A program made the translations under genes and the position numbers. This document shows positions 1 through 64,000 of a stretch of 64,000 bases of DNA, in pieces. Under the pieces are notes generated by a model. That model saw nothing but the letters and a program-made list of their open reading frames with translations, had not been told where the DNA came from and ran no database searches. Positions within the stretch are counted from its first letter, which is position 1. Each line of letters opens with the position of its first letter. The DNA lies in the IMG/VR virus record IMGVR_UViG_3300028569_002417, positions 62,001 to 126,000 of that record, one strand, 5' to 3'.

Positions 1-161
1 TTTTCAACTGGGGTGATGATGTTATCATCTTCTTTTATTTCAGGTTTACATTTCATATTATGAAGTATAAATTTTTCATTATTCCATAATGATTGTTGTT
101 TCATTACTGGGTTTGGTTTCTGGAGTGTGTAGAGAGATCCGTCCTTATTTTTGAGTGCCAT
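1..161 (-). CDS. Hypothetical protein, 5' part (runs off window)
   Basis: Manual translation from ATG at 161 gives MALKNKDGSLYTLQKPNPVMKQQSLWNNEKFILHNM..., open to the window edge. Not in the ORF track. Confidence 0.7.
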   Translation of the reverse strand, partial: MALKNKDGSLYTLQKPNPVMKQQSLWNNEKFILHNMKCKPEIKEDDNIITPVE

Positions 162-224
162 AAAATATAGTAGTGCAAAAAAAATTAGATTGTCATATAT
201 AAAATGACGCAAGAAGAGGTATTT

Positions 225-647
225 ATGGCATTGGTAGTTCCTAACGAGAGCGACATTTTGATGTTGCAATATATCGTTAATCAGTTGGCACAGGATGGTT
301 CTGCTGGCTCCGCAGGGGGCGAAAGAATCTTGCGTTTATATACTAACAACTATGTACCTTCAAAAACGACTTCAATAGGTGATTTGACTGAGACAACTGC
401 TTCTGGCTACTCTGTTATTACTTTGTATGGTGCCAACTGGACTGTGGCCACATCTACTGCTGGGACTAACTCAGCGGCATATAGTGAGCAAAGTTTCTAT
501 TTTTCGGCAGCAGTTACTGTTTACGGTTATTATGTTACTGATTTGACATCTAATTTATTGTGGGTGGAAAGATTTTCCACGGCTCCGTTCACCTTACCAT
601 CCGGTGGTGGCGAGATCGCAATTACCCCACGACTTACTCTTGATTAA
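225..647 (+). CDS. Probable virion structural protein
   Basis: ORF 204..647; the ATG at 225 follows GAGGT. Thr/Ser/Gly-rich beta-type composition, upstream ATATATA, downstream terminator. Confidence 0.6.
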   Translation: MALVVPNESDILMLQYIVNQLAQDGSAGSAGGERILRLYTNNYVPSKTTSIGDLTETTASGYSVITLYGANWTVATSTAGTNSAAYSEQSFYFSAAVTVYGYYVTDLTSNLLWVERFSTAPFTLPSGGGEIAITPRLTLD

Positions 648-667
648 AAAATATATAATTTAATTTC

Positions 668-699
668 AAAAACCCTGATCTCTTGGGATTGGGGTTTTT
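668..699 (+). terminator. Rho-independent terminator
   Basis: AAAAACCC-TGATC...GGATT-GGGGTTTTT stem followed by a T-run. Confidence 0.75.
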
Positions 700-765
700 G
701 TTTTTTTTATAAAATATCATTAAAAATTTGAGCTAACAAGTAAATAAAACAAAGGGGCAGAAATT

Positions 766-3639
766 ATGTTGGACTTTAGATCATGGCTTTTATTTACCGA
801 AGCACCATCTGATTACACATGGATTGAAAAAGATCCAGAAGATTACGAAACAGAACTTGCAGCTTATATGCAATCAAAACTTGGTAAATTAGGACAAGGT
901 GAAAGGCCAAGCCCCTACAAAAGAGTTATGGCTGACACCATAAAAGGTGTTATGTCTTCAGGTTCAGGTTCAGCAAAAACTAAAAAGAAGAAAAGAAAAA
1001 AGCCTGAAGGAACACCAGAAGAAAGAGCAGCAGCAAGAGAAATATCAAAAATAAAAAGTAAAGAAATAGCTCGCAATCCTCTTGTGCGATATATTAAAGA
1101 AATTGATGACGTATTCATGACTAAACTTGGACTTTTCAAAATAGAAAATGGCAAGAAAGTATTGGCAGAGAAAAGTCTCGCTGATATGATTATGAAAATT
1201 TGTCGTAAAGCTAAAGCGAATTTATTAAGGCGTGGAAAAGAAGTAGATATAGATGATATTTTTTCTGATACCATTAGCATATTGCACACGGCTCCAAAAG
1301 GAATTCTCAATGATAATAGCACCATCCCCGATAATCAGTTCCTAAAAGTAAAAGCAATGCAAAATTCTGATGGGACTTTGCCAGAAGATAAGTATGAAAA
1401 AGTAATGAGTATGGTTGGTAGCCAAGCAAAAAATTATTCTGGATATGTTGGTTGGGAAATAAGCATGTACGGAACAAGATGGAGAGATAGAAAAAATATA
1501 GAATCGCCAGACGTAATTAAATTCGAGCCAATTGCCACAGATAAAAAAACACAAAGACAAAAAGATATTGAAAGAGATGATCGCTTAGCTCTTAGATCAG
1601 GAATAGTAGGATCTCCAGCCGAGAGAATGTTAAATATTGAAAAAGATTTTCCAGACTTTTCTAAAAAGTTACTTGCCTATTTTAATGGTAAAGATTCAAA
1701 CGAGATGCTTCTTCAAATGGTTCGTAAACTTTTTGATGAAATGAAAAAAGATGCTGGAAACCAAAAGATAGTCAACCAAGATGAATTACAAAAAATTGTT
1801 GACAATGCTGAAATTTTATTCGTTGTCAAAAAAGAAGAAACTGCCGAAAGAGTCAAAGAAATTTCAAGAGTACAGCCAGAAACTTACAAATCTGAACGCC
1901 AAAAAAGATTAACTCGTAACCTTATTGGCACAAGCAGAGAGCCTTATACGAGTGTAAAAATTGGAGGAGAAGAAGAAGACGTATTTGCAGAACCTGATGA
2001 AAAGCTAGAAAAGAATGTTTTAAGTGTTATTGACGATTTAATAAATAATTCAACTGCCGAATTAACCAAGGAAAAGTGGAAAAAAATCAAAAAAGTAGCA
2101 TTTTATGTTCTTGATGCTGACCATAGATGGAACAAAAGTCAAGTTGCTGAGTTTTTAAGAACTAGTCCACCAAATGCCGAAATATATATCAAAGAAATCA
2201 GAAAAATAGCAAAAGAAGTTGCTCTTGATCCTAAAGGTCTTGGACTTAATGAGCCTCAAGAAACTGAAGAAATTATTAAAGGTGGAAAAATTCCACTAAC
2301 TCCTTTCCAAAAATCTCTTGCTGCTGGTAAACCTGATCCAAGTCTTAAAAGATTAGTTAGACACGGTGAAAAAGGTCAAAAACACTATACACTTCCCGGA
2401 GATTTTGCACAAGAAAGAAAAGGAACAACTCCTCAACAAGTGGCAAGGAGAGAAGTAAGTGATCAAGAAAAGAAAATAATGGCAGATGATACTCTTCGTA
2501 AAATAAATAAACTTTACAAACTTGATCAGGAAAGAATAAAAAAAGAACAATTGCCTTTATTCGTTGTTGATCAAAGAGTAAGCAACTATGGTGATGCTTC
2601 AGCAACTACAATTGATCCCGGTGAACAGCATAGATCAAGTGTGGCATCAATAAGATTGTGGAAAGCACAATCTGAATTGTCTTATGCCAAAGCAACACTA
2701 GAATCTTATGAAAATAAACTTAGAGAACTTGAAAAACAAGCTGGAAATTTAGATGTTAAGCTATTGAGTGATTTACGAAATAGCAGAGATGAGATGAAAA
2801 ATCAAGTAGATAAGCTTGAAAAGGAAATAAAAGAACTTAAATCGTTGACAGACAAGGAAGTTTCCGTACTAGGAAACATAAAGCGTTCTGAATTAACAGA
2901 TACAGCAGAAACACCTTTCCTTGTAAAATACGATAATGATCCAGAGGCAAGTCCATATGCTAGCAACAAGGGCATGGCAGGTAAAAAGCCTCTTGGAAGA
3001 TTGAAAGCATTGCGTGATATTTTGAACAAAGCAAATGATCCTCGTTTGGACAGCGAAGAAGTAAAGAAACACTTTAATGCTCCTTTACCTCGTGCTATGC
3101 CCGGAGAAAGGCTTCAAGCTCTTCCAGTTGGTCGTTTTACAAATCAGGGTCGTACCAGCAATGCCTATCTTACTGGCTTAAGACCAAGTCAAATTGGTAT
3201 TGATGCCGAAAAATCCTTTATGAATAAATATGTTACCGGAATGCCGGGAATGCGTCCCGGAAAAAAATATTATCCTCATCCCACAGATGATCCAAAAACA
3301 CGACTTGTTCCAGATCTGGATCATGATGTATTATGGGACACTGATTTCGATGGTTATCCCGAAATTCCCGGCAGCAGGGAATACATGAACTGGCAACAAA
3401 ATAGAAAAAGGCCAGAAGCACCAGAAGCACCAGAAGCACCAGAAGCACCACCAGAAGCACCAGAAGCGCCAGTTGGTGCTAAAAAGCGTGGTCGTCCTAG
3501 ATCAACACCAGAAATAATAGCACCAGTTATAGCACCAACTGGCGCTGCAAAGCGTGGTCGTCCTCGCAAAGTTGAATCAACTGGAAATGGATGGATTTCT
3601 TTGTCTGAGCATATGGCTAGAAGGCGTTTTGCATTCTAG
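766..3639 (+). CDS. Large Lys/Glu-rich protein with capsid-targeting-like N-terminus, HTH-like segment, coiled coil and two C-terminal AT-hooks
   Basis: N-terminus MLDFRSWLLFTEA; KKRGRPR and AKRGRPRK near the C-terminus; upstream GTAAATA. Confidence 0.6.
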   Translation: MLDFRSWLLFTEAPSDYTWIEKDPEDYETELAAYMQSKLGKLGQGERPSPYKRVMADTIKGVMSSGSGSAKTKKKKRKKPEGTPEERAAAREISKIKSKEIARNPLVRYIKEIDDVFMTKLGLFKIENGKKVLAEKSLADMIMKICRKAKANLLRRGKEVDIDDIFSDTISILHTAPKGILNDNSTIPDNQFLKVKAMQNSDGTLPEDKYEKVMSMVGSQAKNYSGYVGWEISMYGTRWRDRKNIESPDVIKFEPIATDKKTQRQKDIERDDRLALRSGIVGSPAERMLNIEKDFPDFSKKLLAYFNGKDSNEMLLQMVRKLFDEMKKDAGNQKIVNQDELQKIVDNAEILFVVKKEETAERVKEISRVQPETYKSERQKRLTRNLIGTSREPYTSVKIGGEEEDVFAEPDEKLEKNVLSVIDDLINNSTAELTKEKWKKIKKVAFYVLDADHRWNKSQVAEFLRTSPPNAEIYIKEIRKIAKEVALDPKGLGLNEPQETEEIIKGGKIPLTPFQKSLAAGKPDPSLKRLVRHGEKGQKHYTLPGDFAQERKGTTPQQVARREVSDQEKKIMADDTLRKINKLYKLDQERIKKEQLPLFVVDQRVSNYGDASATTIDPGEQHRSSVASIRLWKAQSELSYAKATLESYENKLRELEKQAGNLDVKLLSDLRNSRDEMKNQVDKLEKEIKELKSLTDKEVSVLGNIKRSELTDTAETPFLVKYDNDPEASPYASNKGMAGKKPLGRLKALRDILNKANDPRLDSEEVKKHFNAPLPRAMPGERLQALPVGRFTNQGRTSNAYLTGLRPSQIGIDAEKSFMNKYVTGMPGMRPGKKYYPHPTDDPKTRLVPDLDHDVLWDTDFDGYPEIPGSREYMNWQQNRKRPEAPEAPEAPEAPPEAPEAPVGAKKRGRPRSTPEIIAPVIAPTGAAKRGRPRKVESTGNGWISLSEHMARRRFAF
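3412..3471 (+). repeat. 9-nt coding tandem repeat (CCAGAAGCA, Pro-Glu-Ala) x6
   Basis: Read directly from the sequence. Confidence 0.95.
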
Positions 3640-3656
3640 AAATTTAAGGAGGGATC

Positions 3657-4199
3657 TTGGCTCTATGTAATTTGGATGGAACTCCATATCAATTAAGAGG
3701 TAGTACTCAAATGTTCGATCCATTGGATCGAACACACGACCTTTTTAATTTGTGGGATCAGGAAGCGATCAAGAGAGGTGGATCTCCGATTTATTATTAT
3801 GAGGTTATAATCAGTCCTGATATGATTGACCCTATTTATTTGGAAGCGAGAAATAAATTATTTTCAAACAATCCTGTTGAGTTGTGGTGTACTTATGAGC
3901 CTATACCTTCACAGAACTTATTGAATCAGTTTGGAATTGATGCTCCAGATGAAATGAAGTTTGAACTTAATTATCGTGCTGTTTTGCAAAATGTAGGACA
4001 TCCTCCTAAAATTGGTTCGAGATTGTTTACTCCACATCTTAGAGAAAACTGGGTTGTTGTTCAAAGAAACTTAGGTGAATTCAAGATGTGGGGAGCTTTG
4101 AGATTGGAATTGATTTGTCAGAGATTCCAAGAAGATGTTGTTACTGGAGAAGGTAAGGTTACAGAAAAACAACCTGATATCAAAATTAAAATTGTTTAA
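3657..4199 (+). CDS. Neck/head-closure protein, T4 gp14-like
   Basis: TTG start after AGGAGG. Motifs G..IYYY, IYLE..NK.F, QFGID..DE..F; located upstream of gp15/sheath. Confidence 0.65.
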   Translation: MALCNLDGTPYQLRGSTQMFDPLDRTHDLFNLWDQEAIKRGGSPIYYYEVIISPDMIDPIYLEARNKLFSNNPVELWCTYEPIPSQNLLNQFGIDAPDEMKFELNYRAVLQNVGHPPKIGSRLFTPHLRENWVVVQRNLGEFKMWGALRLELICQRFQEDVVTGEGKVTEKQPDIKIKIV

Positions 4200-4210
4200 C
4201 GAGGTGATAT

Positions 4211-4552
4211 ATGAAGTCTTTTTATGAGTTTTATCTTCAGATTCAAAGAGAAGCAGCATTAGCTCCTGCTGCTCCTGCGGCTGGTGCTGCTCCTGCCCCT
4301 GCTGCTGGTGCTGCTCCTGCTGCTGCTGCTGCCCCTGCTGCTGGTGCTGCTCCTGCTGCTCCCGGTGCTGTTGGTACAGCCCCTCCTGCTGCTCCTGTTT
4401 CTAAAGACCCCGCAATTGCCAGTTTAGCAACTGCTATTGCTAAAAACCCAGCGGGATTTAAGGTTTATAAGGATGCATTGGTCAAAGTTACAGATACCAA
4501 ATTGAAGCCAGCAGTAGATTCACTATTAGCTGCTCTCAATATTCCAAAATAA
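4211..4552 (+). CDS. Ala/Pro-rich putative internal head protein
   Basis: GAGGTG SD; N-terminus MKSFYEFYLQIQREA; PAAGAAPA repeats. Confidence 0.65.
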   Translation: MKSFYEFYLQIQREAALAPAAPAAGAAPAPAAGAAPAAAAAPAAGAAPAAPGAVGTAPPAAPVSKDPAIASLATAIAKNPAGFKVYKDALVKVTDTKLKPAVDSLLAALNIPK

Positions 4553-4697
4553 AGCTTTGTCTTTTGAATAGATTTGGTTTATGAATTTTTGGGAAGTACC
4601 AAAGAGGTAATTTAGGTTTTTGAAAAGAAGTCACTGGTTCACCTGCGATATAGGGGATGAATCTTTGACTTCTTTTTTTTATTTTATAATTTTTCAT
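4536..4697 (-). CDS. Small basic hypothetical protein (53 aa)
   Basis: MKNYKIKKRSQRFIPYIAGEPV...ILEY*; its ATG overlaps the upstream stop (ATGA) and it fills the intergenic gap. Confidence 0.45.
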   Translation of the reverse strand: MKNYKIKKRSQRFIPYIAGEPVTSFQKPKLPLWYFPKIHKPNLFKRQSFILEY

Positions 4698-5524
4698 TTT
4701 TCTTTTTTCTTTGGGAAGAAAATTTTCTTTTTCGTTATTTTTCTATATTTTCTATAAGTTTCATCAGCAATACTTTGCAGGAATTGGTGTACGCCTTCTT
4801 TCCCTTTTTTAACATAAATTCTGTTTAGGATTTTATATTTGTCATCAAAGTTATTTCCTTTATTATCATACCAATCATTTTCTGTAAATTTTTTGCAGAA
4901 TGTTTGAATTGAGTCATCTAGAAGTCCTCTTGCGGATTGTTCTCCTGATGTCATTGGTTTAATTTCGTATAGAACTTTACGAGGAACTATGAGTATTTGT
5001 GCGTATGGTTCATTTTTTCTAAAAATATAAGTTTGTCCCGGCATTGGATTTTTGAAAACAACAAAAAATATTTTTGGCCACATGATTGTATTAATGTGAC
5101 CCGGTATTACTAAAGGAACGGTATAAGTTTCATCGGTATAATATCTTGGGTGAGGTTCGATACGAAGAACATATCCATCAGGAACTTCAATATCGAGGCA
5201 TGATGTCATGCCAAAATGTCCGGGTGCGAATGTTGAAAAGGGAGGCATTATGGAATTTGGCAAAATTTTATTTTCTTCTGTGAAGTCACCTATAAATTTT
5301 ACTTCACCATTAATTGTTTTAACATGAAATTCTGTATTAAAAGAATAAAGAAGTTCAAGTCCATAGGTAGATCCTTCAACAAATGGAGTGCAATGCCAAG
5401 GTTGAGGTATATCTCCATCTTTATGATCATTTGGTTCACCAGACCATCCGGGAATCTGCAATCGAATATGTTGAGGAGGCTGGCCCTGATACCAAGACCT
5501 GTATTTCAGCAGTATTTTTTCCAT
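4694..5524 (-). CDS. DUF6065-like / dUTPase-fold protein
   Basis: HCTPFVEG..YGLEL and FRKNEPYAQIL motifs. Start moved to MEKILL because the longer call overlaps the divergent gene. Confidence 0.5.
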   Translation of the reverse strand: MEKILLKYRSWYQGQPPQHIRLQIPGWSGEPNDHKDGDIPQPWHCTPFVEGSTYGLELLYSFNTEFHVKTINGEVKFIGDFTEENKILPNSIMPPFSTFAPGHFGMTSCLDIEVPDGYVLRIEPHPRYYTDETYTVPLVIPGHINTIMWPKIFFVVFKNPMPGQTYIFRKNEPYAQILIVPRKVLYEIKPMTSGEQSARGLLDDSIQTFCKKFTENDWYDNKGNNFDDKYKILNRIYVKKGKEGVHQFLQSIADETYRKYRKITKKKIFFPKKKEK

Positions 5525-5553
5525 AAACAAACCTAGATAGATGAGGAGAAAAA

Positions 5554-6537
5554 ATGAATCCAACTGGAAATCATGGTCAAAGACCTCTTGATCAATGCAA
5601 TGATGTTGGCGGCTCACAAGATCCAATCCTTGATAAAGCGCCTCCATATTGCGAACCTGATCTTAGCAATAATCTGAGAAAAATCAATGACGAAAGTATG
5701 AATTGGCTTAAAGATCAGGCCATGCAAAAGACTGGTTTCGGAGCAAGGGCTGATAGCGACCCGATGCAAAAAGGCAGGATTATCAATGATCCTGATAATC
5801 CTGATCGTACTGTTCTTTATCGTTACTCAAAATCAATTCGTGGTTCTGATGAAGCAATGCTTGATCTTTTCCGCAATGTAATTGTGATTGACGAAGACGG
5901 AAAAGGTTGGCCAATTCCAATTATGCTTGGTCCACCAGAAAAAGCTGTTGCAGCGATGATCCAAGAAAATATTCGTAAAGATGAAACACTTGTTGTGAAT
6001 AGAATTAGATTGCCGATGATGGCTTTAACACAAGGAAGTATTGAATATGATTTAAGCAGATATACTTATCACAAAGCATTGAATTTTTTCCAACAATATG
6101 ATGGATCACCGGGAACGACAATAAGCGAAAAATATAAAAAAGATACTGTTTTGGGATTTGCAAAAGGTATTCCGGTTAATATTGGATATGCTTTAACTGC
6201 TTGGACAATGTACAGAGAAGACATGAACCAAATAGTAGAGCAAATAATTACAAAATTTAGTCAAGTTGCATACATACGAGTGACTGGTGTACCGTGGGAG
6301 GTAATAGTTAAATTAGATTCAATTGCGAACAACCTGAATAATGAGCCGGGTGATCAGCAAATTAGAGTTATAAAATACGAATTTAATATGACCGTACAGA
6401 CATATATACCTCAGCCAATTGAACGTAAGAAATCTGTTCTAAAAATGAAAGTTGACTTTGTTGACGGAATTACAGATCAGGAAATTACAGAGGTTTTAGG
6501 CAGAATTGAAAAGACAGTAAAGGAATTGGAATGTTAG
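5554..6537 (+). CDS. Tail terminator / sheath stabiliser, T4 gp15-like
   Basis: LPMMAL...IEYD..R and IPVNIGY.L......DMNQIVEQI motifs; upstream of the sheath gene. Confidence 0.8.
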   Translation: MNPTGNHGQRPLDQCNDVGGSQDPILDKAPPYCEPDLSNNLRKINDESMNWLKDQAMQKTGFGARADSDPMQKGRIINDPDNPDRTVLYRYSKSIRGSDEAMLDLFRNVIVIDEDGKGWPIPIMLGPPEKAVAAMIQENIRKDETLVVNRIRLPMMALTQGSIEYDLSRYTYHKALNFFQQYDGSPGTTISEKYKKDTVLGFAKGIPVNIGYALTAWTMYREDMNQIVEQIITKFSQVAYIRVTGVPWEVIVKLDSIANNLNNEPGDQQIRVIKYEFNMTVQTYIPQPIERKKSVLKMKVDFVDGITDQEITEVLGRIEKTVKELEC

Positions 6538-6752
6538 AAATAACGAATAAGAAGAGACATCCAGTGCAATTGATCATCAGGTCTAGGAGAGCCACAAAGT
6601 CTTTCACTACTCTAAATCTTCCCGGCGTTGGAGCAGGGAAAAATATTTTTGTTTTGGAAGATGAAAGATCAACACCATATATAGATAGAGCAGAAAAAGA
6701 TGGATTAATTTCCATAAGGCAAATAACAAACAAGTTACGAAAGGGAGAATAA
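6531..6752 (+). CDS. Hypothetical protein
   Basis: Co-oriented 73-aa ORF tightly packed between gp15-like and sheath genes. Confidence 0.65.
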   Translation: MLEITNKKRHPVQLIIRSRRATKSFTTLNLPGVGAGKNIFVLEDERSTPYIDRAEKDGLISIRQITNKLRKGE

Positions 6753-6756
6753 GACT

Positions 6757-9120
6757 ATGGCGATTCTTAAAGGTTTTCCACCATCTAATACAATCAGCCC
6801 AAGTGTTAGAATTGCTGAAAAAGACTTGAGCTTCATCGCACCTGAACAGTCAACGCATACGGCAGGATTGGTTGGATTTGCCTCTAAAGGCCCAGTCAAT
6901 CTTCCTATTGCGATTGCTACTTCACGTCAGTTGCATACAACTTTTGGCAATCCTCATCCTGATATGGGTGATCCATTCTTGATTTATGCAGCAGATCAAT
7001 ATCTCCTCGTCGCAAATACACTTTATGTAGTGCGTGTTGCAGATACCGATCCTGTTTCTGATGAGCAGGCTACAACCGCTTCAGTAGATGTTCTGGCAGC
7101 TGGATCAATTATTGAAATTGAAGCTAACGGCGAAGCCGGTCCTTACACTTTTGACGAAGATTCATTCTTCCGTTGGAAACTTAATGGTCAGCTTTCAACA
7201 AAAACACTAGTTGTTCTTGCAGATACATATACAACTGATGAACTTGTCATAGCTTTGAATGATCAGCTTGATACTATTCTTGACGGTATTGAGTTTTACG
7301 CAAATACCTCTGATGAAATTGGTGTAAAAACCGTTTGGGCCTATGGACCTAGCGCCAGCCTTGAACTGGTTTCAATTCAGAATGCAATTTACGGTGGTTC
7401 TGTAAACGATACAGATAACATTCGTGACAACCCAACTGGTTTGGGTACAGGCATGACCCGTGCTTCAGTAACAGGTTCTAATGATCGTTGGCCAATCAAT
7501 GGCTATCAGGTTTCTGGCCATTATGAATTCACAGGTCTTACCGATCAGGTAATTGAGCTTGTGGTCGATGGCACTGATAATATTTTGATTGATCAAGTTG
7601 TTCAGACAATTACAATCGCTGATGGCGCTGCTTACACAAGCATCAACGATGTTATCTCTGATATTAATGATCAGAAGGCTGAAAACGGCGGAACTCTTCC
7701 CGGTGGCTGGACAGCACTAGCCTCTGGAACACAGCTTCGCTTCGTTACTAATCATCATGGCGCTGATGCTCGTCTTCGCATCAAGCCAGCTAGCACTGAA
7801 GTTTTTGGACTTTCAACTCTTACCGTAACTGGTACAAGTCCTGAAGGTACAACTGGCTCAGTCAGCATCGAAACTTTTGGTTTGGTTAACGGTGGTGCAA
7901 ATAGCGGTGGCGATGTTTCCTTTGTTATAAACGCTGATTCACCGGGCATTGATGGTAACGTAACTCAAGTTCTTATCACTAATAGCTCTGTTGATTCAAC
8001 TTTTAACTTGGAAGTTTATGCAAATGGAGTTCAAGTTGAATCTTGGGGCAATCTGACAAAGAATGCAACAAGCCGATTCTATGTTGAAACCTATTTGGCT
8101 CTGGTATCTGATTATGTCAGACCTATAGACAACACCTTAGTTGGCGCTGGTCCTGCTAGTGGCACTTACAATCTTGCAGGCGGCTCTGACGGTATCCCCG
8201 CAGATCCTGACAAGCAAGACGTGCTTCTAATGGGCAGTCCTATTGGCTACACAGGCATTTATACTCTCAGCGAACCTGAGCAAGTAAATATTGACCTGAT
8301 TGCAGTTCCCGGTCACTCAAGCACAGCAGTTGTTCAAGAACTTCTACTGTTCTGTCGTGACTATCGTCAAGATTGTCTTGCAATCATCGACGCTCCTTTC
8401 GGTTTGACTGTTAAGGAAGTTGTTGCTTGGCAGAACGGTGCTCATCCGCTTAACAATACTCGATTTGATAGCGATTTTGGCGCACTTTACTGGCCTTGGG
8501 TTAAAATCTATGATCCATACAACAAAGTTGATGTATGGTGTCCTCCAAGCGGTTCAATCATGGCAGTTATCGCTCGTAGCGATTTTCTGGGAGCTCCTTG
8601 GTTTGCTCCAGCTGGACTTACTCGTGGTGTTGTTCCTAACATTACAGATGTCTATAGTCGTCCTACTTTGGAAGAACGTGATACGATGTACGGCAATCGC
8701 AACTGCGTAAATCCAATCATACAGTTCGCTGATGTTCAAGGTTTCGTGGTATTCGGCCAGAAAACCTTGCAGCGCACTCCTACTGCTCTTGACCGTGTTA
8801 ATGTTCGCCGTCTGATGTTTTATATCGAGAAGGCTATTCGCACCGCAAGTCGCACCTTGTTGTTCGATCCAAATGATGGAATTTTCCAGCAGAAGTTTAT
8901 AACTATCGCAGAAAATATTCTTAGTCAGGTTCAAGTTGGTCGTGGGTTGACTGCTTATATTATCAAAGCCGATGCCGAACTCAATACTGTTGATGTTATC
9001 GACCGTAATGAATTCCGTGCAAGAATTGGTGTGCAACCAACCCGTGCTGCTGAATTTATGTTCATCGAATTCTCGATTCACAGAACTGGCAGCTTTGTAG
9101 TAGGCGCTGAAACATTCTAA
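6757..9120 (+). CDS. Contractile tail sheath protein (gp18-like)
   Basis: SPSV.I.EKD, ALYWPW, PPSG, PWFAPAG, NPI, GQKT, DRVNVRRL, QPTRAAEF motifs. Confidence 0.97.
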   Translation: MAILKGFPPSNTISPSVRIAEKDLSFIAPEQSTHTAGLVGFASKGPVNLPIAIATSRQLHTTFGNPHPDMGDPFLIYAADQYLLVANTLYVVRVADTDPVSDEQATTASVDVLAAGSIIEIEANGEAGPYTFDEDSFFRWKLNGQLSTKTLVVLADTYTTDELVIALNDQLDTILDGIEFYANTSDEIGVKTVWAYGPSASLELVSIQNAIYGGSVNDTDNIRDNPTGLGTGMTRASVTGSNDRWPINGYQVSGHYEFTGLTDQVIELVVDGTDNILIDQVVQTITIADGAAYTSINDVISDINDQKAENGGTLPGGWTALASGTQLRFVTNHHGADARLRIKPASTEVFGLSTLTVTGTSPEGTTGSVSIETFGLVNGGANSGGDVSFVINADSPGIDGNVTQVLITNSSVDSTFNLEVYANGVQVESWGNLTKNATSRFYVETYLALVSDYVRPIDNTLVGAGPASGTYNLAGGSDGIPADPDKQDVLLMGSPIGYTGIYTLSEPEQVNIDLIAVPGHSSTAVVQELLLFCRDYRQDCLAIIDAPFGLTVKEVVAWQNGAHPLNNTRFDSDFGALYWPWVKIYDPYNKVDVWCPPSGSIMAVIARSDFLGAPWFAPAGLTRGVVPNITDVYSRPTLEERDTMYGNRNCVNPIIQFADVQGFVVFGQKTLQRTPTALDRVNVRRLMFYIEKAIRTASRTLLFDPNDGIFQQKFITIAENILSQVQVGRGLTAYIIKADAELNTVDVIDRNEFRARIGVQPTRAAEFMFIEFSIHRTGSFVVGAETF

Positions 9121-9151
9121 AAATTAAAGGAAGTTAAAAAAGGAGAATAAG

Positions 9152-9742
9152 ATGGCAGACATAACAAACATGGGATTAGGATCAATTGGCGGGAACAGTA
9201 TTGTTTTCAAAAGAAAGTACCGATGGACTTTCGCTGTGCGCTGGAATGGAGGAGACATTCCTACCGCATTCGTAAAAGTTGCAAACCGTCCCAATCTTAC
9301 AATTGAACAGACTGAAATTAACTATCTGCATGGTAAGATGTGGATTCCCGGTAAAGGTACTTGGGAAACACTAACTGTAAGCTACTACGATATTGGCGGT
9401 GATGATGCCAAAGGTATGAAAACCTTATGGGATTGGCTTGTTACAGTTTATAACTTCACCGATCCAGATACTCTGAAGCAGACATCAAAAAGAGGAGCTG
9501 ACGGCAACAGCACAGGTTGGGCCGCAGTTGGCAATCTTACCATGTATGATGGTACTGGTGCAGAAATGGAAAACTGGAGACTTAAGAATCTTTGGCCAGC
9601 TGCCATTAACTTCGGCGACCTTGATTACGGTTCTTCAGAAGTAGCGACACTAGATCTTACAATGAGATTTAGTGAGGCCAAATGGACTCCAAGTTGCGGT
9701 GTTCTACCACCTACTGCGACTCCAATCGGTTGCAACGGCTAA
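9152..9742 (+). CDS. Tail tube protein (gp19-like), probably major
   Basis: RP.LTIE......PGK.TWE.LTV.YYD, W.L...WP..INFGDLDY; follows the sheath gene. Confidence 0.9.
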   Translation: MADITNMGLGSIGGNSIVFKRKYRWTFAVRWNGGDIPTAFVKVANRPNLTIEQTEINYLHGKMWIPGKGTWETLTVSYYDIGGDDAKGMKTLWDWLVTVYNFTDPDTLKQTSKRGADGNSTGWAAVGNLTMYDGTGAEMENWRLKNLWPAAINFGDLDYGSSEVATLDLTMRFSEAKWTPSCGVLPPTATPIGCNG

Positions 9743-9767
9743 AATTAAAAATAAAATTTCAATTTTG

Positions 9768-9796
9768 AGCCTCGTATATAATACGAGGCTTTTTTA
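9768..9796 (+). terminator. Rho-independent terminator between the two tube genes
   Basis: AGCCTCGTAT-ATA-ATACGAGGCT perfect stem plus T-run. Confidence 0.85.
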
Positions 9797-9811
9797 TTTA
9801 TAGAGGTGTAA

Positions 9812-10321
9812 ATGGGTCAGCAAATGGGATGGGGTGATAGTTTTGGTTTAGCAGATTCTAATGCTTGCTTCAAAAGAAAAAATCGTTGGCTTTTTATGAT
9901 TCCAGACATAAGTGCAGAAGGAATCAATGCCTTACCTCCATCGAAAGCATCTAGACCTTCTCTTTCATTCAAAGAACTAAGCGTGGAACATTTGAATGAA
10001 ACAATTTATTATCCGGGAAAACCAGAATGGAAATCAATTACATTAACTCTATATGACATTTATAAGCCTCAAAACAAAATTTGGGAATGGATCAATTCAT
10101 ATTATGATGTAGAAAACGATAAATTCAAATTTGCTGTTGGATTTAAGCAACCAAGAGCGCAACTAACTTTATATGATGGAACAGGCGAAGAGATTGAAAC
10201 TTGGTTCCTTGAGTCTGTTTGGTGCCAAGACATTTCATTTGGAGACTTGGACATGGGAAGCAGTGAAGTTGTAACTGTTGATCTTATTTTAAGATATGAC
10301 AGAGCCACCTATCTATCTTAA
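9812..10321 (+). CDS. Second tail tube paralogue
   Basis: Same motifs as the first tube gene (FKRK.RW.F, PGK.EW..IT.T.YD, FGDLD.GSSEV). Confidence 0.88.
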   Translation: MGQQMGWGDSFGLADSNACFKRKNRWLFMIPDISAEGINALPPSKASRPSLSFKELSVEHLNETIYYPGKPEWKSITLTLYDIYKPQNKIWEWINSYYDVENDKFKFAVGFKQPRAQLTLYDGTGEEIETWFLESVWCQDISFGDLDMGSSEVVTVDLILRYDRATYLS

Positions 10322-10578
10322 TCTTCACTTGAATCTTCCACTTTAAGTTCTGTCTTCAAAAGTTCTTGACAGGCTTTAATGGCATCTTCAAGTTCTTTGG
10401 GTTTGCATTTTAATACTCTGCAAGCCCCACTCTTGTTTAATCGGCCTTTTTTGGTATAAACCTTTGTGTCATGCAGTAAAAAAGCATCGACAAGTTTGCC
10501 ATGTCCACTATCAATAAGTTTTTGTATAAGTTCTTGATTTTCGATCTGATCGAATAAACTTCTACCTTGCTTTATCAT
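10318..10578 (-). CDS. Small putative HTH DNA-binding protein
   Basis: RLNKSGACRVLKCKPKELEDAI helix-turn-helix-like pattern. Confidence 0.55.
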   Translation of the reverse strand: MIKQGRSLFDQIENQELIQKLIDSGHGKLVDAFLLHDTKVYTKKGRLNKSGACRVLKCKPKELEDAIKACQELLKTELKVEDSSED

Positions 10579-10659
10579 ATGAACCAACTTTTGAGTATAA
10601 ATTTAATTTTGCTTGTTTTTCTAATTTCACTTTTTGTGTAATTAAAATGCAACCATAAT

Positions 10660-10688
10660 ATTATAATGCTTTGAATATTTTTTTCCAA
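10660..10688 (-). promoter_or_regulatory. Sigma70-like promoter
   Basis: TTGGAA-17-TATAAT on the minus strand. Confidence 0.6.
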
Positions 10689-10706
10689 TTATCATTGTAT
10701 TAAAAT

Positions 10707-11252
10707 TCAAAGATCACTAACAATATTGTGTCTTTTATAAAGATTTTTGCTTTTAGTTGCAGGAAGTTTTTGATCGAATTGAATTTGTATGAAATCAAGA
10801 TATTTTCTTTTCAGTTCATTATAGTTTCTTGCGGTTCGATATAATTGACGAAAATGGTTAAGTATACATGTTGTCATATAGTTAAAAGCTTTGCCTTTAT
10901 CTGGGTCGAAACGATCAATTTTTTCAAAGCATATCATAACCCCTTCTTGAACTGCATCATCTTGATCAATTAGATTAAATTTTGCATATCTCACAATATT
11001 TTCTGAAAGTGTATAAAAAGCAATGGCAAGTTGTCCTTGCACTTCTTCATATTCTGAGGAAATAATCTTAAATTCTTTTTCGGTTAAAATCCAAGAATCT
11101 GGTTTTTGAAAATTTCCTCTTTTCATGGTTCGATGTTGAGTTTCATTGATATCGTCCATAAAGAGTTGATATTTAATTCTTTCCTTTTTAGATTTCTGAA
11201 AATGTACGATCAAGGACTCAAAGGTTTTATTATTCAAATATTCAGTGGCCAT
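10707..11252 (-). CDS. Late sigma factor, T4 gp55-like
   Basis: YLNNK, DAVQEG...CF..IDRFDP.K.KAFNY.T motif; region 2 only. Confidence 0.85.
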   Translation of the reverse strand: MATEYLNNKTFESLIVHFQKSKKERIKYQLFMDDINETQHRTMKRGNFQKPDSWILTEKEFKIISSEYEEVQGQLAIAFYTLSENIVRYAKFNLIDQDDAVQEGVMICFEKIDRFDPDKGKAFNYMTTCILNHFRQLYRTARNYNELKRKYLDFIQIQFDQKLPATKSKNLYKRHNIVSDL

Positions 11253-11282
11253 TAATATCCTTTTTTTGCGTATAATACTTAT

Positions 11283-11489
11283 ATGGACCTAGCGCAAATT
11301 TTTTATTCATTGCTTGACAAACCCAATGTACCAAAATTCTATCGTGAACTCAGGTTATATTATTTAGAAAAAAACATGTTACATGAAGCATCAGCAATTG
11401 GTTTCTTATTAGAGAACAAATTTGGTAAAAATAATGAAAAGCCCACTAGCAATACACATACTGACGAAGAACAATTCTCAAACGATTGA
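11283..11489 (+). CDS. Hypothetical protein
   Basis: 68-aa ORF filling the gap before the GT2-TPR gene. Confidence 0.5.
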   Translation: MDLAQIFYSLLDKPNVPKFYRELRLYYLEKNMLHEASAIGFLLENKFGKNNEKPTSNTHTDEEQFSND

Positions 11490-12399
11490 TTCTTTGCTTT
11501 CGTCAATTGAAGAAATCAACTGTGATTTAATTGTTGGCGATCTTGGATCTTCAGATGGCACTGTGGAAAAGCTTATATCGCATAATGCAAAAATAATTAA
11601 ATATAGTTTTGGAGATGATTTTTCATTAATTAGAAATCAAATGATTGCACAGACGAAAAATCAGTGGATATTGTTTATTGAACCCTATGAAACTATTATG
11701 GCAGGATTAGACTCAATAAAAATAGCCGTTTCTGGACCTCCTGCTTCTTATAATATAGGCGTAATGCAAGGAGATATGCTTACAAGACAGACTAGGCTTT
11801 GGCATAATTCATTACAACTTAAATTCACAAATCCAGTTTTTGAAACAATTGAAGGTAAATCAAATTTCTTAAATGCATTTATTATTGTGTCAGATCACAA
11901 ATCAGAATTTGACATGATAGATATTGCTAAAAAATGGCACAATAAAAGCCCTTTATCGCCTGACCCAATTTATTACATGGCTTGTAATGAATTATTTGCC
12001 AAAAATTGGGATTCTTTTATAAATTATGCCGATTTATATTTGCACCAACAAAAAAAGCAAACCATGTCTTATTATATGACAAATTATTACTTAGCAATGG
12101 TTTATTGTTATATAAAAAAAGATTATCAAAATGCTTTGAAAAGCATATACATGTGTGTCATCAGGAATCCAACTATGGCTGAATTTTGGTGCCTTCTTGC
12201 TGATATTTTTTATGCCATGAAATTTTATGATAAAGCTTATCATTTTTACAGTAATGCAAAAATACTTGGATCACGCCGCTTACAAGAATGTGATTGGCCT
12301 ATGGAGATTTCCAAGTATCAAGATTATCCAGAAAAAATGATGAATTCTTGTCTTAAAATTTTAGAACAAACAAAAATTTATTTTAGTGAATCAGAATAG
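11434..12399 (+). CDS. GT2-like glycosyltransferase domain + TPR
   Basis: ILTKN, GDLGSSDGT, DFS..RN, followed by TPR helices; DxD position reads IEPYE. Confidence 0.75.
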   Translation: MKSPLAIHILTKNNSQTIDSLLSSIEEINCDLIVGDLGSSDGTVEKLISHNAKIIKYSFGDDFSLIRNQMIAQTKNQWILFIEPYETIMAGLDSIKIAVSGPPASYNIGVMQGDMLTRQTRLWHNSLQLKFTNPVFETIEGKSNFLNAFIIVSDHKSEFDMIDIAKKWHNKSPLSPDPIYYMACNELFAKNWDSFINYADLYLHQQKKQTMSYYMTNYYLAMVYCYIKKDYQNALKSIYMCVIRNPTMAEFWCLLADIFYAMKFYDKAYHFYSNAKILGSRRLQECDWPMEISKYQDYPEKMMNSCLKILEQTKIYFSESE

Positions 12400-12771
12400 A
12401 ACATCAAGTTCATTCACGATTACTGTTACCATATCTTCATATCGAGCAACTGCTAGTTGCTTACGACCACTTGGTAGCTTTTGAAGTTCTTTTTCAAGGT
12501 CTTCTGCTTTACAGTTTATGACGCTCCAATGATTTTCTGCTAATTTTTTAGCTTCTTCATCAAGGTTGGCAACTATTCTGTTCGGGAAGTATTCCTGTAA
12601 TTGTGGCTTAGCATCAGTCATTATTTTTTTATAAATAGGAACATTGCAAGCACAACCGGGATTATTCAAATATTTTTGAATATCATCCTTGAATCCCTGA
12701 GGGAGACTTTCTCTAAATCTAGCATCACGAAGGGCTTGCTTAACATCCATTAAATTAATTGGTCTGCTCAT
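12391..12771 (-). CDS. Hypothetical protein
   Basis: ORF track; probable start MSRPIN; NPGCACN motif. Confidence 0.65.
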   Translation of the reverse strand: MSRPINLMDVKQALRDARFRESLPQGFKDDIQKYLNNPGCACNVPIYKKIMTDAKPQLQEYFPNRIVANLDEEAKKLAENHWSVINCKAEDLEKELQKLPSGRKQLAVARYEDMVTVIVNELDVLF

Positions 12772-13030
12772 CAGAATTTTCCTCTTCTTCTGGATTATTG
12801 TCAACCAAATATGGCTTTACAGTAAAGCCACACTGAGGACACTTGAACATTTTCAGTCTTTTTTTATCAGGAGCCATTACGGCTTTTTTCTTAATTACAT
12901 CCAATTTTGGGATATTTCTTGGTATGTCGCTTAACTTCAGTGGCGATAGATCTTTTACATCTTTGCCATTTGAGAATCTTTTATAATTGCATTTGTTGCA
13001 ATGAAGTACATATAGCTTTGTTTCATCCAT
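12755..13030 (-). CDS. Zn-ribbon protein
   Basis: CNKC ... CPQCG. Confidence 0.65.
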   Translation of the reverse strand: MDETKLYVLHCNKCNYKRFSNGKDVKDLSPLKLSDIPRNIPKLDVIKKKAVMAPDKKRLKMFKCPQCGFTVKPYLVDNNPEEEENSDEQTN

Positions 13031-13358
13031 TGTGGTCCTCAGAGGGAAGATTAACAATGGTTGCTGCTTCGAGCCAGTTCATGATTACAGCCGCAAAATT
13101 AGCAAGAAATCCACCTGCACAACCGCAGGCGAATATCTCCCAAGGATTTTGCGTCAACCACACCCATCCCATGAAAAATCCACACCATGTGCCACAGCAG
13201 AGATAGCAATCAACAACTCCTCCAAGCTTTGGAACCTTGATTTTTTCAGCGAATTTTTTCACAAATTCTCTGAACCAAAGAAGAATTGATCCATCTACAA
13301 CAATGTGGCACATTCCAACTGTGCTTATAACGAACATAAAAAGCTGAACAATATTCAT
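13023..13358 (-). CDS. Membrane protein, DUF1360-like
   Basis: About 3 hydrophobic segments and a C..C.G.W motif. Confidence 0.6.
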   Translation of the reverse strand: MNIVQLFMFVISTVGMCHIVVDGSILLWFREFVKKFAEKIKVPKLGGVVDCYLCCGTWCGFFMGWVWLTQNPWEIFACGCAGGFLANFAAVIMNWLEAATIVNLPSEDHNG

Positions 13359-13368
13359 GATTCTTCCT

Positions 13369-13728
13369 TTATCGCCAAAATGTTACAGCTGCGCCATCTT
13401 TGTTTGCTGTAATGCAAAATTCTTTGAATTCGCTATACTTGCAAAGATCGCTATGCTGATCGAATGTAAAATTATAATGTTCTGTCAGTTTGTGATTCAA
13501 TCTTCCAACATATACTTGTTGCCCAAAATGTTTACTTATTTTTTCCAAATGAGATTTATCGAGATTGTTCAAGACTTCCAAAACGCTTTTTTGAGAAAGA
13601 GGCTTAAGTCCCGGAATCATTTGTGCGATACGCCAAGAATCAAATTGTTGTCGAAATTCTGGCAACAATTCTTGTATCTTGCGATCCAAAAAAAAAGTTT
13701 CTTCTATATTTTGAAAATTTATTTCCAT
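13369..13728 (-). CDS. Hypothetical protein
   Basis: First ORF of a tightly packed minus-strand group. Confidence 0.65.
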   Translation of the reverse strand: MEINFQNIEETFFLDRKIQELLPEFRQQFDSWRIAQMIPGLKPLSQKSVLEVLNNLDKSHLEKISKHFGQQVYVGRLNHKLTEHYNFTFDQHSDLCKYSEFKEFCITANKDGAAVTFWR

Positions 13729-13790
13729 GATACTATGACAACCTTAGGTTGATAAATCACCAATTTCATAATAGTTTTGCGGAGTAAAAA

Positions 13791-14906
13791 ATGACAGACG
13801 AAAATTTTCGTATGAGAAGGCCGAGTACCAATGAAGCACCAGCATCAAATCAGGAGAGTAACGTGAGTAATCCACTTGATTCAGTCAATCAATTTCGTCA
13901 GCAGGCGAGCAATGAATCTTCAGGTCGTCCTAATGACATGCCAAGCGGCTTAGATATTCAAGGCAATGTTCCTCCTGCTTTTGCAGCGGCACTTGCTTCT
14001 GCAAAAGGTGGCCAGCCACAACAATCCAAGCGTGGATTTGGCACCATGAGTGCAGGAGGAGAAGCGCCTGCATATTCTCCTCCTCCTAAAAATCTTGCTT
14101 CTTCTTCTGGTCACCTGAAGGAACTTCTTGAAGGTCTTCGTGGATCGACAACGATTTACGAAGAAATTGAACTTCCATCTAAGGGCAAGTTCTACAATGG
14201 TGAAGATGGGCCAGTAAATGGCGTTGTTTCAATTCGACCAATGACCGGAGAAGAAGAACAAATTCTTGCCACTCCAAGATTTGTTAAGAAGGGTCAAGCG
14301 ATCAACATGATTTTCCAAAAGTGCCTTAAGGAAGGCATTCGACCAGAAAATCTTCTTACAATTGACCGCACTTATCTTCTCATTTATCTTCGTGGTATTT
14401 CCTATGGACCAAGCTATGATGTTGAAATCAAGTGTCCAGAGTGTGAAACAAAGTTCAGCACTAGCATTGACTTGAACAGTCTTTTTGTTGAATACACTCC
14501 AGCTGATTATGGCCCTGAACTGCGTGATGTTCTTCCAACATCCAAGCTTCCTTTCAGTTATCGACTTTCAACAGGTCGTGACGAACAGGAAATTCAGGAC
14601 CATCGTGATCGACGAATCAAGGCTTTTGGAGACACTGGTGCAGATGACACTCTTACCTATCGCACTGCTCAACTTCTAAACGATATTGATGGAATAACTG
14701 ATAAGTCAGAACTTCAAATATTGATTAAGAATCTTCCAATCAATGATGTTTCTCACATTCGCAACCTTCTCAACGAGCCACCATTCGGCGTGGATACAAA
14801 TGTAGAGATTGTTTGCCCAAGTTGCTTAGCAGATTTCAGCCTCGATCTGCCATTGGAGGCAAATTTTTTCTTCCCTCGACGCAAGAGGGCCAAGACCCAA
14901 GCATAA
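13791..14906 (+). CDS. Baseplate hub / tail assembly chaperone, T4 gp26-like
   Basis: ELPSKG, IRPMT..EE.IL, D..YLLI.LR..S.G, CPEC and CPSC, ending in ..NFF. Confidence 0.8.
   Translation: MTDENFRMRRPSTNEAPASNQESNVSNPLDSVNQFRQQASNESSGRPNDMPSGLDIQGNVPPAFAAALASAKGGQPQQSKRGFGTMSAGGEAPAYSPPPKNLASSSGHLKELLEGLRGSTTIYEEIELPSKGKFYNGEDGPVNGVVSIRPMTGEEEQILATPRFVKKGQAINMIFQKCLKEGIRPENLLTIDRTYLLIYLRGISYGPSYDVEIKCPECETKFSTSIDLNSLFVEYTPADYGPELRDVLPTSKLPFSYRLSTGRDEQEIQDHRDRRIKAFGDTGADDTLTYRTAQLLNDIDGITDKSELQILIKNLPINDVSHIRNLLNEPPFGVDTNVEIVCPSCLADFSLDLPLEANFFFPRRKRAKTQA
14861..14889 (+). other. Putative -1 programmed frameshift signal
   Basis: In-frame A AAT TTT and T TTT TTC heptamers; CCCTC-7-GAGGG hairpin 5 nt after the first heptamer. 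Confidence 0.65.
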
Positions 14907-15094
14907 CAATTTGGGAGCAATTGGCGGAAGAAATATTTTTCTTCCAATATCATATGCACTTGGATATGTCAGGTTCCATGAGCCTTCCAATCAATCTCAG
15001 AAAATGGATGATCGAAAGATTTATTCAGCAAAAAGAGAATGAAAATAAGTCCATGGAAGCACAGCAGAAGAAGGCTAGTCAAAGATCGAGGTAA
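14864..15094 (+). CDS. gp51-like ORF, probably the C-terminal extension of a frameshift fusion
   Basis: -1 frame relative to the gp26-like gene; EEIFFFQYHM......SLP...RKW pattern; no good independent start. Confidence 0.6.
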   Translation, partial: FFLPSTQEGQDPSITIWEQLAEEIFFFQYHMHLDMSGSMSLPINLRKWMIERFIQQKENENKSMEAQQKKASQRSR

Positions 15095-15097
15095 AGA

Positions 15098-15838
15098 ATG
15101 GTAAAAGAACGCTACCAGAAGCCTGTTTGTGGAGACACAGTCAATCTGCGTCTTTTCACATACAACGCTAATAGTTTGACAAATGTTGGAACAATAAATG
15201 AAGTTAAAATTTATGTCATCGATGATGCTCTTAAAGACGCATCAAATCCTGAAGGATTACGTTTAGTTCAAACAGTTTCTGGTTCTTCTGTTGAATTGGC
15301 TAAAACAGGAGAATATATTTTATCTATTTACCTTGATCCAGAAATTTATGGAATTGGTACATATTATGACTTTTGGAACGTCACATTTGAATCAGGAGAA
15401 TGTCCCAACACGGAAGTAAGAAATACATTTCAAATTGCTTCAGATCTTTGGTTTACAAGTTCCAGTCCAATAATATATGACTTTAACTTTCAATTCAGGC
15501 CAAATCGAATTAGAAAGGGATCTAAGCGTTATGTTCTTATTAAAGTGACTCCTAATGTTCCTCAAGGTGCTGATCTTGTATCTTATTATGATAATCTTGC
15601 CATAGTCTCCGACATAAGAGTATCTATGGAGATATCCTGCGGTGAATGTGTACCCGCAGAGACTGATCTCCGACTCGTCGTTGATCGGCACCTTGTGGAA
15701 TATAGGCAAGATAGCTACGCTTATTGGTTTTTAGACACAACTCAATTGGATGAAGGAATTTACAACATCTGGTTTGAAACAGTTGCTGGCGAAAACACCT
15801 ATATTTCTGAAAAATACGCTCTTCAGATTTACTCCTAA
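15098..15838 (+). CDS. Probable structural protein (beta-rich, possibly two Ig-like domains)
   Basis: GAGGT SD; repeated G.Y..W motif; follows the hub genes. Confidence 0.5.
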   Translation: MVKERYQKPVCGDTVNLRLFTYNANSLTNVGTINEVKIYVIDDALKDASNPEGLRLVQTVSGSSVELAKTGEYILSIYLDPEIYGIGTYYDFWNVTFESGECPNTEVRNTFQIASDLWFTSSSPIIYDFNFQFRPNRIRKGSKRYVLIKVTPNVPQGADLVSYYDNLAIVSDIRVSMEISCGECVPAETDLRLVVDRHLVEYRQDSYAYWFLDTTQLDEGIYNIWFETVAGENTYISEKYALQIYS

Positions 15839-15890
15839 TCATTTTTCCCATATCATCCTTGGCTGAGGGCAACCTAAACAAGGATTAGAC

Positions 15891-17531
15891 ATGAGCGTTT
15901 CATCAGCCAAGATTGATTTTTGGATCAACAACAACTACAACATCATGTTTGTTGGTCGTCACGGTGTTGGCAAAACAGCAATTATCAAAGAAGCATTTGA
16001 TCGACACCAACTTAAATGGCGTTATTTCTCTGCATCAACTATGGACCCATGGGTCGATTTCATTGGTGTTCCCCGTGAAAAGACAGAAGATGTCATGCCA
16101 GAGAGCTTCTTGACCATCCGTGAATTAGCCAAAATTAATCAGCAAATTGCAATTTCTTATGTGATGCAAAACTGGAAACTTGACGCTGATTCAGCAAATG
16201 AAGTTGTTCAACACGCATCTAAACCTGCTAGCACAACATATCTTGAATTGATTAGACCATTCAGCTTTGCCACAGGAGAAGTGGAAGCTTTATTTTTCGA
16301 TGAGTTCAACAGAAGCCCCAAAAAGATTAGAAACGCTGTAATGGAATTGATTCAATTCGGCAGCGTAAATGGTCACAAGTTTCCCAACCTTCGTTTCGTT
16401 TGGTGTGCAATTAATCCAGATGACGACGAACTACTGAAATATGATGTAGAAGTTTGTGATCCTGCACACCTTGATCGCTTTCATTGCTCCATTCCTATCC
16501 CCTATAAACCCAACGCAGAGTGGTTCCGTGAGAAATATGGTCAGAGATTTGCTGACTCAGCAATTCAGTGGTGGGATGATCTTAACGAAGAAGTGAAAAA
16601 CACTGTAAGTCCCAGAAGGCTTCAATACGCACTTGATATGTTTTCCAAAAAAGGTGACATTCGTGATGTATTGCCCACTGCCAGTAATGTAGGCAAGCTT
16701 ATTACATCTCTTAAAAACGGACCAATCACCGAACAAATTGAAGAACTAGTCAAAAACAAAGATCAAAGTGCTGCCTCTAAGTTTCTTGAAAATGAAAATA
16801 ATTTTTCAGCATCAATTAAGTTTATTGTGCAATCAGCAACTCTTCTTGAATATTTTGTTCCCTTGATGCCTCAAGAAAAGATTGCAAGTCTCATGGCAAC
16901 AGACGATAAAATATGCAATCATATTATCAAAAATATTGATAAAATTCCATCTTTTCATAAGATAAGCAAGCAAGTTATGAATGCCAATTTTGATGCTAGC
17001 TTAGTGAAAAAGATTCGTAGAGCTTTGACTGAAGATGAGAACTTAGCCAAAGCTTTTGCACAAGACGTTCTTGTAGTTCCAAAAAAATCTATCGCTCCTC
17101 ATTTCAACAAGCGTAAGATTAATTGGGACGCAGAGCTAATTCAATTGAATTCTATGGCTATCGATAGCGGCCCTCAAAGAATTGCCATTTACGAAAAAAT
17201 TGTAAAATCTATTCCAGAAAAAATAACAGCAGAAGAATCTTTGGCTACACTAAAACTTCTGAACGAAATATTTGGCAATACAGATAATGCTTCTGCAAAC
17301 AATCAAAAAGATAAATGGCTTTTTACATCAATCATGCTTGACCCAAGCTTTGATAAGCTTTTTGGAATCATTAATCATTGTCTCATTCAAATTCACAAAG
17401 AGAAGAATCTGACACTTACTGAAATTATGAATAATTACGATATGAAATCTTATGAAATTTTCAAAAAAATTGTTCAAACTGACATGAATTGGAAGATTCC
17501 TTCTGATGACTTTTCAGGAATTGCCAAATGA
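15891..17531 (+). CDS. MoxR-like AAA+ ATPase
   Basis: Walker A GRHGVGKT, Walker B LFFDEFNR, AINP, DPAHLDRF, SPR. Confidence 0.9.
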   Translation: MSVSSAKIDFWINNNYNIMFVGRHGVGKTAIIKEAFDRHQLKWRYFSASTMDPWVDFIGVPREKTEDVMPESFLTIRELAKINQQIAISYVMQNWKLDADSANEVVQHASKPASTTYLELIRPFSFATGEVEALFFDEFNRSPKKIRNAVMELIQFGSVNGHKFPNLRFVWCAINPDDDELLKYDVEVCDPAHLDRFHCSIPIPYKPNAEWFREKYGQRFADSAIQWWDDLNEEVKNTVSPRRLQYALDMFSKKGDIRDVLPTASNVGKLITSLKNGPITEQIEELVKNKDQSAASKFLENENNFSASIKFIVQSATLLEYFVPLMPQEKIASLMATDDKICNHIIKNIDKIPSFHKISKQVMNANFDASLVKKIRRALTEDENLAKAFAQDVLVVPKKSIAPHFNKRKINWDAELIQLNSMAIDSGPQRIAIYEKIVKSIPEKITAEESLATLKLLNEIFGNTDNASANNQKDKWLFTSIMLDPSFDKLFGIINHCLIQIHKEKNLTLTEIMNNYDMKSYEIFKKIVQTDMNWKIPSDDFSGIAK

Positions 17532-18850
17532 TTTCCTCGAAATATAAAATTGGAAATGAAGAGTGGCTTGAAATATCAAACTCTCTTGAGCCACACCATG
17601 CCGTCTTTTATAAAGTCTGGCAAATGGGTCGTCCTGTATTTGACGAATCAATTGACACTGCATGTGTTCAATTTGATCAAGAAGGGAAATTTATTCTCTT
17701 TAGGTTTAATCCAAAGTTTTGGAGCAGCCTAGATTTATACAATAAGCTTTTCGTTATATGTCACGAGGCTCTTCATATTGTTTTGAATCATGGCATTAGA
17801 GCAAAGGAAGCAGACTGCAATAGGCAAGCCACCAATGTTGCTATGGACATTGTGGTAAACCATACACTAACGAAAAATTTTGGTTTCTCTCGTGATAAAA
17901 TAACTGGCTCAGAAGATTATTGTTGGGTCGATACTGTTTTCAAAGATCGCAATCCTATGCCATCAAGCAACGAAATGTTTGAATTCTATTATAATCTTTT
18001 TGAAAAAGTCTATGGTCACGGTGGAATGGGAGATGGTGAAGGAGGAGGGCCTCAAACTGTTGATGATCATGAATCACTTGGATCTCAATCCGTTAATTGG
18101 GACAAAGTAATTGACCAGTTAAATGAAGGTCTTTCAGACGAAGAAAAGGAAGGACTTAAATCAACAATTAGCAAGCATTTTCAGAAAAAGAAACCACAAG
18201 ATGGCCAATCTAAAGAATCAGATAAAAATACACCAGCAGGTTCAGGTTCTGGAGGAATTTGGGTTTTTGCCGACTCTAAAAAAGCAAAGAAGCTTAAGAA
18301 ATGGGAAACTATCATTAAGCGTTGGGCCTTAAAGTTCTTCAAAGATGAGAACAAAGAATTTGAACAATGGGCAAGAATAAACAGACGCATGACCATGCTT
18401 CCAAGAAATATGATCATACCATCAGAAATGGAAATAGATGATCGCACTTACGATGAACATAAAATCAATGTTTGGTTCTTTTTAGATACATCAGGATCAT
18501 GCTGGAATCTAAAAGATAGGTTTTTTGCTGCTGCTGAATCTTTACCAGAAACAAGATTCAATGTAAGACTATTTTGCTTTGATACCAATGTGCAAGAAAC
18601 CAACTTAAAAGAAAGAAAGATATATGGAGGTGGAGGCACTTCTTTCAGCATCATTGAACAATATATTCAAAGAACTATGCAAAATGAAGATATTAAATAT
18701 CCTAACTCTGTTTGGATTTTAACAGATGGTTATGGAAATCAAGTGAAACCATTACATCCTGAAAAATGGCATTGGTTTTTAACAGAAGGTGGAGTTAAGA
18801 ATTACATTGATGAAAAATCAAATGTCTTTAGTCTTAAAGATTTTGAATAA
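17528..18850 (+). CDS. Metallopeptidase-VWA protein (DUF2201-like)
   Basis: HEALH, N.A.D..VN, MIDAS DTSGS, GGGT, LTDG. Confidence 0.9.
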   Translation: MISSKYKIGNEEWLEISNSLEPHHAVFYKVWQMGRPVFDESIDTACVQFDQEGKFILFRFNPKFWSSLDLYNKLFVICHEALHIVLNHGIRAKEADCNRQATNVAMDIVVNHTLTKNFGFSRDKITGSEDYCWVDTVFKDRNPMPSSNEMFEFYYNLFEKVYGHGGMGDGEGGGPQTVDDHESLGSQSVNWDKVIDQLNEGLSDEEKEGLKSTISKHFQKKKPQDGQSKESDKNTPAGSGSGGIWVFADSKKAKKLKKWETIIKRWALKFFKDENKEFEQWARINRRMTMLPRNMIIPSEMEIDDRTYDEHKINVWFFLDTSGSCWNLKDRFFAAAESLPETRFNVRLFCFDTNVQETNLKERKIYGGGGTSFSIIEQYIQRTMQNEDIKYPNSVWILTDGYGNQVKPLHPEKWHWFLTEGGVKNYIDEKSNVFSLKDFE

Positions 18851-18855
18851 TTGAC

Positions 18856-19428
18856 TTAATTATTTTCGTCTAATTTCAATTGTTCTTTATCAATGAAAAA
18901 TGAATCATCAAGTTTAAGAAGTTGTTCAAGCGCAACTGCTGTCCACTCACGATACTTCATTGAATAATTGAATTGATTCCCTGCTAGTTCTTCTGTTAAT
19001 ACAAATGCCAACCAAGGCTTTCTTGTCTTTTTCCAACACATCATAGGCTTACGACCACAACGCTCACCATCACTTGTTGCTTGCTTCAAAAAATTATCTA
19101 ATTCACTATTGCCATTTATAAAAACAGAACTCATGTCGATGCTATCGTATCCGCCTTTGGATTCAATGACAAACTTGAATCCTTTCATGACTACGATATC
19201 ACCAGAGAAAACCTCTCTTGCGTGAGCAGGAAGAACAGCTTGACTCCATCTTGCCCCTGATCCAACAGTTCTGCTAAAAGGTTGACCAAATCGTTCAGTT
19301 AAAATCTTAGTCAAGTCTAGCTCTGTACGACTTCCTTTTTTCTTACCATTTACTTTTTTCTTTTTTTTATTTGCAAGAAGGCTATCGTCTTGAACAAAAT
19401 CATCATATTCTTCAAAGTCATGTTTCAT
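18856..19428 (-). CDS. Holliday junction resolvase (PD-(D/E)xK)
   Basis: KG..E, SG, GD, IESK motifs. Confidence 0.8.
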   Translation of the reverse strand: MKHDFEEYDDFVQDDSLLANKKKKKVNGKKKGSRTELDLTKILTERFGQPFSRTVGSGARWSQAVLPAHAREVFSGDIVVMKGFKFVIESKGGYDSIDMSSVFINGNSELDNFLKQATSDGERCGRKPMMCWKKTRKPWLAFVLTEELAGNQFNYSMKYREWTAVALEQLLKLDDSFFIDKEQLKLDENN

Positions 19429-19444
19429 AATTTAATTGAGTAGA

Positions 19445-20575
19445 TCATCGATTTATAATCACGCTCATCTCCTCTAATTCTTTTCTTTTACATTCTAAGT
19501 CTGCTAAAAGTTCTTCAAATTCAGTTTTGCTTATAGAATTTTCTTGTGCTAACTGCTCACAATATTGTCTGATATTATTTACAACATCAATAATTTGATC
19601 GCATTTTTTATCAAGTACATCAAGGCGTAAATTATTTGATTTAGGGATTTCTGGCATGATAATCTCATCTTGTTCGTCGAGATCAGTAATGAAGTCGCAA
19701 ATTGGTTCACCTTCTTTTATTTCAAATCTTTTACCGTCAAATTCCCAAGGAGAAGAATCTCCCTTTTGCACATTAAATTTCATGGCAGATTGAGCGTGAG
19801 ATTGTTGTTGATCAATTCTAAAACACCAAATTTGGTTCTCAGGAAATTCAATGATTTTTTGTGATTTCGATAAGCCCTTAAGAGTGCCGCATTCTTTTAT
19901 TGATTCTTCCCATATTGAAGGATCTGATATAAAAAATATTTGGCCCAAGCATTCTCTTGTGTCTATTATCCATAAAGGACGAAAAGAATTTCTAAAAAGC
20001 CAAAGCCAACGCTCTCCATTTGCTCCTCTTTTGCCAACAGCAACAGCCATATGCCCTTCATTGATCAGGCCATAGACATCCTTGATTCCCGAAAGAATTT
20101 CTGATGGTATACTTGGCTCATTGAATTCTTTTTCTTCTGCATTTTCAATGATTCTTAAAATTATCTCTGAGTCACAATTCGATTTAACAGCGTATTTTTT
20201 AACTAGTTCGTTGTATTCGCAATCATCAACACGACCATTATGAATCAGACCTATGGATTTATCATTGCTAACAAATGGATGATTGTTTGAATTATAAATT
20301 GGCTCTCCAACTCCTTTGGAAGCACCTCTAGCATGACAAAGAAGCATGTCTAAATTAAAATTTGAAAGATTTTTCCATATGTTTTTACGCACAAAATCTT
20401 TTGATCTTGTTGGCTCTTTATGAAAGTGGATCGCTCCTTCTATTCCTTTTTCAGTTCCATAGAATCCGCTAGCATCGATTCCTCTTGATTCACTTTTTTC
20501 AAAAAGTTTAGATATGATGTGGAATGTTACTAATGGCTTCTTGGACTCACCAATAAAACCTGCAAGACCGCAAAT
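19445..20575 (-). CDS. Class II (Ntn) glutamine amidotransferase domain protein with ATT start
   Basis: (I/M)CGLAG, RGIDASG, HAR.AS, NNHPF, HNG, DSE; open frame extends 61 codons upstream of the ORF-track start. Confidence 0.85.
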   Translation of the reverse strand: MCGLAGFIGESKKPLVTFHIISKLFEKSESRGIDASGFYGTEKGIEGAIHFHKEPTRSKDFVRKNIWKNLSNFNLDMLLCHARGASKGVGEPIYNSNNHPFVSNDKSIGLIHNGRVDDCEYNELVKKYAVKSNCDSEIILRIIENAEEKEFNEPSIPSEILSGIKDVYGLINEGHMAVAVGKRGANGERWLWLFRNSFRPLWIIDTRECLGQIFFISDPSIWEESIKECGTLKGLSKSQKIIEFPENQIWCFRIDQQQSHAQSAMKFNVQKGDSSPWEFDGKRFEIKEGEPICDFITDLDEQDEIIMPEIPKSNNLRLDVLDKKCDQIIDVVNNIRQYCEQLAQENSISKTEFEELLADLECKRKELEEMSVIINR

Positions 20576-20589
20576 AAGTCACCTCTTTT

Positions 20590-21177
20590 TTACATCGCAT
20601 CTAATTGGCCTGTGCTTCCACCAAGCGGAGGTGCTGCCATGTCTTGACCTGTTCCTCCTACTGGAGGAGTTCCATCAGGAGCGGCATCCATTGTTTCAGG
20701 AGCAGGAGGAGCGCCTGCTGCCGCTGGAGGAGGAGCAGGCGCAGCAGCTGGTGGCTGTGCTGGTACATTCTCAGTTGGCGATGTTGCTTTTGTTCCTTGA
20801 TTTTGATTTTTAGGACTTTCAGTTGGAGTTAGTTTGTTGATTGGAACACCCATATCGCCAACTAATTTTTCCAACAAACCAGCTGCTCCAGAAATAGCAT
20901 TTGGCAAGTCACTTTTCTCATCAATCGATTTCATTAAGGCCACACCAGCCTTTTGCAAAATAAGCAAATTAGGCTGTTCATCTTTTGGCCAACTACTATG
21001 CAAAACACGACGAATCAAAACAACAATACGCATGGCGTATTGAGTCAGATCTCTTGTTCCCATATTAGGAGCATCTTCCCGCAATTCTTGAAGTGCCGAA
21101 AGAATATCACCAACTTTTTGTGCCAAATAGACACTTGCTTCATTCAAAAGGAATGATTTGAATCCAAATTTCATCAT
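20590..21177 (-). CDS. Putative internal head protein with Pro/Ala-rich tail
   Basis: N-terminus MKFGFKSFLLNEA; ATAGATA 4 nt before the ATG. Confidence 0.65.
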   Translation of the reverse strand: MMKFGFKSFLLNEASVYLAQKVGDILSALQELREDAPNMGTRDLTQYAMRIVVLIRRVLHSSWPKDEQPNLLILQKAGVALMKSIDEKSDLPNAISGAAGLLEKLVGDMGVPINKLTPTESPKNQNQGTKATSPTENVPAQPPAAAPAPPPAAAGAPPAPETMDAAPDGTPPVGGTGQDMAAPPLGGSTGQLDAM

Positions 21178-22814
21178 GCTTTATCTATAGTTTGAACAAC
21201 ACTTTTATTTTTAACAGCAGCCGCTATTAATCCCTTAAAAAGAGGCGAAGCTGACAACAAACGAGACTTAAATTCAGGATGCGCTTGAGTACCAATAAAA
21301 TAAGGATGAATTGATTTATCCATCTCCATGATTTCTACCAGCCCCGATCCTGTACTTGCTCCAGAAATATGAAATCCTTTTTTTGAATACTGATCAGTAA
21401 ATTCATGATTTACTTCATATCTGTGCCTATGACGCTCATTAATTATTTTATTTCCATATAATTCTAAAGCTAAACTTTCTTTCTTTAATTCGCACTCATA
21501 AGCTCCAAGTCTCATATTGGCTGACTTCTTCTCTAATTTTTCCTGACCCTCAACAAAATGAACAACAGGATATTTGGTTTCTTTGTTAAACTCTAAACTG
21601 TTGGCATCTTCCATTAAACAAACATGTCTCGCAAATTCAATAACTGCCATTTGCAAACCCAAACAAATCCCCAAGAAAGGAATTTTTCTTTCTCGAACAT
21701 ATTGTATGGCTTTAATTTTTCCTTCTGTACCACGGTTATCAAAGCCACCCGGAACAACTATCCCATCCAATCCTTCAAAATACTTATGAAGACCACGACT
21801 GTCTTTGTATTTTTCTAATTCTTCTGCCTTAATCCAACGAATATTTACCTTTACATCATTCGCTACACCAGCATGTATCAAAGCTTCTTTGAGACTCATG
21901 TAAGCTTCATCGCAATTATCATATTTGCCAAATACGCCAATTTCAATTGCCTTTTCATGATTACCAACATATTTTTCAACAACATCACGATACTTGTGAA
22001 TACGACAAGAGCTTCTATTAAGCCTAAATAAGTCAACAAACAAATCATCAATATGACGATTGTAAAATTCTAAAGGAACCTGATAGATGCTTGAAACATC
22101 AGGTGCCTCAAAAATACATTCTCTTTTTACATTTGTTTGCTGACTTATTTTAGTCAAAATCTTTTCTGGCACTTGTCTATCAACACGACAAAAAATTGCA
22201 TCTGGCTGCAATCCATGACGCTGTAATTCCTTAACAGCATTCTGCAATGGCTTACTCTTGAATTCTTTAATGGTATTGACCCAAAGAATGGGAGCGACCA
22301 TGACAACTAAAACATCATCTTTAAGCTTTTGCTTAAATTGACGCATAGCCTCAAAAAAAGCATAACTTTCACTGTCTCCAACAGTTCCACCAATTTCTGC
22401 AATCACTACATCTTTGTCTTTGCCAAGATCAAGAAGTCTTTCATGAACCTTATCTGTGATGTGTGGGCTAAGTTGAAGAGTTTGGCCTAAATACTTTCCT
22501 TCTTCTTGCTCTTCAACGAGTTCCTTGTAGAGTGTTCCAGAAGTACAAATGTTATTTTTGCTCATATTTATCCCGGCAATTCTTTCATAATGGCCGAGAT
22601 CGAGATCTGTTTCTGTCCCATCGTCACAAAGAAAGCATTCGCCATGCTCACGAGGAGCTAAAACACCAGCATTTGTATTCAAATATGGATCAAATTTAAT
22701 TAAATTAATTCTATGTCCACGAAATTTAAGCAAAAGGCCGATACTTGCAGCAGAAACCCCTTTTCCTGTACCACTAATTACTCCACCGACTACAATAATA
22801 TACTTGCAGGACAT
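21174..22814 (-). CDS. pyrG: CTP synthase
   Basis: GGVISG.GKG, DPYLN, ETDLDLGHYER, EIGGTVGD, GICLG, RHRHRYE, HPEF. Confidence 0.98.
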   Translation of the reverse strand: MSCKYIIVVGGVISGTGKGVSAASIGLLLKFRGHRINLIKFDPYLNTNAGVLAPREHGECFLCDDGTETDLDLGHYERIAGINMSKNNICTSGTLYKELVEEQEEGKYLGQTLQLSPHITDKVHERLLDLGKDKDVVIAEIGGTVGDSESYAFFEAMRQFKQKLKDDVLVVMVAPILWVNTIKEFKSKPLQNAVKELQRHGLQPDAIFCRVDRQVPEKILTKISQQTNVKRECIFEAPDVSSIYQVPLEFYNRHIDDLFVDLFRLNRSSCRIHKYRDVVEKYVGNHEKAIEIGVFGKYDNCDEAYMSLKEALIHAGVANDVKVNIRWIKAEELEKYKDSRGLHKYFEGLDGIVVPGGFDNRGTEGKIKAIQYVRERKIPFLGICLGLQMAVIEFARHVCLMEDANSLEFNKETKYPVVHFVEGQEKLEKKSANMRLGAYECELKKESLALELYGNKIINERHRHRYEVNHEFTDQYSKKGFHISGASTGSGLVEIMEMDKSIHPYFIGTQAHPEFKSRLLSASPLFKGLIAAAVKNKSVVQTIDKA

Positions 22815-22882
22815 TACAATCACCTCTGCCTCTAAAAGAGTAGAAACAGCCTAACAAAGACCAATAAAATTAACAAGTCTAA

Positions 22883-23515
22883 CTATTTCTTGGCGTAAAT
22901 CATGTAACAGCAAGTTTCTAAATGCAATTTCTCAAGAATACATTCATAACCTAATCTGGCAAATTTATCAACCATCCCAATGGCAAATTCACATTCTTTT
23001 GTTTTATCACAAAATAAACCACAAGTATGAACCTCTATCGCCCATTGCCTAACCATCTTAATGTTTTCATCAGACTCATTCAAAACAAACGCAAATTCAA
23101 ATCCTTCAATGTCTAATTTAAGGAAATCAATTTTTGATAATTTGAATTTTTCTATGATGTATTTTAGATCAATTGTTTCTATAAAGCCATTTTGACCAGT
23201 AACTTTTACATCTCTGTGGCAAACAAATGCATTTACAGGTGTAATTTTTTTATATTTTTTACAATTTTCTTTCAAATATTGATAAGTTTCCTTGTTTGAC
23301 TCAAATGAAATAATTTTTTTTGCCTTTTTTTCAAGAGCAAGCAAGGAGAATAATCCAATGCTGGCACCCAGATCTAAAACAACATCGCCTTCTTTTATTT
23401 CAAGTCCATGCCTGAAATATTCTTTATCTTCCCAAATTTCCCTATAATATTTTTCATAATTTAATTTTATATCATCGTTCCAATTTTGATTGATTTGAAA
23501 ATTTGAAAATTGCAT
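22883..23515 (-). CDS. FkbM-family methyltransferase
   Basis: VLDLGASIG, IDFLKLDIEG.E, IEVH. Confidence 0.88.
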   Translation of the reverse strand: MQFSNFQINQNWNDDIKLNYEKYYREIWEDKEYFRHGLEIKEGDVVLDLGASIGLFSLLALEKKAKKIISFESNKETYQYLKENCKKYKKITPVNAFVCHRDVKVTGQNGFIETIDLKYIIEKFKLSKIDFLKLDIEGFEFAFVLNESDENIKMVRQWAIEVHTCGLFCDKTKECEFAIGMVDKFARLGYECILEKLHLETCCYMIYAKK

Positions 23516-23528
23516 AACTATTTCCCTT

Positions 23529-23561
23529 AAAAATATTTGCCGTCACTAAGACGGCAAATAT
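23529..23561 (-). terminator. Terminator after nrdA
   Basis: ATATTTGCCGTC-5-GACGGCAAATAT perfect 12-bp stem. Confidence 0.8.
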
Positions 23562-23592
23562 GAATTGTTGATCTAAAACAATAACTTAAAAA

Positions 23593-25236
23593 TTACTCGC
23601 AGCTTTTGCACTCAAGAATATTTCGTGCAAATGTTTGAGCCGCATTCACGGAAATTTGATAATACAATGACTTAATACCCATTCTCCAAGCCTCAACCAA
23701 CAAAGTATTAACATCCTTAGTTGAAATACTTGGATGGATCATTAAGTTAAGCGATTGGCCTTGATCAATAAACTGTTGTCTCTGTGCTGCCTGAATGATA
23801 ATTTCCTTTGGACTGATTTCAGCAAATGTCTTGAAAACATCCTTTTCCTTTTCTGAAAGGAAATCAAGATGCTGAACACTTCCTCCATTCATAAGAATGT
23901 TCTTCCAGACATCATCAGTGTCTTTGCCCTTTTCCTTCAATAACTTCTCAAGTTCAATATTCTTAATCGTGAATTTGCCTTTCTGCAAATCCTTGATGTA
24001 ATAGTTTGTCCTGTGTGGCTCAATACCCTCTGAAACTTGACCTAGAATGAACGCAGATGACTTGGTGGGTGCAATTGCCATTAAGGTTGTATTACGCCGC
24101 CCATAGCCCTTACAGACTTCAGGTTCACCATATTCTTGAGCCAACTTTGCACTTGCGGCATAAGCCTTCTCTTTGATGTTCTTGGCAACTTGAGTGTTAA
24201 TCAACTTAGCTTCCATGCTCTCCCAAGGAATCATCTTGCTCTGCAAGTGACTGTGCCATCCAAGCCAGCCTATGCCTAAAGCACGATGTCTTTCTGCAAA
24301 GCGAACAGTTCGCTCCATGAACTTGATTTGTTTAGCTTTATCGATGAATTCAGTCATAACTGCATCGAGGAAGTAAGTCATCAATTCAACAGCATCAGTA
24401 TCTTTCCACTCATCGTAATGCAAAATATTCATGCTACTGAGATCACAAACAAATGATTCCTCTTCATTATCCGGCAATAAAATTTCAGAGCAAAGGTTGC
24501 TATGTGTTATCTTAATTCCTTTATCTTTATAACAATCAACAGTATTGTTGTTAGCATTGTCAATAAAAATTATATAAGGATATCCAAGATTAGATCTTGA
24601 TTCCAACACTTTAGCCCAAACCTTACGTTTGTCTGCATCTCCATCAATCATTTCCTGCATCCAATAATCTGGGACGCATACTCCAAATGATAAGTCTTGA
24701 ATTGGACATCCTTCATGTCTTAACTGTAGAAATTCTAGAATATCAGCATGATCGATAGGAAGATAAGCCGCAAAATTTCCACGTCGAGTCCTGCCCTGAG
24801 ACACAACATTAATCAGGTTGTCAAAGGCTTGCATAAAATGAACAGAACCAGAGCTTTCACCGTTTTGCTTAATCTTAGCGCCACGAGGTCTAAGGTTTCC
24901 AAAATATCCACTTGTTCCTCCGCCATGCTTAGTCATCATGGCGACTTCAGCCCAAGTGAATGCAATTGAATCCATAGAATCGCTTATAGAACTCCCAAAG
25001 CATGAAATCGGCAATCCTCGATCATTGCCAAAGTTTGTCCAGATAGGAGTGGAAAAACTATACCAACCCTTTTTGAAATTATCTTGAAAACGCTTTGCAA
25101 ATCCCTGTTTTTTCAGGATTTTTTCAGCAGCGTTGCAAATTTCCGTAACACGCTCATCGACACTTTGACCCTCAACGAGATAATCTCGTTCGAGAAAAAT
25201 GCGTGATAAATCAGTAAGCCATCTGTAATCTGACAT
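23593..25236 (-). CDS. nrdA: Ribonucleotide reductase alpha subunit (short, no ATP cone)
   Basis: PISCF, SNLCSEI, APT.SS, DQGQS.N, KSLYY, C-terminal CKSCE. Confidence 0.97.
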   Translation of the reverse strand: MSDYRWLTDLSRIFLERDYLVEGQSVDERVTEICNAAEKILKKQGFAKRFQDNFKKGWYSFSTPIWTNFGNDRGLPISCFGSSISDSMDSIAFTWAEVAMMTKHGGGTSGYFGNLRPRGAKIKQNGESSGSVHFMQAFDNLINVVSQGRTRRGNFAAYLPIDHADILEFLQLRHEGCPIQDLSFGVCVPDYWMQEMIDGDADKRKVWAKVLESRSNLGYPYIIFIDNANNNTVDCYKDKGIKITHSNLCSEILLPDNEEESFVCDLSSMNILHYDEWKDTDAVELMTYFLDAVMTEFIDKAKQIKFMERTVRFAERHRALGIGWLGWHSHLQSKMIPWESMEAKLINTQVAKNIKEKAYAASAKLAQEYGEPEVCKGYGRRNTTLMAIAPTKSSAFILGQVSEGIEPHRTNYYIKDLQKGKFTIKNIELEKLLKEKGKDTDDVWKNILMNGGSVQHLDFLSEKEKDVFKTFAEISPKEIIIQAAQRQQFIDQGQSLNLMIHPSISTKDVNTLLVEAWRMGIKSLYYQISVNAAQTFARNILECKSCE

Positions 25237-26210
25237 TAGAATAAATCCTCCGCTGTAAACGACTTCGTGAACTTACTGTAAGTGACTGGTTTCTTGTGGA
25301 AGAAATCAGTATTCACTTCGGCATGAATTTCGTCTTCAAACCACTTCAAATCCTTCAGTTTTTCCATATCAACATCGAAGTGCTTTTCGGCACCAATCAT
25401 TGCCAAACTCTCGTTGAAGCGATGTTTAACGAATTCCTTCACTACATCCTTGGTAAGAAATGGTAAGTTGCCAGCCTCAAAAATCCAATCAACAATTTTT
25501 GATTCTGCTTCATAAGCCTTGGCGCAAGCTCTTTGAAGTTTCGCATAAAAATCGTCATTGAACCAATTTAGATGTTCCTTCTTAACTTGCTTGACTATGT
25601 AAACGCCAAGAAGCGCATGAATCGCTTCTTCTTTTTGAGTAGCTTGCACAACATTATCAATATCTTTCAAGCAATTCATATATTTGTTGAAAGATTTGAT
25701 AATTAAAAACTGAGAAAACAAACTTACGTTCTCAATGAATATGCTGAATAATGCCAATGTGAGAGTGTAGTTTTCGTTGCTATTATCTGAAGCACCTTTT
25801 AGATACTTTGTAAGATAATCGACTCTGCCTTGGATGACAGGATTTTGGAGTAATTGATCGAATTCATTATTCATCCCAAGAACTTCAAGAAGGTGGGAAT
25901 AAGCGTCAGCGTGACGAACTTCTGATTCACCAAATGTAACGCCTACTTGTTCAAATTCGGCTTTTGGGAATCTTTCTCCTAATTTTGTCCAAAATTTCTT
26001 GACCGAAATTTCAATCTGAGAAATGGCGAGCATAGCGTTCTTAAGAACATTTCTTTCGATATCATTTAGTTTAACATTAAAATCATGAATGTCACCTATG
26101 AAATTCCATTCACTTACAAGCCAATAGCTATGATTGATCGCATCTTTGTATCCGATGATTTCTGGGTACTCGAATGGCTTGAAAGCCACTCGTTTTTCAA
26201 AAATACTCAT
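25236..26210 (-). CDS. nrdB: Ribonucleotide reductase beta subunit, class Id-type
   Basis: E67, K71, E97, H100, Y104 counted from MSIFEK; EE.IH; DFF C-terminal motif. Confidence 0.95.
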   Translation of the reverse strand: MSIFEKRVAFKPFEYPEIIGYKDAINHSYWLVSEWNFIGDIHDFNVKLNDIERNVLKNAMLAISQIEISVKKFWTKLGERFPKAEFEQVGVTFGESEVRHADAYSHLLEVLGMNNEFDQLLQNPVIQGRVDYLTKYLKGASDNSNENYTLTLALFSIFIENVSLFSQFLIIKSFNKYMNCLKDIDNVVQATQKEEAIHALLGVYIVKQVKKEHLNWFNDDFYAKLQRACAKAYEAESKIVDWIFEAGNLPFLTKDVVKEFVKHRFNESLAMIGAEKHFDVDMEKLKDLKWFEDEIHAEVNTDFFHKKPVTYSKFTKSFTAEDLF

Positions 26211-26245
26211 ATTTTTCCTTCCCAACTAATCTGTTGGCGTCTCAA

Positions 26246-26274
26246 ATAATACTGGGAAATTATCTAAACATCAA
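26246..26274 (-). promoter_or_regulatory. Sigma70-like promoter of nrdBA
   Basis: TTGATG-17-TATTAT. Confidence 0.55.
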
Positions 26275-26301
26275 GATCTAAAAATACAAAAATAATTTTT
26301 A

Positions 26302-28344
26302 CTATACAACCAATTTTGTAAAACCATTTTCATGAACAAGATTAAGAACATCAGTGGTTTGTAGCATTCTTAAAAGATCTGCATCATGTGTTGTGACAAA
26401 GACTTGGCGATCTTCGCTGAGTTCACAAATCATGTTGTAAATTCCTATGTTCCCAACAGGATCAACATTGGTAGAAATTTCATCTAAAAACAATATTGAA
26501 GGAACAGAACCAGAGCTTATAGACATAATATGGGCAAAGGCCTGACTGACTGCTAGATTCAATCTTCTACGTTGTCCTGTTGACATAGCGAAGTAAATGT
26601 AAGGATCGCCATCAGGAGGATTTCTTTCGATCTTTTCATTCAATTCATTGTCAAATTTCAATGTGATTTTATTGTCGATCAAGAATTGAAGCCAATAATT
26701 GATGCGATTGTTGAGTTCTGGAATAATCCCATCAACAATCCATTTGCGAATCCCATTATCGCCAAATCCTGTGATCCAATAATCATAATAAGGAAGTTCA
26801 GCCTCTAAAGACTTTACTTCAGTCTCTTTTTCTGCGACAGCGTTTGTTGCTTTTTTAAGTTCTTCTTCATCATTCTCCATAATTTCCTTAAATGGACTTT
26901 CTCCTTCCAATTCTTTTTTCTTTTCAAAAATCTGATCTTTGAATTGTTGTATTTTCTGTTGAAGCAATGCTTCTTCGTTATCTGTTTTAGGTTCACGAAC
27001 CTTACTAGCTTCGACTAATTCTTTACGCCAAACAATTAAATCTTGATCAATTGCAGAAATTTGCTTGGTAAAGTTTGAAATATATTCCTTGATTTTATCC
27101 TGTTTTGCCTTAACAGCATCTGCCTTTACTTGAATTTCCTTGCCAGAAACAACTAGTTTTTGCAATTTCACATTTATATCATTTATATCTTTTTGAAGTT
27201 TATCGATATATTCGTTTATATTTTCTTCCAGAATTTCACCTTTACATTTATCGCATCTAGTTCCGACCTCATTGGCCTTGAGTTTAGCTATTTCTTTTTC
27301 TTTTTCTTGTCTATTTCCAATTAAAATTTTGCTATTGCGAGCAACCTCTTGATACTCTTCATGAATACTTTGAGCTTCGATTTTGATTTCAGAATCTTTA
27401 TTCTTTGCTAATTGGAATTTAGATTCCAATTCTTGTTTAGATTTTTCTTTTTCTGGCATTTTTTCATTGATGGACTTGATGCTTTCTTGAGCTTTTTCAT
27501 AAGCTAAAACGGCAGCGCCGTTGTCTGATGAGCCAAGCATTTTTATAAATCTATCAGCACTGGCAATCAGATTGCTTATTTCATTTTTCTTATCTTCACG
27601 CCATTTTCCTTCTTTTTGTTTGGTTAAGGCCAAGCGTCTTACAGCATCATCTTTACTGTTCACGAACAATGTATATTCTTTTGCCTTAATGTCAATTTTA
27701 CTTTTAATTTCCTTGCGAAGTGTTTTGGCATTTTCAAACCATTCTCGATAAACGCCCAGAGAAAGCATATTCTCAACTATTTCTTTTTTTTGTTTGCTTT
27801 CACATTCAAGAAAACATGCTCTTTGATCATCGGTGAAAACAGACATGTTGATAAAAGCTTCATAGGAAAGACCAATTATTTCTTCTATTTTTTTCTGTGT
27901 AAGGGACATTGTTCCTTGTGTGATTTCAGTGTTTTTATCCCAAACAGCTTCTTTGCTTTCCCAAAGGCGCAATGAGTTCTTGGTGTCTTTTCCACCTTCT
28001 TTTCTTGTTCTAATGATGCGAATGTCATCAAAGATTAATTCAACTTTAGCATCTTTGCCAATTTTGTTATGAACTACATCATTTGCGCCTAATTTTTCTG
28101 GTCTTTTAACAGTTTTTCCAAAAAGCCCATATGATATTATTTCTTGGATGCTGCTTTTACCTGTTCCGTTGCTGCTTATTTTCATTTCATCGGAAAGTAA
28201 AGATGAATCAATCTTTTTAGCGTCACGGTTTTCGCCACGAACTAAAACTATATTTTGATAATTATCAAAATGAATATTTATTCCTTCTGGTCCGAATGGA
28301 AGAAAGTTATATGCAGCAGCAAATTTGAATTTAAGATTTTTCAT
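26302..28344 (-). CDS. sbcC: SbcC/Rad50/gp46-like ATPase
   Basis: NGTGKS, coiled coil with CDKC hook, STGQ, LFLDE, TTH; probable start MKNLKF. Confidence 0.95.
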   Translation of the reverse strand: MKNLKFKFAAAYNFLPFGPEGINIHFDNYQNIVLVRGENRDAKKIDSSLLSDEMKISSNGTGKSSIQEIISYGLFGKTVKRPEKLGANDVVHNKIGKDAKVELIFDDIRIIRTRKEGGKDTKNSLRLWESKEAVWDKNTEITQGTMSLTQKKIEEIIGLSYEAFINMSVFTDDQRACFLECESKQKKEIVENMLSLGVYREWFENAKTLRKEIKSKIDIKAKEYTLFVNSKDDAVRRLALTKQKEGKWREDKKNEISNLIASADRFIKMLGSSDNGAAVLAYEKAQESIKSINEKMPEKEKSKQELESKFQLAKNKDSEIKIEAQSIHEEYQEVARNSKILIGNRQEKEKEIAKLKANEVGTRCDKCKGEILEENINEYIDKLQKDINDINVKLQKLVVSGKEIQVKADAVKAKQDKIKEYISNFTKQISAIDQDLIVWRKELVEASKVREPKTDNEEALLQQKIQQFKDQIFEKKKELEGESPFKEIMENDEEELKKATNAVAEKETEVKSLEAELPYYDYWITGFGDNGIRKWIVDGIIPELNNRINYWLQFLIDNKITLKFDNELNEKIERNPPDGDPYIYFAMSTGQRRRLNLAVSQAFAHIMSISSGSVPSILFLDEISTNVDPVGNIGIYNMICELSEDRQVFVTTHDADLLRMLQTTDVLNLVHENGFTKLVV

Positions 28345-28377
28345 GTCAAGCCTTGCCGGTGATGAAAACAACGATTG

Positions 28378-28406
28378 AACTTAACACGGCAAGGCTAAAA
28401 AATCAA
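28378..28406 (-). promoter_or_regulatory. Sigma70-like promoter of sbcC
   Basis: TTGATT-17-TAAGTT with extended TG. Confidence 0.45.
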
Positions 28407-28414
28407 GCTTTTTA

Positions 28415-29110
28415 TCAACTAATGAATAGTTTTCTTGATAATTTTATTTTATTGGAAATTTCATATGACTTGAAAATATCGGAATATCTTTCATAGAACA
28501 TCAAATTTTTTCTTAGAGCAAGTTTTTTAAGTATTCCAGTTGGATGTATGACTGTTTGAACTTCTTCATGTAAGGATAAAAGTCCATTATTATCTTTAAG
28601 ATCTGGAACATTAATGCAGTTGAATTTATCATCGATGAATTTCACATCTGATGCGAAATATTTAACCATACATTCGACTTTATTTTCATCTTTCATGACT
28701 GAAGTTATTTTGTTTATAATGTCAAATTTTTGCCAAGCCTTGTTGCTTCCTGCTAAAAAACCGGGATTATTGTTTTTGACCATGATCATTTTGTCTTCAA
28801 TCAAATCGAAAACATGATCTATTTTTTCTTGAAACCAACAATCTGCGTCAAAATATGCAATATTGCCATCTAAATTTTTACTTAAATTTATTATGGAAGA
28901 TAAGGTAGCGTTCCTGATATTTGAATTATGGTTTTCTTTTTGAACTAATACGTCGATTTCATTTAATTTTTTTTTGGTATAATTATTCAGGCCAAAATCA
29001 ACAACAATAATTTTACATGATGTTTGAGATAATTCTTTCAATGAAGCAATCCATGAAATTCCCCATGGATTCCAATATTGATCATTCATGCCTGTTACGA
29101 TGAAATTCAA
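28415..29110 (-). CDS. GT-A fold (nucleotide-diphospho-sugar transferase-like) protein
   Basis: VVDFGL, YFDADCWFQ (DxD), N.GF.AG, IH. Confidence 0.65.
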   Translation of the reverse strand: MNFIVTGMNDQYWNPWGISWIASLKELSQTSCKIIVVDFGLNNYTKKKLNEIDVLVQKENHNSNIRNATLSSIINLSKNLDGNIAYFDADCWFQEKIDHVFDLIEDKMIMVKNNNPGFLAGSNKAWQKFDIINKITSVMKDENKVECMVKYFASDVKFIDDKFNCINVPDLKDNNGLLSLHEEVQTVIHPTGILKKLALRKNLMFYERYSDIFKSYEISNKIKLSRKLFIS

Positions 29111-29113
29111 TGG

Positions 29114-30169
29114 TCACTCCGGTCTTACACAAATTTTTTGGCCTATCGCCAATAACTTTTCACGGTCTAGACCTTCGTGTCCAACCTGATCGGCATACTT
29201 GGCAAGCATTTCGTCGCCTTTATATAGAATAGCTTTAGCATCATGAATTATATGTTCATCAATGGTTTTTTTGTGCTGTTTTATTTCCAGACTTGCAAGA
29301 TTGCTGTTTTCAAGTATTTCTTTTTTAACATTTATCAGGTCTGTTGCGCCAATATCATCCACTTTTATTTGAACATAATTACCTTCAAGTTGATATTTTT
29401 CCTTATCTGCATAATTAATGACAAGATGCTTTGGGCTGAAATTATTTTCAATGTATTCTTTTTCGTTCTTATCTCCATCGAAAACAATTATATGTTTCTT
29501 TTGGAATGCTTCGCCAAAGCTTAACTGCAATGGAGATCCAATGTATTCAACCTTTTTATTAACACGTTGTTCAGCATGATAATGGCCTAAAAAGGTGTGT
29601 GTGTAATCATTAAACAAAGCTGCGCTAATCGGAACCATGTCTCCATCATGTTCTATTGTTACATCAGAATGTTGAGAGCCATGAAGTATTGCGCCGTCCA
29701 ATGCTATATGACCTAAAGCATATTCCATCATGCTGTGAAGCTTTTTTAATTCTTCAAGAGATTCAATTGGATTGTGGGTATAGGGAATAAAGTCCCAATT
29801 ATGGCCTTCTATTTCAATTCTAGACGGTTTTGAGATTACATGTACGTTTGGCAAAGAAGAAAGAGGCATGACGCTACTTATTGTGGTTTTATCGTTAAAC
29901 CATAAATCATGGTTTCCAAGAAGGAGATATATGTCAAAAATATTTTTATTAGATGAATTGGCGAATATTTCAAAAACTTTTTGATAGGTATATATCTCAA
30001 TTTTTTGACGATCATGAAAAAGATCGCCTCCAAACAAGATTGATTTGATTTTTAGTTTTTCAGCAGTGTCAAAAACCCATTGAAGAGCCTTGAGACAATC
30101 TTCAAGCCTTTGATTGCTTCTCTTGTGTGGGTGTAAATGAATATCACTGAAAAGTAAAACTTTAGACAT
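29114..30169 (-). CDS. sbcD: SbcD/Mre11/gp47-like nuclease
   Basis: SDIH, GGDLFH, GNHD, GH, LGHYH, YIGSP; true start MSKVLL after AGGAG. Confidence 0.95.
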   Translation of the reverse strand: MSKVLLFSDIHLHPHKRSNQRLEDCLKALQWVFDTAEKLKIKSILFGGDLFHDRQKIEIYTYQKVFEIFANSSNKNIFDIYLLLGNHDLWFNDKTTISSVMPLSSLPNVHVISKPSRIEIEGHNWDFIPYTHNPIESLEELKKLHSMMEYALGHIALDGAILHGSQHSDVTIEHDGDMVPISAALFNDYTHTFLGHYHAEQRVNKKVEYIGSPLQLSFGEAFQKKHIIVFDGDKNEKEYIENNFSPKHLVINYADKEKYQLEGNYVQIKVDDIGATDLINVKKEILENSNLASLEIKQHKKTIDEHIIHDAKAILYKGDEMLAKYADQVGHEGLDREKLLAIGQKICVRPE

Positions 30170-30260
30170 GATTCTCTCCTTAAGAAGCAGTATTGCAAAA
30201 TTTGCTTGGAAAATACAAGTGCAAAGCAATAAAATGTAGCAAGGGACCATAAATAAAACA

Positions 30261-30689
30261 ATGATAACTTTCAGACAATTTATCGAACACAAGTTGTTTA
30301 CGGAAGAAGATGCTCCGGGTGGCGCACCACCCGGTGGTCCTCCCGGTGGAGCTTCACCTATGCCCATGCCTCCCGGTGGTGCAGGTGGTCCTCCCGGTGG
30401 TGCTGGACCTGCTCCCGGTGGTGCTGGACCTGCTCCCGGTGGTGCAGGTGGTCAGACTGCTGCTAAAAAATTGCGTAGTTATAATTTCTGGGATTCTGCT
30501 GAAAAGATTCTTGATCCAGAAAAATCCGAAGAAAAACCTCAAGATGATGAAGAAGCTCCTCCAGAAGAGGAAGCACCTCCACCAGAAGCTGGTCAAGAAG
30601 CTCCACCTGCTCCTGAAATGGGAGGAGCAACTCCACCTGCCCCAGCTGATATGGGTGCCGAAGCTCCTCCTGCTCCACCAGCTGCTTAG
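30261..30689 (+). CDS. Pro/Gly/Ala/Glu-rich putative internal head protein
   Basis: MITFRQFIEHKLFTEE; four 21-nt repeats at 30369-30452; ATAAATA 5 nt before the ATG. Confidence 0.7.
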   Translation: MITFRQFIEHKLFTEEDAPGGAPPGGPPGGASPMPMPPGGAGGPPGGAGPAPGGAGPAPGGAGGQTAAKKLRSYNFWDSAEKILDPEKSEEKPQDDEEAPPEEEAPPPEAGQEAPPAPEMGGATPPAPADMGAEAPPAPPAA

Positions 30690-30782
30690 AAAATATCTTA
30701 AAAAATTCTTCTTTATTACGAAGATTCTTACTGGGCAAGGATGCCTTGTTTTAATTATTTTTCACTTATGCATAAATAAAAC

Positions 30783-31370
30783 ATGATGTCTTTTAGTCAA
30801 TTTATTGAAATTAGAGAAGGATTTGGCCCTTATATAGGACCATGTGTTGATACTGATAATTATCAGGTTCAAGGAGCTTGCAGTCAACTTAATTCTGATT
30901 CTAAAAATGCGAAGATTAGCAAAGGCGAATATAAGCATAAGAAAAAGAAAAAGCATCGTTTGAAAAACGAAGAAGCATTAGCAAATCCCAAGACTGCTGT
31001 TACTGGAGCAAGTTCTCCGCTTCTCGTATCTGCTCCTGTGGCAGATAGAGAAAAATGGAGTGCTAGCAAGAAAGATATCTTGAATTTTTGGAAAACGCTT
31101 GAGGCCAACAAGCCAATTACAACAAGTCCAATTAAATATGGTTTCAAGGGATCAACATATAGCGAAGATGGAATCCGTATAACAGGAAGTCCTGCTTATA
31201 TAACAAGTGTAATAAGTCATCTAAAAGACTTCTTAGCTTATGAGAACCCACAAAGCAAGCTAGCTGTTTCATATCGTGAAACACAATCTCCAAGCAAGAT
31301 TGCCACTGGACAAAGCAAGACAAGTTATGTATTTTACATTGCCGTCAAGGACAGAGGCGATAAAAACTAA
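30783..31370 (+). CDS. Putative internal head protein
   Basis: MMSFSQFIEIREG; ATAAATA 4 nt before the ATG. Confidence 0.7.
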   Translation: MMSFSQFIEIREGFGPYIGPCVDTDNYQVQGACSQLNSDSKNAKISKGEYKHKKKKKHRLKNEEALANPKTAVTGASSPLLVSAPVADREKWSASKKDILNFWKTLEANKPITTSPIKYGFKGSTYSEDGIRITGSPAYITSVISHLKDFLAYENPQSKLAVSYRETQSPSKIATGQSKTSYVFYIAVKDRGDKN

Positions 31371-31386
31371 GAGAGGAGTTCTCAAA

Positions 31387-31491
31387 ATGGAATTTTTTCT
31401 TTGGGGAGTTGTTGCTGGAATCGGATTTTCCTTTATCTATTTCACAGCTTCTGTATACTGGATTCTGAAGGATTATCAGAAGTCACGATAA
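31387..31491 (+). CDS. 34-aa single-TM peptide
   Basis: AGGAG SD; MEFFLWGVVAGIGFSFIYFTASVYWILKDYQKSR. Confidence 0.6.
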   Translation: MEFFLWGVVAGIGFSFIYFTASVYWILKDYQKSR

Positions 31492-31515
31492 TCATTCGAG
31501 GAGTCAATTAAAGCC

Positions 31516-31875
31516 ATGATGGCAATTCTTTGTACTGATGATCAGCTTAAGCTTAGAGAAGTCGAACGAGAATGCGTCAATCAGAAGTGGATTCCACTTC
31601 TGACATTCAAGCTTGAAAAAGATGAATCAATATATCTTCCTGTATTCAGCATTGAAGATACTGCCAAAAGCTTCATCAAGCGTAATCTTCCAAGATCTTG
31701 GACTCATGCTGGAATCTATTTGTCTGATCATGACTTTCTAGTTATTGAACAAAAAGGCTGGAAACTTGAACATTTCAGCTTTCCCAGAAAAATATCAGAT
31801 CTTCCTGATGTACACTTAAGCTTTGAGATTCATGACTTTGCAGACAAGCCAGACTATAAAGTCGGTCGCCTTTGA
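31516..31875 (+). CDS. Hypothetical protein
   Basis: GAGGAG SD; ORF track. Confidence 0.7.
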   Translation: MMAILCTDDQLKLREVERECVNQKWIPLLTFKLEKDESIYLPVFSIEDTAKSFIKRNLPRSWTHAGIYLSDHDFLVIEQKGWKLEHFSFPRKISDLPDVHLSFEIHDFADKPDYKVGRL

Positions 31876-31902
31876 TCTGCCTTTCATTTAGACGAGAAAA
31901 TT

Positions 31903-32994
31903 ATGCAACTCACAGAAGAACAAAAAGATGTGATCAAAGGCATCTTGAAATCATTGGACAATGAACAGATTGTCACAATGGGAGGTCTTGCCGGAGTAGG
32001 TAAATCGACAATTTGCCGAACACTTCTCCAAGCACTTAAAAATAAAGGTCTATCTTTTGCTGTAAGTGCATATACTGGAAAAGCGGCTAATGTTCTTCGT
32101 AAGAAAGGACTTGGTGCCAACACAATCCATAGTATGATTTATCGTCCTGAAACTGACTCAAAAAGCGAAACAACTTGGCATTTGATTCCAAAATGGGAAA
32201 TAGAAGAACAAGTAGATGGTTTTATTATTGATGAAGCCAGCATGGTCAGTAGAGAAATACATCAGGATTTAGTCTCTTTTGGCTTACCAATCATATATGT
32301 TGGTGATCATGGACAGCTTGAACCAATTGGAACAAAATTTAATTTAATGGAAAACCCGATGTATAGACTTGAAACTGTACATCGTAATGCAGGTGAAATT
32401 GCACATTTTGCAGAACATCTCCGCAAAGGTAATTCGGCCAGCACATTTTCTGCATCTCAAAAAGTTCAAATAGTAGAAGAATCAGTGATAGAAGATAGGC
32501 ATTTAGCTGCTGTTGATCAAATAATTGTTGCTTTCAACAAGACTAGAGTCAAACTTAATCAAAGGGTTAGAAAAGAAAAGAAGATAGATTTTACATTTAT
32601 TGCAAAAGGTGAAAAAATAATTTGTTTAAGAAACAGCAGGCAACTTGGTCTTTTCAATGGAATGCAAGGAGTCGTAACTAAAGTTCACAAAAATGAAAAA
32701 TTTGATTTCACTTCTGATGGTTTGAGTTTTCATCAGATTAAATATGATCACGATCAATTTGGGCAAGAATCAAATCAATTTGAATTCAAGCAGGAAGCTA
32801 ATCCTTTCGACTATGCTTACGCCATCACATGCCATAAAGCTCAAGGAGATCAGTTCGGCAATGTAATAGTCTATGAGCAAAGGTGTGACAACTGGGATCA
32901 TGTAAGATGGTCTTATACCGCTGCTAGCAGGGCCGTAAACGGATTAATTTGGGTAAAATCAACAGAATTTCACCCTTCTTATCTCTTGTCTTAG
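31903..32994 (+). CDS. SF1B DNA helicase (Dda/RecD-like)
   Basis: GLAGVGKS, TIHS, DEASM, GD..QL.P, YAITCHKAQG, YTAASRA. Confidence 0.93.
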   Translation: MQLTEEQKDVIKGILKSLDNEQIVTMGGLAGVGKSTICRTLLQALKNKGLSFAVSAYTGKAANVLRKKGLGANTIHSMIYRPETDSKSETTWHLIPKWEIEEQVDGFIIDEASMVSREIHQDLVSFGLPIIYVGDHGQLEPIGTKFNLMENPMYRLETVHRNAGEIAHFAEHLRKGNSASTFSASQKVQIVEESVIEDRHLAAVDQIIVAFNKTRVKLNQRVRKEKKIDFTFIAKGEKIICLRNSRQLGLFNGMQGVVTKVHKNEKFDFTSDGLSFHQIKYDHDQFGQESNQFEFKQEANPFDYAYAITCHKAQGDQFGNVIVYEQRCDNWDHVRWSYTAASRAVNGLIWVKSTEFHPSYLLS

Positions 32995-33020
32995 AAATCG
33001 AATTGAGTTAAGATGAATGT

Positions 33021-33404
33021 GTGAAAGCCAACATCATTCATGTTACTGACCATGCAGTTGCTCGTTGGAAACAACGAGTTTCTGACGATCCTTATTTGAA
33101 TGTTTATAGAATTATTGATGTTGTCAAAAAAGCAAAATTAATTTCAAAAAAAGAAATAATTCCATTTACAACACCAAGACAGAAAAACACTATTTATGCG
33201 ATTTATGAAGACATTCTTTTTGTTATGGAGCCAATTGAAATAGATGAATATAATTTAGTTACAATCATTACTCAGACAGCGACATACACTCAAATTGTCA
33301 AAAAAACAAAAAAAATCAAAGAGCGTTTTGTACCAGAAACTAAAAAAAAGAAAAAGAAAATTCCTGCAAGGAAAAAACTAATCAATTTAATTGATGACTA
33401 TTGA
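33021..33404 (+). CDS. Hypothetical protein (T.HA..RW..R motif; possible small nuclease fold)
   Basis: HVTDHAVARWKQRV ... LVTII; basic tail. Confidence 0.5.
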   Translation: MKANIIHVTDHAVARWKQRVSDDPYLNVYRIIDVVKKAKLISKKEIIPFTTPRQKNTIYAIYEDILFVMEPIEIDEYNLVTIITQTATYTQIVKKTKKIKERFVPETKKKKKKIPARKKLINLIDDY

Positions 33405-34261
33405 CTGTCTCTGTTGGAACTGTTGATTATATTGACAATCTCTTCTCTTCTATTTTGCCAATAGGCAAGAGCAATAGATTTACCTTCTTGAACAGTTATC
33501 AAATCATTATTTTGGTATGCGCTTCCTAATGTATCCTCTACAATATTATCGCTTAAAATTCTTCTTACTAGAATTTTTACAATTTCACCTTTTTGAGCAT
33601 ATATTTTTGAACACCATATGCTTCCCAAAGGAATGCTATTTTCCGGTTCATTTGTTTGAATTTCAACAATTTGTTTTTTGTAAAAAGGTCTTTCGTTTCT
33701 TTCTCTATTTTCTTCGATTATTTTTTTTGCATTTTCCAAATCTATAAGGTCTGATTCGTTCCACATAGAACTTAACATGTCCAAATAAATTTTATGTTTA
33801 ACGCACTTTTTAATGACTACCTTTTCCAACTCACCTTTTTTTGCCGCTAATTTAGAATACAAAATATTACCAGAATTAAATTTAGAAGATGGAACACCTG
33901 CAACAGGATTGATTTTTTCTTTTTTAATGATTGGTTCAAATGCTAACATGTTAACATTTATAATGTTCTGTGCTTCCTCAAGAGTAATCAATTCATCTTC
34001 TCTGTACAAGCTGTTTAGCCTGTCTTCGTAGAAATTTACATCTTTATAAAATGTTTTAATTGTATTTTTAATATAAACTTTTTCAATTACTATTTTTTCT
34101 AACTTTCCCTTCAAAGCAGCACTTTTCAAGTAGGCTATATCTTTGCCTTTAAGATGGCCAGTTGAATAACGATCATACTTGTGATAATAATATATTTTCT
34201 TCCACTGCTTGGCGCTACCAAGAACAAATAAATTGCCACTTCCAATATAATTATATACCAT
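33398..34261 (-). CDS. Hypothetical protein with three internal repeats
   Basis: Three copies of K..A.KG.(L/I).K..(I/V)...D.L.S.(Y/W)....LI. Confidence 0.7.
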   Translation of the reverse strand: MVYNYIGSGNLFVLGSAKQWKKIYYYHKYDRYSTGHLKGKDIAYLKSAALKGKLEKIVIEKVYIKNTIKTFYKDVNFYEDRLNSLYREDELITLEEAQNIINVNMLAFEPIIKKEKINPVAGVPSSKFNSGNILYSKLAAKKGELEKVVIKKCVKHKIYLDMLSSMWNESDLIDLENAKKIIEENRERNERPFYKKQIVEIQTNEPENSIPLGSIWCSKIYAQKGEIVKILVRRILSDNIVEDTLGSAYQNNDLITVQEGKSIALAYWQNRREEIVNIINSSNRDSQ

Positions 34262-34269
34262 GTGACCTC

Positions 34270-34764
34270 TTATGCGCTTAATGTTTCAATTCGCTGATCT
34301 ATTAGTGACAACTGAGACAGATAGTAAGAACTTCTATCTCTGTAAATAAGAGATTGAGGTGTAAAGAAGCTTTTGTTTCCATCTGTTATTTCATAAGTCA
34401 ATTCTGCATCTAAGTCCCAATAAAATCCCAATACCGAATATTGAAATCCATCTGCTGTATAAACGGTATCTCCCAAATTGTATGGTAATAATTTTCTTAA
34501 TATTGAATCGAACGAAAGGAAAGCCTCTCCACTTATTTCCACGCCGCCAGTTGTAGTGATGTTATAATCAGCTTGAACAGGCGAAAAACCATCAATTATT
34601 ACACCATTTTTTGTTGTAATTACATAATTATCTGATATACCAGATATGGTTGCTCCACCAGCAGCAACTACATTCATGAGTTTTTCAACCATTGCAGCAC
34701 CATCAACCAATACACCATTTGAGCTTGGCTGAAGGTTCTGCATAATCCATTGAATGAGTGGCAT
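34270..34764 (-). CDS. Hypothetical late protein
   Basis: ATATATA 4 nt before the ATG; repeated GGxxIxG motif; YNLGDTVY. Confidence 0.65.
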   Translation of the reverse strand: MPLIQWIMQNLQPSSNGVLVDGAAMVEKLMNVVAAGGATISGISDNYVITTKNGVIIDGFSPVQADYNITTTGGVEISGEAFLSFDSILRKLLPYNLGDTVYTADGFQYSVLGFYWDLDAELTYEITDGNKSFFTPQSLIYRDRSSYYLSQLSLIDQRIETLSA

Positions 34765-34816
34765 AATTTATATATTGTGTCTACTCTATTAGAATGATTA
34801 ATTTCGAGGCGAAACC

Positions 34817-35608
34817 ATGAATTTGATAAAAAAATGTCGTTATGGACTTATGATTTACAATAACAGCGACATATGGGTTGGTCGCTCTATTGAAAAATAC
34901 GGTGAGTTTTCTGAATCAGAAGTACAAGTTTTTCAAGATATAGTGAAACCCGGCAATGTTGTTCTCAATCTTGGAGCCAATATTGGATGCCACTCTGTTG
35001 CTTTGTCTAGATTGGTTGGACCAAATGGTGTTGTTTTTTCATATGAGCCAGAAAGAAATAATTTCACAACATTGGCTGGCAATATTGCCATAAACAACCT
35101 CAGAAACGTCTATGCCTTTCAAAAAGCAGTTGGTTCAACAAGCGGTCTTATTGCAGTGCCAGAAATCAACATAGAAAAGACAGTTAACTTCGGAGGTCTT
35201 TCTCTTGTTCATGATTACAGTGGTAGCTCACACTATCCAGTTCCACTCATCACACTTGATGAATGTAATTTTATCAAGTGTGATTTAATTAAAATTGATA
35301 TTGAAGGAATGGAAAAATTAGCTTTGCAAGGATCACAAGAAACCATTAAGAAAAACAAACCAATTCTTTATGTTGAAAACGACAGAGAAGAAAAATCTAA
35401 AGATTTAATCGAATACATAAAATCATTGGATTATATTGTTTACAAACACCTTGCTCCTCTTTTTAATCCTAACAATTTTTTTGGTAACAAGGAAAATGTT
35501 TTTGTAAATGAAAATAATGCCTTGATAGTGTCAAGCAACCTTTATTGTCACCATAAAAGCATTGATTCTCCAATTAATGTCAAAAAATTTGCAATGGAGT
35601 TAATTTGA
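34817..35608 (+). CDS. FkbM-family methyltransferase
   Basis: LGANIG.H, EP, LIKIDIEGME, P.LYVEN. Confidence 0.92.
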   Translation: MNLIKKCRYGLMIYNNSDIWVGRSIEKYGEFSESEVQVFQDIVKPGNVVLNLGANIGCHSVALSRLVGPNGVVFSYEPERNNFTTLAGNIAINNLRNVYAFQKAVGSTSGLIAVPEINIEKTVNFGGLSLVHDYSGSSHYPVPLITLDECNFIKCDLIKIDIEGMEKLALQGSQETIKKNKPILYVENDREEKSKDLIEYIKSLDYIVYKHLAPLFNPNNFFGNKENVFVNENNALIVSSNLYCHHKSIDSPINVKKFAMELI

Positions 35609-36498
35609 TTACAGCATTTATTGTTTTTTTAAGTTTAGGTCAAAATGCGCCTGAAACAACAGGACTTCCTTATGATCGCAATGCCAAAAACATTGCGACT
35701 CTCTTCACCATGACAAATGAAGATGGAAGGCTTGAAAACATCCAAATTATGGAAAGTATTTTCAAAGATGGAAGTCTTGGATTCAAATCTGAATCACATC
35801 ATAATAAGTCTTCAAAATACATTTACGAGAGATTAGAATCTGCCGCAAAAGAAGTAGGAACATACGGAACACTTCTTTTTTATGTAAATAGTCATGGAGG
35901 AGGAAGCTGGAAAAATTTTTCAATGACTGCTGCTGGAGGTGATTTCAAATTCAGCAAAGCTCTTCAAGCTATTGCAAAAGGAAACAAAGTGAAAAGACTT
36001 ATTATTTTCATAGACACATGTCACGCAGAAGGAGGAATTCAAGAAGGATTCCAAGAAGGAGGCAAGCAGATTTTGAACATAAGAACAGGTTTGCAAGAAC
36101 TACCTTCAATTTATAAGGTTTCTGACCCAGATAAGTTTTTTGACACAGAAATTACAATTAATTATGGACAAGATAGCGGTTCTTATTCAGAAGCACTGAT
36201 ACTTGCCTCGACAAATGTTAACACATTATCAACAAGAACTATTTTCCCAACAAAAATGAAAGCAACACTTCAAAAAATAAAAAATGAAAAAACAATTACA
36301 GTAGCACAATTCTTAAAGAAATTCGCAGAATCACACAATGACGTTTATCAAAAACCATTATACAAAGTTTTACCAGATGATAAAATTTTGAGTGAACCTT
36401 TGTTTGCTAATGTTGTAAGAGAGATCACGATATTTGACAGAGTTGAAAATAAAAAAATCAATTTACCGAGCAGTTATGTCATTTTGCCTTCTGATTAA
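35605..36498 (+). CDS. Signal-peptide-bearing caspase-like (clan CD) protease
   Basis: Hydrophobic N-terminus; LFYVNSHG and IFIDTCH dyad motifs. Confidence 0.65.
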   Translation: MITAFIVFLSLGQNAPETTGLPYDRNAKNIATLFTMTNEDGRLENIQIMESIFKDGSLGFKSESHHNKSSKYIYERLESAAKEVGTYGTLLFYVNSHGGGSWKNFSMTAAGGDFKFSKALQAIAKGNKVKRLIIFIDTCHAEGGIQEGFQEGGKQILNIRTGLQELPSIYKVSDPDKFFDTEITINYGQDSGSYSEALILASTNVNTLSTRTIFPTKMKATLQKIKNEKTITVAQFLKKFAESHNDVYQKPLYKVLPDDKILSEPLFANVVREITIFDRVENKKINLPSSYVILPSD

Positions 36499-37855
36499 TT
36501 GGTAAGCTTTCTACAACTTCATGGATAAGGTCTTTCCAAGTTGTTTTACAACGAAACAATCTTGCAGATGGATACCAAGGAGTTGTTTCTACATCATCAA
36601 ACCATCGCCAATCACAATGTTTTGCCAGTAAAATCCAAACTGGCTTACCCATGGCTCCACACAAGTGAGCTAGTCCCGTATCAACTGTAATGACCAGATC
36701 AAGACTTTCAATGATGTTGGCTAAGTCTGTAAAGTTTTGTATTTTTTTACTCATGTCGATTACAGAAAAAGATTCAATTCCTTCATTCAAATCAATACTT
36801 CCTTGTGGCCAATCCCTTTTTGTTTTAACGCCTTTCATAAGACTGTAACATTGAACATTTTTACATTCAATCAGTTCTTTCATGGCAATAATTGGCATTG
36901 ATCTTAAAAAATCTCTTGCGTGGTCTGAGTTTCCTCCCCAACATATTCCTATTTTCATTTTACTTTTTGGACATTTTAATTTAATTTTTCCCGTTGACTT
37001 GAAATAAGGCTCGCAAAAAACGTCTTCTGAATTGCATGTTTTGAATATTTTAGGCAAACTGCAAACAGAAATACAGTAATCACTCTTGGGAGGGTCTGGC
37101 CAATTATTATTATTTTGTCTTGATATAACTTCATCGATATCAAAACTATCACGCACCATTTGTGCAATTGGCTCTTGAACCTCACAAATTATTTTACCAA
37201 CAAGTGGACGAATTCTTTTTATAAATCTGGAAAAGAAAATAAAGTCTCCCAACCCTTGCTCGCTATAAATAAGCAATGATTTTTTCTTGATCTTTTGTCC
37301 TTCCCATTCTGGCTGTAAAAACCTTTTCTTGAATCTCGAAGTAATATCATGGGAAAAAAATCTATAATCATAAAGCCTAAATCCTTCCTCATATTCTCCA
37401 CGCCTAAGCAAACTTAACCCTAAGTTGAAATTACTCATGGCATGATTAGGATTTATATTAAGCGATTTTCGATACATTTCTTCAGATTCTTTGTATCTTA
37501 ATACATTTGCAAGAACTACTCCTGCATTATAATAAGGGTCAAGATTTTCTCCCCTTGAGTAGTCAATAGTTTTCATCGCTGTTTCAACAGAATTATCGTG
37601 ATCTCCCATTACGCTGTAAACATGAGTCAAATTAGACCAAATATGCCAATTTGAAGGATCAATTTTTAGAGCCGACTCAAATGTTTCTAATGATTTTTTA
37701 TAATCTTTCAAATTGGTGCAATATGATAGCCCTAAACAGTTTAGCGCCTGAACAGCCATGTGTTCACAAGACCAAATAGCCTCTCCATTCCTTCCTTGAG
37801 AAGTCAAACTAGTGTAATCGGTGTAAAAATCAGACAGTAATTTTTCTAAATGCAT
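36479..37855 (-). CDS. TPR + GT-B (GT9-like) glycosyltransferase
   Basis: TPRs; EQGLGD, IGICW.G, DLVITVDT..AHL.GAMG.P, WRW, PWYPS. Confidence 0.88.
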   Translation of the reverse strand: MHLEKLLSDFYTDYTSLTSQGRNGEAIWSCEHMAVQALNCLGLSYCTNLKDYKKSLETFESALKIDPSNWHIWSNLTHVYSVMGDHDNSVETAMKTIDYSRGENLDPYYNAGVVLANVLRYKESEEMYRKSLNINPNHAMSNFNLGLSLLRRGEYEEGFRLYDYRFFSHDITSRFKKRFLQPEWEGQKIKKKSLLIYSEQGLGDFIFFSRFIKRIRPLVGKIICEVQEPIAQMVRDSFDIDEVISRQNNNNWPDPPKSDYCISVCSLPKIFKTCNSEDVFCEPYFKSTGKIKLKCPKSKMKIGICWGGNSDHARDFLRSMPIIAMKELIECKNVQCYSLMKGVKTKRDWPQGSIDLNEGIESFSVIDMSKKIQNFTDLANIIESLDLVITVDTGLAHLCGAMGKPVWILLAKHCDWRWFDDVETTPWYPSARLFRCKTTWKDLIHEVVESLPINQKAK

Positions 37856-37914
37856 CTGTTTTGTCCTATATAAAATAGTTTTGAACCTAAAAATAAAATG
37901 AAAAGGCAATCTTT

Positions 37915-38142
37915 ATGGCAGACTTATTTAGTAACAATCTAGATTTAACAATAATGCGCCATGAACATGCAAAAATGATTGCTCAGGTGAACATCCAAGC
38001 CAAAAGCATCAGAATAATTGAGTTACAAGAAGAAATTGTTCGTTGTAATAACGATATGGAAGCACAAAAAAAAGTAATCGAAGAAGCAGAGAGAAACATA
38101 AAAATCCATCAAGAGGCTAAAAATTCCAAAGAAAAGGAGTAA
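37915..38142 (+). CDS. Small coiled-coil protein
   Basis: Heptad-like composition; first gene of the fibre cluster. Confidence 0.65.
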   Translation: MADLFSNNLDLTIMRHEHAKMIAQVNIQAKSIRIIELQEEIVRCNNDMEAQKKVIEEAERNIKIHQEAKNSKEKE

Positions 38143-38146
38143 TTAA

Positions 38147-39724
38147 ATGGCTGATATACAGACGCAACTTCCAGTAAAGCTTACAGATAATACAAACACA
38201 GCGGCAATTACAGCTGGAAACGCTCTGAAAGTTGACAACTCAAGCGTTACTCAGCCAGTTAGTGGAACAATAACTGCTGTTCCAACTGGAACCTATACAG
38301 TTGCTGGTACTATATCCGCCACTGTTAGTGGAACACAAACCGTAACTGGTTTAGGTACTGCTGGAACAGCTAATGCAGGAGTCATAACAATTCAAGGCAT
38401 CGCAGGCATGACAGCCTTAGATGTTACAGGAACAGTTGACACAACTGGCAGTACAGTAACTATTGGTAATTCAATTACTGTTGGCGATGGTACAATCACT
38501 GTCGCTAACCCAGTAAACACAGTAACAGTTGCTAACACAGTAGAAACAGTTACTGTTGCGAGCGGTACTATTTCAGTCAATGATGGTACAATCACCGTTG
38601 CCAACCCAGTAAACACGGTAACGGTTGCTAACACAGTAGAAACAGTCACAATTGCTAGTGGTACAGTCACTGTTGCTAGTGGTACTATTTCGGTCAATGA
38701 CGGTACAATAACTGTTGCCAACCCAGTAAATACAGTAACAGTTGCTAACACAGTAGAAACAGTCACAATTGCAAGCGGTACAGTTACTGTTGCGAGCGGT
38801 ACTATTTCGGTCAATGATGGTACAATCACCGTTGCTAACCCAGTAAACACAGTAACGGTTGCCAATACAGTAGAAACGGTCACAGTTGCAAGCGGTACAG
38901 TCACAGTTGCAAGCGGTACAGTCACAGTTGCAAGCGGTACTATTTCGGTCAATGACGGTACAATCACCGTTGCCAACCCAGTAAACACGGTAACGGTTGC
39001 TAACACAGTAGAAACGGTCACAATTGCTAGTGGTACAGTCACTGTTGCTAGTGGTACAGTCACTGTTGCGAGCGGTACTATTTCGGTCAATGATGGTACA
39101 ATCACCGTTGCTAACCCAGTAAACACAGTAACGGTTGCCAATACAGTAGAAACGGTCACAGTTGCAAGCGGTACAGTCACAGTTGCAAGTGGTACTATTT
39201 CGGTTAATGACGGTACAATCACCGTTGCAAACCCAGTAAGCACAGTGACAATTGCAAGCGGTACAGTAACCACTTCGCCTTCTGGAACTCAAACTATAAC
39301 AGGAAGTGGAACTGCTGGAACCGCTGCTGCTGGCGTTGTAAGTATTCAAGGTATCAACAACGCTTACAACTTAAATGTTAGTCTTCTTTCTCAGACTGGA
39401 ATAGTTGTAAATCATGATACTTCTGTTGATGTTGCGAATAGCAGCACTGGCACCGTTTCTTACACAGTTACGGCTGGAAAAACATTTTATCTTAAGGGCA
39501 TTATTGCAAGTTCTTCTGGAGCGCCTTGCAAGGTAATTGTTGATTCTGGAGCAGGTCCAACTGTTTATGGAGTAGGATTCTATTCTGCGGCCATACCATA
39601 TTTGGCAATGAATTTCGTTCAGCCTCCTGCAATATCTGCTGCTACAGTAGTCAGGGTTAAAATTCAGAATAATGCGGGATCGGCACAAACTGTTTATGCA
39701 ACAATTATGGGTGAAGAGAGATAA
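38147..39724 (+). CDS. Thr/Val-rich repeat fibre-like protein
   Basis: AAGGAG SD; TxT repeat core; globular C-terminus. Confidence 0.75.
   Translation: MADIQTQLPVKLTDNTNTAAITAGNALKVDNSSVTQPVSGTITAVPTGTYTVAGTISATVSGTQTVTGLGTAGTANAGVITIQGIAGMTALDVTGTVDTTGSTVTIGNSITVGDGTITVANPVNTVTVANTVETVTVASGTISVNDGTITVANPVNTVTVANTVETVTIASGTVTVASGTISVNDGTITVANPVNTVTVANTVETVTIASGTVTVASGTISVNDGTITVANPVNTVTVANTVETVTVASGTVTVASGTVTVASGTISVNDGTITVANPVNTVTVANTVETVTIASGTVTVASGTVTVASGTISVNDGTITVANPVNTVTVANTVETVTVASGTVTVASGTISVNDGTITVANPVSTVTIASGTVTTSPSGTQTITGSGTAGTAAAGVVSIQGINNAYNLNVSLLSQTGIVVNHDTSVDVANSSTGTVSYTVTAGKTFYLKGIIASSSGAPCKVIVDSGAGPTVYGVGFYSAAIPYLAMNFVQPPAISAATVVRVKIQNNAGSAQTVYATIMGEER
38492..39262 (+). repeat. 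Hierarchical coding repeat array
   Basis: Units TITVANPVN, TVTVANTVE, TVT(V/I)ASG x1-3, TISVNDG; six super-units. Confidence 0.95.
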
Positions 39725-39748
39725 AATCAACATTGAGGTCAAATTTAC

Positions 39749-39780
39749 AAAAGCCCGCAAAAACACTTGCGGGTTTTTTT
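39749..39780 (+). terminator. Rho-independent terminator
   Basis: AAAAGCCCGCAA-6-TTGCGGGTTTTTTT. Confidence 0.88.
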
Positions 39781-39826
39781 GTGTAAAAACAGTAGTTTTA
39801 CTAACCTTAGGGATAAATAAATAATC

Positions 39827-40390
39827 ATGGGTGACTTATCAAGAGTTCAAACTTCAATTCCTGTTCAGCTTGTAGATGCAAATGATTTACAGGTTGTTGA
39901 CATTACTACAAGTACGCCTAGCGGTACTGAAGCTGGTGTAGTTGTTCGTAATATACCTAGTGGGACGCAAACTGTAGAGGGAACCGTAACTGCTTCTCCT
40001 AGTGGAACTTACACTGTGGCTGGTGGTGGTTCTGCTGGGACTGCTGCTGCTGGTGTAGTTACGGTTCAGGGTATAGCGAGTGGTGTTTCTGTAGCTGTGG
40101 CTTTAGATAATAGCAGTTATAAAAGTAAAGGCACAAATACATTTACTACATCTGCTCCTAATGGAACAGCTACATCAATAATTGGATCGAATGCTAATCG
40201 AGCATCTTTACTCATTTACAATGCTGGTTCTGCGACAGTTTATCTTGGGAAGTCAGGTAGTGTGACTACTGGCAATGGCGTTCCTTTGTTGCCTAATGCG
40301 AGCATTGAAGACACAGAAAGCACAGATTCTTGGTATGGAATCACTGGTGGAACCACAGGTGATTTAAGGGTAATTGAAACAGCAATATAA
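39827..40390 (+). CDS. Structural protein sharing a module with 38147..39724
   Basis: Shared QT..PV.L.D and SPSGT.T..G.G.AGTAAAGVV..QGI. Confidence 0.7.
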   Translation: MGDLSRVQTSIPVQLVDANDLQVVDITTSTPSGTEAGVVVRNIPSGTQTVEGTVTASPSGTYTVAGGGSAGTAAAGVVTVQGIASGVSVAVALDNSSYKSKGTNTFTTSAPNGTATSIIGSNANRASLLIYNAGSATVYLGKSGSVTTGNGVPLLPNASIEDTESTDSWYGITGGTTGDLRVIETAI

Positions 40391-40409
40391 TCAAGAATGG
40401 GAATGAAAG

Positions 40410-43400
40410 ATGCGAATAAATCAACCACCATTATTTTCAGGGGCAGTAGTCAGCGGATTTATAGGTGACTCTGCTGTAGTTTCTGGATCTGTTGGATCGG
40501 GGCAAATTGGATCAATTCATTTAGCAAGCGGTACAATTCCTGCTGGTTTTAGCCTTACTTCGGGTGTTATTGTTTCTGGTTTTATTGGTGATAATGCTGT
40601 AAATTCTGGTAATATTAGTAGTGGTGCGATTGGTGTCAATCATTTAATTTCTGGTTTAATTACGACATTGTCCCTTGGTTCTGGTCAAGTAACTAGCGGA
40701 AATATTGCTTCTGGTGTTGTATTCAGATTACTTTCAGGAAGTATTAATAGTGGTAATATTGGTGATAATGCTGTAAATTCTGGTAATGTTAGCAGTGGAA
40801 GTATTGGACTAGTTCATTTAGCAAGTGGTACTGTATTTTCTGGTACATTCGTTGCCTCTGGAACAGTACAGAGCGGATCATTAGGTAATGCTTCTGTTGT
40901 ATCTGGAAGTATCGCTAGTGGTGTGATTGGACTCAGTCATATTGCGTCTGGTGTAATTCAATCGGGGATTACACTAACTTCTGGTTCTGTTGTTTCTGGT
41001 TTTATAGGTAACAATGCTATTAATTCTGGTAATGTTAGTAGTGGTAGTATTGGTGTCAATCATTTAATTTCTGGATTAATTACAACATTATCTCTTGGTT
41101 CTGGTCAAGTAAACAGTGGTAATATTGCTTCTGGTGTTGTATTTAGATTGCTTTCTGGATCAATTAACAGCGGAAACATTGGCGACACTGCTGTAAATTC
41201 TGGTAATATTAGTAGTGGAAGTATCGGTTTATCACATTTAGCCTCTGGTACTGTATTTTCTGGTACATTCGTTGGTTCTGGAACAGTACAAAGTGGATCA
41301 TTAGGTAATGCTTCTGTAGTTTCTGGTAGTATCGCTAGTGGTGTGATTGGACTCAGTCATATTGCTTCTGGTGTAATTCAATCAGGTATTACATTAACTT
41401 CTGGAAGTGTTGTTTCTGGTTTCATTGGTGACGCTGCTGTAAATTCTGGTAATATTGCATCTGGGCAGATAACTGGTAATCATCTTGCATCTGGAACGGT
41501 ATTAACACAATTAACTTCTGGAATTATTACTTCTGGAATGATTGGTAATGCTGCTGTTGTCTCTGGAAGTATTGCTAGTGGTGCGATTATTGCGGCTGGT
41601 ACAAATGCACAGTTGCAATATAATCTCTCAGGATATTTTGCTGGCACAGATGCAATTTCCTATAACAATTCGTCTGGTCATTTATCCATAACCGCACAAA
41701 GTGGAACATATGTTCCCTTAATTATTAAGGGAGCGGCGCTTCAGAGTGCTGATTTATTTGATATAATTGATGCTTCTGGAAACAAAAAATTATATTTTAG
41801 TTATACAAATAACAGTGTCGCAACAATGTCCATAAGAGCGCATGGTGGCGGTTTTGGTACTATGGGCTGGGATATTGGAAGTGATTCAGCATACAATTAT
41901 CTCAAACCAGTAGGTGGCGCTGGTCCCGGTCAATGGAACATAAGAGATACAGTTATAATGAATATGTATGGTCCATCATATACAGGACCAAATACATCTC
42001 CTCTTCCAAACATTTATTTTGTTGAACAAAATACTAATGCTGGGATTAGCATAGAACCAAGTTTTGTAAGCACGATTCCAAATTTAACATTTTCTGCAAT
42101 TTCTTATGGCTCTGGAACAACGAGAGCAACATTGATTGCTGGCAGATTAACTCTTGCCACTCCTAATCCAACAAATGTTGGTCTGACTGTAAAAGGTGCA
42201 AATTCTCAAACTGGGAATTTGCAAGAATGGTCCAATAGTAGTGGATCTGCTTATGCATCCATCAATGCTTCTGGAACTTTTTTTGGAACGCTTTCTTCTG
42301 GAATAGTTATATCAGGAAATATTGGTAACAATGCTATAAATTCTGGAAATGTCAGCAGTGGAAGCATTGGACTGGTTCACCTTGCTTCTGGCACTGTATT
42401 CTCTGGCACATTTGTTGGTTCTGGTAGTGTTCAGAGTGGATCATTGGGCGACTCTGCTGTTCTTTCGGGAAACATTGGGTCAGGACAAATTGGAAGTATA
42501 CACTTAGCTTCTGGAACAATTCCTGCTAGCTTTAGTCTTACTTCGGGTGTTATTGTTTCTGGTTTTATTGGCAACAATGCTGTAAACAGTGGGAATATTA
42601 GTAGTGGTAGTGTTGCTGGTCCTCATTTAGCTTCTGGTGTGATTAATGCTATTTCTGGTAATGTTGCTATTAGTTCTGGTAGTCTTAGTGTTAACACTAT
42701 TTTTGCAACAAGTGGAAATGTTGGTGTTGGGACAAGTCTAGTTCTTAGAGCAGCAAATGCTGTTACTTCTGGTGCTGGTGGGGATATTATCCTACAACCG
42801 GGAACACAAAGTGTTACGGGTGGTAACGGAAGCGTTAAATTTTTAAGAACTAATTCAACAACAGCAATTGCTGTATTGCCAAATTACAATTCAAATAATG
42901 GAGGAATACTATGGTACAGAAAATCTGATAATGCTGAAATTGCTCGTATCAATTGTTCAGACCCTGACTCTGGTTCGCTTAATTTTGATTGTCCATTTTC
43001 TTTTAATTTTAATAATCAAGCAAGTTTTAATGGCAGCATAGCCATCATTGCCAATGGCAGTATAGCCATTGGTGGACTAGTTGGTGGAGCACTTAAGTCA
43101 GCAACAAGACATATAATTGGAGTTTATTCAGATTATCTTACTACTTCTGGTGGATCTTTTTCTTTTCCATCAAATACTACCAATATCAATTCAGATACAA
43201 ATAACTTAACTATTAGTGCATCGGCTTTCCAAAGACTAAATGTGACATCAGGTTGCACAATAACTGGCTTATCTTTCCCAACTGCTGCCTCACATGTAGA
43301 CGGCAGATTCATCAGACTTGCAAACGTAGGAACGCAAAATCTAACATTATCAAATCAAGATGCGCTCAGTAGTGGAAACAATAGATTTTATAATTACACA

Positions 43401-45083
43401 AGTGGAAACATAGTTCTTGGACCAAATCGCTTTGTTGATGCAGTTTACGATAGTACAACAGGTGGTTGGAGGGTTTATGGTGATAATTATCCTTATGTTT
43501 TACCAACAACAAATGGAACAAGTGGACAATTACTCACAACTAATGGTGTTAATAATTTAGCTTGGGCTAATGGATTTGCTCTAACTTCTGGAAGTGTTAC
43601 TTCTGGTTTTATTGGTGATAATTCTGTAAACAGTGGTAATGTTAGTAGCGGAAGCATTGGATTGGTTCATCTTGCTTCTGGCACTGTATTTTCTGGTACA
43701 TTCGTAACCTCTGGTAGTGTTCAGAGTGGAGCATTGGGCGACTCTGCTGTCCTTTCAGGAAGCGTTGGGTCAGGACAAATTGGAAGTATACACTTAGCTT
43801 CTGGAACAATTCCTGCTATCTTTAGCCTTACTTCGGGTGTTATTGTTTCTGGAATGATCGGAAATGAAGCTGTTGTTTCAGGAAGTATTGCAAGTGGAAG
43901 TATAGGGCAATTTGCAATTGCAAGTGGTAGTATCACAACTGAACATATCGCTTCTGGCGCTGTAATAAATGCAGATATTGCTGATAATGCAGTTACTAGT
44001 GGTAAAATATCTTCTGGCATTGTTGGTTCGGTTCATATTAGTAATGCTGGAGTTCTTTCTGGTAATATTGGTTCTGGACAGATAGGGTTTTATCATATTG
44101 CTTCTGGTGTAATTTCTACTGCTACACTTGGTTCAGGGCAAGTGACTTCTGGTGTAATTGCTAGCGGAAGTATTAGTAGTTTTAATTTATCTTCTGGTGT
44201 TGTCCAAAGTGGTCATATTGGTAATAATGCTGTAAATTCTGGAAATATAAGTAGTGGAAGTATTGGTGTTAATCATTTAATTTCTGGTTTGATTACGACA
44301 TTGACATTGGGAAGTGGACAGGTAACGAGTGGAAGTATAGCAAGTGGAAGTATAGGACGATTTCATATTAGTAATGCTGCTGTCGTCAGTGGAAGTATAG
44401 CAAGTGGAAGTATAGGACGATTTCATATTAGTAATGCTGCTGTCGTCAGTGGAAGTATAGCAAGTGGAAGTATAGGAACGAATCATTGTTCATCTGGTAC
44501 ACTTTTCACAGTAACAAATCCTTCGACAAATAGAGTTATCACAAGTTTGGCATCTGGTACAAATTCTGCAACAGCTAATACCAATTTGACTTATGATGGA
44601 TCAACTCTTACCGCTAATTCAGTAACGAGTGGTAGCACTGTTATAAGTGTTACTGGTCAAGCGGGTCAATTATTTTCTGTAACTGATAGTAATACTGGAG
44701 ATATTTATCAAATAGGTGATATTTCTGGTGTTCCGATCATGACTGTAAACAGTAATGGTTATGTAAAAATTGTAAGTAATACTTTTACTGGTCAATCTTC
44801 TAGTTTTACTGCTTTTAGTATTGCTGATACATCTGGTGTTGCAGCATTTATTGAATATTATGCGATCAACACAACAACTAGTGCATATAGGGCTGGAACT
44901 GTTTCATCTGTTTGGAATTCCACTGCTGACACGCTTGTTTATTCTGAAACATCTACAGACGATTTGGGTGGATCAACAATTGGACTTACATTTAGTGCTG
45001 CAATTACAAGTAACAATTTCGTTTTAACTGCTAATATAACTACTGGTACTTGGACCATTAAACTAGGAACTAGGGTGCTATAA
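40410..45083 (+). CDS. Ser-Gly pentapeptide-repeat fibre protein (1557 aa)
   Basis: (SGxI/Vx)n blocks separated by unique beta-rich domains. Confidence 0.8.
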   Translation: MRINQPPLFSGAVVSGFIGDSAVVSGSVGSGQIGSIHLASGTIPAGFSLTSGVIVSGFIGDNAVNSGNISSGAIGVNHLISGLITTLSLGSGQVTSGNIASGVVFRLLSGSINSGNIGDNAVNSGNVSSGSIGLVHLASGTVFSGTFVASGTVQSGSLGNASVVSGSIASGVIGLSHIASGVIQSGITLTSGSVVSGFIGNNAINSGNVSSGSIGVNHLISGLITTLSLGSGQVNSGNIASGVVFRLLSGSINSGNIGDTAVNSGNISSGSIGLSHLASGTVFSGTFVGSGTVQSGSLGNASVVSGSIASGVIGLSHIASGVIQSGITLTSGSVVSGFIGDAAVNSGNIASGQITGNHLASGTVLTQLTSGIITSGMIGNAAVVSGSIASGAIIAAGTNAQLQYNLSGYFAGTDAISYNNSSGHLSITAQSGTYVPLIIKGAALQSADLFDIIDASGNKKLYFSYTNNSVATMSIRAHGGGFGTMGWDIGSDSAYNYLKPVGGAGPGQWNIRDTVIMNMYGPSYTGPNTSPLPNIYFVEQNTNAGISIEPSFVSTIPNLTFSAISYGSGTTRATLIAGRLTLATPNPTNVGLTVKGANSQTGNLQEWSNSSGSAYASINASGTFFGTLSSGIVISGNIGNNAINSGNVSSGSIGLVHLASGTVFSGTFVGSGSVQSGSLGDSAVLSGNIGSGQIGSIHLASGTIPASFSLTSGVIVSGFIGNNAVNSGNISSGSVAGPHLASGVINAISGNVAISSGSLSVNTIFATSGNVGVGTSLVLRAANAVTSGAGGDIILQPGTQSVTGGNGSVKFLRTNSTTAIAVLPNYNSNNGGILWYRKSDNAEIARINCSDPDSGSLNFDCPFSFNFNNQASFNGSIAIIANGSIAIGGLVGGALKSATRHIIGVYSDYLTTSGGSFSFPSNTTNINSDTNNLTISASAFQRLNVTSGCTITGLSFPTAASHVDGRFIRLANVGTQNLTLSNQDALSSGNNRFYNYTSGNIVLGPNRFVDAVYDSTTGGWRVYGDNYPYVLPTTNGTSGQLLTTNGVNNLAWANGFALTSGSVTSGFIGDNSVNSGNVSSGSIGLVHLASGTVFSGTFVTSGSVQSGALGDSAVLSGSVGSGQIGSIHLASGTIPAIFSLTSGVIVSGMIGNEAVVSGSIASGSIGQFAIASGSITTEHIASGAVINADIADNAVTSGKISSGIVGSVHISNAGVLSGNIGSGQIGFYHIASGVISTATLGSGQVTSGVIASGSISSFNLSSGVVQSGHIGNNAVNSGNISSGSIGVNHLISGLITTLTLGSGQVTSGSIASGSIGRFHISNAAVVSGSIASGSIGRFHISNAAVVSGSIASGSIGTNHCSSGTLFTVTNPSTNRVITSLASGTNSATANTNLTYDGSTLTANSVTSGSTVISVTGQAGQLFSVTDSNTGDIYQIGDISGVPIMTVNSNGYVKIVSNTFTGQSSSFTAFSIADTSGVAAFIEYYAINTTTSAYRAGTVSSVWNSTADTLVYSETSTDDLGGSTIGLTFSAAITSNNFVLTANITTGTWTIKLGTRVL
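44328..44477 (+). repeat. Exact 60-nt tandem repeat x2.5
   Basis: Lines 44341 and 44401 are identical. Confidence 0.97.
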
Positions 45084-45856
45084 TGGCTATAATCGTAAAA
45101 GGTACTGTCAAGATAGCAAGACCAATTGTTCCAACAGATATTGCTGGTCTTCAACTATGGCTAGATGCTTCTGATTCTACCACTTTATTCCAAAATTCAG
45201 ATGGTACTACGCCTGCAACTGCTGATAGTGACCCAATAGGATATTGGGGAGATAAAAGTGGAAATGGCAACAATGTAATTCAATCTGATGTTTCATTAAA
45301 ACCATCTTTGAAATTGACAATACAGAATAATAAAAACACACTTCGATTTGACGGAACAAATGATAAATTAACTGGAAATTTATCTCCACAATCAAGTGAT
45401 CGCACAATGTTCATTGTTGCTAAAAGAACTAGCACTACATCTGCATGGCGTGGAGCAATTTTACTTAATTCCAATGACATAAATGATCAAACGGGAACAA
45501 CTAAATACATAATACAACAAGCTGGAAATGGAACAAACAGTCTTGGTGGCGGTCGCCCAACTCCTGGATTAGAATATACATATACTGGAAATGGTACTAA
45601 TTATTTTATAATTAGTCAGACAAATACGCTTACTGGATCGGCGGCTAAAATGAACGGTGCATCTGCTGGAAGTGTATCTCATGCATCGACTTCTATTGGG
45701 ACAGGAGTTCAAGTGCGAATAGGTTCTGGCAGACTTTCCAACACTGAAACGTGGTACGGTGATATTGCAGAAGTTATTGTTTATAATTCAGTATTATCAG
45801 CATATAATATAGTATTTTTAGAATCCTACCTCAATACGAAGTGGGGTGTTTACTAA
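45083..45856 (+). CDS. LamG/ConA-like lectin domain protein
   Basis: LQLWLDA.D, W.DKSGNG, FDG.ND, GDIAEVIVYN..LS, YL..KWG. Confidence 0.85.
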   Translation: MAIIVKGTVKIARPIVPTDIAGLQLWLDASDSTTLFQNSDGTTPATADSDPIGYWGDKSGNGNNVIQSDVSLKPSLKLTIQNNKNTLRFDGTNDKLTGNLSPQSSDRTMFIVAKRTSTTSAWRGAILLNSNDINDQTGTTKYIIQQAGNGTNSLGGGRPTPGLEYTYTGNGTNYFIISQTNTLTGSAAKMNGASAGSVSHASTSIGTGVQVRIGSGRLSNTETWYGDIAEVIVYNSVLSAYNIVFLESYLNTKWGVY

Positions 45857-46530
45857 TGAGTGTCATTTCTGGTCCAAATATTGTCATAGATGGATTGATT
45901 TTCCATGCAGATGCTGGAAACACAAAAAGTTATTCTGGTTCAGGAACAACTTGGACTGATTTAAGCGGTAATAGCAGGCACATAACACTTATCAATAGCC
46001 CTACATTTAATTCTGATAGTGTTTTATTTAATGGAAGCAACCATTATAGTGAAAGTGTTATATTCACTCCAAATATTACATCAAAAACAACAATGGCATG
46101 GTGCAAATTAACTTCAATATCACAAACTGCTGGTGGTTTAATTGGAATTATGGGAAGCGGAGGAGAACCTTTTGACTCTATAGTTTATAACGAAACCAGT
46201 AACGGATGGGGTTTTGGTTCAACCGGATTCCAGAGAACAGCATGGTCTGGTGTAAAAGAAACATCGACATCAGCTTGGGTTCATTTAGCAGCAACATATT
46301 CAAATCTAAATTACAATCTATACAGAAACGGTGTCAACATACTTACAACAACACTTTATAATGCTCTAAATTACAACTTTGCTTCTAAAATAATAATGGG
46401 GAAGAGACATGGATCACTTATAGGACCATTAGGCGCATATATTTCTCAAGGAATGGTTTACAGTCGTGCTTTGTCATCAGCAGAAGTTTTGCAGAATTAT
46501 AATTCATTAAAAAGTAGATACAACCTATAA
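45856..46530 (+). CDS. LamG/ConA-like lectin domain protein
   Basis: IV.DGL....DAGN..SY.GSGTTW.DLSGN, W.H.AAT, LY.NG, YSRALS..EV.QNYN. Confidence 0.85.
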   Translation: MSVISGPNIVIDGLIFHADAGNTKSYSGSGTTWTDLSGNSRHITLINSPTFNSDSVLFNGSNHYSESVIFTPNITSKTTMAWCKLTSISQTAGGLIGIMGSGGEPFDSIVYNETSNGWGFGSTGFQRTAWSGVKETSTSAWVHLAATYSNLNYNLYRNGVNILTTTLYNALNYNFASKIIMGKRHGSLIGPLGAYISQGMVYSRALSSAEVLQNYNSLKSRYNL

Positions 46531-46540
46531 AGGAGAATTT

Positions 46541-46855
46541 ATGAATATTGAGCCAATTATTTCGACGAATCCAGTTACAACAGTTCCAGTTCCAGAAAAG
46601 GTTTATGACACATGGTTTCTATCAGATTTTCGTCTAAGCGCAACAGGTGATCGTAAATTTGTTGCAGAAATATTCTGGACATTAGGAAAAATTAATGCAG
46701 ATGGAACATCAGAACTAAGCGAAAAAAGAACAAATCACTTTATTCCAGATCTTTTAAGTGAAGAAAGTTTACTCGCAAACCCAGAAATTGCAACTTTAGT
46801 TCCAGATTTCTTGTCTACTCTGGCAGCAGTTAGCAAAAGAGCTAATGTTATTTAA
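46541..46855 (+). CDS. Hypothetical protein (possible fibre assembly factor)
   Basis: AAGGAG SD; located within the fibre cluster. Confidence 0.6.
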   Translation: MNIEPIISTNPVTTVPVPEKVYDTWFLSDFRLSATGDRKFVAEIFWTLGKINADGTSELSEKRTNHFIPDLLSEESLLANPEIATLVPDFLSTLAAVSKRANVI

Positions 46856-46917
46856 TGATAACAGACTAAATACAATAAATAAGTTTTCTTTTTGGAAAGT
46901 GAAGAAAAGGAAATAAA

Positions 46918-49452
46918 ATGTCTAATGAATTTGTAGTTAAAAAAGGCTTGATTCTAAATAATCAAGCCCCAGTTAAGTTTACAGATGCGTCTGGAACAAT
47001 CTATGTTGCTGTTCAAGCTCCAAGTGCTGTTAGTTCAGGCAATGTAAATATAACTCTACCCGGATCTTATGGTACAAGTGGTCAAATACTAGCAACCAAT
47101 TCATCTGGAACACTTTCTTGGGTCACACCAGCATCAATAACTTCTGGTTCTGTCACTTCTGGATTTATTGGTGACGCTGCTGTAGTTAGTGGATCTGTTG
47201 GAAGTGGTCAAATAGGAGCAGTTCACTTAGCGTCTGGTACTATCCCTTCTGGTTTTGCTTTATCTTCTGGATCTGTCATCTCTGGCTATATTGGTGATGC
47301 TGCTGTAGTTAGTGGAAGCATTGCTTCTGGACAAATTGGTGCTAACCACATTGCTTCTGGTGTAATTCCGACAAGTTTCAGCTTAACTTCAGGAATTGTT
47401 CAGAGTGGGAACATTGGTAACAATGCAGTAAACAGTGGAAATGTCAGTAGTGGAAGCATTGGTTTAGTTCATCTTGCAAGTGGAACTGTATTCTCTGGAA
47501 CATTTGTTGCATCTGGAACAGTACAAAGTGGATCATTAGGTAATGCTTCTGTAGTTTCTGGTAGTATCGCTAGTGGAAGCATTGGAAGTATTCATTTGGC
47601 TTCTGGAGTTTTAGTTCCGACTTATATTTCTGGAACAGCAAATCAAATTCTTGGAATCAATGCTGGAGCAACAGCAAATGAATACAAAACACTTGCTGCT
47701 GCTGGAAATATATCAATTACAAATAATCCAAATCTGGTTACAATTGGAACAACAGGTGAAGTTCCTCTTGGATATTACATTTCAGCATATTCAGATGTGA
47801 CACAAACTAATACAGGATTAGCTTCTGGCAATTTAATGACATATAATAATGTTGCCGAAGCAAATGGAATTTCAGTTAGATCTGGATCAAATGTCGTATT
47901 TGGATACCCCGGAACTTATAATATTCAGTTTTCAGCACAACTTGATAAAACAGATTCTGGATTAGATCAAATTGATATTTGGTTAAAATTAAATGGATCA
48001 AATGTTGATAACAGTAGCACAAGACTTGATTTGACTGGTAATGATGCTAAAGTAGTAGCAGCATGGAACTGGGTTTTATCTGTTTCTTCAGGCGATTATA
48101 CAGAAATTGCTTGGTATTCAGCAGATGCAGATTTAAGGTTGTATGCCGAAGCATTAATTAGCGGTCGTATTCACCCAGCCATCCCATCTGTTATCATGAC
48201 AGCTGTTCAGGTCATGAACACAAGTGCTTATGGAACAGTGACTAATGTTGATTTAAGTTTACCTAATCAATTTGTTGTAAGTGGTAATCCAGTAGTTTCT
48301 TCTGGAACATTAAGTGCTGCATGGGCATATCAACCACAAAATACATTCCTAGCTGCTCCTGCAAATACTAGTGGAACTCCAAGTTTCAGAGTTATTTCTT
48401 CTGGTGATCTTATTTCTGGACAAGTAATGTCTGGAAGCATTAGTAGCGGACAAATTGGAAGTATTCATTTAGCTTCTGGAGTTGTTGTTGGCTTTTTGAC
48501 TTCTGGAATTATAACTTCTGGAATGATTGGCTCAGGGGTAGTTTTCAACAATAATATTGCATCTGGTGGAGTTGTTAGTGGAAAACTTGCTGACGGTTCT
48601 GTTGTTTCTGGAAGCATAGCTTCTGGTCAAATTGGTGTTAGTCATTTAATTTCTGGATTAATTACAACATTAACATTAGGAAGTGGTCAGGTAACTAGTG
48701 GAAACATTGCTAGTGGAGTTGCATTTAGATTACTTTCTGGAAGTATTACTTCTGGATTTATTGGTGATAATGCTGTTGTTTCTGGAAGCATAGCATCTGG
48801 ACAGATTGGACAATTCCATCATGCTTCTGGATCGGTAACAAGTGGAAGCATTGGTAATGCTGCTGTAGTAAGCGGAAGTATAGCATCTGGGCAAATTGGT
48901 GTTAATCACTTAATTTCTGGATTAATCACAACATTGTCCCTTGGTTCTGGTCAGGTAACCAGCGGAAATATTGCTAGTGGAGTTGTGTTTAGATTGCTTT
49001 CTGGAAGTATTACTTCTGGATTTGTTGGTGATAATGCTGTAAACAGTGGAAATATTAGTTCTGGACAGATATTTACATTACATATTGCTTCAGGTGGATT
49101 ACTTTCGGGAGCAATTGGTAGTGGTCAAATTGGTTCTTTTCATTTAGCTTCTGGTGCAGTCACTTCTGGAGACATAGGTAACGCTGCTGTAGTTAGTGGA
49201 AGTATCGGATCTGGTCAGATTGGACAATTTCACTTAGCTTCTGGTGTAGGTGGTGGTGGAGCTAGTCTTACTTCAGGTTCTGTTACATCTGGATATATTG
49301 GAAATGCTGCTGTAGTAAGTGGAAGTATTGGTAGTGGACAAATTTCTTATCCGCATATAGCAGTTGCATCTGGATTTATAGCTGGTCAAATGTTGGCTAT
49401 AAGTTATTCTGGAACTCTATATTTTAGTAATATAGATGGAGGGACTTTCTAA
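46918..49452 (+). CDS. SG-repeat fibre protein with central C1q/TNF-like domain
   Basis: SG repeats; G.YNIQFSAQ..., IWL..NG, GDY.EI.W; ends IDGGTF. Confidence 0.75.
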   Translation: MSNEFVVKKGLILNNQAPVKFTDASGTIYVAVQAPSAVSSGNVNITLPGSYGTSGQILATNSSGTLSWVTPASITSGSVTSGFIGDAAVVSGSVGSGQIGAVHLASGTIPSGFALSSGSVISGYIGDAAVVSGSIASGQIGANHIASGVIPTSFSLTSGIVQSGNIGNNAVNSGNVSSGSIGLVHLASGTVFSGTFVASGTVQSGSLGNASVVSGSIASGSIGSIHLASGVLVPTYISGTANQILGINAGATANEYKTLAAAGNISITNNPNLVTIGTTGEVPLGYYISAYSDVTQTNTGLASGNLMTYNNVAEANGISVRSGSNVVFGYPGTYNIQFSAQLDKTDSGLDQIDIWLKLNGSNVDNSSTRLDLTGNDAKVVAAWNWVLSVSSGDYTEIAWYSADADLRLYAEALISGRIHPAIPSVIMTAVQVMNTSAYGTVTNVDLSLPNQFVVSGNPVVSSGTLSAAWAYQPQNTFLAAPANTSGTPSFRVISSGDLISGQVMSGSISSGQIGSIHLASGVVVGFLTSGIITSGMIGSGVVFNNNIASGGVVSGKLADGSVVSGSIASGQIGVSHLISGLITTLTLGSGQVTSGNIASGVAFRLLSGSITSGFIGDNAVVSGSIASGQIGQFHHASGSVTSGSIGNAAVVSGSIASGQIGVNHLISGLITTLSLGSGQVTSGNIASGVVFRLLSGSITSGFVGDNAVNSGNISSGQIFTLHIASGGLLSGAIGSGQIGSFHLASGAVTSGDIGNAAVVSGSIGSGQIGQFHLASGVGGGGASLTSGSVTSGYIGNAAVVSGSIGSGQISYPHIAVASGFIAGQMLAISYSGTLYFSNIDGGTF

Positions 49453-50030
49453 TGAGAAAAATTGGAGTCTTAATTTTAGGAACATATAGATCAGGCACCA
49501 GTGTTACTGCTGGTGTAATGCATCATTTAGGATTTGACACAAATTCAAAGACGGCAGAAGAAGAAAATTCAAAATTTAATCCAACCGGATCTTTTTCAGA
49601 CAAACATTTCCACATACCAGTAAAAATTGACTTTCAAGAATATTTTTTAATCAAAAATAAATTTGATTTGTGGGCATGTAAAAGTCATTTGTTTTTTCAA
49701 AACAATTTAATTGAAGATTATAAGAAAAATTTTCCAGAAGATAGAGAATCTTGGTTGATAGTAACCGACAGACAAACTCAAAATTCAATTGATTCGTTCA
49801 CATCAGTTAGCGGTGGTCGTGATTTATCATCTGAAATAAACAAACAAAAGAAAATTTGCCAAGAAACATATGATTCATGGGATAGCGACAAAAAAATAAT
49901 TGTAAATTTTAATGAACTTAAAAATAATACTTTTGAAACTATAAAAAACATTTGCTCTAAATTAAATGTAAATTTTGTAGAAGAATCACAAAATCATGTT
50001 CAAGCTAATTTAAGCAAGTTTGGGGAATAA
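49452..50030 (+). CDS. Sulfotransferase-like P-loop protein
   Basis: ILG..RSGTS..AG..H.LG, NP.G.F, K.H, S..S, F.EL. Confidence 0.75.
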   Translation: MRKIGVLILGTYRSGTSVTAGVMHHLGFDTNSKTAEEENSKFNPTGSFSDKHFHIPVKIDFQEYFLIKNKFDLWACKSHLFFQNNLIEDYKKNFPEDRESWLIVTDRQTQNSIDSFTSVSGGRDLSSEINKQKKICQETYDSWDSDKKIIVNFNELKNNTFETIKNICSKLNVNFVEESQNHVQANLSKFGE

Positions 50031-50032
50031 AA

Positions 50033-52213
50033 ATGGCACAAACACATCATTACCTATTTGATACGGCTACTGGGTTTAATGACAGTACTGGAAGCGACAA
50101 TTTCGTAAACACAACGGGGACTATTGACGCTTCTGGCAAAATTAATCAAGGTTTTCGTTTTGAATACTTGGGTATGATACCAACAAGCACAGCAAATAAC
50201 TTGTTGCCAACATCTGGCGCATTTACAATAGCTTTTTGGATGAACGAAAACTTTGGTGGTGCTGGTCTTCTTTTGTTCACTGTCGGAGACATGAGTGTTG
50301 CAGTTTACGGAAAAAGTAGTGAAATAGGAGTTTATCAGACTGGATCTGGTACTTTTTATTTCCCCAGAACTAGCGGCTCTTATACTCATTACATCATAAG
50401 TACAAATGGATCTGGAACTTGGACAGTTTATAAAAATAATGTCTCACAAACATTAACAGGTGCTTCAAGTTGGACACCAAACGCCACAACATATAACTCT
50501 ACTAGTGATTTTAGTTTTAATGGTGGATCAAATGGCGATCCAGTATTCATAGACGATCTTAGAATTTATAACGAAGTCATAGATGCCACAGAACGAGCAT
50601 TCATCTATAATTCTGGCACAGGTACACAATCTGATAGTGGTGGTGGCGGTGGAGGATCAGCAACACAACTTAGCGTTACGACACAACCAACAAGATCTTA
50701 TTCAACAAGAAACATTCCAACTCAACCAGTTATAAATCTTCTCACAAGTGGTGGGACAGTTGATGGTGCAGCTACAAATACAGTTTTTGCAAATGTTGTT
50801 TCTGGTGCTGGTACTATCGGTGGTAGTACAAGTGTATCTGCAACTAGTGGTGTTGCTACATTTTCTGGATTAAGCGTTACTGGATTTGGTCCTATTGGAC
50901 TAGGTTTTACCGCATCTGGATTAACAGCAGCTTATGCTACCAGTTTCTTAGTAGACATACCTGTTCCCATTAGACCAATAAGGTCTGAAACTTCTGGATT
51001 AGTTCCAACTTCTGGTCAACTTCAAATTGGTGAATTAGCAATAAACATAGTTGATCAAAAAGGTTATGTTAAAAAAACAGATGGAACAATTGCCACAGTT
51101 TGGCAACCATCAACTCTTACTTCTGGTTCTGTCACTTCTGGATTCATAGGTAACGCTGCTGTAGTCAGCGGAAGTGTCGGCTCTGGACAAATTGGACAAT
51201 TTCATCTTGCTAGCGGAGTTGGAGGCAGTTCTAGCCTTACTTCAGGACAAGTAGTTAGTGGAAATATTGGAAATAATTCAGTTAACTCTGGAAATATCAG
51301 TTCAGGACAGATTGGAACATTTCATCTGGCATCTGGCACATTTTCTTCAGGTCAATTCTTTGTTTCAGGAGCAGTTACATCTGGCGATGTAACTATAAAC
51401 GGCATTTCAATTGGTAGAGGTCTAAGTAACGAGGAAACAAATACAGTTATTGGAAACACTGATGTTTATCCTGCATCTGGAGGTCAAAATGTTTATATTG
51501 GCTATGAAGTTGGAAATTACACTTCTGGACTAGGCGCAAATGTCGTCATTGGCGGATTGGCTGCTCGATATCAAAGAGAGTTGAATCAATCAGTTATTAT
51601 TGGTAGCTTAGTTGCGATTTCGTCTGGAACATTAAACAATGCGACAATTATTGGTGCCAGTGCTGCAATTAATGTTCAATCTGGTATAAATACAACAATT
51701 TTGGGAACATCGGCAGGATCAGATACGTTTCTGAGTGGCAAGGTTACCTCATTATCAAACTGTCTTTTACTTGGCGCATTTGCATCACCTAAATTTCCGT
51801 CAGAAAGCGATTCCATAGCTATTGGTCAAGCTGCAACAACAGAAGGCTCTCAAACCCTAGTAATTGGAACTTCTGTAATTATTTCAGGTACAATTCACGG
51901 TAATATAAATTTCCCCAAAGGCATAAGAATTGGCGGAACAACAGCAAGCATTACATCCGGTGGTTTGCTTACTGCAACACTAGCCTCTGGCATTGTCACT
52001 TCTGGATCAATTGGCAACGGAAGTGTATTTTCCGGGTCGATTGCAAGCGGACAAATAGGCAAATACAGTTTAACAAGTGGTCTTGTCCCATCTTTTACAA
52101 TTAGCGCATCTACTCCATCTAGCCCACTTTATGGTGATAGGTGGTTCGATACAAATACAGGAACATTACTAACTTATATTTATGATGGTGCTACAGCACA
52201 ATGGGTCCAGTAA
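50033..52213 (+). CDS. Mosaic fibre protein (LamG + Ig-like + GELAIN anchor motif + SG repeats + beta-helix)
   Basis: IDDLRIYN; L...TQP...GVATFSGL; RS...G.VP....L..GELAIN; N..IG repeats; GD.WFDT. Confidence 0.75.
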   Translation: MAQTHHYLFDTATGFNDSTGSDNFVNTTGTIDASGKINQGFRFEYLGMIPTSTANNLLPTSGAFTIAFWMNENFGGAGLLLFTVGDMSVAVYGKSSEIGVYQTGSGTFYFPRTSGSYTHYIISTNGSGTWTVYKNNVSQTLTGASSWTPNATTYNSTSDFSFNGGSNGDPVFIDDLRIYNEVIDATERAFIYNSGTGTQSDSGGGGGGSATQLSVTTQPTRSYSTRNIPTQPVINLLTSGGTVDGAATNTVFANVVSGAGTIGGSTSVSATSGVATFSGLSVTGFGPIGLGFTASGLTAAYATSFLVDIPVPIRPIRSETSGLVPTSGQLQIGELAINIVDQKGYVKKTDGTIATVWQPSTLTSGSVTSGFIGNAAVVSGSVGSGQIGQFHLASGVGGSSSLTSGQVVSGNIGNNSVNSGNISSGQIGTFHLASGTFSSGQFFVSGAVTSGDVTINGISIGRGLSNEETNTVIGNTDVYPASGGQNVYIGYEVGNYTSGLGANVVIGGLAARYQRELNQSVIIGSLVAISSGTLNNATIIGASAAINVQSGINTTILGTSAGSDTFLSGKVTSLSNCLLLGAFASPKFPSESDSIAIGQAATTEGSQTLVIGTSVIISGTIHGNINFPKGIRIGGTTASITSGGLLTATLASGIVTSGSIGNGSVFSGSIASGQIGKYSLTSGLVPSFTISASTPSSPLYGDRWFDTNTGTLLTYIYDGATAQWVQ

Positions 52214-52229
52214 AAATTTAGGATAAAAA

Positions 52230-54464
52230 ATGCCAATTAGTTTTCCATCATCACCAACTTCAGGACAAAGATATGAATTCAGCTTCAATGCTTGGATTTA
52301 TAATGGTACATTTTGGCGTTCAACTAACGCCTCTGGAAGCATTACAAGCGGTCAGTTGGGCGACAATGTTATATTCAGCGGTAATATCGCCTCTGGGCAG
52401 GTAGGACAGTACCATCTTGCTAGTGGAGTAGGTGGTGGAGGCGGAGGTAGCCTTACCTCTGGACAAGTCCAGTCGGGGAATATAGGTAACAATTCCGTCA
52501 CAAGCGGCAACATCGCTTCTGGTCAGGTGGGACAGTACCACATTGCCAGCGGAGCAATTGTTCTTTCTTCTGGTCAAGTCCAGTCGGGGAATATTGGCGA
52601 CAATGCAATATTTAGCGGTAATATTGCAATTGGACAAATTGGTTTTTTCCATTTAGCGAGTGGAACACTTGAATTGAGTTCTGGGCAGGTCACAAGTGGC
52701 GAAATTGGCAATAATGCAGTCTTGAGTGGCAACATCGCTTCGGGTCAGGTGGGACAATTTCACATTGCAAGTGGAGCAATTGTTTTATATTCTGGACAAA
52801 TTCAGTCTGGAAATGTGGGCGATAATGCTATATTAAGCGGAAATATTGCATCAGGACAGGTAGGACAATTTCATGTATCAAGTGGAGCCATTACTGTTTC
52901 CTCTGGTCAAGTTCAAAGTGGAAATATTGGCAACAATGCGGTCCTGAGTGGTTCAATTTCTTCGGGTCAGATAGGTCAGTTTCATCTTTCAAGTGGTTCT
53001 GTGACGAGTGGAGCCATAGCCTCTGGTCAAATATTCTCGTTTCACATTGGAAGTGGCGCTGTTCAAAGTGGACAATTAGGTAGCGGACAAGTAGGTTATC
53101 CTCACATTGCCTCAGGAGCAATCACATCAGGCAAGCTGGCGGCAGGCGCTGTGCTAAGTGGAAACTTGGCTTCAGGTCAATTCGGCGGTTTGCATCTGGT
53201 TTCAGGTGCTGTTCAGAATTTTCACATACAGTCGGGTCAAATTTTTGATTATCATATTTTGTCTGGTGCTGTCATAAGTGGAAAATTATCACTAAACGCA
53301 GTTTTAAGTGGAAACATTGCTTCGGGAAATATCGACTGGATTCATATTGCCAACGCTGGTGTGAGAAGCGGAAACATAGCCAGTGGTCAAATCGGCGCTC
53401 CTCACTTGGCAAGCGGTGCAGTCAGAAGCGGAGCCATAGCATCAGGTCAAATCGGACAATTTCACATTTCGTCGGGAGCAATATCAAGTGGTAAAATAAG
53501 TTCAGGATCTATTCTTAGTGGAAATATAGCAAGTGGTCAAATCGGTAGCGGTCACCTAGCGGCAGGTGTCGTCCTTGGGGCTAATATAAAATCAGGCGAT
53601 ATTAAGTCAGGCATGGTTGGAGACGGCGCTGTATTTAATTTTAACATTGCCTCAGGTCAAATATTCAATAACAACATAGCATCAGGCGTTATCTTCAACA
53701 CAAATTTGGGATCAGGTTCTGTAACAAGTGGTGCCATAGCTTCAGGTCAAATTGGACAATTTCATCTTGCCAACAACTCTGTAAGAAGTGGAAATATTGC
53801 CAGCGGTCAGGTCGGTGGTTTTCATATTTCAAGTGGAACTTTTATAAGTGGAGTAATCGCAAGTGGAATTATAGGTTCGGTTCACCTGAGTTCAGGAGCC
53901 TTGTCAAGTGGTCAAATCGGCAGTGGTCAGATAGGCACATTCCATCTTGCGAGTTCATCTATTATTGGAGCCAATATTGGTTCAGGTCAAATTGACACTG
54001 TTCATATTTCTCCTACTGCTGTTGCTTTGCAGGCTTACAGATTGATGACAACAACTTTTAATGCTGGCGAGCTTATTTCTGGAATAAAATCTGTTTGTAT
54101 CGGTTCTGGTGGTGTGATTTTATTAGCTCAATGTGGTAGTGGATTGAGATTACCAGCAATAGGTGTCACTATGAGTGGAGCTTTAAGTGGAACTGCGTGT
54201 TCTGTTGTTTCTTACGGAAGAATATTTAGTGCTGCTTCTGGGATGATTGCAAGTGGATTTGAAGGTAACTTACTTTATGTTGGTTCTGGCGGAATTGTTG
54301 TGAACAGAAGTGGCTTTACTATTGGTGGTGTTTTGTCAGCACCGGGACTTTCTGGTGATATGCAGCAGTCAATCGGCGTGTATGTTAGTGGCGGAATGTT
54401 TGTTATGCCAAGCTTGTGCGTCCACAGAAGTGGATTTGCAAACAACTTACCTTATGATGTTTAA
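52230..54464 (+). CDS. SG pentapeptide-repeat fibre protein (744 aa)
   Basis: Nearly continuous SGNIA-SGQIG-xxHLA repeats; termini shared with the next gene. Confidence 0.8.
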   Translation: MPISFPSSPTSGQRYEFSFNAWIYNGTFWRSTNASGSITSGQLGDNVIFSGNIASGQVGQYHLASGVGGGGGGSLTSGQVQSGNIGNNSVTSGNIASGQVGQYHIASGAIVLSSGQVQSGNIGDNAIFSGNIAIGQIGFFHLASGTLELSSGQVTSGEIGNNAVLSGNIASGQVGQFHIASGAIVLYSGQIQSGNVGDNAILSGNIASGQVGQFHVSSGAITVSSGQVQSGNIGNNAVLSGSISSGQIGQFHLSSGSVTSGAIASGQIFSFHIGSGAVQSGQLGSGQVGYPHIASGAITSGKLAAGAVLSGNLASGQFGGLHLVSGAVQNFHIQSGQIFDYHILSGAVISGKLSLNAVLSGNIASGNIDWIHIANAGVRSGNIASGQIGAPHLASGAVRSGAIASGQIGQFHISSGAISSGKISSGSILSGNIASGQIGSGHLAAGVVLGANIKSGDIKSGMVGDGAVFNFNIASGQIFNNNIASGVIFNTNLGSGSVTSGAIASGQIGQFHLANNSVRSGNIASGQVGGFHISSGTFISGVIASGIIGSVHLSSGALSSGQIGSGQIGTFHLASSSIIGANIGSGQIDTVHISPTAVALQAYRLMTTTFNAGELISGIKSVCIGSGGVILLAQCGSGLRLPAIGVTMSGALSGTACSVVSYGRIFSAASGMIASGFEGNLLYVGSGGIVVNRSGFTIGGVLSAPGLSGDMQQSIGVYVSGGMFVMPSLCVHRSGFANNLPYDV

Positions 54465-54477
54465 GAGAATATAAAAA

Positions 54478-57400
54478 ATGCCAATCAGCTTTCCATCTTC
54501 GCCTTCATCTGGACAAAGATATGAGTTCAGCTTCAACGCTTGGACTTATAATGGTACATTTTGGCAATCGACGGGATCTTCTGGCCAAATTACCAGTGGT
54601 GCAATAGGCGACAATGTAATTTTTAGTGGCAATATTGCCAGTGGAAGTATTAGTGCTTTTAATTTAGCTAGTGGAGTAGGTGGTTCCAGTCTTGTTCTGA
54701 CAAGTGGTTCAATTACATCTGGTTTTATTGGAAATGATGCAGTAACAAGCGGAAACATCGCATCAGGTCAGGTGGGTCGAGTCCAAATAAATGATTATAA
54801 TGTGGGAACTAATCTCTCCAAAATAAGAGATGGAATAAAAGGATATTTTGCTGGTGGAAGTACTGGAGATTATGTTGCAACAGCAGACAAATTAACATAT
54901 TCGACTGACACGACTGCTGCACAAACCACTGCGAATATAAGTCAAGCAAGAGAGCAATTAGCAGGAATTTCAGAAGGATCAACAAAAGGTTATTTTGCTG
55001 GTGGAATTAATGCAGGAGGTTTTATTGCAACAGCAGATAAAATAACATATTCAAATGATACGACTATAGCACAAACCACTGCAAATTTAAGTAAAGAAAG
55101 ACAAGGATTGGCTGGTTGTTCTGGACAAGGAACAAAAGGTTATTTTGCTGGTGGATCTAGTGGTGCACTTGTTGCAACAGCAGACAAATTAACATATTCG
55201 ACTGACACGACTGCTGCACAAACCACTGCGAATATAAGTCAAGCAAGAGAGCAATTAGCAGGAATTTCAGAAGGATCAACAAAAGGTTATTTTGCTGGTG
55301 GTCGTAGTAGTTTAACCCAGTACAGCACAACGGATAAGATATTATATTCCACAGATACAACTGCTGCACAAACAACAGCCAATCTAAGTCAAGCAAGACG
55401 ACAATTGGCTGGATGCGATGGAGAAGGAAAAAAAGGCTATTTTGCTGGTGGGAATGGTCCTGTGGCAACAGCAGACAAATTAACATATTCCACAGACATA
55501 ACTGTCGCCCAAACAACAGCAAATTTAAGTCAAGCAAAAAATAGTTTAGCAGGTTGTTCTGGAGAAGGAACAAAAGGATTCTTTGCTGGTGGGACTACTG
55601 GTGCCACGCCTATCGCAACAGCAGATAAAATAACATATTCAACTGATACAACTATAGCACAAACAAGTGCTAATTTAAGTCAAGCAAGATTTAACTTGGC
55701 AGGTGTTGGAAATAATTATTCAACAGTATTTGGAGATAATTGCGTTTTTTCTGGCAATATTTCTTCAAGCGAAATTGGATCAATTCATTTTGGATTCTCG
55801 TATCCAACTAGCGGTTCAATTAAATCAGGCAATATCGGCGACAATTCTGTAAATTCTGGAAATATTGGTAGTGGACAAGTTGGAAGATTTCATATAAGTT
55901 ATTTTAATCCGGGTAATAATTTAGCTTTAGTTAGAGGTGGAATAAAAGGTTATTTTGCTGGTGGATATATTGCTGGTGGTGTTGCAACAGCAAATAAATT
56001 AACATATTCAACAGACACAACTACAGTTCAAGCAACAGCAAATTTAAGTCAGTCAAGAGGTTTTTTGGCAGGTTGTTCTGGAGAAGGATCAAAAGGTTAT
56101 TTTGCTGGTGGATCTAATGACGCATCTACAGCATTAGCAACGGCAGATATAGTATCATATTTAACAGATACAACTGCTGCTCAAACAAGTGCAAATCTAA
56201 GTCAAGCAAGATATATATTAGCTGGTTGTTCTGGAGAAAAAACAAAAGGTTATTTTGCTGGTGGAAACACAGGTGCTGCTGTTGCAACAGCAGACAAATT
56301 AACATATTCAACTGACACAACTGCCGCTCAAGCAAGTGCAAATCTAAGTCAAGCGAGAGGATACTTAGCAGGAGTTTCTGAAGGATCAACAAAAGGTTAT
56401 TTTGCTGGTGGATCTACATCTGATGAATCTGGTGTAGCATTATTAACAGCAGATAAATTAACATATTCAACAGACACAACCGCTGCCCAAACATCAGCTA
56501 ATCTAAGTCAAGCAAGATCAGGATTAGCAGGTTGTGACGGAGATGGAATAAAAGGTTATTTTGCTGGTGGATATACTAGCAACTATGTTGCAACATCAGA
56601 TAAATTAACATATTCAACAGACACAACCGCTGCCCAAACATCAGCTAATCTAAGTCAAGCAAGATTATCTTTGGCTGGAATTTCAGAAGGATTAACAAAA
56701 GGTTATTTTGCTGGTGGAAACATAGGTTCAAGTGTTGCAACAGCAGACAAATTAACATATTCAACTGACACAACTATTGCCCAAACAACTGCAAATCTAA
56801 GTCAAGCAAGAGCACAATTGGCTGGAGCAAGTCAAGAATTCACTAGTGTATTTGGCAACAATTCAATAACTTCTGGCAACATATCATCTGGTCAAATTGG
56901 ACAATTTCATTTTTTATCTGGAGTTATACGAACTGCAACGAATATCGTAAACAGTGGAAATTTTGGTGATTCTTCCGTTAATTCAGGAAACATTGCATCA
57001 GGAGTTGTATCCCAATTTAATTTTTCTGATTCTTCTATTTACTCTGATTCAGTAAGAAGCGGAAACGTATCAACATTTAAGTTCGCCAATAATGCCGTTT
57101 TCAGCGGAAATATAAGTAGTAGCAATACAATAACAACTGTAAACTTAGCTTCAGGAGGCGTGCGGAGTGGTGCATTTGGTGACAATGCAATAAGTAGTGG
57201 AGATATTCTCAGCGGTAGAATCACCAGAGATAACATCAGTAGCGGAGCATTCCAATCATTTAATATTGCGAGCGGATCAATAAGCACTGTGAAACTGGCA
57301 AGCGGAGCAGCAGTAGGCGCATTCAACCTTGCAAGCGGAATTGTCGTGAGCGGAAACATTGCTTCTGGCTCTATATTTTTTACCCCATTTATTGATGGAG

Positions 57401-60400
57401 CTATTGAAAGCGGTAACATTGCAAGCGGCGCAATTGGAAATACACATTTGGGGGCTGCGTCCGTAACAAGTGGTGCAGTTCCTAGTGGAACAGTTATTTT
57501 CAATATGGTTGGTGCGAATGCAACAGTTGCTTATAACTTTGCAGATGTCGCATTAGCTTCAGGAAACTTTGCACTCCAGTCTGTAACTGGTGAAAATCTT
57601 GCAGATGGACTTTGGCCAATTCCTACTGCATTTTATGTGTCTGGCGGTATTACCGCTTTCATGTTCAATAACAACTCAATTGTTAGTGGATCAATATCAA
57701 CAACAACCACTTTAATTAGTCAAGGTTATTTTGCAGGTGGATCTACAGGAGCAAATGTTTCAACAACAGACAAAATATTATATTCAACAGACACAACTGC
57801 CGCTCAAACATCTGCCAATCTAAGTCAATCAAGAAATGAATTGGCGGGAATTTCTGATTATACAACTAATGGTTATTTTGCTGGTGGAGCAACATCTTCG
57901 TTTTCTGGACATGTTGCAACAACAGATAAAATTGTATATTCAACAGACACAACTGCCGCTCAAACATCTGCAAATTTAAGTCAAGCAAGACAAGGATTGG
58001 CTGGATGTTCAGGAGAAAGAACAAAAGGATATTTTGCTGGTGGAACTACTCATCAAGTAAACAGCTTAAACACAGCAGACAAGCTAACATATTCAACAGG
58101 CACAACTACCGCACAATCAAGTGCAAACTTAAGTCAAGCAAGATATTACCTTACTGGAATTTCAGAAGGAACAACTAAAGGTTATTTTGCTGGTGGGCAG
58201 AGTAGCACCGTTTTAGTAACGGCAGACAAATTAACATTTTCAAATGATACAACTGCTGCTCAAACAACAGCGGATCTTAGCACGGCAACAGCCTATATTT
58301 CTGGATGTTCTGGCGAAGGAACTAAAGGTTATTTTGCTGGTGGTGGTACATTTGCCATAACAATTAATGCATATAAATTAACATACACAACAGATACAAC
58401 TACCGCTCAAACTACTGCAAATTTAAGTCAAGCAAGAAGAGAATTAGCAGGAATTTCAGAAGGATCAACTGAAGGTTATTTTGCTGGCGGTAACGGTCCT
58501 GTGACAACAACGGATAAGCTATTATTTTCTACTGATACAACTGCTGCACAAACAACCGCTAATTTGAGTCAAGCAAGAAATAGTTTAGCAGGAATTGATG
58601 GCGCACAAAATTATTTAATCATACCTTACCTAGTCACTTCTGGAAAACTAACAACAACAGAAGCCAACGAAATTCGTTTTACAAACTTGGCATCTGGTTC
58701 AGTATTAAGCGGAAATATAGTTTCTGGTGTTGTATTCAGCGATGCAACCACAAATAACTTCTCAAACGCAGGAGTAAGAAGCGGAAATATTGCCTCTGGA
58801 CAAGTTGGTAGAGTTCATTTTGCCAATGAAACAATACTTTCAGGAAATATAGGAAGCGGTGTAATAAGATTCCCAGAATTCTTCGGCGATACTACAACAT
58901 ACACAAATATTGCCAGCGGACAAATTGGGAATGTACATCTTGAATCAATCGATGTTTCACTTCAAACAAAAATGGGATATTTTGCTCCTGTTACATTTTT
59001 TGGTATAACAGGAAATAAATTAAATTATTCCACAGATACAACTTCTTCAATTATAATTTTGAACCAAGCAAGAGTTGCTTTAACTGGAATATCAGAAGGA
59101 TTAACAAAAGGATATTTTGCAGGAGGATATAGTACAGGCGGGACAATTGTTGCAATAACAGAAAAATTCTCATATTCAACAGAAACAACTATTACTCAAG
59201 CAACAGCAAATCTAAGCCAAGCAAGATATCGTTTGGCGGGATGCTCTGGAGAAAGAACAAAAGGTTATTTTGCCGGTGGAACTACTGGAGGATCAGATAT
59301 TGCAACAGCAGACAAATTAACATATTCAACAGACACAACTGTCGCACAAGCAAGCGCAAACTTAAGTCAAGGAAGATTTTACCTTGCTGGAATTTCAGAA
59401 GGATTAACAAAAGGTTATTTTGCTGGTGGAGTATCAATAGCAATCGTTGCAACAGCAGAAAAATTAACATATTCAACAGACACCACAACGGCACAAACAA
59501 CTGCAAATTTAAGCCAAGCAAGATCAGGGGTGGTTGGATGCTCAGGTGAAGGAACAAAAGGTTATTTTGCTGGCGGAGATACAGATTCAGTAGTCACAAC
59601 AGCAGATAAAATAACATATTCAACTGATACGACTGTTGCTCAAACAAGTGCTAATTTAAGTCAAGCAAGATTTTCATTATCAAGTGTATCCCAAGGATCT
59701 ACAAAAGGTTATTTTACAGGAGGAACACTCGATTTTAGTATTATTTATAAAACAGCAGATAAATTAACATATTCAACAGAAACAACTGCTGCTCAAACAA
59801 CAGCAGATTTAAGTGGAGCAAATTATGATTTTGCTGGAATTGATGGTGGCGTGTCTTATTCTCAATTGATTGCAAGCAGCAAGCTTTCATCTGGAACAAT
59901 TGGTCTTACAACAGCAAGTGGACAGAATGCAGCATTCCCATACAATCTCTCAGAAACAGCAGAAATAAATACAAACAGACCAATGTTTGATTATTTCGTT
60001 TTCCAAGAACAGTGTTCAGGCATCAAAGCAGTTTGCATTGCATCTGGAAGCAGAGTTGTAAGGGCACAAAGAGCAAGTGGAATGAGACTTCCAGCAATTG
60101 GCGTTACAAGCGGAACTGTCAACAGCGGAACAATTGGAGCAGTTTACTATTACGGATATGTTGGAAGAACTGGAACATTCGCTCAAAACTCTGGTCTAAA
60201 TAATGGAATTTCTGGATTCCAAGGAAGACCTCTTTATGTCGGATCGGGCGGAAATATCGTTAATCAAAGCGGAATGCGTGGAGCATCCTCTGGCGCACCA
60301 TTCATATCAGGCGACATGCAACAACAAATAGGCATCGCCATGAGCGGAGGACTATTCGTTATGCCAAGTCCAAGAGTTGTAAGATCAGGATTCAGAGGCA

Positions 60401-60426
60401 CATTACCTTATAATCATCCTGCTTAA
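54478..60426 (+). CDS. SG-repeat fibre carrying four 6-bladed Kelch-like propellers (1982 aa)
   Basis: 24 repeats of KGYFAGG-var-ATADKLTYSTDT...ANLSQAR-xx-LAG in 4 groups of 6. Confidence 0.85.
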   Translation: MPISFPSSPSSGQRYEFSFNAWTYNGTFWQSTGSSGQITSGAIGDNVIFSGNIASGSISAFNLASGVGGSSLVLTSGSITSGFIGNDAVTSGNIASGQVGRVQINDYNVGTNLSKIRDGIKGYFAGGSTGDYVATADKLTYSTDTTAAQTTANISQAREQLAGISEGSTKGYFAGGINAGGFIATADKITYSNDTTIAQTTANLSKERQGLAGCSGQGTKGYFAGGSSGALVATADKLTYSTDTTAAQTTANISQAREQLAGISEGSTKGYFAGGRSSLTQYSTTDKILYSTDTTAAQTTANLSQARRQLAGCDGEGKKGYFAGGNGPVATADKLTYSTDITVAQTTANLSQAKNSLAGCSGEGTKGFFAGGTTGATPIATADKITYSTDTTIAQTSANLSQARFNLAGVGNNYSTVFGDNCVFSGNISSSEIGSIHFGFSYPTSGSIKSGNIGDNSVNSGNIGSGQVGRFHISYFNPGNNLALVRGGIKGYFAGGYIAGGVATANKLTYSTDTTTVQATANLSQSRGFLAGCSGEGSKGYFAGGSNDASTALATADIVSYLTDTTAAQTSANLSQARYILAGCSGEKTKGYFAGGNTGAAVATADKLTYSTDTTAAQASANLSQARGYLAGVSEGSTKGYFAGGSTSDESGVALLTADKLTYSTDTTAAQTSANLSQARSGLAGCDGDGIKGYFAGGYTSNYVATSDKLTYSTDTTAAQTSANLSQARLSLAGISEGLTKGYFAGGNIGSSVATADKLTYSTDTTIAQTTANLSQARAQLAGASQEFTSVFGNNSITSGNISSGQIGQFHFLSGVIRTATNIVNSGNFGDSSVNSGNIASGVVSQFNFSDSSIYSDSVRSGNVSTFKFANNAVFSGNISSSNTITTVNLASGGVRSGAFGDNAISSGDILSGRITRDNISSGAFQSFNIASGSISTVKLASGAAVGAFNLASGIVVSGNIASGSIFFTPFIDGAIESGNIASGAIGNTHLGAASVTSGAVPSGTVIFNMVGANATVAYNFADVALASGNFALQSVTGENLADGLWPIPTAFYVSGGITAFMFNNNSIVSGSISTTTTLISQGYFAGGSTGANVSTTDKILYSTDTTAAQTSANLSQSRNELAGISDYTTNGYFAGGATSSFSGHVATTDKIVYSTDTTAAQTSANLSQARQGLAGCSGERTKGYFAGGTTHQVNSLNTADKLTYSTGTTTAQSSANLSQARYYLTGISEGTTKGYFAGGQSSTVLVTADKLTFSNDTTAAQTTADLSTATAYISGCSGEGTKGYFAGGGTFAITINAYKLTYTTDTTTAQTTANLSQARRELAGISEGSTEGYFAGGNGPVTTTDKLLFSTDTTAAQTTANLSQARNSLAGIDGAQNYLIIPYLVTSGKLTTTEANEIRFTNLASGSVLSGNIVSGVVFSDATTNNFSNAGVRSGNIASGQVGRVHFANETILSGNIGSGVIRFPEFFGDTTTYTNIASGQIGNVHLESIDVSLQTKMGYFAPVTFFGITGNKLNYSTDTTSSIIILNQARVALTGISEGLTKGYFAGGYSTGGTIVAITEKFSYSTETTITQATANLSQARYRLAGCSGERTKGYFAGGTTGGSDIATADKLTYSTDTTVAQASANLSQGRFYLAGISEGLTKGYFAGGVSIAIVATAEKLTYSTDTTTAQTTANLSQARSGVVGCSGEGTKGYFAGGDTDSVVTTADKITYSTDTTVAQTSANLSQARFSLSSVSQGSTKGYFTGGTLDFSIIYKTADKLTYSTETTAAQTTADLSGANYDFAGIDGGVSYSQLIASSKLSSGTIGLTTASGQNAAFPYNLSETAEINTNRPMFDYFVFQEQCSGIKAVCIASGSRVVRAQRASGMRLPAIGVTSGTVNSGTIGAVYYYGYVGRTGTFAQNSGLNNGISGFQGRPLYVGSGGNIVNQSGMRGASSGAPFISGDMQQQIGIAMSGGLFVMPSPRVVRSGFRGTLPYNHPA
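54838..59850 (+). repeat. Kelch-like repeat blocks (~54838-55710, 55945-56835, 57721-58600, 58972-59850)
   Basis: Unit about 141-159 nt; repeats counted manually. Confidence 0.9.
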
Positions 60427-61013
60427 AACTTATCAAAAAATATATTGAAACTCATGCTGATTCTGTCTTCAGAAGACCTATTCATCTGAACACTATGCAT
60501 AAGCCAAGAAGGGAATATATAACATCTTCCCGCTATTGCAGGATAAATTAAATTATTTGCAGTAACAATACTAAAATCCTTATAAGTAGCATCAAGCATC
60601 CCCTTCGCAATCAAAGGGGAATGGAAAATAATATTTCCAGAATTTTCAGGTGCCTGTAAATAATAACACCCAGAAAATATGTTGCGTGGATGTGTATGAC
60701 TCGCATTATATGCGCCAGAAGGATTAACATTAACCCAAGAATTATAAATTTTTATTTCTTCAACAATAGTCAAAGATTCACGAATATTTTGAACAAAACC
60801 AGATAAATCACGCTTCAACTCAGAACAAACATGATTATCAAGAAAATTGTCTTGGCTCTGCCAACCACCACCCATATTCGTTTTTTCAACACCAACAGGA
60901 TCAGAAGCCTGTCGGTATCTCGTGTAATCAATTAAATTTTGCCTGTAACCCTGATCATTCAAATCACAAACATATATCGTCGAAGGAAATGCTAACTCAC
61001 ACTTAATCATCAA
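60423..61013 (-). CDS. 2OG-Fe(II) oxygenase (TIGR02466-like)
   Basis: W.N.N, H.H, SG.YY, FPSWL.H.V, RIS.SFN. Confidence 0.88.
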   Translation of the reverse strand: MMIKCELAFPSTIYVCDLNDQGYRQNLIDYTRYRQASDPVGVEKTNMGGGWQSQDNFLDNHVCSELKRDLSGFVQNIRESLTIVEEIKIYNSWVNVNPSGAYNASHTHPRNIFSGCYYLQAPENSGNIIFHSPLIAKGMLDATYKDFSIVTANNLIYPAIAGRCYIFPSWLMHSVQMNRSSEDRISMSFNIFFDKF

Positions 61014-61381
61014 TCATCCAACCACTTTGAAAACTTATATCTCGTCTGGCCACCAACAAATTTCTTTTCAACCTCAAGATCTGAATTCAAAATGCGATAA
61101 TCTGGAATACTCTTAACCTTATACTTTTTCTTCAAAGTCGAATTTTCATCTACATCAACAATAAGCACCACAAACTTATCAAGCTTTTCCTTTACCTCTT
61201 TTTCCTTAAACATTTTCTTCATGGATTGACATGGCGCACACCAAGATGCACCAAAATAAAGGAAAATTTTCTTTTTATCTTTCTTCGCAATCTTAACAGC
61301 CTCATCATAAGATGAGGCTTCCTCTGCCTTAATAAAACTCAATGACAAAAACAATAAAACAAGAACTAAAATTCTAAACAT
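61010..61381 (-). CDS. Thioredoxin-like protein with signal peptide
   Basis: WCAPC, cis-Pro SIP; start MFRILVLVLLFL after GAGG. Confidence 0.85.
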   Translation of the reverse strand: MFRILVLVLLFLSLSFIKAEEASSYDEAVKIAKKDKKKIFLYFGASWCAPCQSMKKMFKEKEVKEKLDKFVVLIVDVDENSTLKKKYKVKSIPDYRILNSDLEVEKKFVGGQTRYKFSKWLDD

Positions 61382-61388
61382 AATCGCC

Positions 61389-62558
61389 TCATTCGTATGA
61401 ATTGCCAGTAGCAAAATCAACATGACGACAACGAACACTTGCATCAACCAACAACTTAAATCCCTTCTCACGCAACTTCTGAGACAAAAAACTATCCTGC
61501 GTGAGATGAGCAGTTGTCACTGTCCAAGGATATTCTGTCTGAAGAAAACATTCAATAGGGAAAAGAGTGAAACCTTGAGCAATAGTGTAAACTTCATGCA
61601 CACCAACATCATCTTTATTCAAAGTCAATGCCTGACGCTTGCCAGCAATAACCTGAATGTGAACACCTTCTGGATATGGGACTTTCTTCACATAATATCC
61701 ACCCAAAACAGCCTTAGGATCACCAATTTCACGGTAACGAGCCAAAAGCCTTTGGAATCCATCAGTAGGTGGGAAAGTATCATCCTCAACAGTCAAAAGC
61801 ATATCGCAACCATCATTCAGGGCAGTCTGGATGGCATCGTTATACGCTTCTGCGGTTGTCCTCCCAAATACATTCAGGAATTTAACCTGAACTCCTGATG
61901 GAATGGCTAGATTTTCCAAAACAGGCAATCTCTCTGCCTTTTCACGAGTTGGAACAACAATTAAAATCTTGACATCACCAACTTCTAGATACTTTTTCTC
62001 AACTTCCCTGATATGGTCCAGCTTTGGAGTCGCTGCAAGATTGATCTGGCGTAGTGCTTCACTGTTACCAACGCCAACCCTTCCAGTCGCCTGAAGATCT
62101 TGCTGCGCTTGTCGATCTAGACGAAGCTTCCAATAGCTTTCCTGAGCATTATCAATTTCTTCTCGTGTATATTTCTTGGGAAAACTTTGATAAATCTTAT
62201 AAAGAGCATCCAATTCTCTTAAAGCGCCTAGCACGGCATAATCTTGTTCTTGAAGGTCAATTCTTTTCAAGTCTGCATCAATCTGATCAATTTCAGTTCC
62301 CTTGTCTTCAAGTTCTTTAATTTGAATTTCGATCCTTCTTTTTCCTAGTTTCGCTCTTTTCAAATTAGCAACTTTTATTTGTATCTCAAGGACACACTGG
62401 CTAAATTGCATTTCAATTGTATCGTGCTGACCAACTACAAATTTTTCAATTACATATGATGTTCTTGGCTGTTGGATCTCAAGAAATGATTGTTCCAATT
62501 CCTCAATAGCTTTTACTGCTTCATTTACTCTTTCATCAATCGTAGTCAATTCGTTCAT
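61389..62558 (-). CDS. Coiled-coil domain fused to GT2-like domain
   Basis: N-terminal helical domain; ILIVVPT, AYN, VEDD, GFTL, QD..L, D..V.C.H. Confidence 0.75.
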   Translation of the reverse strand: MNELTTIDERVNEAVKAIEELEQSFLEIQQPRTSYVIEKFVVGQHDTIEMQFSQCVLEIQIKVANLKRAKLGKRRIEIQIKELEDKGTEIDQIDADLKRIDLQEQDYAVLGALRELDALYKIYQSFPKKYTREEIDNAQESYWKLRLDRQAQQDLQATGRVGVGNSEALRQINLAATPKLDHIREVEKKYLEVGDVKILIVVPTREKAERLPVLENLAIPSGVQVKFLNVFGRTTAEAYNDAIQTALNDGCDMLLTVEDDTFPPTDGFQRLLARYREIGDPKAVLGGYYVKKVPYPEGVHIQVIAGKRQALTLNKDDVGVHEVYTIAQGFTLFPIECFLQTEYPWTVTTAHLTQDSFLSQKLREKGFKLLVDASVRCRHVDFATGNSYE

Positions 62559-62571
62559 TTTTAAGCCTCAT

Positions 62572-62620
62572 TTGAAAAAATAAATCTATTACATTATAAT
62601 GTCAATGACACCATTGTCAA
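62572..62620. promoter_or_regulatory. Overlapping divergent sigma70 promoters sharing a palindromic -10
   Basis: Plus strand TTGAAA-17-TATAAT; minus strand TTGACA-16-TATAAT. Confidence 0.75.
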
Positions 62621-62638
62621 AATAAATGAGATTCAATT

Positions 62639-63292
62639 ATGCCGGGATCATGGGAACTTATCAATCAAAATCGTGTCCTATGTTGCATTTTAACGAGAGA
62701 ATATGCACCAGTTGCATGGGCTTTCGGACTCAGAAACCTGCAAATTCCCGGTGCAGTCACAGCACTCCAAGGAATGCCATATGACCATGCACGAAATACA
62801 GGATGCTTAAAACTACTCGAACTCGGCTGGGAATGGCTATTCTTTCTCGATGACGATGTCATTCCTCCTCCTGATGCAATCATAAAACTAATGTCTCACA
62901 AGAAACCAATCGTAAGTGGCTTGTACTACAGAAGATACGAACCACTTGCCCCTGTAATGTTGAGAGAATCAGAAAATGGTCCTCAATGGATTCAAGAATT
63001 TAATGCTCCTGACCTTCTGGAAGTCGATTATGTAGGAGCAGGATGCCTTCTCATACATCGTGATGTTATCAAACAATTACCTCCACTCAGCAATCGTTGC
63101 CAATGGTTTGAATGGCGATGCGATAGAACTGATCTTCCTCATCTTGAAAAAACAAGCGAAGACTTTACTTTCTGCAAACATGCCAGAAATCATGGATTCA
63201 AAATTTATGTTGATACCAGTGTGCAATGCCGACATGCAGGATTGGGACAAAGTGAAATTGGCGGATTCAAACCATTGGAGATCAGAGCCTGA
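62639..63292 (+). CDS. GT2-like glycosyltransferase
   Basis: ARN, FFLDDD, VSGLY, GAGCLLI, SEDF.FC, D....C.H. Confidence 0.88.
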   Translation: MPGSWELINQNRVLCCILTREYAPVAWAFGLRNLQIPGAVTALQGMPYDHARNTGCLKLLELGWEWLFFLDDDVIPPPDAIIKLMSHKKPIVSGLYYRRYEPLAPVMLRESENGPQWIQEFNAPDLLEVDYVGAGCLLIHRDVIKQLPPLSNRCQWFEWRCDRTDLPHLEKTSEDFTFCKHARNHGFKIYVDTSVQCRHAGLGQSEIGGFKPLEIRA

Positions 63293-64000
63293 TGAAACTT
63301 ACATACTTGCCAACAACTCCAATGAAAAAGTTAAAAATCTGTGTCATATCCAGCACAGTCCTACATTGCCCCCCAAAGGGCTATTCTGGACTAGAAATGC
63401 TGGCTTGGCAAATAGCTGAAGGGCTTACAGCCAAAGGTCATGAAGTAATGCTTGTTGCACCAAGAGGATCAACAAGTAGTTGTGAAATTCATGAAACAAC
63501 ACAATATGAACCAGAAGGACAAGCCTACAGCGGTTATTGGCACAAACTACCAAGCTTTGATGTGATCATCGATCATAGTTGGGAAAAATGGAGCTACATC
63601 CTGAAAATGGAAGGTAAGCTTCCACAACCAATCCTTGGCGTTCTACACGCTCCTGTAGACACTATGTACAGCACAGCACCATCAGTCCCATTCCCATGCT
63701 TTGTTTGCATCAGCAAAGACCAATCAGATGGTTGCTCCGCACACCTGAAAGTCGCTTCCCGTGTCGCTTATAACGGAGTTGATGTTAATTTTTATAAAAA
63801 CACAGGATTAACAAGAAACGACCGTTATCTCTTCCTCGCCAGAATAAGCACAATCAAGGGTCCACATATTGCTGTTGATGTGGCCAATACTTGTAAAATT
63901 GGACTTGATCTCGTAGGAGATGACAGAATCACAGGAGAACCAGAACTTCTCAACAGTATTAAATCTAAATGCTCTGTATCGCCCAATCTTAGGTATGTAG
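63292..64000 (+). CDS. GT4 (GT-B) glycosyltransferase, partial
   Basis: Manual translation MKLTYLPTTPMKKLKICVIS...PPKGYSGLE...GHEV...YNGVD...FLARI...KG; open to the window end. Confidence 0.85.
   Translation, partial: MKLTYLPTTPMKKLKICVISSTVLHCPPKGYSGLEMLAWQIAEGLTAKGHEVMLVAPRGSTSSCEIHETTQYEPEGQAYSGYWHKLPSFDVIIDHSWEKWSYILKMEGKLPQPILGVLHAPVDTMYSTAPSVPFPCFVCISKDQSDGCSAHLKVASRVAYNGVDVNFYKNTGLTRNDRYLFLARISTIKGPHIAVDVANTCKIGLDLVGDDRITGEPELLNSIKSKCSVSPNLRYV

What the first reader, a model, noticed from the sequence alone, without database searches (positions are those of the whole stretch)
1..64000. Near-complete CCWGG avoidance, visible in Pro-Gly codon choice
Seen: Pro is mostly CCA/CCT in this AT-rich DNA, but Pro-Gly is written CCC-GG or CCG-GG almost everywhere on both strands (e.g. 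~2395, 3244, 4361, 5037, 5100, 8308, 21748, 30372, 47908, 62642). My manual read found only one CCWGG (CCTGG at 45563, in a LamG gene), where a few dozen would be expected by chance. Known: CCWGG is the Dcm/EcoRII site. Inference: long-term selection by a host CCWGG restriction or methylation system; the LamG gene holding the exception may be a recent import.
Basis: partly seen in the sequence, partly recalled or inferred. Interest (0 to 1): 0.6.

Follow-up and report, generated by a model that had tools for sequence, protein, structure and literature searches.

The report
Restriction-site purge in a huge lake phage
This fragment of an uncultured huge lake-water phage has removed nearly every CCWGG, and about 25 other restriction-enzyme target sequences, by silent codon changes; this is a clear and unusually broad case of a well-known phage trick for escaping host restriction enzymes.

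Summary
The window has one CCWGG against about 61 expected. The whole 225.5 kb contig has one against 150-250, and about 276 kb of this phage (with an overlapping strain) still has only that one. Pro before Gly is CCC/CCG in 105 of 106 cases, against 5-12% in other contexts. The other two reading frames and the intergenic DNA are purged as well.

TTTAAA, CGCG and about 20 hexamer palindromes are also absent. So are YACGTR, CYCGRG, GRCGYC and the asymmetric CAGCTC and GGTCTC. GATC and GANTC occur at expected frequency, and the phage encodes a Dam-type (DPPY) methyltransferase and an N4-cytosine-type (SPPY) methyltransferase, but no C5 methyltransferase.

CCWGG avoidance marks one clade of a family of huge T4-like lake phages and is kept up by ongoing selection: neutral drift would have regenerated 9-72 sites in five relatives, and none is seen. 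Other avoided sites differ between lineages.

The best explanation is passive escape from host Type II restriction, combined with self-methylation. The host was not identified. The "recent import" idea for the LamG gene is not supported. This is a known kind of phenomenon in a new lineage.

The parts
1..64000 (.). Whole window: near-total absence of CCWGG (1 site). Also absent are TTTAAA, CGCG, CTGCAG, GGATCC, TTCGAA, AACGTT, TGCGCA, AGCGCT and GGTACC. ACGT is reduced to about a third of expectation.
45563..45567 (+). The only CCWGG: CCTGG in codons ACT-CCT-GGA (Thr-Pro-Gly) of the LamG-like gene. A synonymous escape to CCC or CCG is available but has not been used.
   Evidence: The same site is present in strain G006 and in a contig of run X3 that has no differences over 45367-45697.
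45083..45856 (+). Gene for a 257-aa protein with a weak Laminin_G_3 (concanavalin-like lectin) match, in the tail-fibre region. It holds the exceptional site and shows no sign of foreign origin.
   Evidence: Pfam E 8e-4, below the curated cut-off. It has 0 of the other avoided sites against 3.0 expected, and ordinary GC.
6757..9120 (+). Tail sheath gene, used as family marker. It contains conserved Pro-Gly codons written CCC-GG or CCG-GG (for example at 8308) where non-avoiding relatives have CCA-GG or CCT-GG.
   Evidence: Pfam Phage_sheath_1 and Phage_sheath_1C; codon alignment of 20 relatives; tree.
8308..8312 (+). Example of the replacement form: CCCGG at a Pro-Gly codon pair in the sheath gene. 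It is one of 41 CCSGG in the window. Genome-wide, CCSGG is over-represented as a by-product of the purge (110 in coding DNA against 35 expected).
9495..9500 (.). The only copy in the 225 kb contig of the asymmetric word CAGCTC/GAGCTG (about 60 expected).
55163..55168 (.). The only GTGCAC in the contig, inside the 1982-aa repeat-rich fibre gene; conserved in strain G006.
26236..26241 (.). One of three remaining GRCGYC sites in the contig (37-52 expected); intergenic.

Best explanation
The window is part of an uncultured, apparently virulent, huge T4-like myovirus from lake water. CheckV estimates the 225.5 kb contig at about 52% complete. Its DNA has been purged of the recognition sequences of many Type II restriction enzymes, so that incoming unmodified DNA offers them nothing to cut. 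CCWGG, the EcoRII/BstNI-type target that is also the Dcm methylation site, is the most conspicuous case because it has the highest expected count. Every CCWGG can be removed without changing the protein. Pro-Gly becomes CCS-GG. A C-ending codon before TGG or AGG changes its third base. CAG becomes CAA, and CTG becomes another Leu codon, when flanked by a C and a G. All of these routes have been used. About 25 other specificities are purged in the same way. Two common targets that remain at expected frequency, GATC and GANTC, are probably covered in part by the phage's own methyltransferases: a Dam-type N6-adenine enzyme and an N4-cytosine-type enzyme. The strategy is therefore mixed, with avoidance for most sites and self-methylation for a few. 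What is shown: the depletion, its synonymous nature, its confinement to one clade, its maintenance over divergence, and the presence and motif class of the methyltransferases. What is inferred: that host restriction endonucleases are the selective agent, which enzymes they are, and the targets of the two methyltransferases. The single surviving CCTGG is most simply a tolerated or young site. EcoRII-type (Type IIE) enzymes need more than one recognition sequence to cut, so a solitary site would be harmless to such an enzyme.
For: Depletion under three null models. Codon-context test in all three frames. Intergenic depletion. The purged set is specific. It comprises TTTAAA 0 of 123-226 expected, CGCG 0 of 87-109, YACGTR 0 of 50-71, TTCGAA 0 of 34-89, CTGCAG, GGATCC, AACGTT, TGCGCA, AGCGCT, GTCGAC, GGTACC, CGATCG, CYCGRG, GRCGYC, GTGCAC, TCCGGA, ACCGGT, CCTAGG, CAGCTC 1 of about 60 and GGTCTC 2 of about 30-40. 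Seven GC-rich palindromes (for example GCTAGC, TGGCCA, CAGCTG, CCATGG) and all the non-palindromic flank variants of ACGT, CCGG and GCGC remain. At conserved Pro-Gly codons of the sheath gene the avoiders have CCS-GG where non-avoiding relatives have CCW-GG. Avoiders form one clade with 100/99 support. Neutral drift would have regenerated about 9-72 CCWGG sites in five relatives that are 70-92% identical in nucleotides, and none is seen. No C5 methyltransferase was found in six family records. A Dam-family methyltransferase with DPPY lies at G000:30814-31473 and is conserved in relatives; a PF01555 methyltransferase with TSPPY lies in the 50 kb that strain G006 adds. GATC is at 0.93 and GANTC at 0.95 of expectation. 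No integrase was found in five records. Site avoidance is an established strategy, strongest in non-temperate dsDNA phages and for orthodox Type II sites (PMC6286503). EcoRII is a Type IIE enzyme stimulated by additional recognition sequences (PMC4081073).
Against: The host is unknown, so no cognate restriction enzyme has been shown for any purged site. About 25 specificities is a great many for one host and may reflect a host population or several hosts. Distant high-GC relatives share part of the purged set, including the asymmetric CAGCTC, although they presumably infect quite different hosts. That is not an obvious prediction of purely host-specific pressure. The contig is only about half a genome, so a C5 methyltransferase or other anti-restriction genes could lie in the missing part. 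The targets assigned to the two methyltransferases are guesses from family resemblance, and both score below NCBIfam's curated cut-offs.
Confidence: 0.8

Rival explanations
1. What is harmful is methylation, not cleavage of unmethylated DNA. A Dcm-like host methyltransferase marks CCWGG on progeny DNA, and that DNA is then attacked by methylation-dependent (Type IV, McrBC/Mrr-like) nucleases in the next host. Losing the sites avoids being marked.
For: CCWGG is the Dcm site (established knowledge). Nothing in the sequence separates the two directions of selection. The phage has no C5 methyltransferase of its own.
Against: This would have to be repeated for about 25 other sequences, most of them classic Type IIP endonuclease targets. 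The phage methylates itself with two enzymes, which fits poorly with a general danger from carrying methyl groups.
Confidence: 0.07
2. The phage itself makes sequence-specific nucleases to destroy host DNA, and must lack their sites because it has no matching methyltransferases.
For: Part of the purged set is shared by distant relatives of very different GC content, as a lineage-inherited trait would be. The window encodes a PD-(D/E)XK nuclease (18856-19428) and gp46/47-like nuclease subunits.
Against: It would require about 25 different phage nucleases. The purged sets change between close relatives: TTTAAA needs at least two changes on the tree, ACGT is absent only in G002 and G004, and L016/L020 purge almost nothing. 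No restriction-endonuclease family appeared among the window proteins scanned, though the rest of the contig was not scanned protein by protein.
Confidence: 0.05
3. Mutational decay without selection: CCWGG methylated at the inner cytosine deaminates to CTWGG/CCWAG until the sites are gone.
For: CpG is moderately depleted (rho 0.60), so some methylation-linked or context-linked mutation bias may exist.
Against: The deamination products are not specially enriched: CTAGG/CCTAG is at 0.59 and CTTGG/CCAAG at 1.56. The strongest gain is in CCSGG (2.0), which is a transversion product, and other neighbours are also raised. Removal is essentially complete and follows whichever synonymous route is open. 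Neutral drift should regenerate sites and does not.
Confidence: 0.02
4. A non-defence cause: general avoidance of palindromes (secondary structure, recombination), codon-pair or translational preference, or an assembly or sequencing artefact.
For: Hexamer palindromes as a class are at 0.70-0.78 of expectation.
Against: The purge is word-specific. Seven GC-rich hexamer palindromes, most AT-rich ones and all the 4-mers except CGCG and ACGT are near expectation, and no interrupted palindrome is absent. Two asymmetric words are purged. Intergenic DNA is affected too. The same single site is seen in two independent assemblies, and the phage is present in runs from 14 studies.
Confidence: 0.02

Closest known systems
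Restriction-site avoidance in virulent dsDNA phages (reviewed and quantified by Rusinov et al. 2018, PMC6286503; the classic cases recalled from memory are B. subtilis phages lacking GGCC and coliphages T3/T7 with few EcoRII sites)
   Same: There is complete or near-complete loss of short, mostly palindromic Type II recognition sequences. It is achieved silently, in an apparently non-temperate dsDNA phage, and the avoided set changes between relatives.
   Different: The breadth is unusual: about 25 specificities including two asymmetric words, over at least 276 kb. The setting is also new: an uncultured family of huge (about 430-500 kb by CheckV's estimates) lake phages with no known host. The cognate enzymes are unknown.
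T4-like cyanophage S-SSM7 (NC_015287), used here as a reference
   Same: A 50 kb stretch lacks 12 testable hexamer palindromes as well as CCGG and YACGTR. Nine of the 12 are also absent or nearly absent here (a tenth, GCATGC, is only depleted), so multi-site purging on this scale occurs in other large myoviruses.
   Different: S-SSM7 keeps CCWGG (43 against 61), TTTAAA and CGCG. The sheath proteins are only about 31% identical.
T4 Dam and other phage-encoded orphan methyltransferases (self-methylation as anti-restriction)
   Same: The phage carries a Dam-family enzyme with DPPY and a beta-class PF01555 enzyme with SPPY, with no adjacent endonuclease recognised. GATC and GANTC are not avoided.
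   Different: The targets were not determined. Both enzymes fall below NCBIfam's curated cut-offs for the named equivalogs. Both genes lie outside the window.
EcoRII and other Type IIE/IIF enzymes that need two or more sites (PMC4081073)
   Same: A genome with one isolated CCWGG would be refractory to such an enzyme, which would explain why the last site is tolerated in two strains.
   Different: This is purely an analogy. The enzyme acting on this phage is unknown, and the site may simply be young.

Membership tests
Restriction-site avoidance (passive anti-restriction) | The word is strongly under-represented against composition-matched nulls. | tested here: met
   1 site against 60.7 (dinucleotide shuffle, window), about 243 (Markov, genome) and 149 +/- 8 (codon shuffle).
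Restriction-site avoidance (passive anti-restriction) | Removal is by silent changes, in every reading frame and in non-coding DNA. | tested here: met
Restriction-site avoidance (passive anti-restriction) | The depletion is maintained by selection and is not a relic. | tested here: met
   0 sites in five relatives at 70-92% nucleotide identity, where about 9-72 would have arisen neutrally (rough estimate). Avoiders form one clade.
Restriction-site avoidance (passive anti-restriction) | The word is the recognition sequence of a known restriction-modification system. | not testable with these tools
   No REBASE copy was on hand. That CCWGG is the EcoRII/Dcm site, and the prototypes named for the other words, rest on established knowledge and memory.
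Restriction-site avoidance (passive anti-restriction) | The host encodes the cognate endonuclease. | not testable with these tools
   The host was not identified.
Restriction-site avoidance (passive anti-restriction) | The phage is dsDNA and non-temperate, the class in which avoidance is pronounced. | tested here: inconclusive
   T4-like tail, gp46/47 and RNR genes are present. No PF00589 integrase was found in five family records, but all of those records are fragments.
Decay by 5-methylcytosine deamination | A specific excess of the products CTWGG/CCWAG. | tested here: not met
   CTAGG/CCTAG is at 0.59 and CTTGG/CCAAG at 1.56, while CCSGG at 2.0 is the largest gain.
Dam-family (D12 class) N6-adenine DNA methyltransferase (gene at G000:30814-31473, outside the window) | A Pfam PF02086 match above the cut-off, and the DPPY catalytic motif. 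| tested here: met
   72.9 bits against a cut-off of 22. DPPY is present in the translation. The nearest solved structure is M1.DpnII.
Dam-family (D12 class) N6-adenine DNA methyltransferase (gene at G000:30814-31473, outside the window) | The NCBIfam TIGR00571 'dam' cut-off, and GATC specificity. | tested here: not met
   80 bits against a cut-off of 114.85. Specificity is not testable; the only support is that GATC is not avoided (0.93).
Beta-class N4-cytosine DNA methyltransferase (gene at G006:134131-134877, outside the window and outside G000) | A PF01555 match above the cut-off, and motif IV of SPPY type, not DPPY. | tested here: met
   188.9 bits against a cut-off of 26.7. TSPPY is present in the translation. 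Relatives are named cytosine-N4-specific by JGI. That SPPY marks N4-cytosine enzymes is established knowledge and was not tested here; the target site is unknown.

The most novel reading that the evidence does not exclude
The set of purged words may be a heritable, fast-evolving imprint of the restriction repertoire that each lineage of this huge-phage family faces. It can be read from sequence alone and could be used to assign uncultured huge phages to hosts. In the high-GC branch the purge reaches 28-32 of about 45 testable hexamer palindromes within about 22 kb, while 4-mers are spared. That could mean a host population with an exceptionally diverse Type II arsenal. More speculatively, it could mean a defence that attacks 6-bp palindromes as a class.
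Probability: 0.12. Interest if true: 0.65.

Novelty: new member of a known kind. Interest (0 to 1): 0.4.

Why it matters
The finding shows that an abundant, uncultured huge phage, found in lake metagenomes from 14 studies, relies on sequence-level stealth against a very large restriction repertoire and adds two methyltransferases of its own. The list of purged words is in effect a prediction of which restriction enzymes its unknown host population carries. That gives a testable handle for host assignment, by matching the list against methylomes and restriction-modification gene sets of co-occurring bacteria. It also offers a natural series for studying how quickly avoidance is gained and lost, since clades within one family avoid different sets. 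It does not reveal a new mechanism.

Tried and rejected
Host identification did not succeed by any route.
- No tRNA genes were found in the contig, and there is no psbA.
- The single genome-contig scan with a sheath profile returned only contigs binned into unrelated MAGs (Chloracidobacterium, Bacteriovoracaceae, Gammaproteobacteria and others). These look like mis-binned phage DNA.
- CTP synthase turned out to be a conserved core gene of the phage family (69-100% identity on contigs up to 673 kb), so it says nothing about the host. The record names of relatives carry no organism.
- The N4-type methyltransferase has homologues at 95% identity or more only in this phage population. The next ones (79-64%) lie in other phage-like contigs with no endonuclease neighbour that could give a specificity.
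- A literature search for the enzyme recalled as cutting CAGCTC found nothing useful. The prototype names in this report are therefore from memory.
- A 2025 paper on a new lineage of large aquatic phages (PMC12619734) could not be linked to this family and was not used.

Other points.
- An SD-like motif lies upstream of 35% of the crude gene starts, against 6-8% in controls. This is a weak hint against a Bacteroidota host and nothing more.
- The read laying tables were truncated, so the state of the CCTGG site in runs X4 and X8 could not be read. Only X1 and X3 are informative.
- The structure, complex, RNA and atlas tools were not needed.
Full report
WHAT THE SEQUENCE IS. The window is bases 62001-126000 of a single 225,527-bp contig with 36% G+C. 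The contig is an IMG/VR virus record, linear, and CheckV estimates it at about 52% complete. The window carries a T4-like tail module: a gp15-like sheath stabiliser, a tail sheath, two gp19-like tube proteins and a baseplate protein. It also carries a sigma-70-like factor, both ribonucleotide reductase subunits, CTP synthase, a gp46/gp47-like SMC/Mre11 pair, a RecD-like helicase and a PD-(D/E)XK nuclease. There are also glycosyltransferases, two FkbM-family methyltransferases and a run of very large repeat-rich fibre genes. No close relative exists among cultured phages; the best sheath match is 37% identity. Metagenomic viral contigs hold 49 related loci, and CTP synthase homologues of the family sit on contigs up to 673 kb. 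A second IMG/VR contig, G006 (168,478 bp), is a 99.4-99.9% identical strain. It overlaps the last 118 kb of the contig and runs 50 kb beyond it. The phage occurs in lake-water metagenomes from 14 studies. No integrase was found in five family records.

CCWGG occurs once in the window, against 60.7 +/- 7.7 in dinucleotide-preserving shuffles. It occurs once in the whole contig, against about 243-251 under Markov models and 149 +/- 8 under a within-gene synonymous-codon shuffle. G006 has the same single site and no other, so about 276 kb of this phage holds one CCWGG. On a crude call of 268 ORFs, Pro before a GG-starting codon is CCC or CCG in 105 of 106 cases, while CCC+CCG make up 5% of Pro codons before other G-starting codons and 12% elsewhere. 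The other two frames behave the same way. No C-ending Ser/Pro/Thr/Ala codon stands before TGG or AGG. Gln between a C-ending and a G-starting codon is always CAA (101 of 101). Leu in that context is never CTG. Intergenic DNA has none, against about 9 expected. As a by-product CCSGG is over-represented, at 110 against 35.

Many other words are absent or nearly absent from the 225 kb contig; in the list below, figures are observed count against expected.
- TTTAAA: 0 against 123-226.
- CGCG: 0 against 87-109.
- TTCGAA, CTGCAG, GGATCC, AACGTT, TGCGCA, AGCGCT, GGCGCC, GGTACC, GTCGAC, CGATCG, CCTAGG and CCCGGG: all 0.
- GTGCAC, TCCGGA, ACCGGT and GGGCCC: 1 each.
- The degenerate sites CYCGRG (0 against 20-31), GRCGYC (3 against 37-52) and YACGTR (0 against 50-71).
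- Two asymmetric words: CAGCTC (1 against about 60) and GGTCTC (2 against about 30-40).
ACGT is reduced to 0.3-0.4 of expectation.

The purge is word-specific, not a general dislike of palindromes or of G+C. GCTAGC, TGGCCA, CAGCTG, CCATGG, GAGCTC, ATCGAT and most AT-rich hexamers are near expectation. CCGG as a tetramer is at 1.2 although all four NCCGGN palindromes are gone. The 110 remaining ACGT lie only in the flank classes that belong to none of the purged hexamers. No interrupted palindrome is absent. From memory, and not checked against REBASE, these words are the targets of enzymes such as DraI/AhaIII, BstUI/FnuDII, BstBI/AsuII, PstI, BamHI, AclI, FspI/AviII, AfeI, KpnI, SalI, PvuI, AvaI, AcyI, BsaAI, ApaLI, BspEI, AgeI, AvrII and BsaI.

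ACTIVE PROTECTION EXISTS BESIDE AVOIDANCE. No C5 methyltransferase was found in this contig or in five relatives' records. A Dam-family enzyme lies at contig 30814-31473, outside the window. It scores 72.9 bits against Pfam PF02086, its closest solved structure is M1.DpnII, it has a DPPY motif, and it is conserved in three relatives. A PF01555 enzyme lies in the 50 kb that only G006 covers. It scores 188.9 bits and has a TSPPY motif IV, which by established knowledge marks N4-cytosine enzymes. Its best named matches are CcrM and N4-cytosine methyltransferases, and its relatives are annotated cytosine-N4-specific. GATC (0.93 of expectation) and GANTC (0.95) are not avoided. GGATCC and CGATCG contain GATC, but by my recollection their enzymes are not blocked by Dam methylation, and both are purged. 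This supports a mixed strategy, but the targets of both enzymes remain inferred.

EVOLUTION IN THE FAMILY. Ten-to-86-kb pieces of 15 relatives were profiled. All low-GC relatives with at least 75% sheath identity lack both CCWGG and CGCG: G001 to G005 have 0 CCWGG against 22-78 expected. On a sheath tree these form one clade with 100/99 support. The clade also contains L014, a 56% G+C member that is only half depleted. Sister lineages at 38% G+C (L016-L020, L051) keep CCWGG at expectation. At three conserved Pro-Gly codons of the sheath gene they read CCA-GG or CCT-GG where every avoider reads CCC-GG or CCG-GG. Other words vary within the clade. TTTAAA is purged in G000, G001 and G002 but not in G003, G004 or G005, which needs at least two changes on the tree. 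ACGT is entirely absent in G002 and G004. CTGCAG and TTCGAA are present in G004. High-GC relatives keep CCWGG but lack 28-32 of about 45 testable hexamer palindromes within about 22 kb. A rough neutral estimate multiplies the number of words one substitution away from CCWGG by half the nucleotide divergence and by one third. It predicts 9-72 new CCWGG sites in G001-G005, and none is present. The avoidance is therefore maintained by ongoing purifying selection.

MUTATION OR SELECTION. The products expected from deamination of 5-methylcytosine in CCWGG are not specially enriched: CTAGG/CCTAG is at 0.59 and CTTGG/CCAAG at 1.56. The largest gain is in CCSGG (2.0), and several other neighbours are raised. 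Together with the frame-by-frame synonymous routes, this points to selection acting on whichever silent change is available, and not to a single mutational pathway.

THE LONE SITE AND THE LamG GENE. The CCTGG lies in Thr-Pro-Gly of a 257-aa protein with a weak Laminin_G_3 match. It is not an assembly error. G006 differs at four other positions of the 624 aligned bases and has the same CCTGG, and a contig of run X3 covers it without any difference. The gene shows no mark of recent import. It has none of the other purged words, against 3.0 expected when its protein is re-encoded with the genome's own codon usage (P about 0.04). Its G+C is 0.368 against a mean of 0.352, and its GC3 is 0.198 against 0.270 +/- 0.053. 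Singleton leftovers of six other specificities are scattered over the contig and are conserved in both strains. A solitary site would be harmless to an EcoRII-type enzyme, which needs additional recognition sequences for cleavage (PMC4081073). Alternatively the site is simply young. The gene does lie in a fibre region where contigs of different runs show many rearrangement joints, so exchange with a similarly purged relative cannot be excluded.

HOW UNUSUAL IT IS. Site avoidance has been known for decades. A survey of almost 4000 viral genomes found complete or nearly complete elimination of sites in about a tenth of them, chiefly in non-temperate dsDNA phages and for orthodox Type II sites (PMC6286503). 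As a yardstick, 50 kb of the marine T4-like cyanophage S-SSM7 lacks 12 testable hexamer palindromes plus CCGG and YACGTR but keeps CCWGG. The same length of Microcystis phage Ma-LMM01 lacks none. Fifty-kb pieces of the present contig lack 11-16. The case is therefore a strong one and, counting CCWGG, TTTAAA, CGCG and the asymmetric words, a broad one. But it is of a known kind.

LIMITS. The gene calls are a simple longest-ORF heuristic, so codon counts are approximate. Markov expectations for nested words depend on the order used, and both orders are quoted. The contig is about half a genome. The host is unknown. All attempts to find it are listed under Tried and rejected.

VERDICT. Of the interpretation, selection by restriction is well supported though indirect, and the single-system view and the LamG import idea are not. 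It is a new member of a known kind, of moderate interest.

Noticed in passing
Contig G000:30814-31473 (outside the window; locus L091:1456-2217): A Dam-family N6-adenine DNA methyltransferase with a DPPY motif, conserved in relatives G003, G004 and G007. GATC is not avoided in this genome.
   Followed up: yes
G006:134131-134877 (locus L093:1441-2313, minus strand), in the 50 kb beyond the end of the window's contig: A beta-class PF01555 DNA methyltransferase with TSPPY motif IV, suggesting N4-cytosine methylation; target unknown. The gene next to it varies between strains (447 aa against 280-285 aa, with a faint lectin-like match).
   Followed up: partly
Loci L021, L024, L028 and L050 (relatives at 52-55% G+C): Within about 22 kb each, 28-32 of about 45 testable hexamer palindromes are absent (all hexamer palindromes together are at 0.28-0.33 of expectation), while most 4-mer palindromes are near expectation. 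This purge is far broader than in the window's own clade.
   Followed up: partly
window 38147-39724, 40410-45083, 46918-49452, 50033-54464 and 54478-60426: A run of very large genes (up to 1982 aa) built of long tandem repeats (units of 111-420 bp; about 147-150 bp units many times over in the largest). They are probably tail fibres. Contigs from different lake runs show many joints and skips between these repeats, suggesting recombination or assembly ambiguity and strain variation there.
   Followed up: partly
window 30369-30448: A 21-bp tandem repeat (3.8 copies) rich in Pro-Gly codons, holding four of the seven CCSGG clustered at 30315-30435. It lies at the 5' end of the minus-strand Mre11-like (Metallophos) gene or just upstream of it. 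The overlapping plus-strand ORF 30310-30786 looks spurious.
   Followed up: no
window 22883-23515 (minus strand) and 34817-35608 (plus strand): Two FkbM-family methyltransferases (usually sugar or small-molecule O-methyltransferases, not DNA enzymes), next to glycosyltransferases (11422-12399; the TPR-heptosyltransferase-like gene at 36479-37909) and a caspase-like peptidase (35605-36498). This is a possible surface-glycan or virion-glycosylation module.
   Followed up: no
window 10707-11252 (minus strand): A small protein with a sigma-70 region 2 match inside the tail gene cluster, possibly a phage late sigma factor.
   Followed up: no
Whole contig G000: No tRNA genes were found in 225 kb of a huge phage (aragorn). 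An SD-like motif lies upstream of 35% of the crude gene starts, against 6-8% in control positions. CpG is at 0.60 and TpA at 0.64 of expectation.
   Followed up: partly
Records G004 (L039) and G007 (L021): IMG/VR classes these two relatives (86 kb and 343 kb) as proviruses, although no integrase was found in G007 (G004 was not searched) and the family otherwise looks virulent. This may be a classification artefact.
   Followed up: no

What the first reader, a model, noticed from the sequence alone, without database searches (positions are those of the whole stretch)
766..3639. Possible virion-packaged sigma-like/AT-hook DNA-binding protein
Seen: targeting-like N-terminus; a segment reminiscent of ECF sigma region 2 (LADMIMKICRK...DIDDIFSDT, ~1177-1287); a region-4-like HTH (VAFYVL...NKSQVAEFLRTS...IYIKEIRK, ~2089-2215); a coiled coil; a PEA linker; and two AT-hooks (3481-3501, 3547-3570). 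Known: GRPR hooks bind AT-rich minor grooves and are rare in prokaryotes. Inference: an ejected transcription or counter-silencing factor for the AT-rich genome. The sigma resemblance is weak.
Basis: inference. Interest (0 to 1): 0.6.

Follow-up and report, generated by a model that had tools for sequence, protein, structure and literature searches.

The report
Fast-evolving capsid-tagged DNA-binding phage protein
This 957-residue gene of a giant T4-like phage probably makes a protein that is packed into the capsid, travels with the DNA into the host and evolves unusually fast; it carries DNA-binding motifs and a part that weakly resembles a bacterial sigma factor.

Summary
The ORF (766-3639, 957 aa) lies in the neck/tail module of a 225 kb T4-like viral contig. 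It belongs to a tiny orphan family with no PHROG or phage-genome match.

- **Capsid tag.** The N-terminus MLDFRSWLLFTE|A fits the T4 capsid targeting sequence (MKTYQEFIAE). At least 12 ORFs of the contig start the same way.
- **Hypervariable island.** Against two related phages the flanking genes are 94-100% identical with omega 0-0.2. This gene has omega about 0.9-1.0, and only its first ~30 and last 22 residues are conserved. That is how T4 internal proteins behave.

My best reading is a capsid-packaged, ejected, AT-hook/HTH DNA-binding protein in an arms race with the host. The sigma-like role stays unproven, and the rapid evolution argues against a canonical sigma factor. The C-terminal half is unexplained.

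The parts
667..700 (+). Terminator-like hairpin (15 pairs) followed by a T-run. It separates the gene from the upstream 147-aa ORF.
   Evidence: sequence
740..757 (+). GTAAATAA (740-747), one copy of an NTAAATAA motif enriched upstream of ORFs in this contig and similar to the T4 late-promoter consensus recalled from memory. The AAAGGGG ribosome-binding site follows at 751-757.
   Evidence: promoter function not tested
766..3639 (+). The ORF: 957 aa, 108.7 kDa, pI 9.3, net charge +24.
766..849 (+). Conserved N-terminus (aa 1-28). Aa 1-12, MLDFRSWLLFTE followed by Ala, is the capsid-targeting-like tag with a putative prohead-protease site after Glu12.
   Evidence: 90-93% identity here while the following segment drops to 49% against L004
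970..1008 (+). Lysine/arginine run (aa 69-81, AKTKKKKRKKPEG) in a predicted disordered stretch.
1075..1479 (+). Domain 1 (aa 104-238): helices plus a conserved beta-hairpin (LGLFKIENGKKVLA).
1627..1869 (+). Domain 2 (aa 288-368): a generic four-helix bundle.
2002..2229 (+). Domain 3 (aa 413-488): four helices with a helix-turn-helix, sigma region 4-like.
2620..2853 (+). Predicted antiparallel coiled-coil hairpin (aa 619-696).
   Evidence: pLDDT 64-83; sub-threshold coiled-coil Pfam hits
2854..3411 (+). Pro/Gly-rich region (aa 697-882). It is predicted disordered, has no family and no assigned function.
3412..3468 (+). PEA(P) repeat linker (aa 883-901). Other alleles carry VAP repeats or other sequence here.
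3481..3501 (+). AT hook 1 (KKRGRPR, aa 906-912). K906, R908 and G909 are invariant in the family.
3547..3570 (+). AT hook 2 (AKRGRPRK, aa 928-935). It is a duplication found in only some alleles.
3571..3636 (+). Conserved C-terminal peptide (aa 936-957, VESTGNGWISLSEHMARRRFAF). dN is 0 in the two pairs scored for this segment, apart from a Tyr inserted before GNGW in some alleles. Its role is unknown.
4211..4552 (+). Neighbouring 113-aa Ala/Pro-rich ORF with the same kind of N-terminal tag (MKSFYEFYLQIQRE|A). It forms a second hypervariable island and is listed as a companion, not as part of the gene.
   Evidence: (only the first 14 aa conserved against L004)

Best explanation
The gene most likely encodes a large, basic internal head protein of a giant T4-like myovirus.

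**Proposed mechanism (all steps inferred).**
1. The first about 12 residues act as a T4-type capsid targeting sequence and bring the protein into the prohead core.
2. The prohead protease probably removes the tag after Glu12.
3. The mature protein of about 107 kDa stays with the packaged AT-rich DNA. Its lysine run, one or two AT hooks and a helix-turn-helix domain would hold it there.
4. The protein is a string of small helical domains joined by long disordered linkers, so it could thread through the tail with the DNA.
5. Inside the host it meets host factors, and this drives rapid diversification of everything except the two termini.
6. Its N-terminal half (aa 104-488) may imitate a sigma factor and touch RNA polymerase and/or DNA.

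**What is shown.** The motifs, the genome-wide N-terminal tag, the hypervariable island and the predicted folds.

**What is inferred.** Packaging, cleavage, ejection, DNA binding and any action on transcription.
For: **Context.**
- The gene sits in the neck/tail module: gp13-like upstream, then gp15, sheath and two tube genes downstream.
- It has its own terminator-bounded transcription unit.

**Capsid tag.**
- The N-terminus fits the T4 tag MKTYQEFIAE (PMC8442874).
- The same motif starts 7 of 255 called ORFs, against 0.19 expected, and is almost absent at internal Met residues.
- In an unrelated family of 76 clusters, all 15 members I aligned start the same way, for example MKSFRDFIAEQE.

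**Evolution.**
- Against L018 the directly flanking genes differ by 0-1 substitutions, while this gene has about 263 non-synonymous and 78 synonymous changes. Omega is 0.87, and Fisher p is 5e-18 against the pooled flanks.
- Omega is about 1.0 against L004 and 0.95 between L004 and L016. Neighbouring genes have omega 0-0.2.
- The DNA mismatch island runs from about 800 to 3600, the ORF minus its ends. A second island covers the neighbouring tagged ORF at 4211-4552.
- This matches T4 internal proteins, described as highly diverse with only the targeting sequence conserved (PMC3012670).
- The ORF stays open in all alleles.

**Composition and DNA-binding motifs.**
- The protein is basic, pI 9.3.
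- AT_hook passes Pfam's cut-off, and K906, R908 and G909 of hook 1 are invariant.

**Fold.**
- Domain 3 matches sigma region 4 / HTH domains over their full length.
- Sigma factors dominate the Foldseek lists for two models.
- Alignments are colinear with sigma70 95-612, Thermus sigmaA 78-423 and sigma32 12-284.
- Protein-language-model neighbours include Sigma70_r4, HTH and ECF clusters at 0.85-0.87.
- Docking of domain 1 on beta' clamp helices scores 0.47 against a best control of 0.01. The mark was reached by 58 of 80 solved complexes and 2 of 110 mismatched pairs. Passes at 0.60 or under were only 7 of those 80 solved complexes and both mismatches, so the verdict is weak support. The runs agree in at least 53% of contacts, and the partner's pLDDT is at least 73.
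Against: **Packaging.**
- There is no direct evidence of packaging: no proteome, and no prohead protease, capsid or portal gene found in this 225 kb contig. CheckV rates it 52% complete, and the Pfam control genomes were silent, so these absences are uninformative.
- The tag ends in F-T-E rather than the T4 consensus L/I-x-E, which I recall from memory.
- External virion proteins can also be hypervariable.

**Sigma likeness.**
- The viral structure library gave a mixed list, and the Atlas shape search was uninformative.
- No sigma Pfam family matches at E <= 10.
- A profile-profile comparison with the phage's own gp55-like sigma found nothing.
- Domain 2 is a generic four-helix bundle, not a clear sigma-3.
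- Omega near 1 across domains 1-3 is hard to reconcile with a sigma factor that must fit a conserved polymerase and fixed promoters.

**Model quality.**
- The alignments behind the models are shallow (11-12 sequences). Whole-protein pLDDT is 44.8.
- Aa 500-957 has no predicted fold or family.
Confidence: 0.5

Rival explanations
1. It is a cytoplasmic, non-packaged, phage-encoded sigma-like or HTH transcription regulator. It would redirect host RNA polymerase or bind phage DNA during infection and merely happens to sit in the structural module.
For: - Sigma-like structural leads.
- Weak docking support on beta'.
- HTH and AT hooks.
- Its own transcription unit.
- Jumbo phages without their own polymerase often encode sigma homologues (PMC13282480), and no phage polymerase was detected here.
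Against: - The N-terminal tag shared with many ORFs has no role in this reading.
- Omega near 1 contrasts with omega 0.04 for the phage's real gp55-like sigma.
- No sigma family matches by sequence.
- The 470-residue C-terminal extension is unexplained.
Confidence: 0.15
2. It is an external neck or collar fibre, analogous to T4 fibritin. The conserved N-terminus would anchor it to the gp13/gp14 neck, the conserved C-terminal peptide would drive oligomerisation, and the variable middle would be exposed to the environment.
For: - Position between gp13-like and gp15; in T4, wac lies next to gene 13 (from memory).
- Conserved ends with a variable middle.
- A coiled-coil segment.
- The C-terminus PEAP...GNGWISLS loosely recalls the fibritin foldon (from memory, untested).
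Against: - Pfam Fibritin_C is not matched at E <= 10.
- Only about 70 residues are predicted coiled coil, and as an antiparallel hairpin.
- The Lys/Glu/Arg-rich composition, AT hooks and compact helical HTH domain are unlike fibre proteins.
- The N-terminus belongs to the genome-wide tag family, not to a neck-binding domain.
Confidence: 0.12
3. It is a packaged 'filler' or scaffold-like core protein. It would act only as a DNA counter-ion or core component in the head, with constraints on composition and length but not on sequence, and with no role after ejection.
For: - Omega about 1 along nearly the whole length, with the ORF kept open.
- Basic, low-complexity and disordered stretches.
- The tag-like N-terminus.
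Against: - Three confidently predicted folded domains contain many invariant core positions.
- Some segments show a non-synonymous excess: 10:0, 20:2 and 14:0, pooled binomial p 0.002, though chosen post hoc.
- The HTH domain also occurs in a separate 219-aa ORF (P0017), although its 718-bp contig gives no context.
- dS is raised 10-100 fold over the flanks. That points to old, maintained alleles rather than plain drift.
Confidence: 0.15

Closest known systems
[quoted passage not shown]
   Same: - A short N-terminal tag of the MKTYQEFIAE type ending in Glu.
- A basic protein.
- The tag is conserved while the body is hypervariable between close phages.
- Encoded by a T4-like myovirus.
   Different: - About 957 aa, whereas the T4 internal proteins are small as I recall them; only Alt comes close in size (sizes from memory).
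- Multi-domain, with HTH, AT hooks and a coiled coil.
- No sequence similarity to any T4 protein.
- Packaging and cleavage are not shown here.
Sigma-70 family factors, and sigma-like subunits known only from structure (phiKZ gp68, AR9 gp226)
   Same: - A colinear series of helical domains whose first and last resemble sigma-2 and sigma-4 in predicted structure.
- Weak predicted docking on beta' clamp helices.
- phiKZ gp68 resembles sigma factors in structure, and AR9 gp226 has no sequence similarity to sigma yet is essential for transcription initiation (PMC13282480).
   Different: - No Pfam sigma match.
- The middle domain is a generic four-helix bundle.
- A 470-residue C-terminal extension.
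- Omega about 1, against 0.04 for the phage's gp55-like sigma.
AT-hook (HMGA-type) and RGR-type minor-groove binders such as Lsr2 and H-NS
   Same: A GRP/RGR core flanked by Lys/Arg and preceded by a proline-rich linker. The genome is AT-rich, 31-44% GC.
   Different: Here the motif sits near the C-terminus of a phage protein. Binding was not tested. The comparison with Lsr2 and H-NS rests on my own knowledge, not on a tool result.
T4 fibritin (wac)
   Same: A gene neighbourhood near gp13. Conserved termini, a variable middle and some coiled coil.
   Different: No Fibritin_C match. The composition and predicted domains are unlike a trimeric fibre.

Membership tests
T4-type capsid-targeted internal (ejected) head proteins | N-terminal tag of about 10 residues resembling MKTYQEFIAE and ending hydrophobic-x-Glu | tested here: met
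   MLDFRSWLLFTE|A. The motif is enriched at ORF starts: 7 of 255 against 0.19 in shuffles, 11 of 420 near-start Met against 1 of 967 internal. The T4 sequence comes from PMC8442874.
T4-type capsid-targeted internal (ejected) head proteins | Tag conserved while the body is highly diverse between related phages | tested here: met
   Aa 1-30 are 90-93% identical. The body has omega 0.87-1.0 and indels, while flanking genes are 94-100% identical.
T4-type capsid-targeted internal (ejected) head proteins | Cleavage by a gp21-type prohead protease, and presence of that protease in the genome | tested here: inconclusive
   PF03420 was not found in the 225 kb contig. The contig is about 52% complete and the control genomes were silent. 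Cleavage itself cannot be tested here.
T4-type capsid-targeted internal (ejected) head proteins | Physical presence inside the capsid and ejection into the host | not testable with these tools
   This needs virion proteomics or labelling.
Sigma-70 family | Sequence match to Sigma70_r2, Sigma70_r4 or Sigma70_ECF profiles | tested here: not met
   No such family matches at E <= 1 for aa 100-520 and 380-500, or at E <= 10 for aa 100-245 and 405-495. Only the gp55-like gene matches PF04542 in the contig. hhalign against that gene gave probability 0.06.
Sigma-70 family | Sigma-4 fold (four helices with an HTH) | tested here: inconclusive
Sigma-70 family | Sigma-2 fold and binding to beta' clamp helices | tested here: inconclusive
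Sigma-70 family | Promoter-specific initiation with RNA polymerase core | not testable with these tools
   This needs in vitro transcription.
AT-hook proteins (PF02178) | GRP core flanked by basic residues, scoring over Pfam's cut-off | tested here: met
   17.5 bits for the whole protein and 18.1 bits with two stretches for aa 870-957, against a cut-off of 17.4. K906, R908 and G909 are invariant.
AT-hook proteins (PF02178) | Binding to the minor groove of AT-rich DNA | not testable with these tools
   This needs EMSA or footprinting.
Fibritin (wac) neck whiskers | C-terminal foldon (Fibritin_C) and a long segmented trimeric coiled coil | tested here: not met
   No Fibritin_C hit at E <= 10. 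Only aa 619-696 is predicted coiled coil, as a hairpin.

The most novel reading that the evidence does not exclude
A virion-delivered sigma-factor mimic. The capsid-tagged protein would be ejected with the genome. Through sigma-2- and sigma-4-like domains it would engage host RNA polymerase core and, through its HTH and AT hooks, the incoming AT-rich DNA. Early transcription would then be started or redirected before any phage gene is expressed. Its surface would diversify in an arms race with host sensors or competitors.
Probability: 0.2. Interest if true: 0.85.

Novelty: new variant of a known kind. Interest (0 to 1): 0.62.

Why it matters
- **Scale of packaged proteins.** If the tag reading holds, this giant T4-like phage carries a dozen or more capsid-targeted proteins. 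That is far more than the handful known in T4. This 108 kDa member would be the first with recognisable DNA-binding and sigma-like modules.
- **A way to find ejected proteins.** A conserved tag plus a hypervariable body, read from metagenomes alone, could locate ejected proteins. These are where phage counter-defence and host-takeover functions concentrate.
- **A new kind of delivery.** In the papers I searched I found no sigma-like protein delivered by a virion. The known virion-delivered transcription tools are whole polymerases (N4, phiKZ) or modifying enzymes (T4 Alt).
- **A testable case of local diversification.** The sharp hypervariable island, with omega about 1 and dS 10-100 times that of the flanks, sits between near-identical genes and can be studied with more alleles.

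Tried and rejected
**Searches that found nothing**
- PHROGs, with no hit.
- tblastn against 50,697 phage records, with no match.
- PDB profile searches with A1 and A2, which gave only noise.
- The word search, which found only 12 close relatives.
- The exhaustive search of 1.84 billion representatives, which gave 5 hits. Only P0017 added anything, and it lies on a 718-bp contig without context.
- IMG/VR, which holds one relative on a 36.7 kb contig.
- The Atlas shape search and the Atlas feature search of aa 500-957, both uninformative.
- The BFVD fold search, which gave a mixed list with a few phage sigma factors.

**Ideas I rejected or dropped**
- The 964-aa upstream ORF is not a paralogue.
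- Clamp-binding C-terminal tail, as in T4 gp55, gp33 and gp43 (from memory): dropped, because no gp45 was found in the contig and the idea could not be tested.
- Terminase small subunit or tape measure: no TerL nearby, and the composition and domain pattern do not fit.
- Diversity-generating retroelement: the variable region spans 2.8 kb with indels, unlike a short variable repeat. I did not test this further.
- Canonical T4 late promoter TATAAATA: not enriched (5 found, 4.5 expected). The related NTAAATAA motif is enriched, but often ends 4 nt before the ATG, so its meaning is unclear.

- The genome search 'relatives' is not available for a virus record, so I could not build a sigma-family profile for hhalign.

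Full report
**1. What is there**

The window is bases 62001-126000 of a 225.5 kb IMG/VR viral contig that CheckV rates 52% complete. The ORF at 766-3639 is intact and encodes 957 aa. It has a ribosome-binding site, and a strong terminator-like hairpin lies upstream at 667-700, so it is probably its own transcription unit. Pfam supports only the AT hooks, at 17.5-18.1 bits against a cut-off of 17.4. PHROGs and a tblastn search of 50,697 phage genomes find nothing.

**2. Context**

The gene lies in a T4-like neck and tail module.
- Upstream, on the minus strand, is a gp13-like neck gene. It is followed by a 964-aa orphan and three small ORFs.
- Downstream are a 180-aa ORF, a 113-aa Ala/Pro-rich ORF, gp15, the sheath, two tube paralogues and a gp55-like late sigma.
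- The order is the same in related metagenomic contigs.
- Pfam models did not detect capsid, portal, prohead protease, terminase, sliding clamp or phage RNA polymerase genes in this contig. Most of these absences are uninformative, because the contig is about half a genome and several control searches were silent.

**3. Family**

The word search of 5.8 billion proteins gave 12 relatives at 55-100% identity. The exhaustive profile search of 1.84 billion representatives gave 5 hits. The only distant one, P0017 (219 aa, E 1e-4), covers just the HTH region. It sits on a 718-bp contig, so it gives no context. This is an orphan family restricted to one phage lineage.

**4. The N-terminus is a capsid-targeting-like tag**

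MLDFRSWLLFTE|A resembles the T4 capsid targeting sequence MKTYQEFIAE. That tag is cleaved off the internal proteins and is enough to encapsidate foreign proteins (PMC8442874; PMC3012670). A pattern built from it shows the following.
- It starts 7 of 255 called ORFs in this contig, against a shuffle mean of 0.19 and a maximum of 2.
- It matches 11 of 420 Met residues near a start, against 1 of 967 internal Met residues.
- A looser pattern adds further examples such as MKTFFEFYQQMKEE and MKSFYEFYLQIQRE|A.
- One tagged ORF (window 30783-31370) belongs to a family of 76 clusters. All 15 members I aligned begin this way, for example MKSFRDFIAEQE, followed by a linker of very variable length and a conserved domain of about 100 aa.

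The tag is therefore a real, conserved N-terminal signal in this phage group. That it directs packaging is an inference from T4.

**5. The gene is a hypervariable island**

| Comparison | Flanking genes | This gene |
|---|---|---|
| Window vs L018 | 147-aa and 180-aa neighbours differ by 0-1 substitutions; gp15, sheath, tube 2 and gp55-like have dS 0.01-0.05; flank omega is 0-0.1 | about 263 non-synonymous and 78 synonymous changes; dN 0.13, dS 0.149, omega 0.87 |
| Window vs L004 | omega 0.04-0.2 | omega about 1 in almost every segment |
| L004 vs L016 | not compared | omega 0.95 |

- The contrast with the pooled flanks against L018 has Fisher p 5e-18.
- A mismatch profile in 200-nt bins shows the island runs from about 800 to 3600. 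That is the ORF minus its first about 30 and last 22 codons. dN is 0 for those last 22 codons in both pairs where the segment was scored.
- A second island covers exactly the neighbouring tagged ORF at 4211-4552.
- Some segments show a non-synonymous excess: aa 288-368 at 10:0, aa 413-488 at 20:2, and clade-2 residues 61-200 at 14:0. The pooled binomial p is 0.002, but I chose these segments post hoc.
- dS inside the gene is 10-100 times that of the flanks. I read this as old alleles kept by diversifying selection and shuffled by recombination. Local hypermutation is not excluded.
- The ORF stays open in every allele, so it is not decaying.

T4 internal proteins are described in the same terms: a highly diverse set with only the targeting sequence conserved.

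**6. Fold**

The whole-protein AlphaFold model is poor, with pLDDT 44.8. A model of aa 84-500 reaches pLDDT 65.4 and shows three confident helical domains joined by disordered linkers: aa 104-238, 288-368 and 413-488.

- **Domain 2.** It matches only generic four-helix bundles.
- **Foldseek.** For both models it ranks sigmaA, sigma70, ECF and sigma28 chains first, but at E 0.05-1.
- **Protein-language-model neighbours.** They include Sigma70_r4, HTH and ECF clusters at 0.85-0.87, below the 0.9 level that the tool treats as more than a lead.
- **Docking of domain 1 on E. coli beta' 220-340.** The score is 0.47 against a best control of 0.01.
  - The pass mark was reached by 58 of 80 solved complexes and 2 of 110 mismatched pairs.
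  - Passes at 0.60 or under were only 7 of those 80 solved complexes and both mismatches, so the verdict is weak support.
  - The runs agree in at least 53% of contacts, and the partner's pLDDT is at least 73. Such a pass may reflect likeness to solved sigma-beta' complexes rather than binding.

Set against these leads:
- no Pfam sigma family matches at E <= 10;
- PDB sequence profiles find nothing;
- hhalign against the phage's own gp55-like sigma is empty;
- the viral and Atlas structure libraries are uninformative.

In short, an HTH of the sigma-4 type is moderately supported. A full sigma-like architecture is a consistent but sub-significant signal.

**7. C-terminal half**

- Aa 500-957 has a predicted coiled-coil hairpin at aa 619-696. 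The rest is a Pro/Gly-rich stretch predicted disordered, then a PEA repeat, the AT hooks, and the conserved C-terminal peptide GNGWISLSEHMARRRFAF.
- No family or feature lead was found.
- The high identity seen in the alignment reflects low divergence (dS about 0.1) rather than strong purifying selection, because omega is 0.8-1.15 there against L004. The function of this half is unexplained.

**8. Interpretation**

The best-supported reading is a capsid-targeted, basic (pI 9.3), DNA-binding internal protein that is ejected with the genome and is engaged in an arms race with the host. I put this at about 0.5. Small helical domains on long flexible linkers suit passage through the tail, which is an inference.

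The sigma-like reading is possible, but the evolutionary rate weakens it: the phage's genuine gp55-like sigma has omega 0.04. If the N-terminal half touches RNA polymerase, a decoy, modulator or sensor-evading role fits better than a classic promoter-specificity subunit.

The rivals are:
- a cytoplasmic regulator (0.15);
- a fibritin-like neck fibre (0.12);
- a sequence-tolerant packaged filler (0.15).

**9. Novelty**

Capsid-targeted ejected proteins are known from T4. A 108 kDa member with HTH, AT hooks and sigma-like domains is a new variant of that kind, and so is a repertoire of a dozen or more tagged ORFs in one phage. Literature searches found no virion-delivered sigma-like protein. phiKZ gp68 is described as structurally homologous to sigma factors, and AR9 gp226 has no sequence similarity to sigma yet is essential for transcription initiation.

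**10. Limits**

- I could not build a sigma profile for hhalign.
- The alignments are shallow.
- Statements about T4 gene order, the protease consensus, clamp-binding tails, the foldon sequence, and Lsr2 and H-NS rest on my own knowledge and are marked as such.

Noticed in passing
G000 genome coordinates 2403-3176(-), 11494-12291(+), 22250-23116(-), 26538-27071(-), 44858-46105(-), 174868-175275(+), 177745-179004(-), 179562-179750(+), 197990-198607(-), 215291-215689(+), 223990-224469(-); window 4211-4552(+), 20590-21174(-), 30783-31370(+): A dozen or more ORFs of the contig begin with a T4 capsid-targeting-like N-terminus (M-x-x-F-x-x-[FWY]...hydrophobic-x-E). This suggests a large repertoire of packaged proteins. 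Ten of them (eight at the genome coordinates, plus window 20590-21174 and 30783-31370) were scanned in PHROGs, and two matched only families of unknown function.
   Followed up: partly
window 4211-4552 (+): A 113-aa Ala/Pro-rich ORF carries the tag MKSFYEFYLQIQRE|A. It forms a second hypervariable island: only its first 14 aa are conserved against L004, while the 180-aa gene between it and the finding is 100% identical.
   Followed up: partly
window 30783-31370 (+); alignment A5: This tagged ORF belongs to a family of 76 protein clusters, on contigs of up to 691 kb. All 15 members I aligned start with the tag, for example MKSFRDFIAEQE. A linker of very variable length follows, then a conserved domain of about 100 aa with the motif GSTYGEDGIRITGS. 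Its function is unknown.
   Followed up: partly
window 10707-11252 (-): A genuine gp55-like late sigma: phrog_234, and Pfam Sigma70_r2 at 32.9 bits. It is under strong purifying selection, with omega 0.04 against L004.
   Followed up: yes
window 9152-9742 and 9812-10321 (+): Two tandem tail-tube (gp19-like) paralogues. The first diverges much faster between relatives (dS 0.25-0.74) and lies in a milder variable stretch at 8801-9700.
   Followed up: partly
whole contig; for example window 740-747, and genome 2403-3176 and 11494-12291 at -11: An NTAAATAA motif is enriched upstream of ORFs (39 of 255 within 100 nt; the top 8-mer, CTAAATAA, is enriched 9-fold). It often ends only 4 nt before the ATG, and it precedes several tagged genes. 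I do not know whether it is a late-promoter-like element or a translation signal.
   Followed up: partly
G000 58395-61289 (+) = L002:12395-15286: A 964-aa orphan ORF lies between the gp13-like gene and the finding. It has no PHROG or Pfam family and is not a paralogue of the finding.
   Followed up: partly
window 40410-60426 (+): A run of very large ORFs (1557, 844, 726, 744 and 1982 aa). Three of the four scanned (1557, 844 and 744 aa) share repeated tail-fibre-like domains (phrog_13518, phrog_892); the 726-aa ORF had no match, and the 1982-aa ORF was not scanned.
   Followed up: no
whole contig G000: The contig is 225.5 kb, and CheckV estimates 52% completeness. A relative of the finding lies on a 315 kb contig, so this is probably a T4-like phage well above 300 kb. 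Pfam found no capsid, portal or terminase genes in the part held.
   Followed up: partly
window 17528-18850 (+); L002:10430-11533 (-): HNH-endonuclease-like ORFs lie inside or next to the structural module.
   Followed up: no
window 4694-5647 (-) and 5554-6537 (+): The listed ORFs overlap by about 90 nt. Related contigs call the minus-strand gene at 276 aa, starting at Met42 of the listed ORF, and the gp15 Pfam match begins at residue 89. Both starts are therefore probably further in.
   Followed up: no

What the first reader, a model, noticed from the sequence alone, without database searches (positions are those of the whole stretch)
766..31370. Five scattered genes share a capsid-targeting-like N-terminal signal
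Seen: MLDFRSWLLFTE-A (766), MKSFYEFYLQIQRE-A (4211), MKFGFKSFLLNE-A (21177-), MITFRQFIEHKLFTE-E (30261) and MMSFSQFIEIRE-G (30783). Four of the five have the late motif directly upstream. Known: T4 internal proteins begin with an MKTYQEFIAE-type signal that the prohead protease cleaves after Glu. Inference: these form a set of packaged, ejected proteins. Three are largely Pro/Ala/Gly low-complexity and probably disordered, unlike T4 IPs.
Basis: partly seen in the sequence, partly recalled or inferred. Interest (0 to 1): 0.6.

Follow-up and report, generated by a model that had tools for sequence, protein, structure and literature searches.

The report
T4-style capsid-targeting leaders, greatly expanded
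Five genes here, and about 20 more in the same uncultured lake phage, start with a short tag like the one phage T4 uses to load proteins into its head, so this tag may mark a large set of injected proteins.

Summary
All five N-termini translate as described. The same leader opens about 26-28 ORFs on the 225-kb contig that holds the window, and 24-26 ORFs on each of two distant relatives with 55% GC. The leader runs: Met, 1-5 residues, Phe, two residues, Trp/Phe/Tyr, Leu/Ile, usually ending hydrophobic-x-Glu. About one such hit is expected by chance.

Only the leader is shared. The protein bodies are unrelated, and DNA identity between copies stops right after the Glu codon.

The conserved positions match the mapped determinants of the T4 IPIII capsid targeting sequence: aromatic residues 4 and 7 for targeting, residues 8 and 10 for cleavage. 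Relatives of this phage carry a T4-type gp21 protease, scaffold and gp23 capsid gene, and leader-bearing genes flank that protease.

Leader genes are soluble and mostly basic. They usually have a T4-late-like TANATA box 4-5 nt before the ATG.

Best reading (about 0.6): these are capsid-targeting propeptides cut after Glu, marking packaged and probably ejected proteins. Packaging, cleavage and timing were not tested. The window's own contig is a fragment that lacks the head genes. I rate it a new variant of a known kind.

The parts
766..3639 (+). 957-aa leader protein P0005. The leader is the first 12 codons (766-801). The body is Lys-rich with a coiled-coil stretch, a Pro-Glu-Ala repeat and two R-G-R-P AT-hooks near the C-terminus (first at about 3481-3510).
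   Evidence: Translation. Pfam AT_hook scores 17.5 bits against a cut-off of 17.4. The orthologue in L010 has the same leader and a body with insertions. Matrix score 20.2.
741..746 (+). TAAATA box 19 nt upstream of the 766 start, followed by a purine-rich ribosome-binding stretch.
4211..4552 (+). 113-aa leader protein P0004. The leader is the first 14 codons (4211-4252). The body is Ala/Pro/Gly-rich. It has a Shine-Dalgarno site and no TANATA box.
   Evidence: Translation. In L010 the same 42-nt leader heads two different genes, and DNA identity ends right after the Glu codon.
20590..21177 (-). 195-aa leader protein P0001. The leader is the first 13 codons (21139-21177). It has a helical N-domain and a Pro/Ala-rich tail.
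   Evidence: Translation. The G001 orthologue is 43% identical and keeps the leader pattern and the Glu.
21182..21187 (-). TAGATA variant box ending 4 nt before the 21177 start.
30261..30689 (+). 142-aa leader protein P0002. The leader is the first 15 codons (30261-30305). The body is Pro/Gly/Ala-rich and acidic.
   Evidence: Translation. Orthologues in L012 and G003 keep the pattern while other residues change.
30250..30255 (+). TAAATA box ending 5 nt before the 30261 start.
30783..31370 (+). 195-aa leader protein P0003. The leader is the first 12 codons (30783-30818). It is followed by a Cys-containing module, a Lys-rich stretch and a conserved 100-aa C-domain.
   Evidence: Translation. Of 76 metagenomic homologues, 72-74 start with the leader. 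In the model, residues 4-12 form a helix and the C-domain has pLDDT about 90, with no significant PDB match.
30773..30778 (+). TAAATA box ending 4 nt before the 30783 start.
10707..11252 (-). Weak gp55-like late sigma factor gene. It is the candidate reader of the TANATA boxes.
   Evidence: phrog_234 'late sigma transcription factor', E 3.6e-7.

Best explanation
The shared N-terminus is a capsid-targeting propeptide of the T4 internal-protein type. It is a short amphipathic helix whose two aromatic residues, three apart, dock the new protein onto the scaffolding core of the prohead. The hydrophobic-x-Glu end is then cut by a gp21-family prohead protease. This frees the mature protein inside the head, from where it would leave with the DNA at the next infection.

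In this freshwater huge-phage lineage the tag has spread to dozens of unrelated cargo genes. These include basic DNA-binding-like proteins, Pro/Ala/Gly-rich disordered proteins and, in relatives, enzymes.

Shown here: the motif, its excess over chance, its modularity, its conservation, and the T4-type head genes in relatives. Inferred: binding to the core, cleavage, packaging, ejection and late timing.
For: 1) Excess and N-terminal specificity.
- Own contig: 14 strict hits against 0.9 expected.
- Relatives not used to build the matrix: 18/873 and 23/1141 first-ATG starts against 0/1110 and 3/1616 internal Met starts (Fisher p 3e-7 and 8e-7).

2) The signal acts at the protein level. It is kept in genomes of 36% and 55-56% GC, and the Phe sits anywhere from residue 3 to residue 7.

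3) Only the leader is shared.
- 75 members align at 4% mean column identity and carry unrelated Pfam domains.
- In L010 one 42-nt leader heads two different genes, and identity stops after the Glu codon.
- 72-74 of 76 homologues of P0003 keep the leader, while the linker behind it is hypervariable.

4) Match to T4.
- In IPIII, residues 4 and 7 carry targeting and residues 8 and 10 carry processing (PMC9026906).
- Here the near-invariant positions are Phe, an aromatic at +3 and Leu/Ile at +4.
- 48 of 76 members then have hydrophobic-x-Glu, against 22% at internal control sites and 28% in shuffles.
- T4 ipIII, ipII and ipI rank 4, 23 and 24 of 751 ATG starts under this phage's matrix.

5) Relatives G001-G004 (62-75% sheath identity) encode Peptidase_S77/gp21 (E 1e-26 to 1e-29) and gp23 (E 1e-88). 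In G003 and G004 the protease gene is flanked by a 113-119-aa leader gene and a 612-616-aa gene with a leader-like start. Their gp23 has hydrophobic-x-Glu sites where T4 gp23 is cut.

6) Members have no membrane-like segment (0/27 against 12/223) and are mostly basic (median pI 8.9 against 6.3; p 0.003). P0005 has AT-hooks.

7) A T4-late-like TANATA box abuts 16/28 member starts against 9/225 others (p 5e-12). The same box precedes the scaffold gene in G004.
Against: - There is no proteomic, cleavage or expression evidence.
- The window's own contig has no S77 protease, gp23 or T4 portal. It is a fragment rated 52% complete, so the link to a gp21 protease rests on relatives.
- About 26-28 tagged genes per half genome is far more than the 3 in T4 and the 10 or more reported across T-evens (PMC12373910).
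- Some cargo in this contig and its relatives looks like ordinary cytoplasmic enzymes: FMN reductase, a radical SAM enzyme, a CCA-type nucleotidyltransferase and a UvrD-like helicase.
- 37% of members lack a clear hydrophobic-x-Glu site. That test is also partly circular, because the selecting matrix rewards Glu.
- T4 leaders score only 2-5 bits under this matrix.
- The TANATA box is not directly upstream of the sheath or tube genes, so its 'late' label is not established.
- The protease-leader complex prediction gave no answer.
Confidence: 0.6

Rival explanations
1. The leader is a docking helix for some other phage-specific hub rather than the prohead core. Candidates are a chaperone, a replication or transcription factory, or a degradation or stabilisation factor. 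Tagged proteins would then be brought to that site in the infected cell and never packaged.
For: The cargo includes enzymes that normally work in the cytoplasm: FMN reductase, radical SAM, nucleotidyltransferase and helicase. The number of tagged genes is very large. No virion data exist. The Glu-ending site is absent in about a third of members.
Against: This does not explain why the conserved positions coincide with the T4 targeting and processing residues. It does not explain why leader genes flank the prohead protease in relatives, or the enrichment of hydrophobic-x-Glu. No candidate hub is known.
Confidence: 0.2
2. The conserved start reflects a constraint on translation or transcription. 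Many of these genes have a promoter-like box 4-5 nt from the ATG and may give leaderless mRNAs, whose first codons could be selected for ribosome loading or as initially transcribed sequence.
For: There is a tight association between the TANATA box at 4-5 nt and the motif in three genomes (p 5e-12).
Against: The motif is kept as amino acids across 36% and 55% GC genomes, and its register relative to the ATG varies. About 40% of members have ordinary Shine-Dalgarno leaders and no abutting box yet carry the same peptide. Nine non-member genes with the box lack the motif.
Confidence: 0.08
3. The shared start is a relic of gene duplication and recombination. A promoter-plus-first-codons cassette would mediate gene shuffling in plastic regions, and the peptide itself would have no function.
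For: In L010 the ribosome-binding site and leader are duplicated as a unit in front of two different bodies, with near-identical DNA.
Against: Most leaders differ at the DNA and residue level and keep only the pattern. The pattern persists down to about 35-40% body identity in 76 homologues and across distant genomes. That requires selection on the peptide.
Confidence: 0.05

Closest known systems
Capsid targeting sequence (CTS) of the T4 internal proteins IPI, IPII and IPIII (Tequatrovirus)
   Same: - Both are short N-terminal leaders directly after Met.
- Aromatic residues at about positions 4 and 7, with a hydrophobic residue next.
- Glu at the end, with a hydrophobic residue two positions before it.
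- The leader is the only part shared by otherwise unrelated, mostly small basic proteins.
- It is found in a phage lineage with gp21, gp22 and gp23 head genes.
- Leader copies mark swappable gene cassettes.

   Different: - The leaders are usually 2-4 residues longer (8-15 residues, mode 12).
- Phe and Trp replace T4's Tyr and Phe.
- There are about 26-28 tagged genes per 225 kb, against 3 in T4.
- Cargo ranges from 57 to 957 aa and includes Pro/Ala/Gly-rich disordered proteins and, in this contig and its relatives, enzymes.
- Genes are scattered over the genome rather than sitting in one or two loci.
- Most have a TANATA box abutting the ATG.
- Nothing here has been shown experimentally.
Ejection/inner-body proteins of giant phages (phiKZ, 201phi2-1, SPN3US) processed by a gp21-related prohead protease
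   Same: Both involve many different head-internal proteins in a very large phage. They are matured by cleavage after Glu and thought to enter the host (PMC5694885, PMC10052503; abstracts).
   Different: From my own knowledge of those papers, their propeptides are long and dissimilar, and are cut at small-residue-x-Glu sites. No common short N-terminal tag is described. Here the tag is a 10-15-residue shared helix with a hydrophobic P3. I did not test whether this lineage is related to that group. Its capsid and sheath genes match T4-type families.
Phage P1 Dar (defence against restriction) head-internal proteins
   Same: These are anti-defence proteins loaded into the head during assembly and injected. 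Incorporation depends on N-terminal parts (PMC9024508 and PMC12810830, listed).
   Different: P1 uses a hierarchical protein-protein loading order rather than one shared leader on all cargo (my knowledge). It has no sequence resemblance to these leaders and a different head lineage.

Membership tests
T4-type CTS / internal protein system | A short leader at the extreme N-terminus that is the only element shared by otherwise unrelated proteins | tested here: met
   75 members from three genomes align at 4% mean column identity with unrelated domains. DNA identity ends right after the Glu codon. The leader is kept in 72-74 of 76 P0003 homologues while the linker behind it is hypervariable.
T4-type CTS / internal protein system | Targeting determinants: aromatic residues at positions about 4 and 7 (mapped in IPIII; PMC9026906) | tested here: met
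   In the 74 anchored P0003-family leaders the anchor is Phe in 71. The +3 position is Trp (34), Phe (28) or Tyr (12), though the anchoring pattern itself required an aromatic there. The anchor sits at residue 3-4 in 70 of 74. The same pattern holds in the contig-wide set.
T4-type CTS / internal protein system | Processing determinants: a hydrophobic residue two positions before a terminal Glu (IPIII residues 8 and 10; gp21 cleavage logo) | tested here: inconclusive
   48/76 members have it, against 20/90 internal control sites and 21 +/- 3.6 in shuffles (p 1e-7). In relatives selected without the Glu columns the figure is 50-60%. About a third lack a clear site, and actual cleavage was not observable.
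T4-type CTS / internal protein system | The phage encodes a gp21-family (Peptidase_S77) prohead protease with gp22-like scaffold and gp23-like capsid protein | tested here: inconclusive
   None was found on the window's own contig, a 52%-complete fragment. They were found in four relatives with 62-75% sheath identity: S77 at E 1e-26 to 1e-29 and gp23 at E 1e-88. Leader genes sit next to the protease there.
T4-type CTS / internal protein system | Resemblance to T4's own leaders | tested here: met
   The matrix built from this contig ranks ipIII 4th, ipII 23rd and ipI 24th of 751 ATG starts in 81 kb of the T4 record. Scores are only 2-5 bits. Alt, gp67, gp68 and gp21-23 do not score.
T4-type CTS / internal protein system | Proteins are present inside mature heads with the leader removed, and are ejected with the DNA | not testable with these tools
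   There is no isolate and no proteome. RNA-library contigs overlapping 30477-31202 show presence only.
T4-type CTS / internal protein system | Expression in the late (assembly) period | tested here: inconclusive
   A TANATA box resembling the T4 late -10 element lies at 16/28 member starts against 9/225 others, and upstream of the scaffold gene in G004. A weak gp55-like sigma gene is present. The box is not directly upstream of the sheath or tube genes, and there are no timing data.
Sec/Tat-type secretion signal peptide | A hydrophobic core of about 10-15 residues after a basic N-region | tested here: not met
   The leaders are amphipathic and acidic. No member has a 19-residue window above 1.6 on the Kyte-Doolittle scale; the maximum is 1.21.
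phiKZ/SPN3US-type head propeptides | Long, dissimilar propeptides cut at small-residue-x-Glu by a gp175/gp245-type protease | not tested
   I tested only the hydrophobic-x-Glu rule. The lineage's head genes match the T4 families PF03420 and PF07068.

The most novel reading that the evidence does not exclude
A widespread freshwater lineage of T4-related huge phages uses one short N-terminal tag to load on the order of fifty different proteins per virion. The load would include anti-defence enzymes such as an Acb1-like phosphodiesterase, proteases and a helicase. Most of these proteins would be made from leaderless late transcripts whose promoter abuts the start codon. If so, the tag would be a sequence handle for mining injected effectors directly from metagenomes.
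Probability: 0.3. Interest if true: 0.8.

Novelty: new variant of a known kind. Interest (0 to 1): 0.65.

Why it matters
Injected phage proteins are first-strike counter-defence factors, and few are known, because outside the T-even phages nothing in their sequence marks them. Suppose this leader works like the T4 signal. It would then extend the capsid-targeting mechanism to a distant, uncultured, globally distributed lake lineage. It would show that one phage can carry dozens of tagged cargo genes. It would also give a simple rule for listing candidate injected proteins from sequence alone: Met, a few residues, Phe-x-x-aromatic-Leu/Ile, and a Glu within about eight residues. Finally, the pairing with a promoter box 4-5 nt from the ATG raises a testable question about leaderless late mRNAs in T4-related phages.

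Tried and rejected
- PHROGs and Pfam give nothing for four of the five window proteins. P0005 gets only an AT-hook and a weak coiled-coil hit.
- Nucleotide and protein searches of the 'phages' collection found no close relative. P0005 had no hit. The sheath protein hit only distant T4-type sheaths. The nearest CTP-synthase hit is an unannotated 595-kb uncultured phage.
- I tried to find the capsid gene on the own contig. Three highly expressed-looking ORFs had no PHROG, Pfam, PDB-sequence or Atlas match.
- The complex prediction of the G004 protease with the first 45 residues of the neighbouring leader protein gave no answer (score 0.00). This is not evidence either way.
- The fold of P0003 has a confident C-domain but no significant PDB match. 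Foldseek's best E is 0.096 and VIA's best Z is 4.3, both to Alba/SpoVS-like small alpha/beta proteins, so I give no fold assignment.
- Metatranscriptome contigs overlap P0002 and P0003 but cannot show starts, strand or timing.
- A 463-aa sugar kinase/cytidylyltransferase and a portal-fragment ORF scored weakly with the matrix. I rejected both as chance matches because they lack the aromatic pair.
I re-ran it with genome coordinates instead.
Full report
**What the window is.** The window is bases 62001-126000 of a 225,527-bp linear IMG/VR virus record rated 52% complete. It carries:
- a gp15-like sheath stabiliser, a sheath protein, two tube paralogues, a baseplate hub and a weak gp55-like late sigma factor;
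- CTP synthase, ribonucleotide reductase and SbcCD-like genes.

The sheath protein matches T4-type sheaths only distantly. DNA nearly identical to the window is held in lake, freshwater and estuary metagenomes from 11 studies.

**Checking the observation.** A pattern scan of the whole contig showed the same start on many more ORFs. A crude gene call gave 251 genes covering 90% of the contig.

I built a position matrix from 22 starts, chosen by coordinate, and scored every ATG that opens an ORF of 40 or more codons. It separates about 26-28 members from the rest. The five in the window are all of the window's credible members.

A strict pattern hits 14 called starts. Shuffling each gene's own residues 2-20 gives 0.92 +/- 0.95 hits. 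Internal rates predict 0.6, and 3 of 1182 internal Met positions match.

**Relatives.** The sheath protein retrieves 49 related IMG/VR loci, including contigs of 254, 262 and 343 kb. Two of them, G003 and G001, have 55-56% GC against 36% here, yet each has 24-26 ORFs with the same start.

I then used only the matrix columns around the aromatic pair, so that nothing downstream could bias the choice. In G003, 18 of 873 first-ATG starts pass, against 0 of 1110 internal Met starts. In G001 the figures are 23 of 1141 against 3 of 1616 (p below 1e-6). The signal is therefore N-terminal, acts at the protein level and is conserved across a deep split in base composition.

**Modularity.** The 75 members from three genomes share nothing but the leader; mean column identity is 4%. 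In the relative L010, the position of the 4211 gene holds two genes with different bodies and the same 14-residue leader. The three DNA copies are identical but for one synonymous change, up to and including the Glu codon, and diverge from the next codon on.

Orthologues of the 30261, 30783 and 21177 genes keep the Phe, the aromatic at +3, the hydrophobic positions and the Glu while other leader residues change.

A word search with P0003 found 76 metagenomic homologues. The 58 of them that I aligned fall to 34% identity to P0003. Between 72 and 74 of the 76 begin with the leader, although the stretch between the leader and the conserved C-domain varies freely in length and content. Several of these leaders reproduce the T4 arrangement almost residue for residue.

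**Comparison with T4, tested rather than recalled.** I fetched the T4 ip genes, alt and the head genes from the T4 record. Under this phage's matrix, ipIII, ipII and ipI rank 4, 23 and 24 of 751 ATG starts. Alt and gp67, gp68 and gp21-23 do not score. The absolute scores are low (2-5 bits), mainly because T4 has Tyr where this lineage always has Phe.

The literature supplies two relevant facts:
- Only the first 10 residues of IPIII are needed for packaging. Residues 4 and 7 carry targeting, and residues 8 and 10 carry processing (PMC9026906).
- The Ip proteins share only the leader and are injected inhibitors of host restriction (PMC3012670; PMC12373910).

The near-invariant positions here are the equivalents of residues 4, 7 and 8. 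A hydrophobic-x-Glu end follows in 48 of 76 members, against 22% of internal control sites and 28% of shuffles. That last test is partly circular, because the selecting matrix rewards Glu. The unbiased selection in the relatives gives 50-60%.

**Head genes.** The own contig has no match to Peptidase_S77, gp23 or the T4 portal. Four relatives do: S77 at E 1e-26 to 1e-29 and gp23 at E 1e-88.

In G003 and G004 the gene order is as follows:
1. an intein-bearing portal;
2. a small gene (present in G004 only);
3. a 113-119-aa leader gene on the opposite strand;
4. a 612-616-aa gene with a leader-like start;
5. the protease;
6. a coiled-coil scaffold;
7. gp23.

This is the neighbourhood where T4 keeps its prohead core genes 67 and 68. 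Aligned to T4 gp23, the relatives have hydrophobic-x-Glu sites at the place where I recall T4 gp23 being cut (my own knowledge; no call or paper here checks it).

**Cargo.** Members range from 57 to 957 aa. They have no membrane-like segment (0/27 against 12/223) and a median pI of 8.9 against 6.3 for other genes.

P0005 carries two AT-hooks. Three of the window's five are rich in Pro, Ala and Gly.

Domain matches among members:
- on this contig: an FMN reductase whose domain starts 9 residues after a 10-residue leader;
- in relatives: a 2H/Acb1-like phosphoesterase, a C39/C70-like cysteine peptidase close to the head module, a NIF-type phosphatase, a nucleotidyltransferase, a radical SAM protein and a UvrD-like helicase.

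Some of these fit an anti-defence role. Others look like ordinary enzymes, and I count those against the packaging reading.

**Upstream signal.** A TANATA box ends 4-5 nt before the ATG in 16 of 28 members, against 9 of 225 other genes. The same spacing recurs in G003 (12/24) and G001 (18/26) (p 5e-12). The box also sits about 30 nt upstream, ahead of a Shine-Dalgarno site, of the scaffold gene in G004 and of several structural-looking genes here. That fits a T4-late-type promoter. It is not directly upstream of the sheath or tube genes, and no timing data exist.

**Verdict.** The most economical reading is a T4-type capsid-targeting, Glu-cleaved propeptide that has spread over dozens of cargo genes in a freshwater huge-phage lineage (confidence 0.6). 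The main rival is a docking tag for some other late-infection site (0.2). Explanations based on translation or on recombination relics are unlikely, given conservation as a peptide across GC-divergent genomes.

The complex prediction gave no answer. The fold of the P0003 C-domain matched nothing significantly. RNA-library contigs show only that the region is present in those libraries.

Noticed in passing
window 30250-30263 and 30773-30785; genome-wide list: The TANATA box ends only 4-5 nt before the ATG of most leader genes, in this contig and in two 55%-GC relatives. If it is a -10-type late promoter element, these mRNAs would be leaderless or nearly so. Most such genes have no Shine-Dalgarno site.
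   Followed up: partly
L001 1328 (+), L003 13664 (+), L007 8856 (+), L001 10819 (-): A second shared N-terminal pattern (Tyr-Leu-Ala/Ser-Gly-Val/Ile-Ile/Leu-Asn/Ser-Glu, then an aromatic a few residues on) opens at least four otherwise different ORFs of 139-394 aa on the same contig.
   Followed up: no
L002 9039-9716 (-) and 7564-9030 (-): A trypsin-like peptidase gene (Pfam Trypsin_2, E 2.5e-12) sits next to a 488-aa protein whose ESM Atlas model has low confidence (mean pLDDT 0.44 on a 0-1 scale) and which has no family match. Its role is unknown.
   Followed up: no
L075 2475-5033 and L076 1-2523: The portal genes of relatives G003 and G004 are 840-852 aa and appear to hold an intein-like insert. 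In G004 a 333-aa ORF that I did not scan against any family, and which looks like a homing endonuclease by eye, lies between the protease and the scaffold gene.
   Followed up: no
window 52230-54464 and 54478-60426; L005 12348-18509: Two pairs of very large neighbouring genes share near-identical N-terminal stretches: 744 and 1982 aa in the window, and 796 and 1248 aa outside it. They are probably fibre or adhesin paralogues with swapped distal parts.
   Followed up: no
window 21174-22823 (-): This is a CTP synthase gene (phrog_28378, E 1e-164). It is 65% identical to one in a 595-kb uncultured phage record, and its stop overlaps the start of the leader gene at 21177.
   Followed up: partly
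window 3300-3460 (within 766-3639): There is a short Pro-Glu-Ala tandem repeat in P0005 just before the two AT-hooks. The L010 orthologue has Pro-Val-Ala there and large insertions elsewhere.
   Followed up: no
L104 2135-2686 (-) in relative G001: A 184-aa leader protein matches the Acb1 anti-CBASS 2H phosphoesterase family (37 bits, cut-off 27). In T4, gene 57B lies next to ipI. I recall 57B being T4's own Acb1, but the record annotates it as an RNA ligase and I did not check this here.
   Followed up: partly
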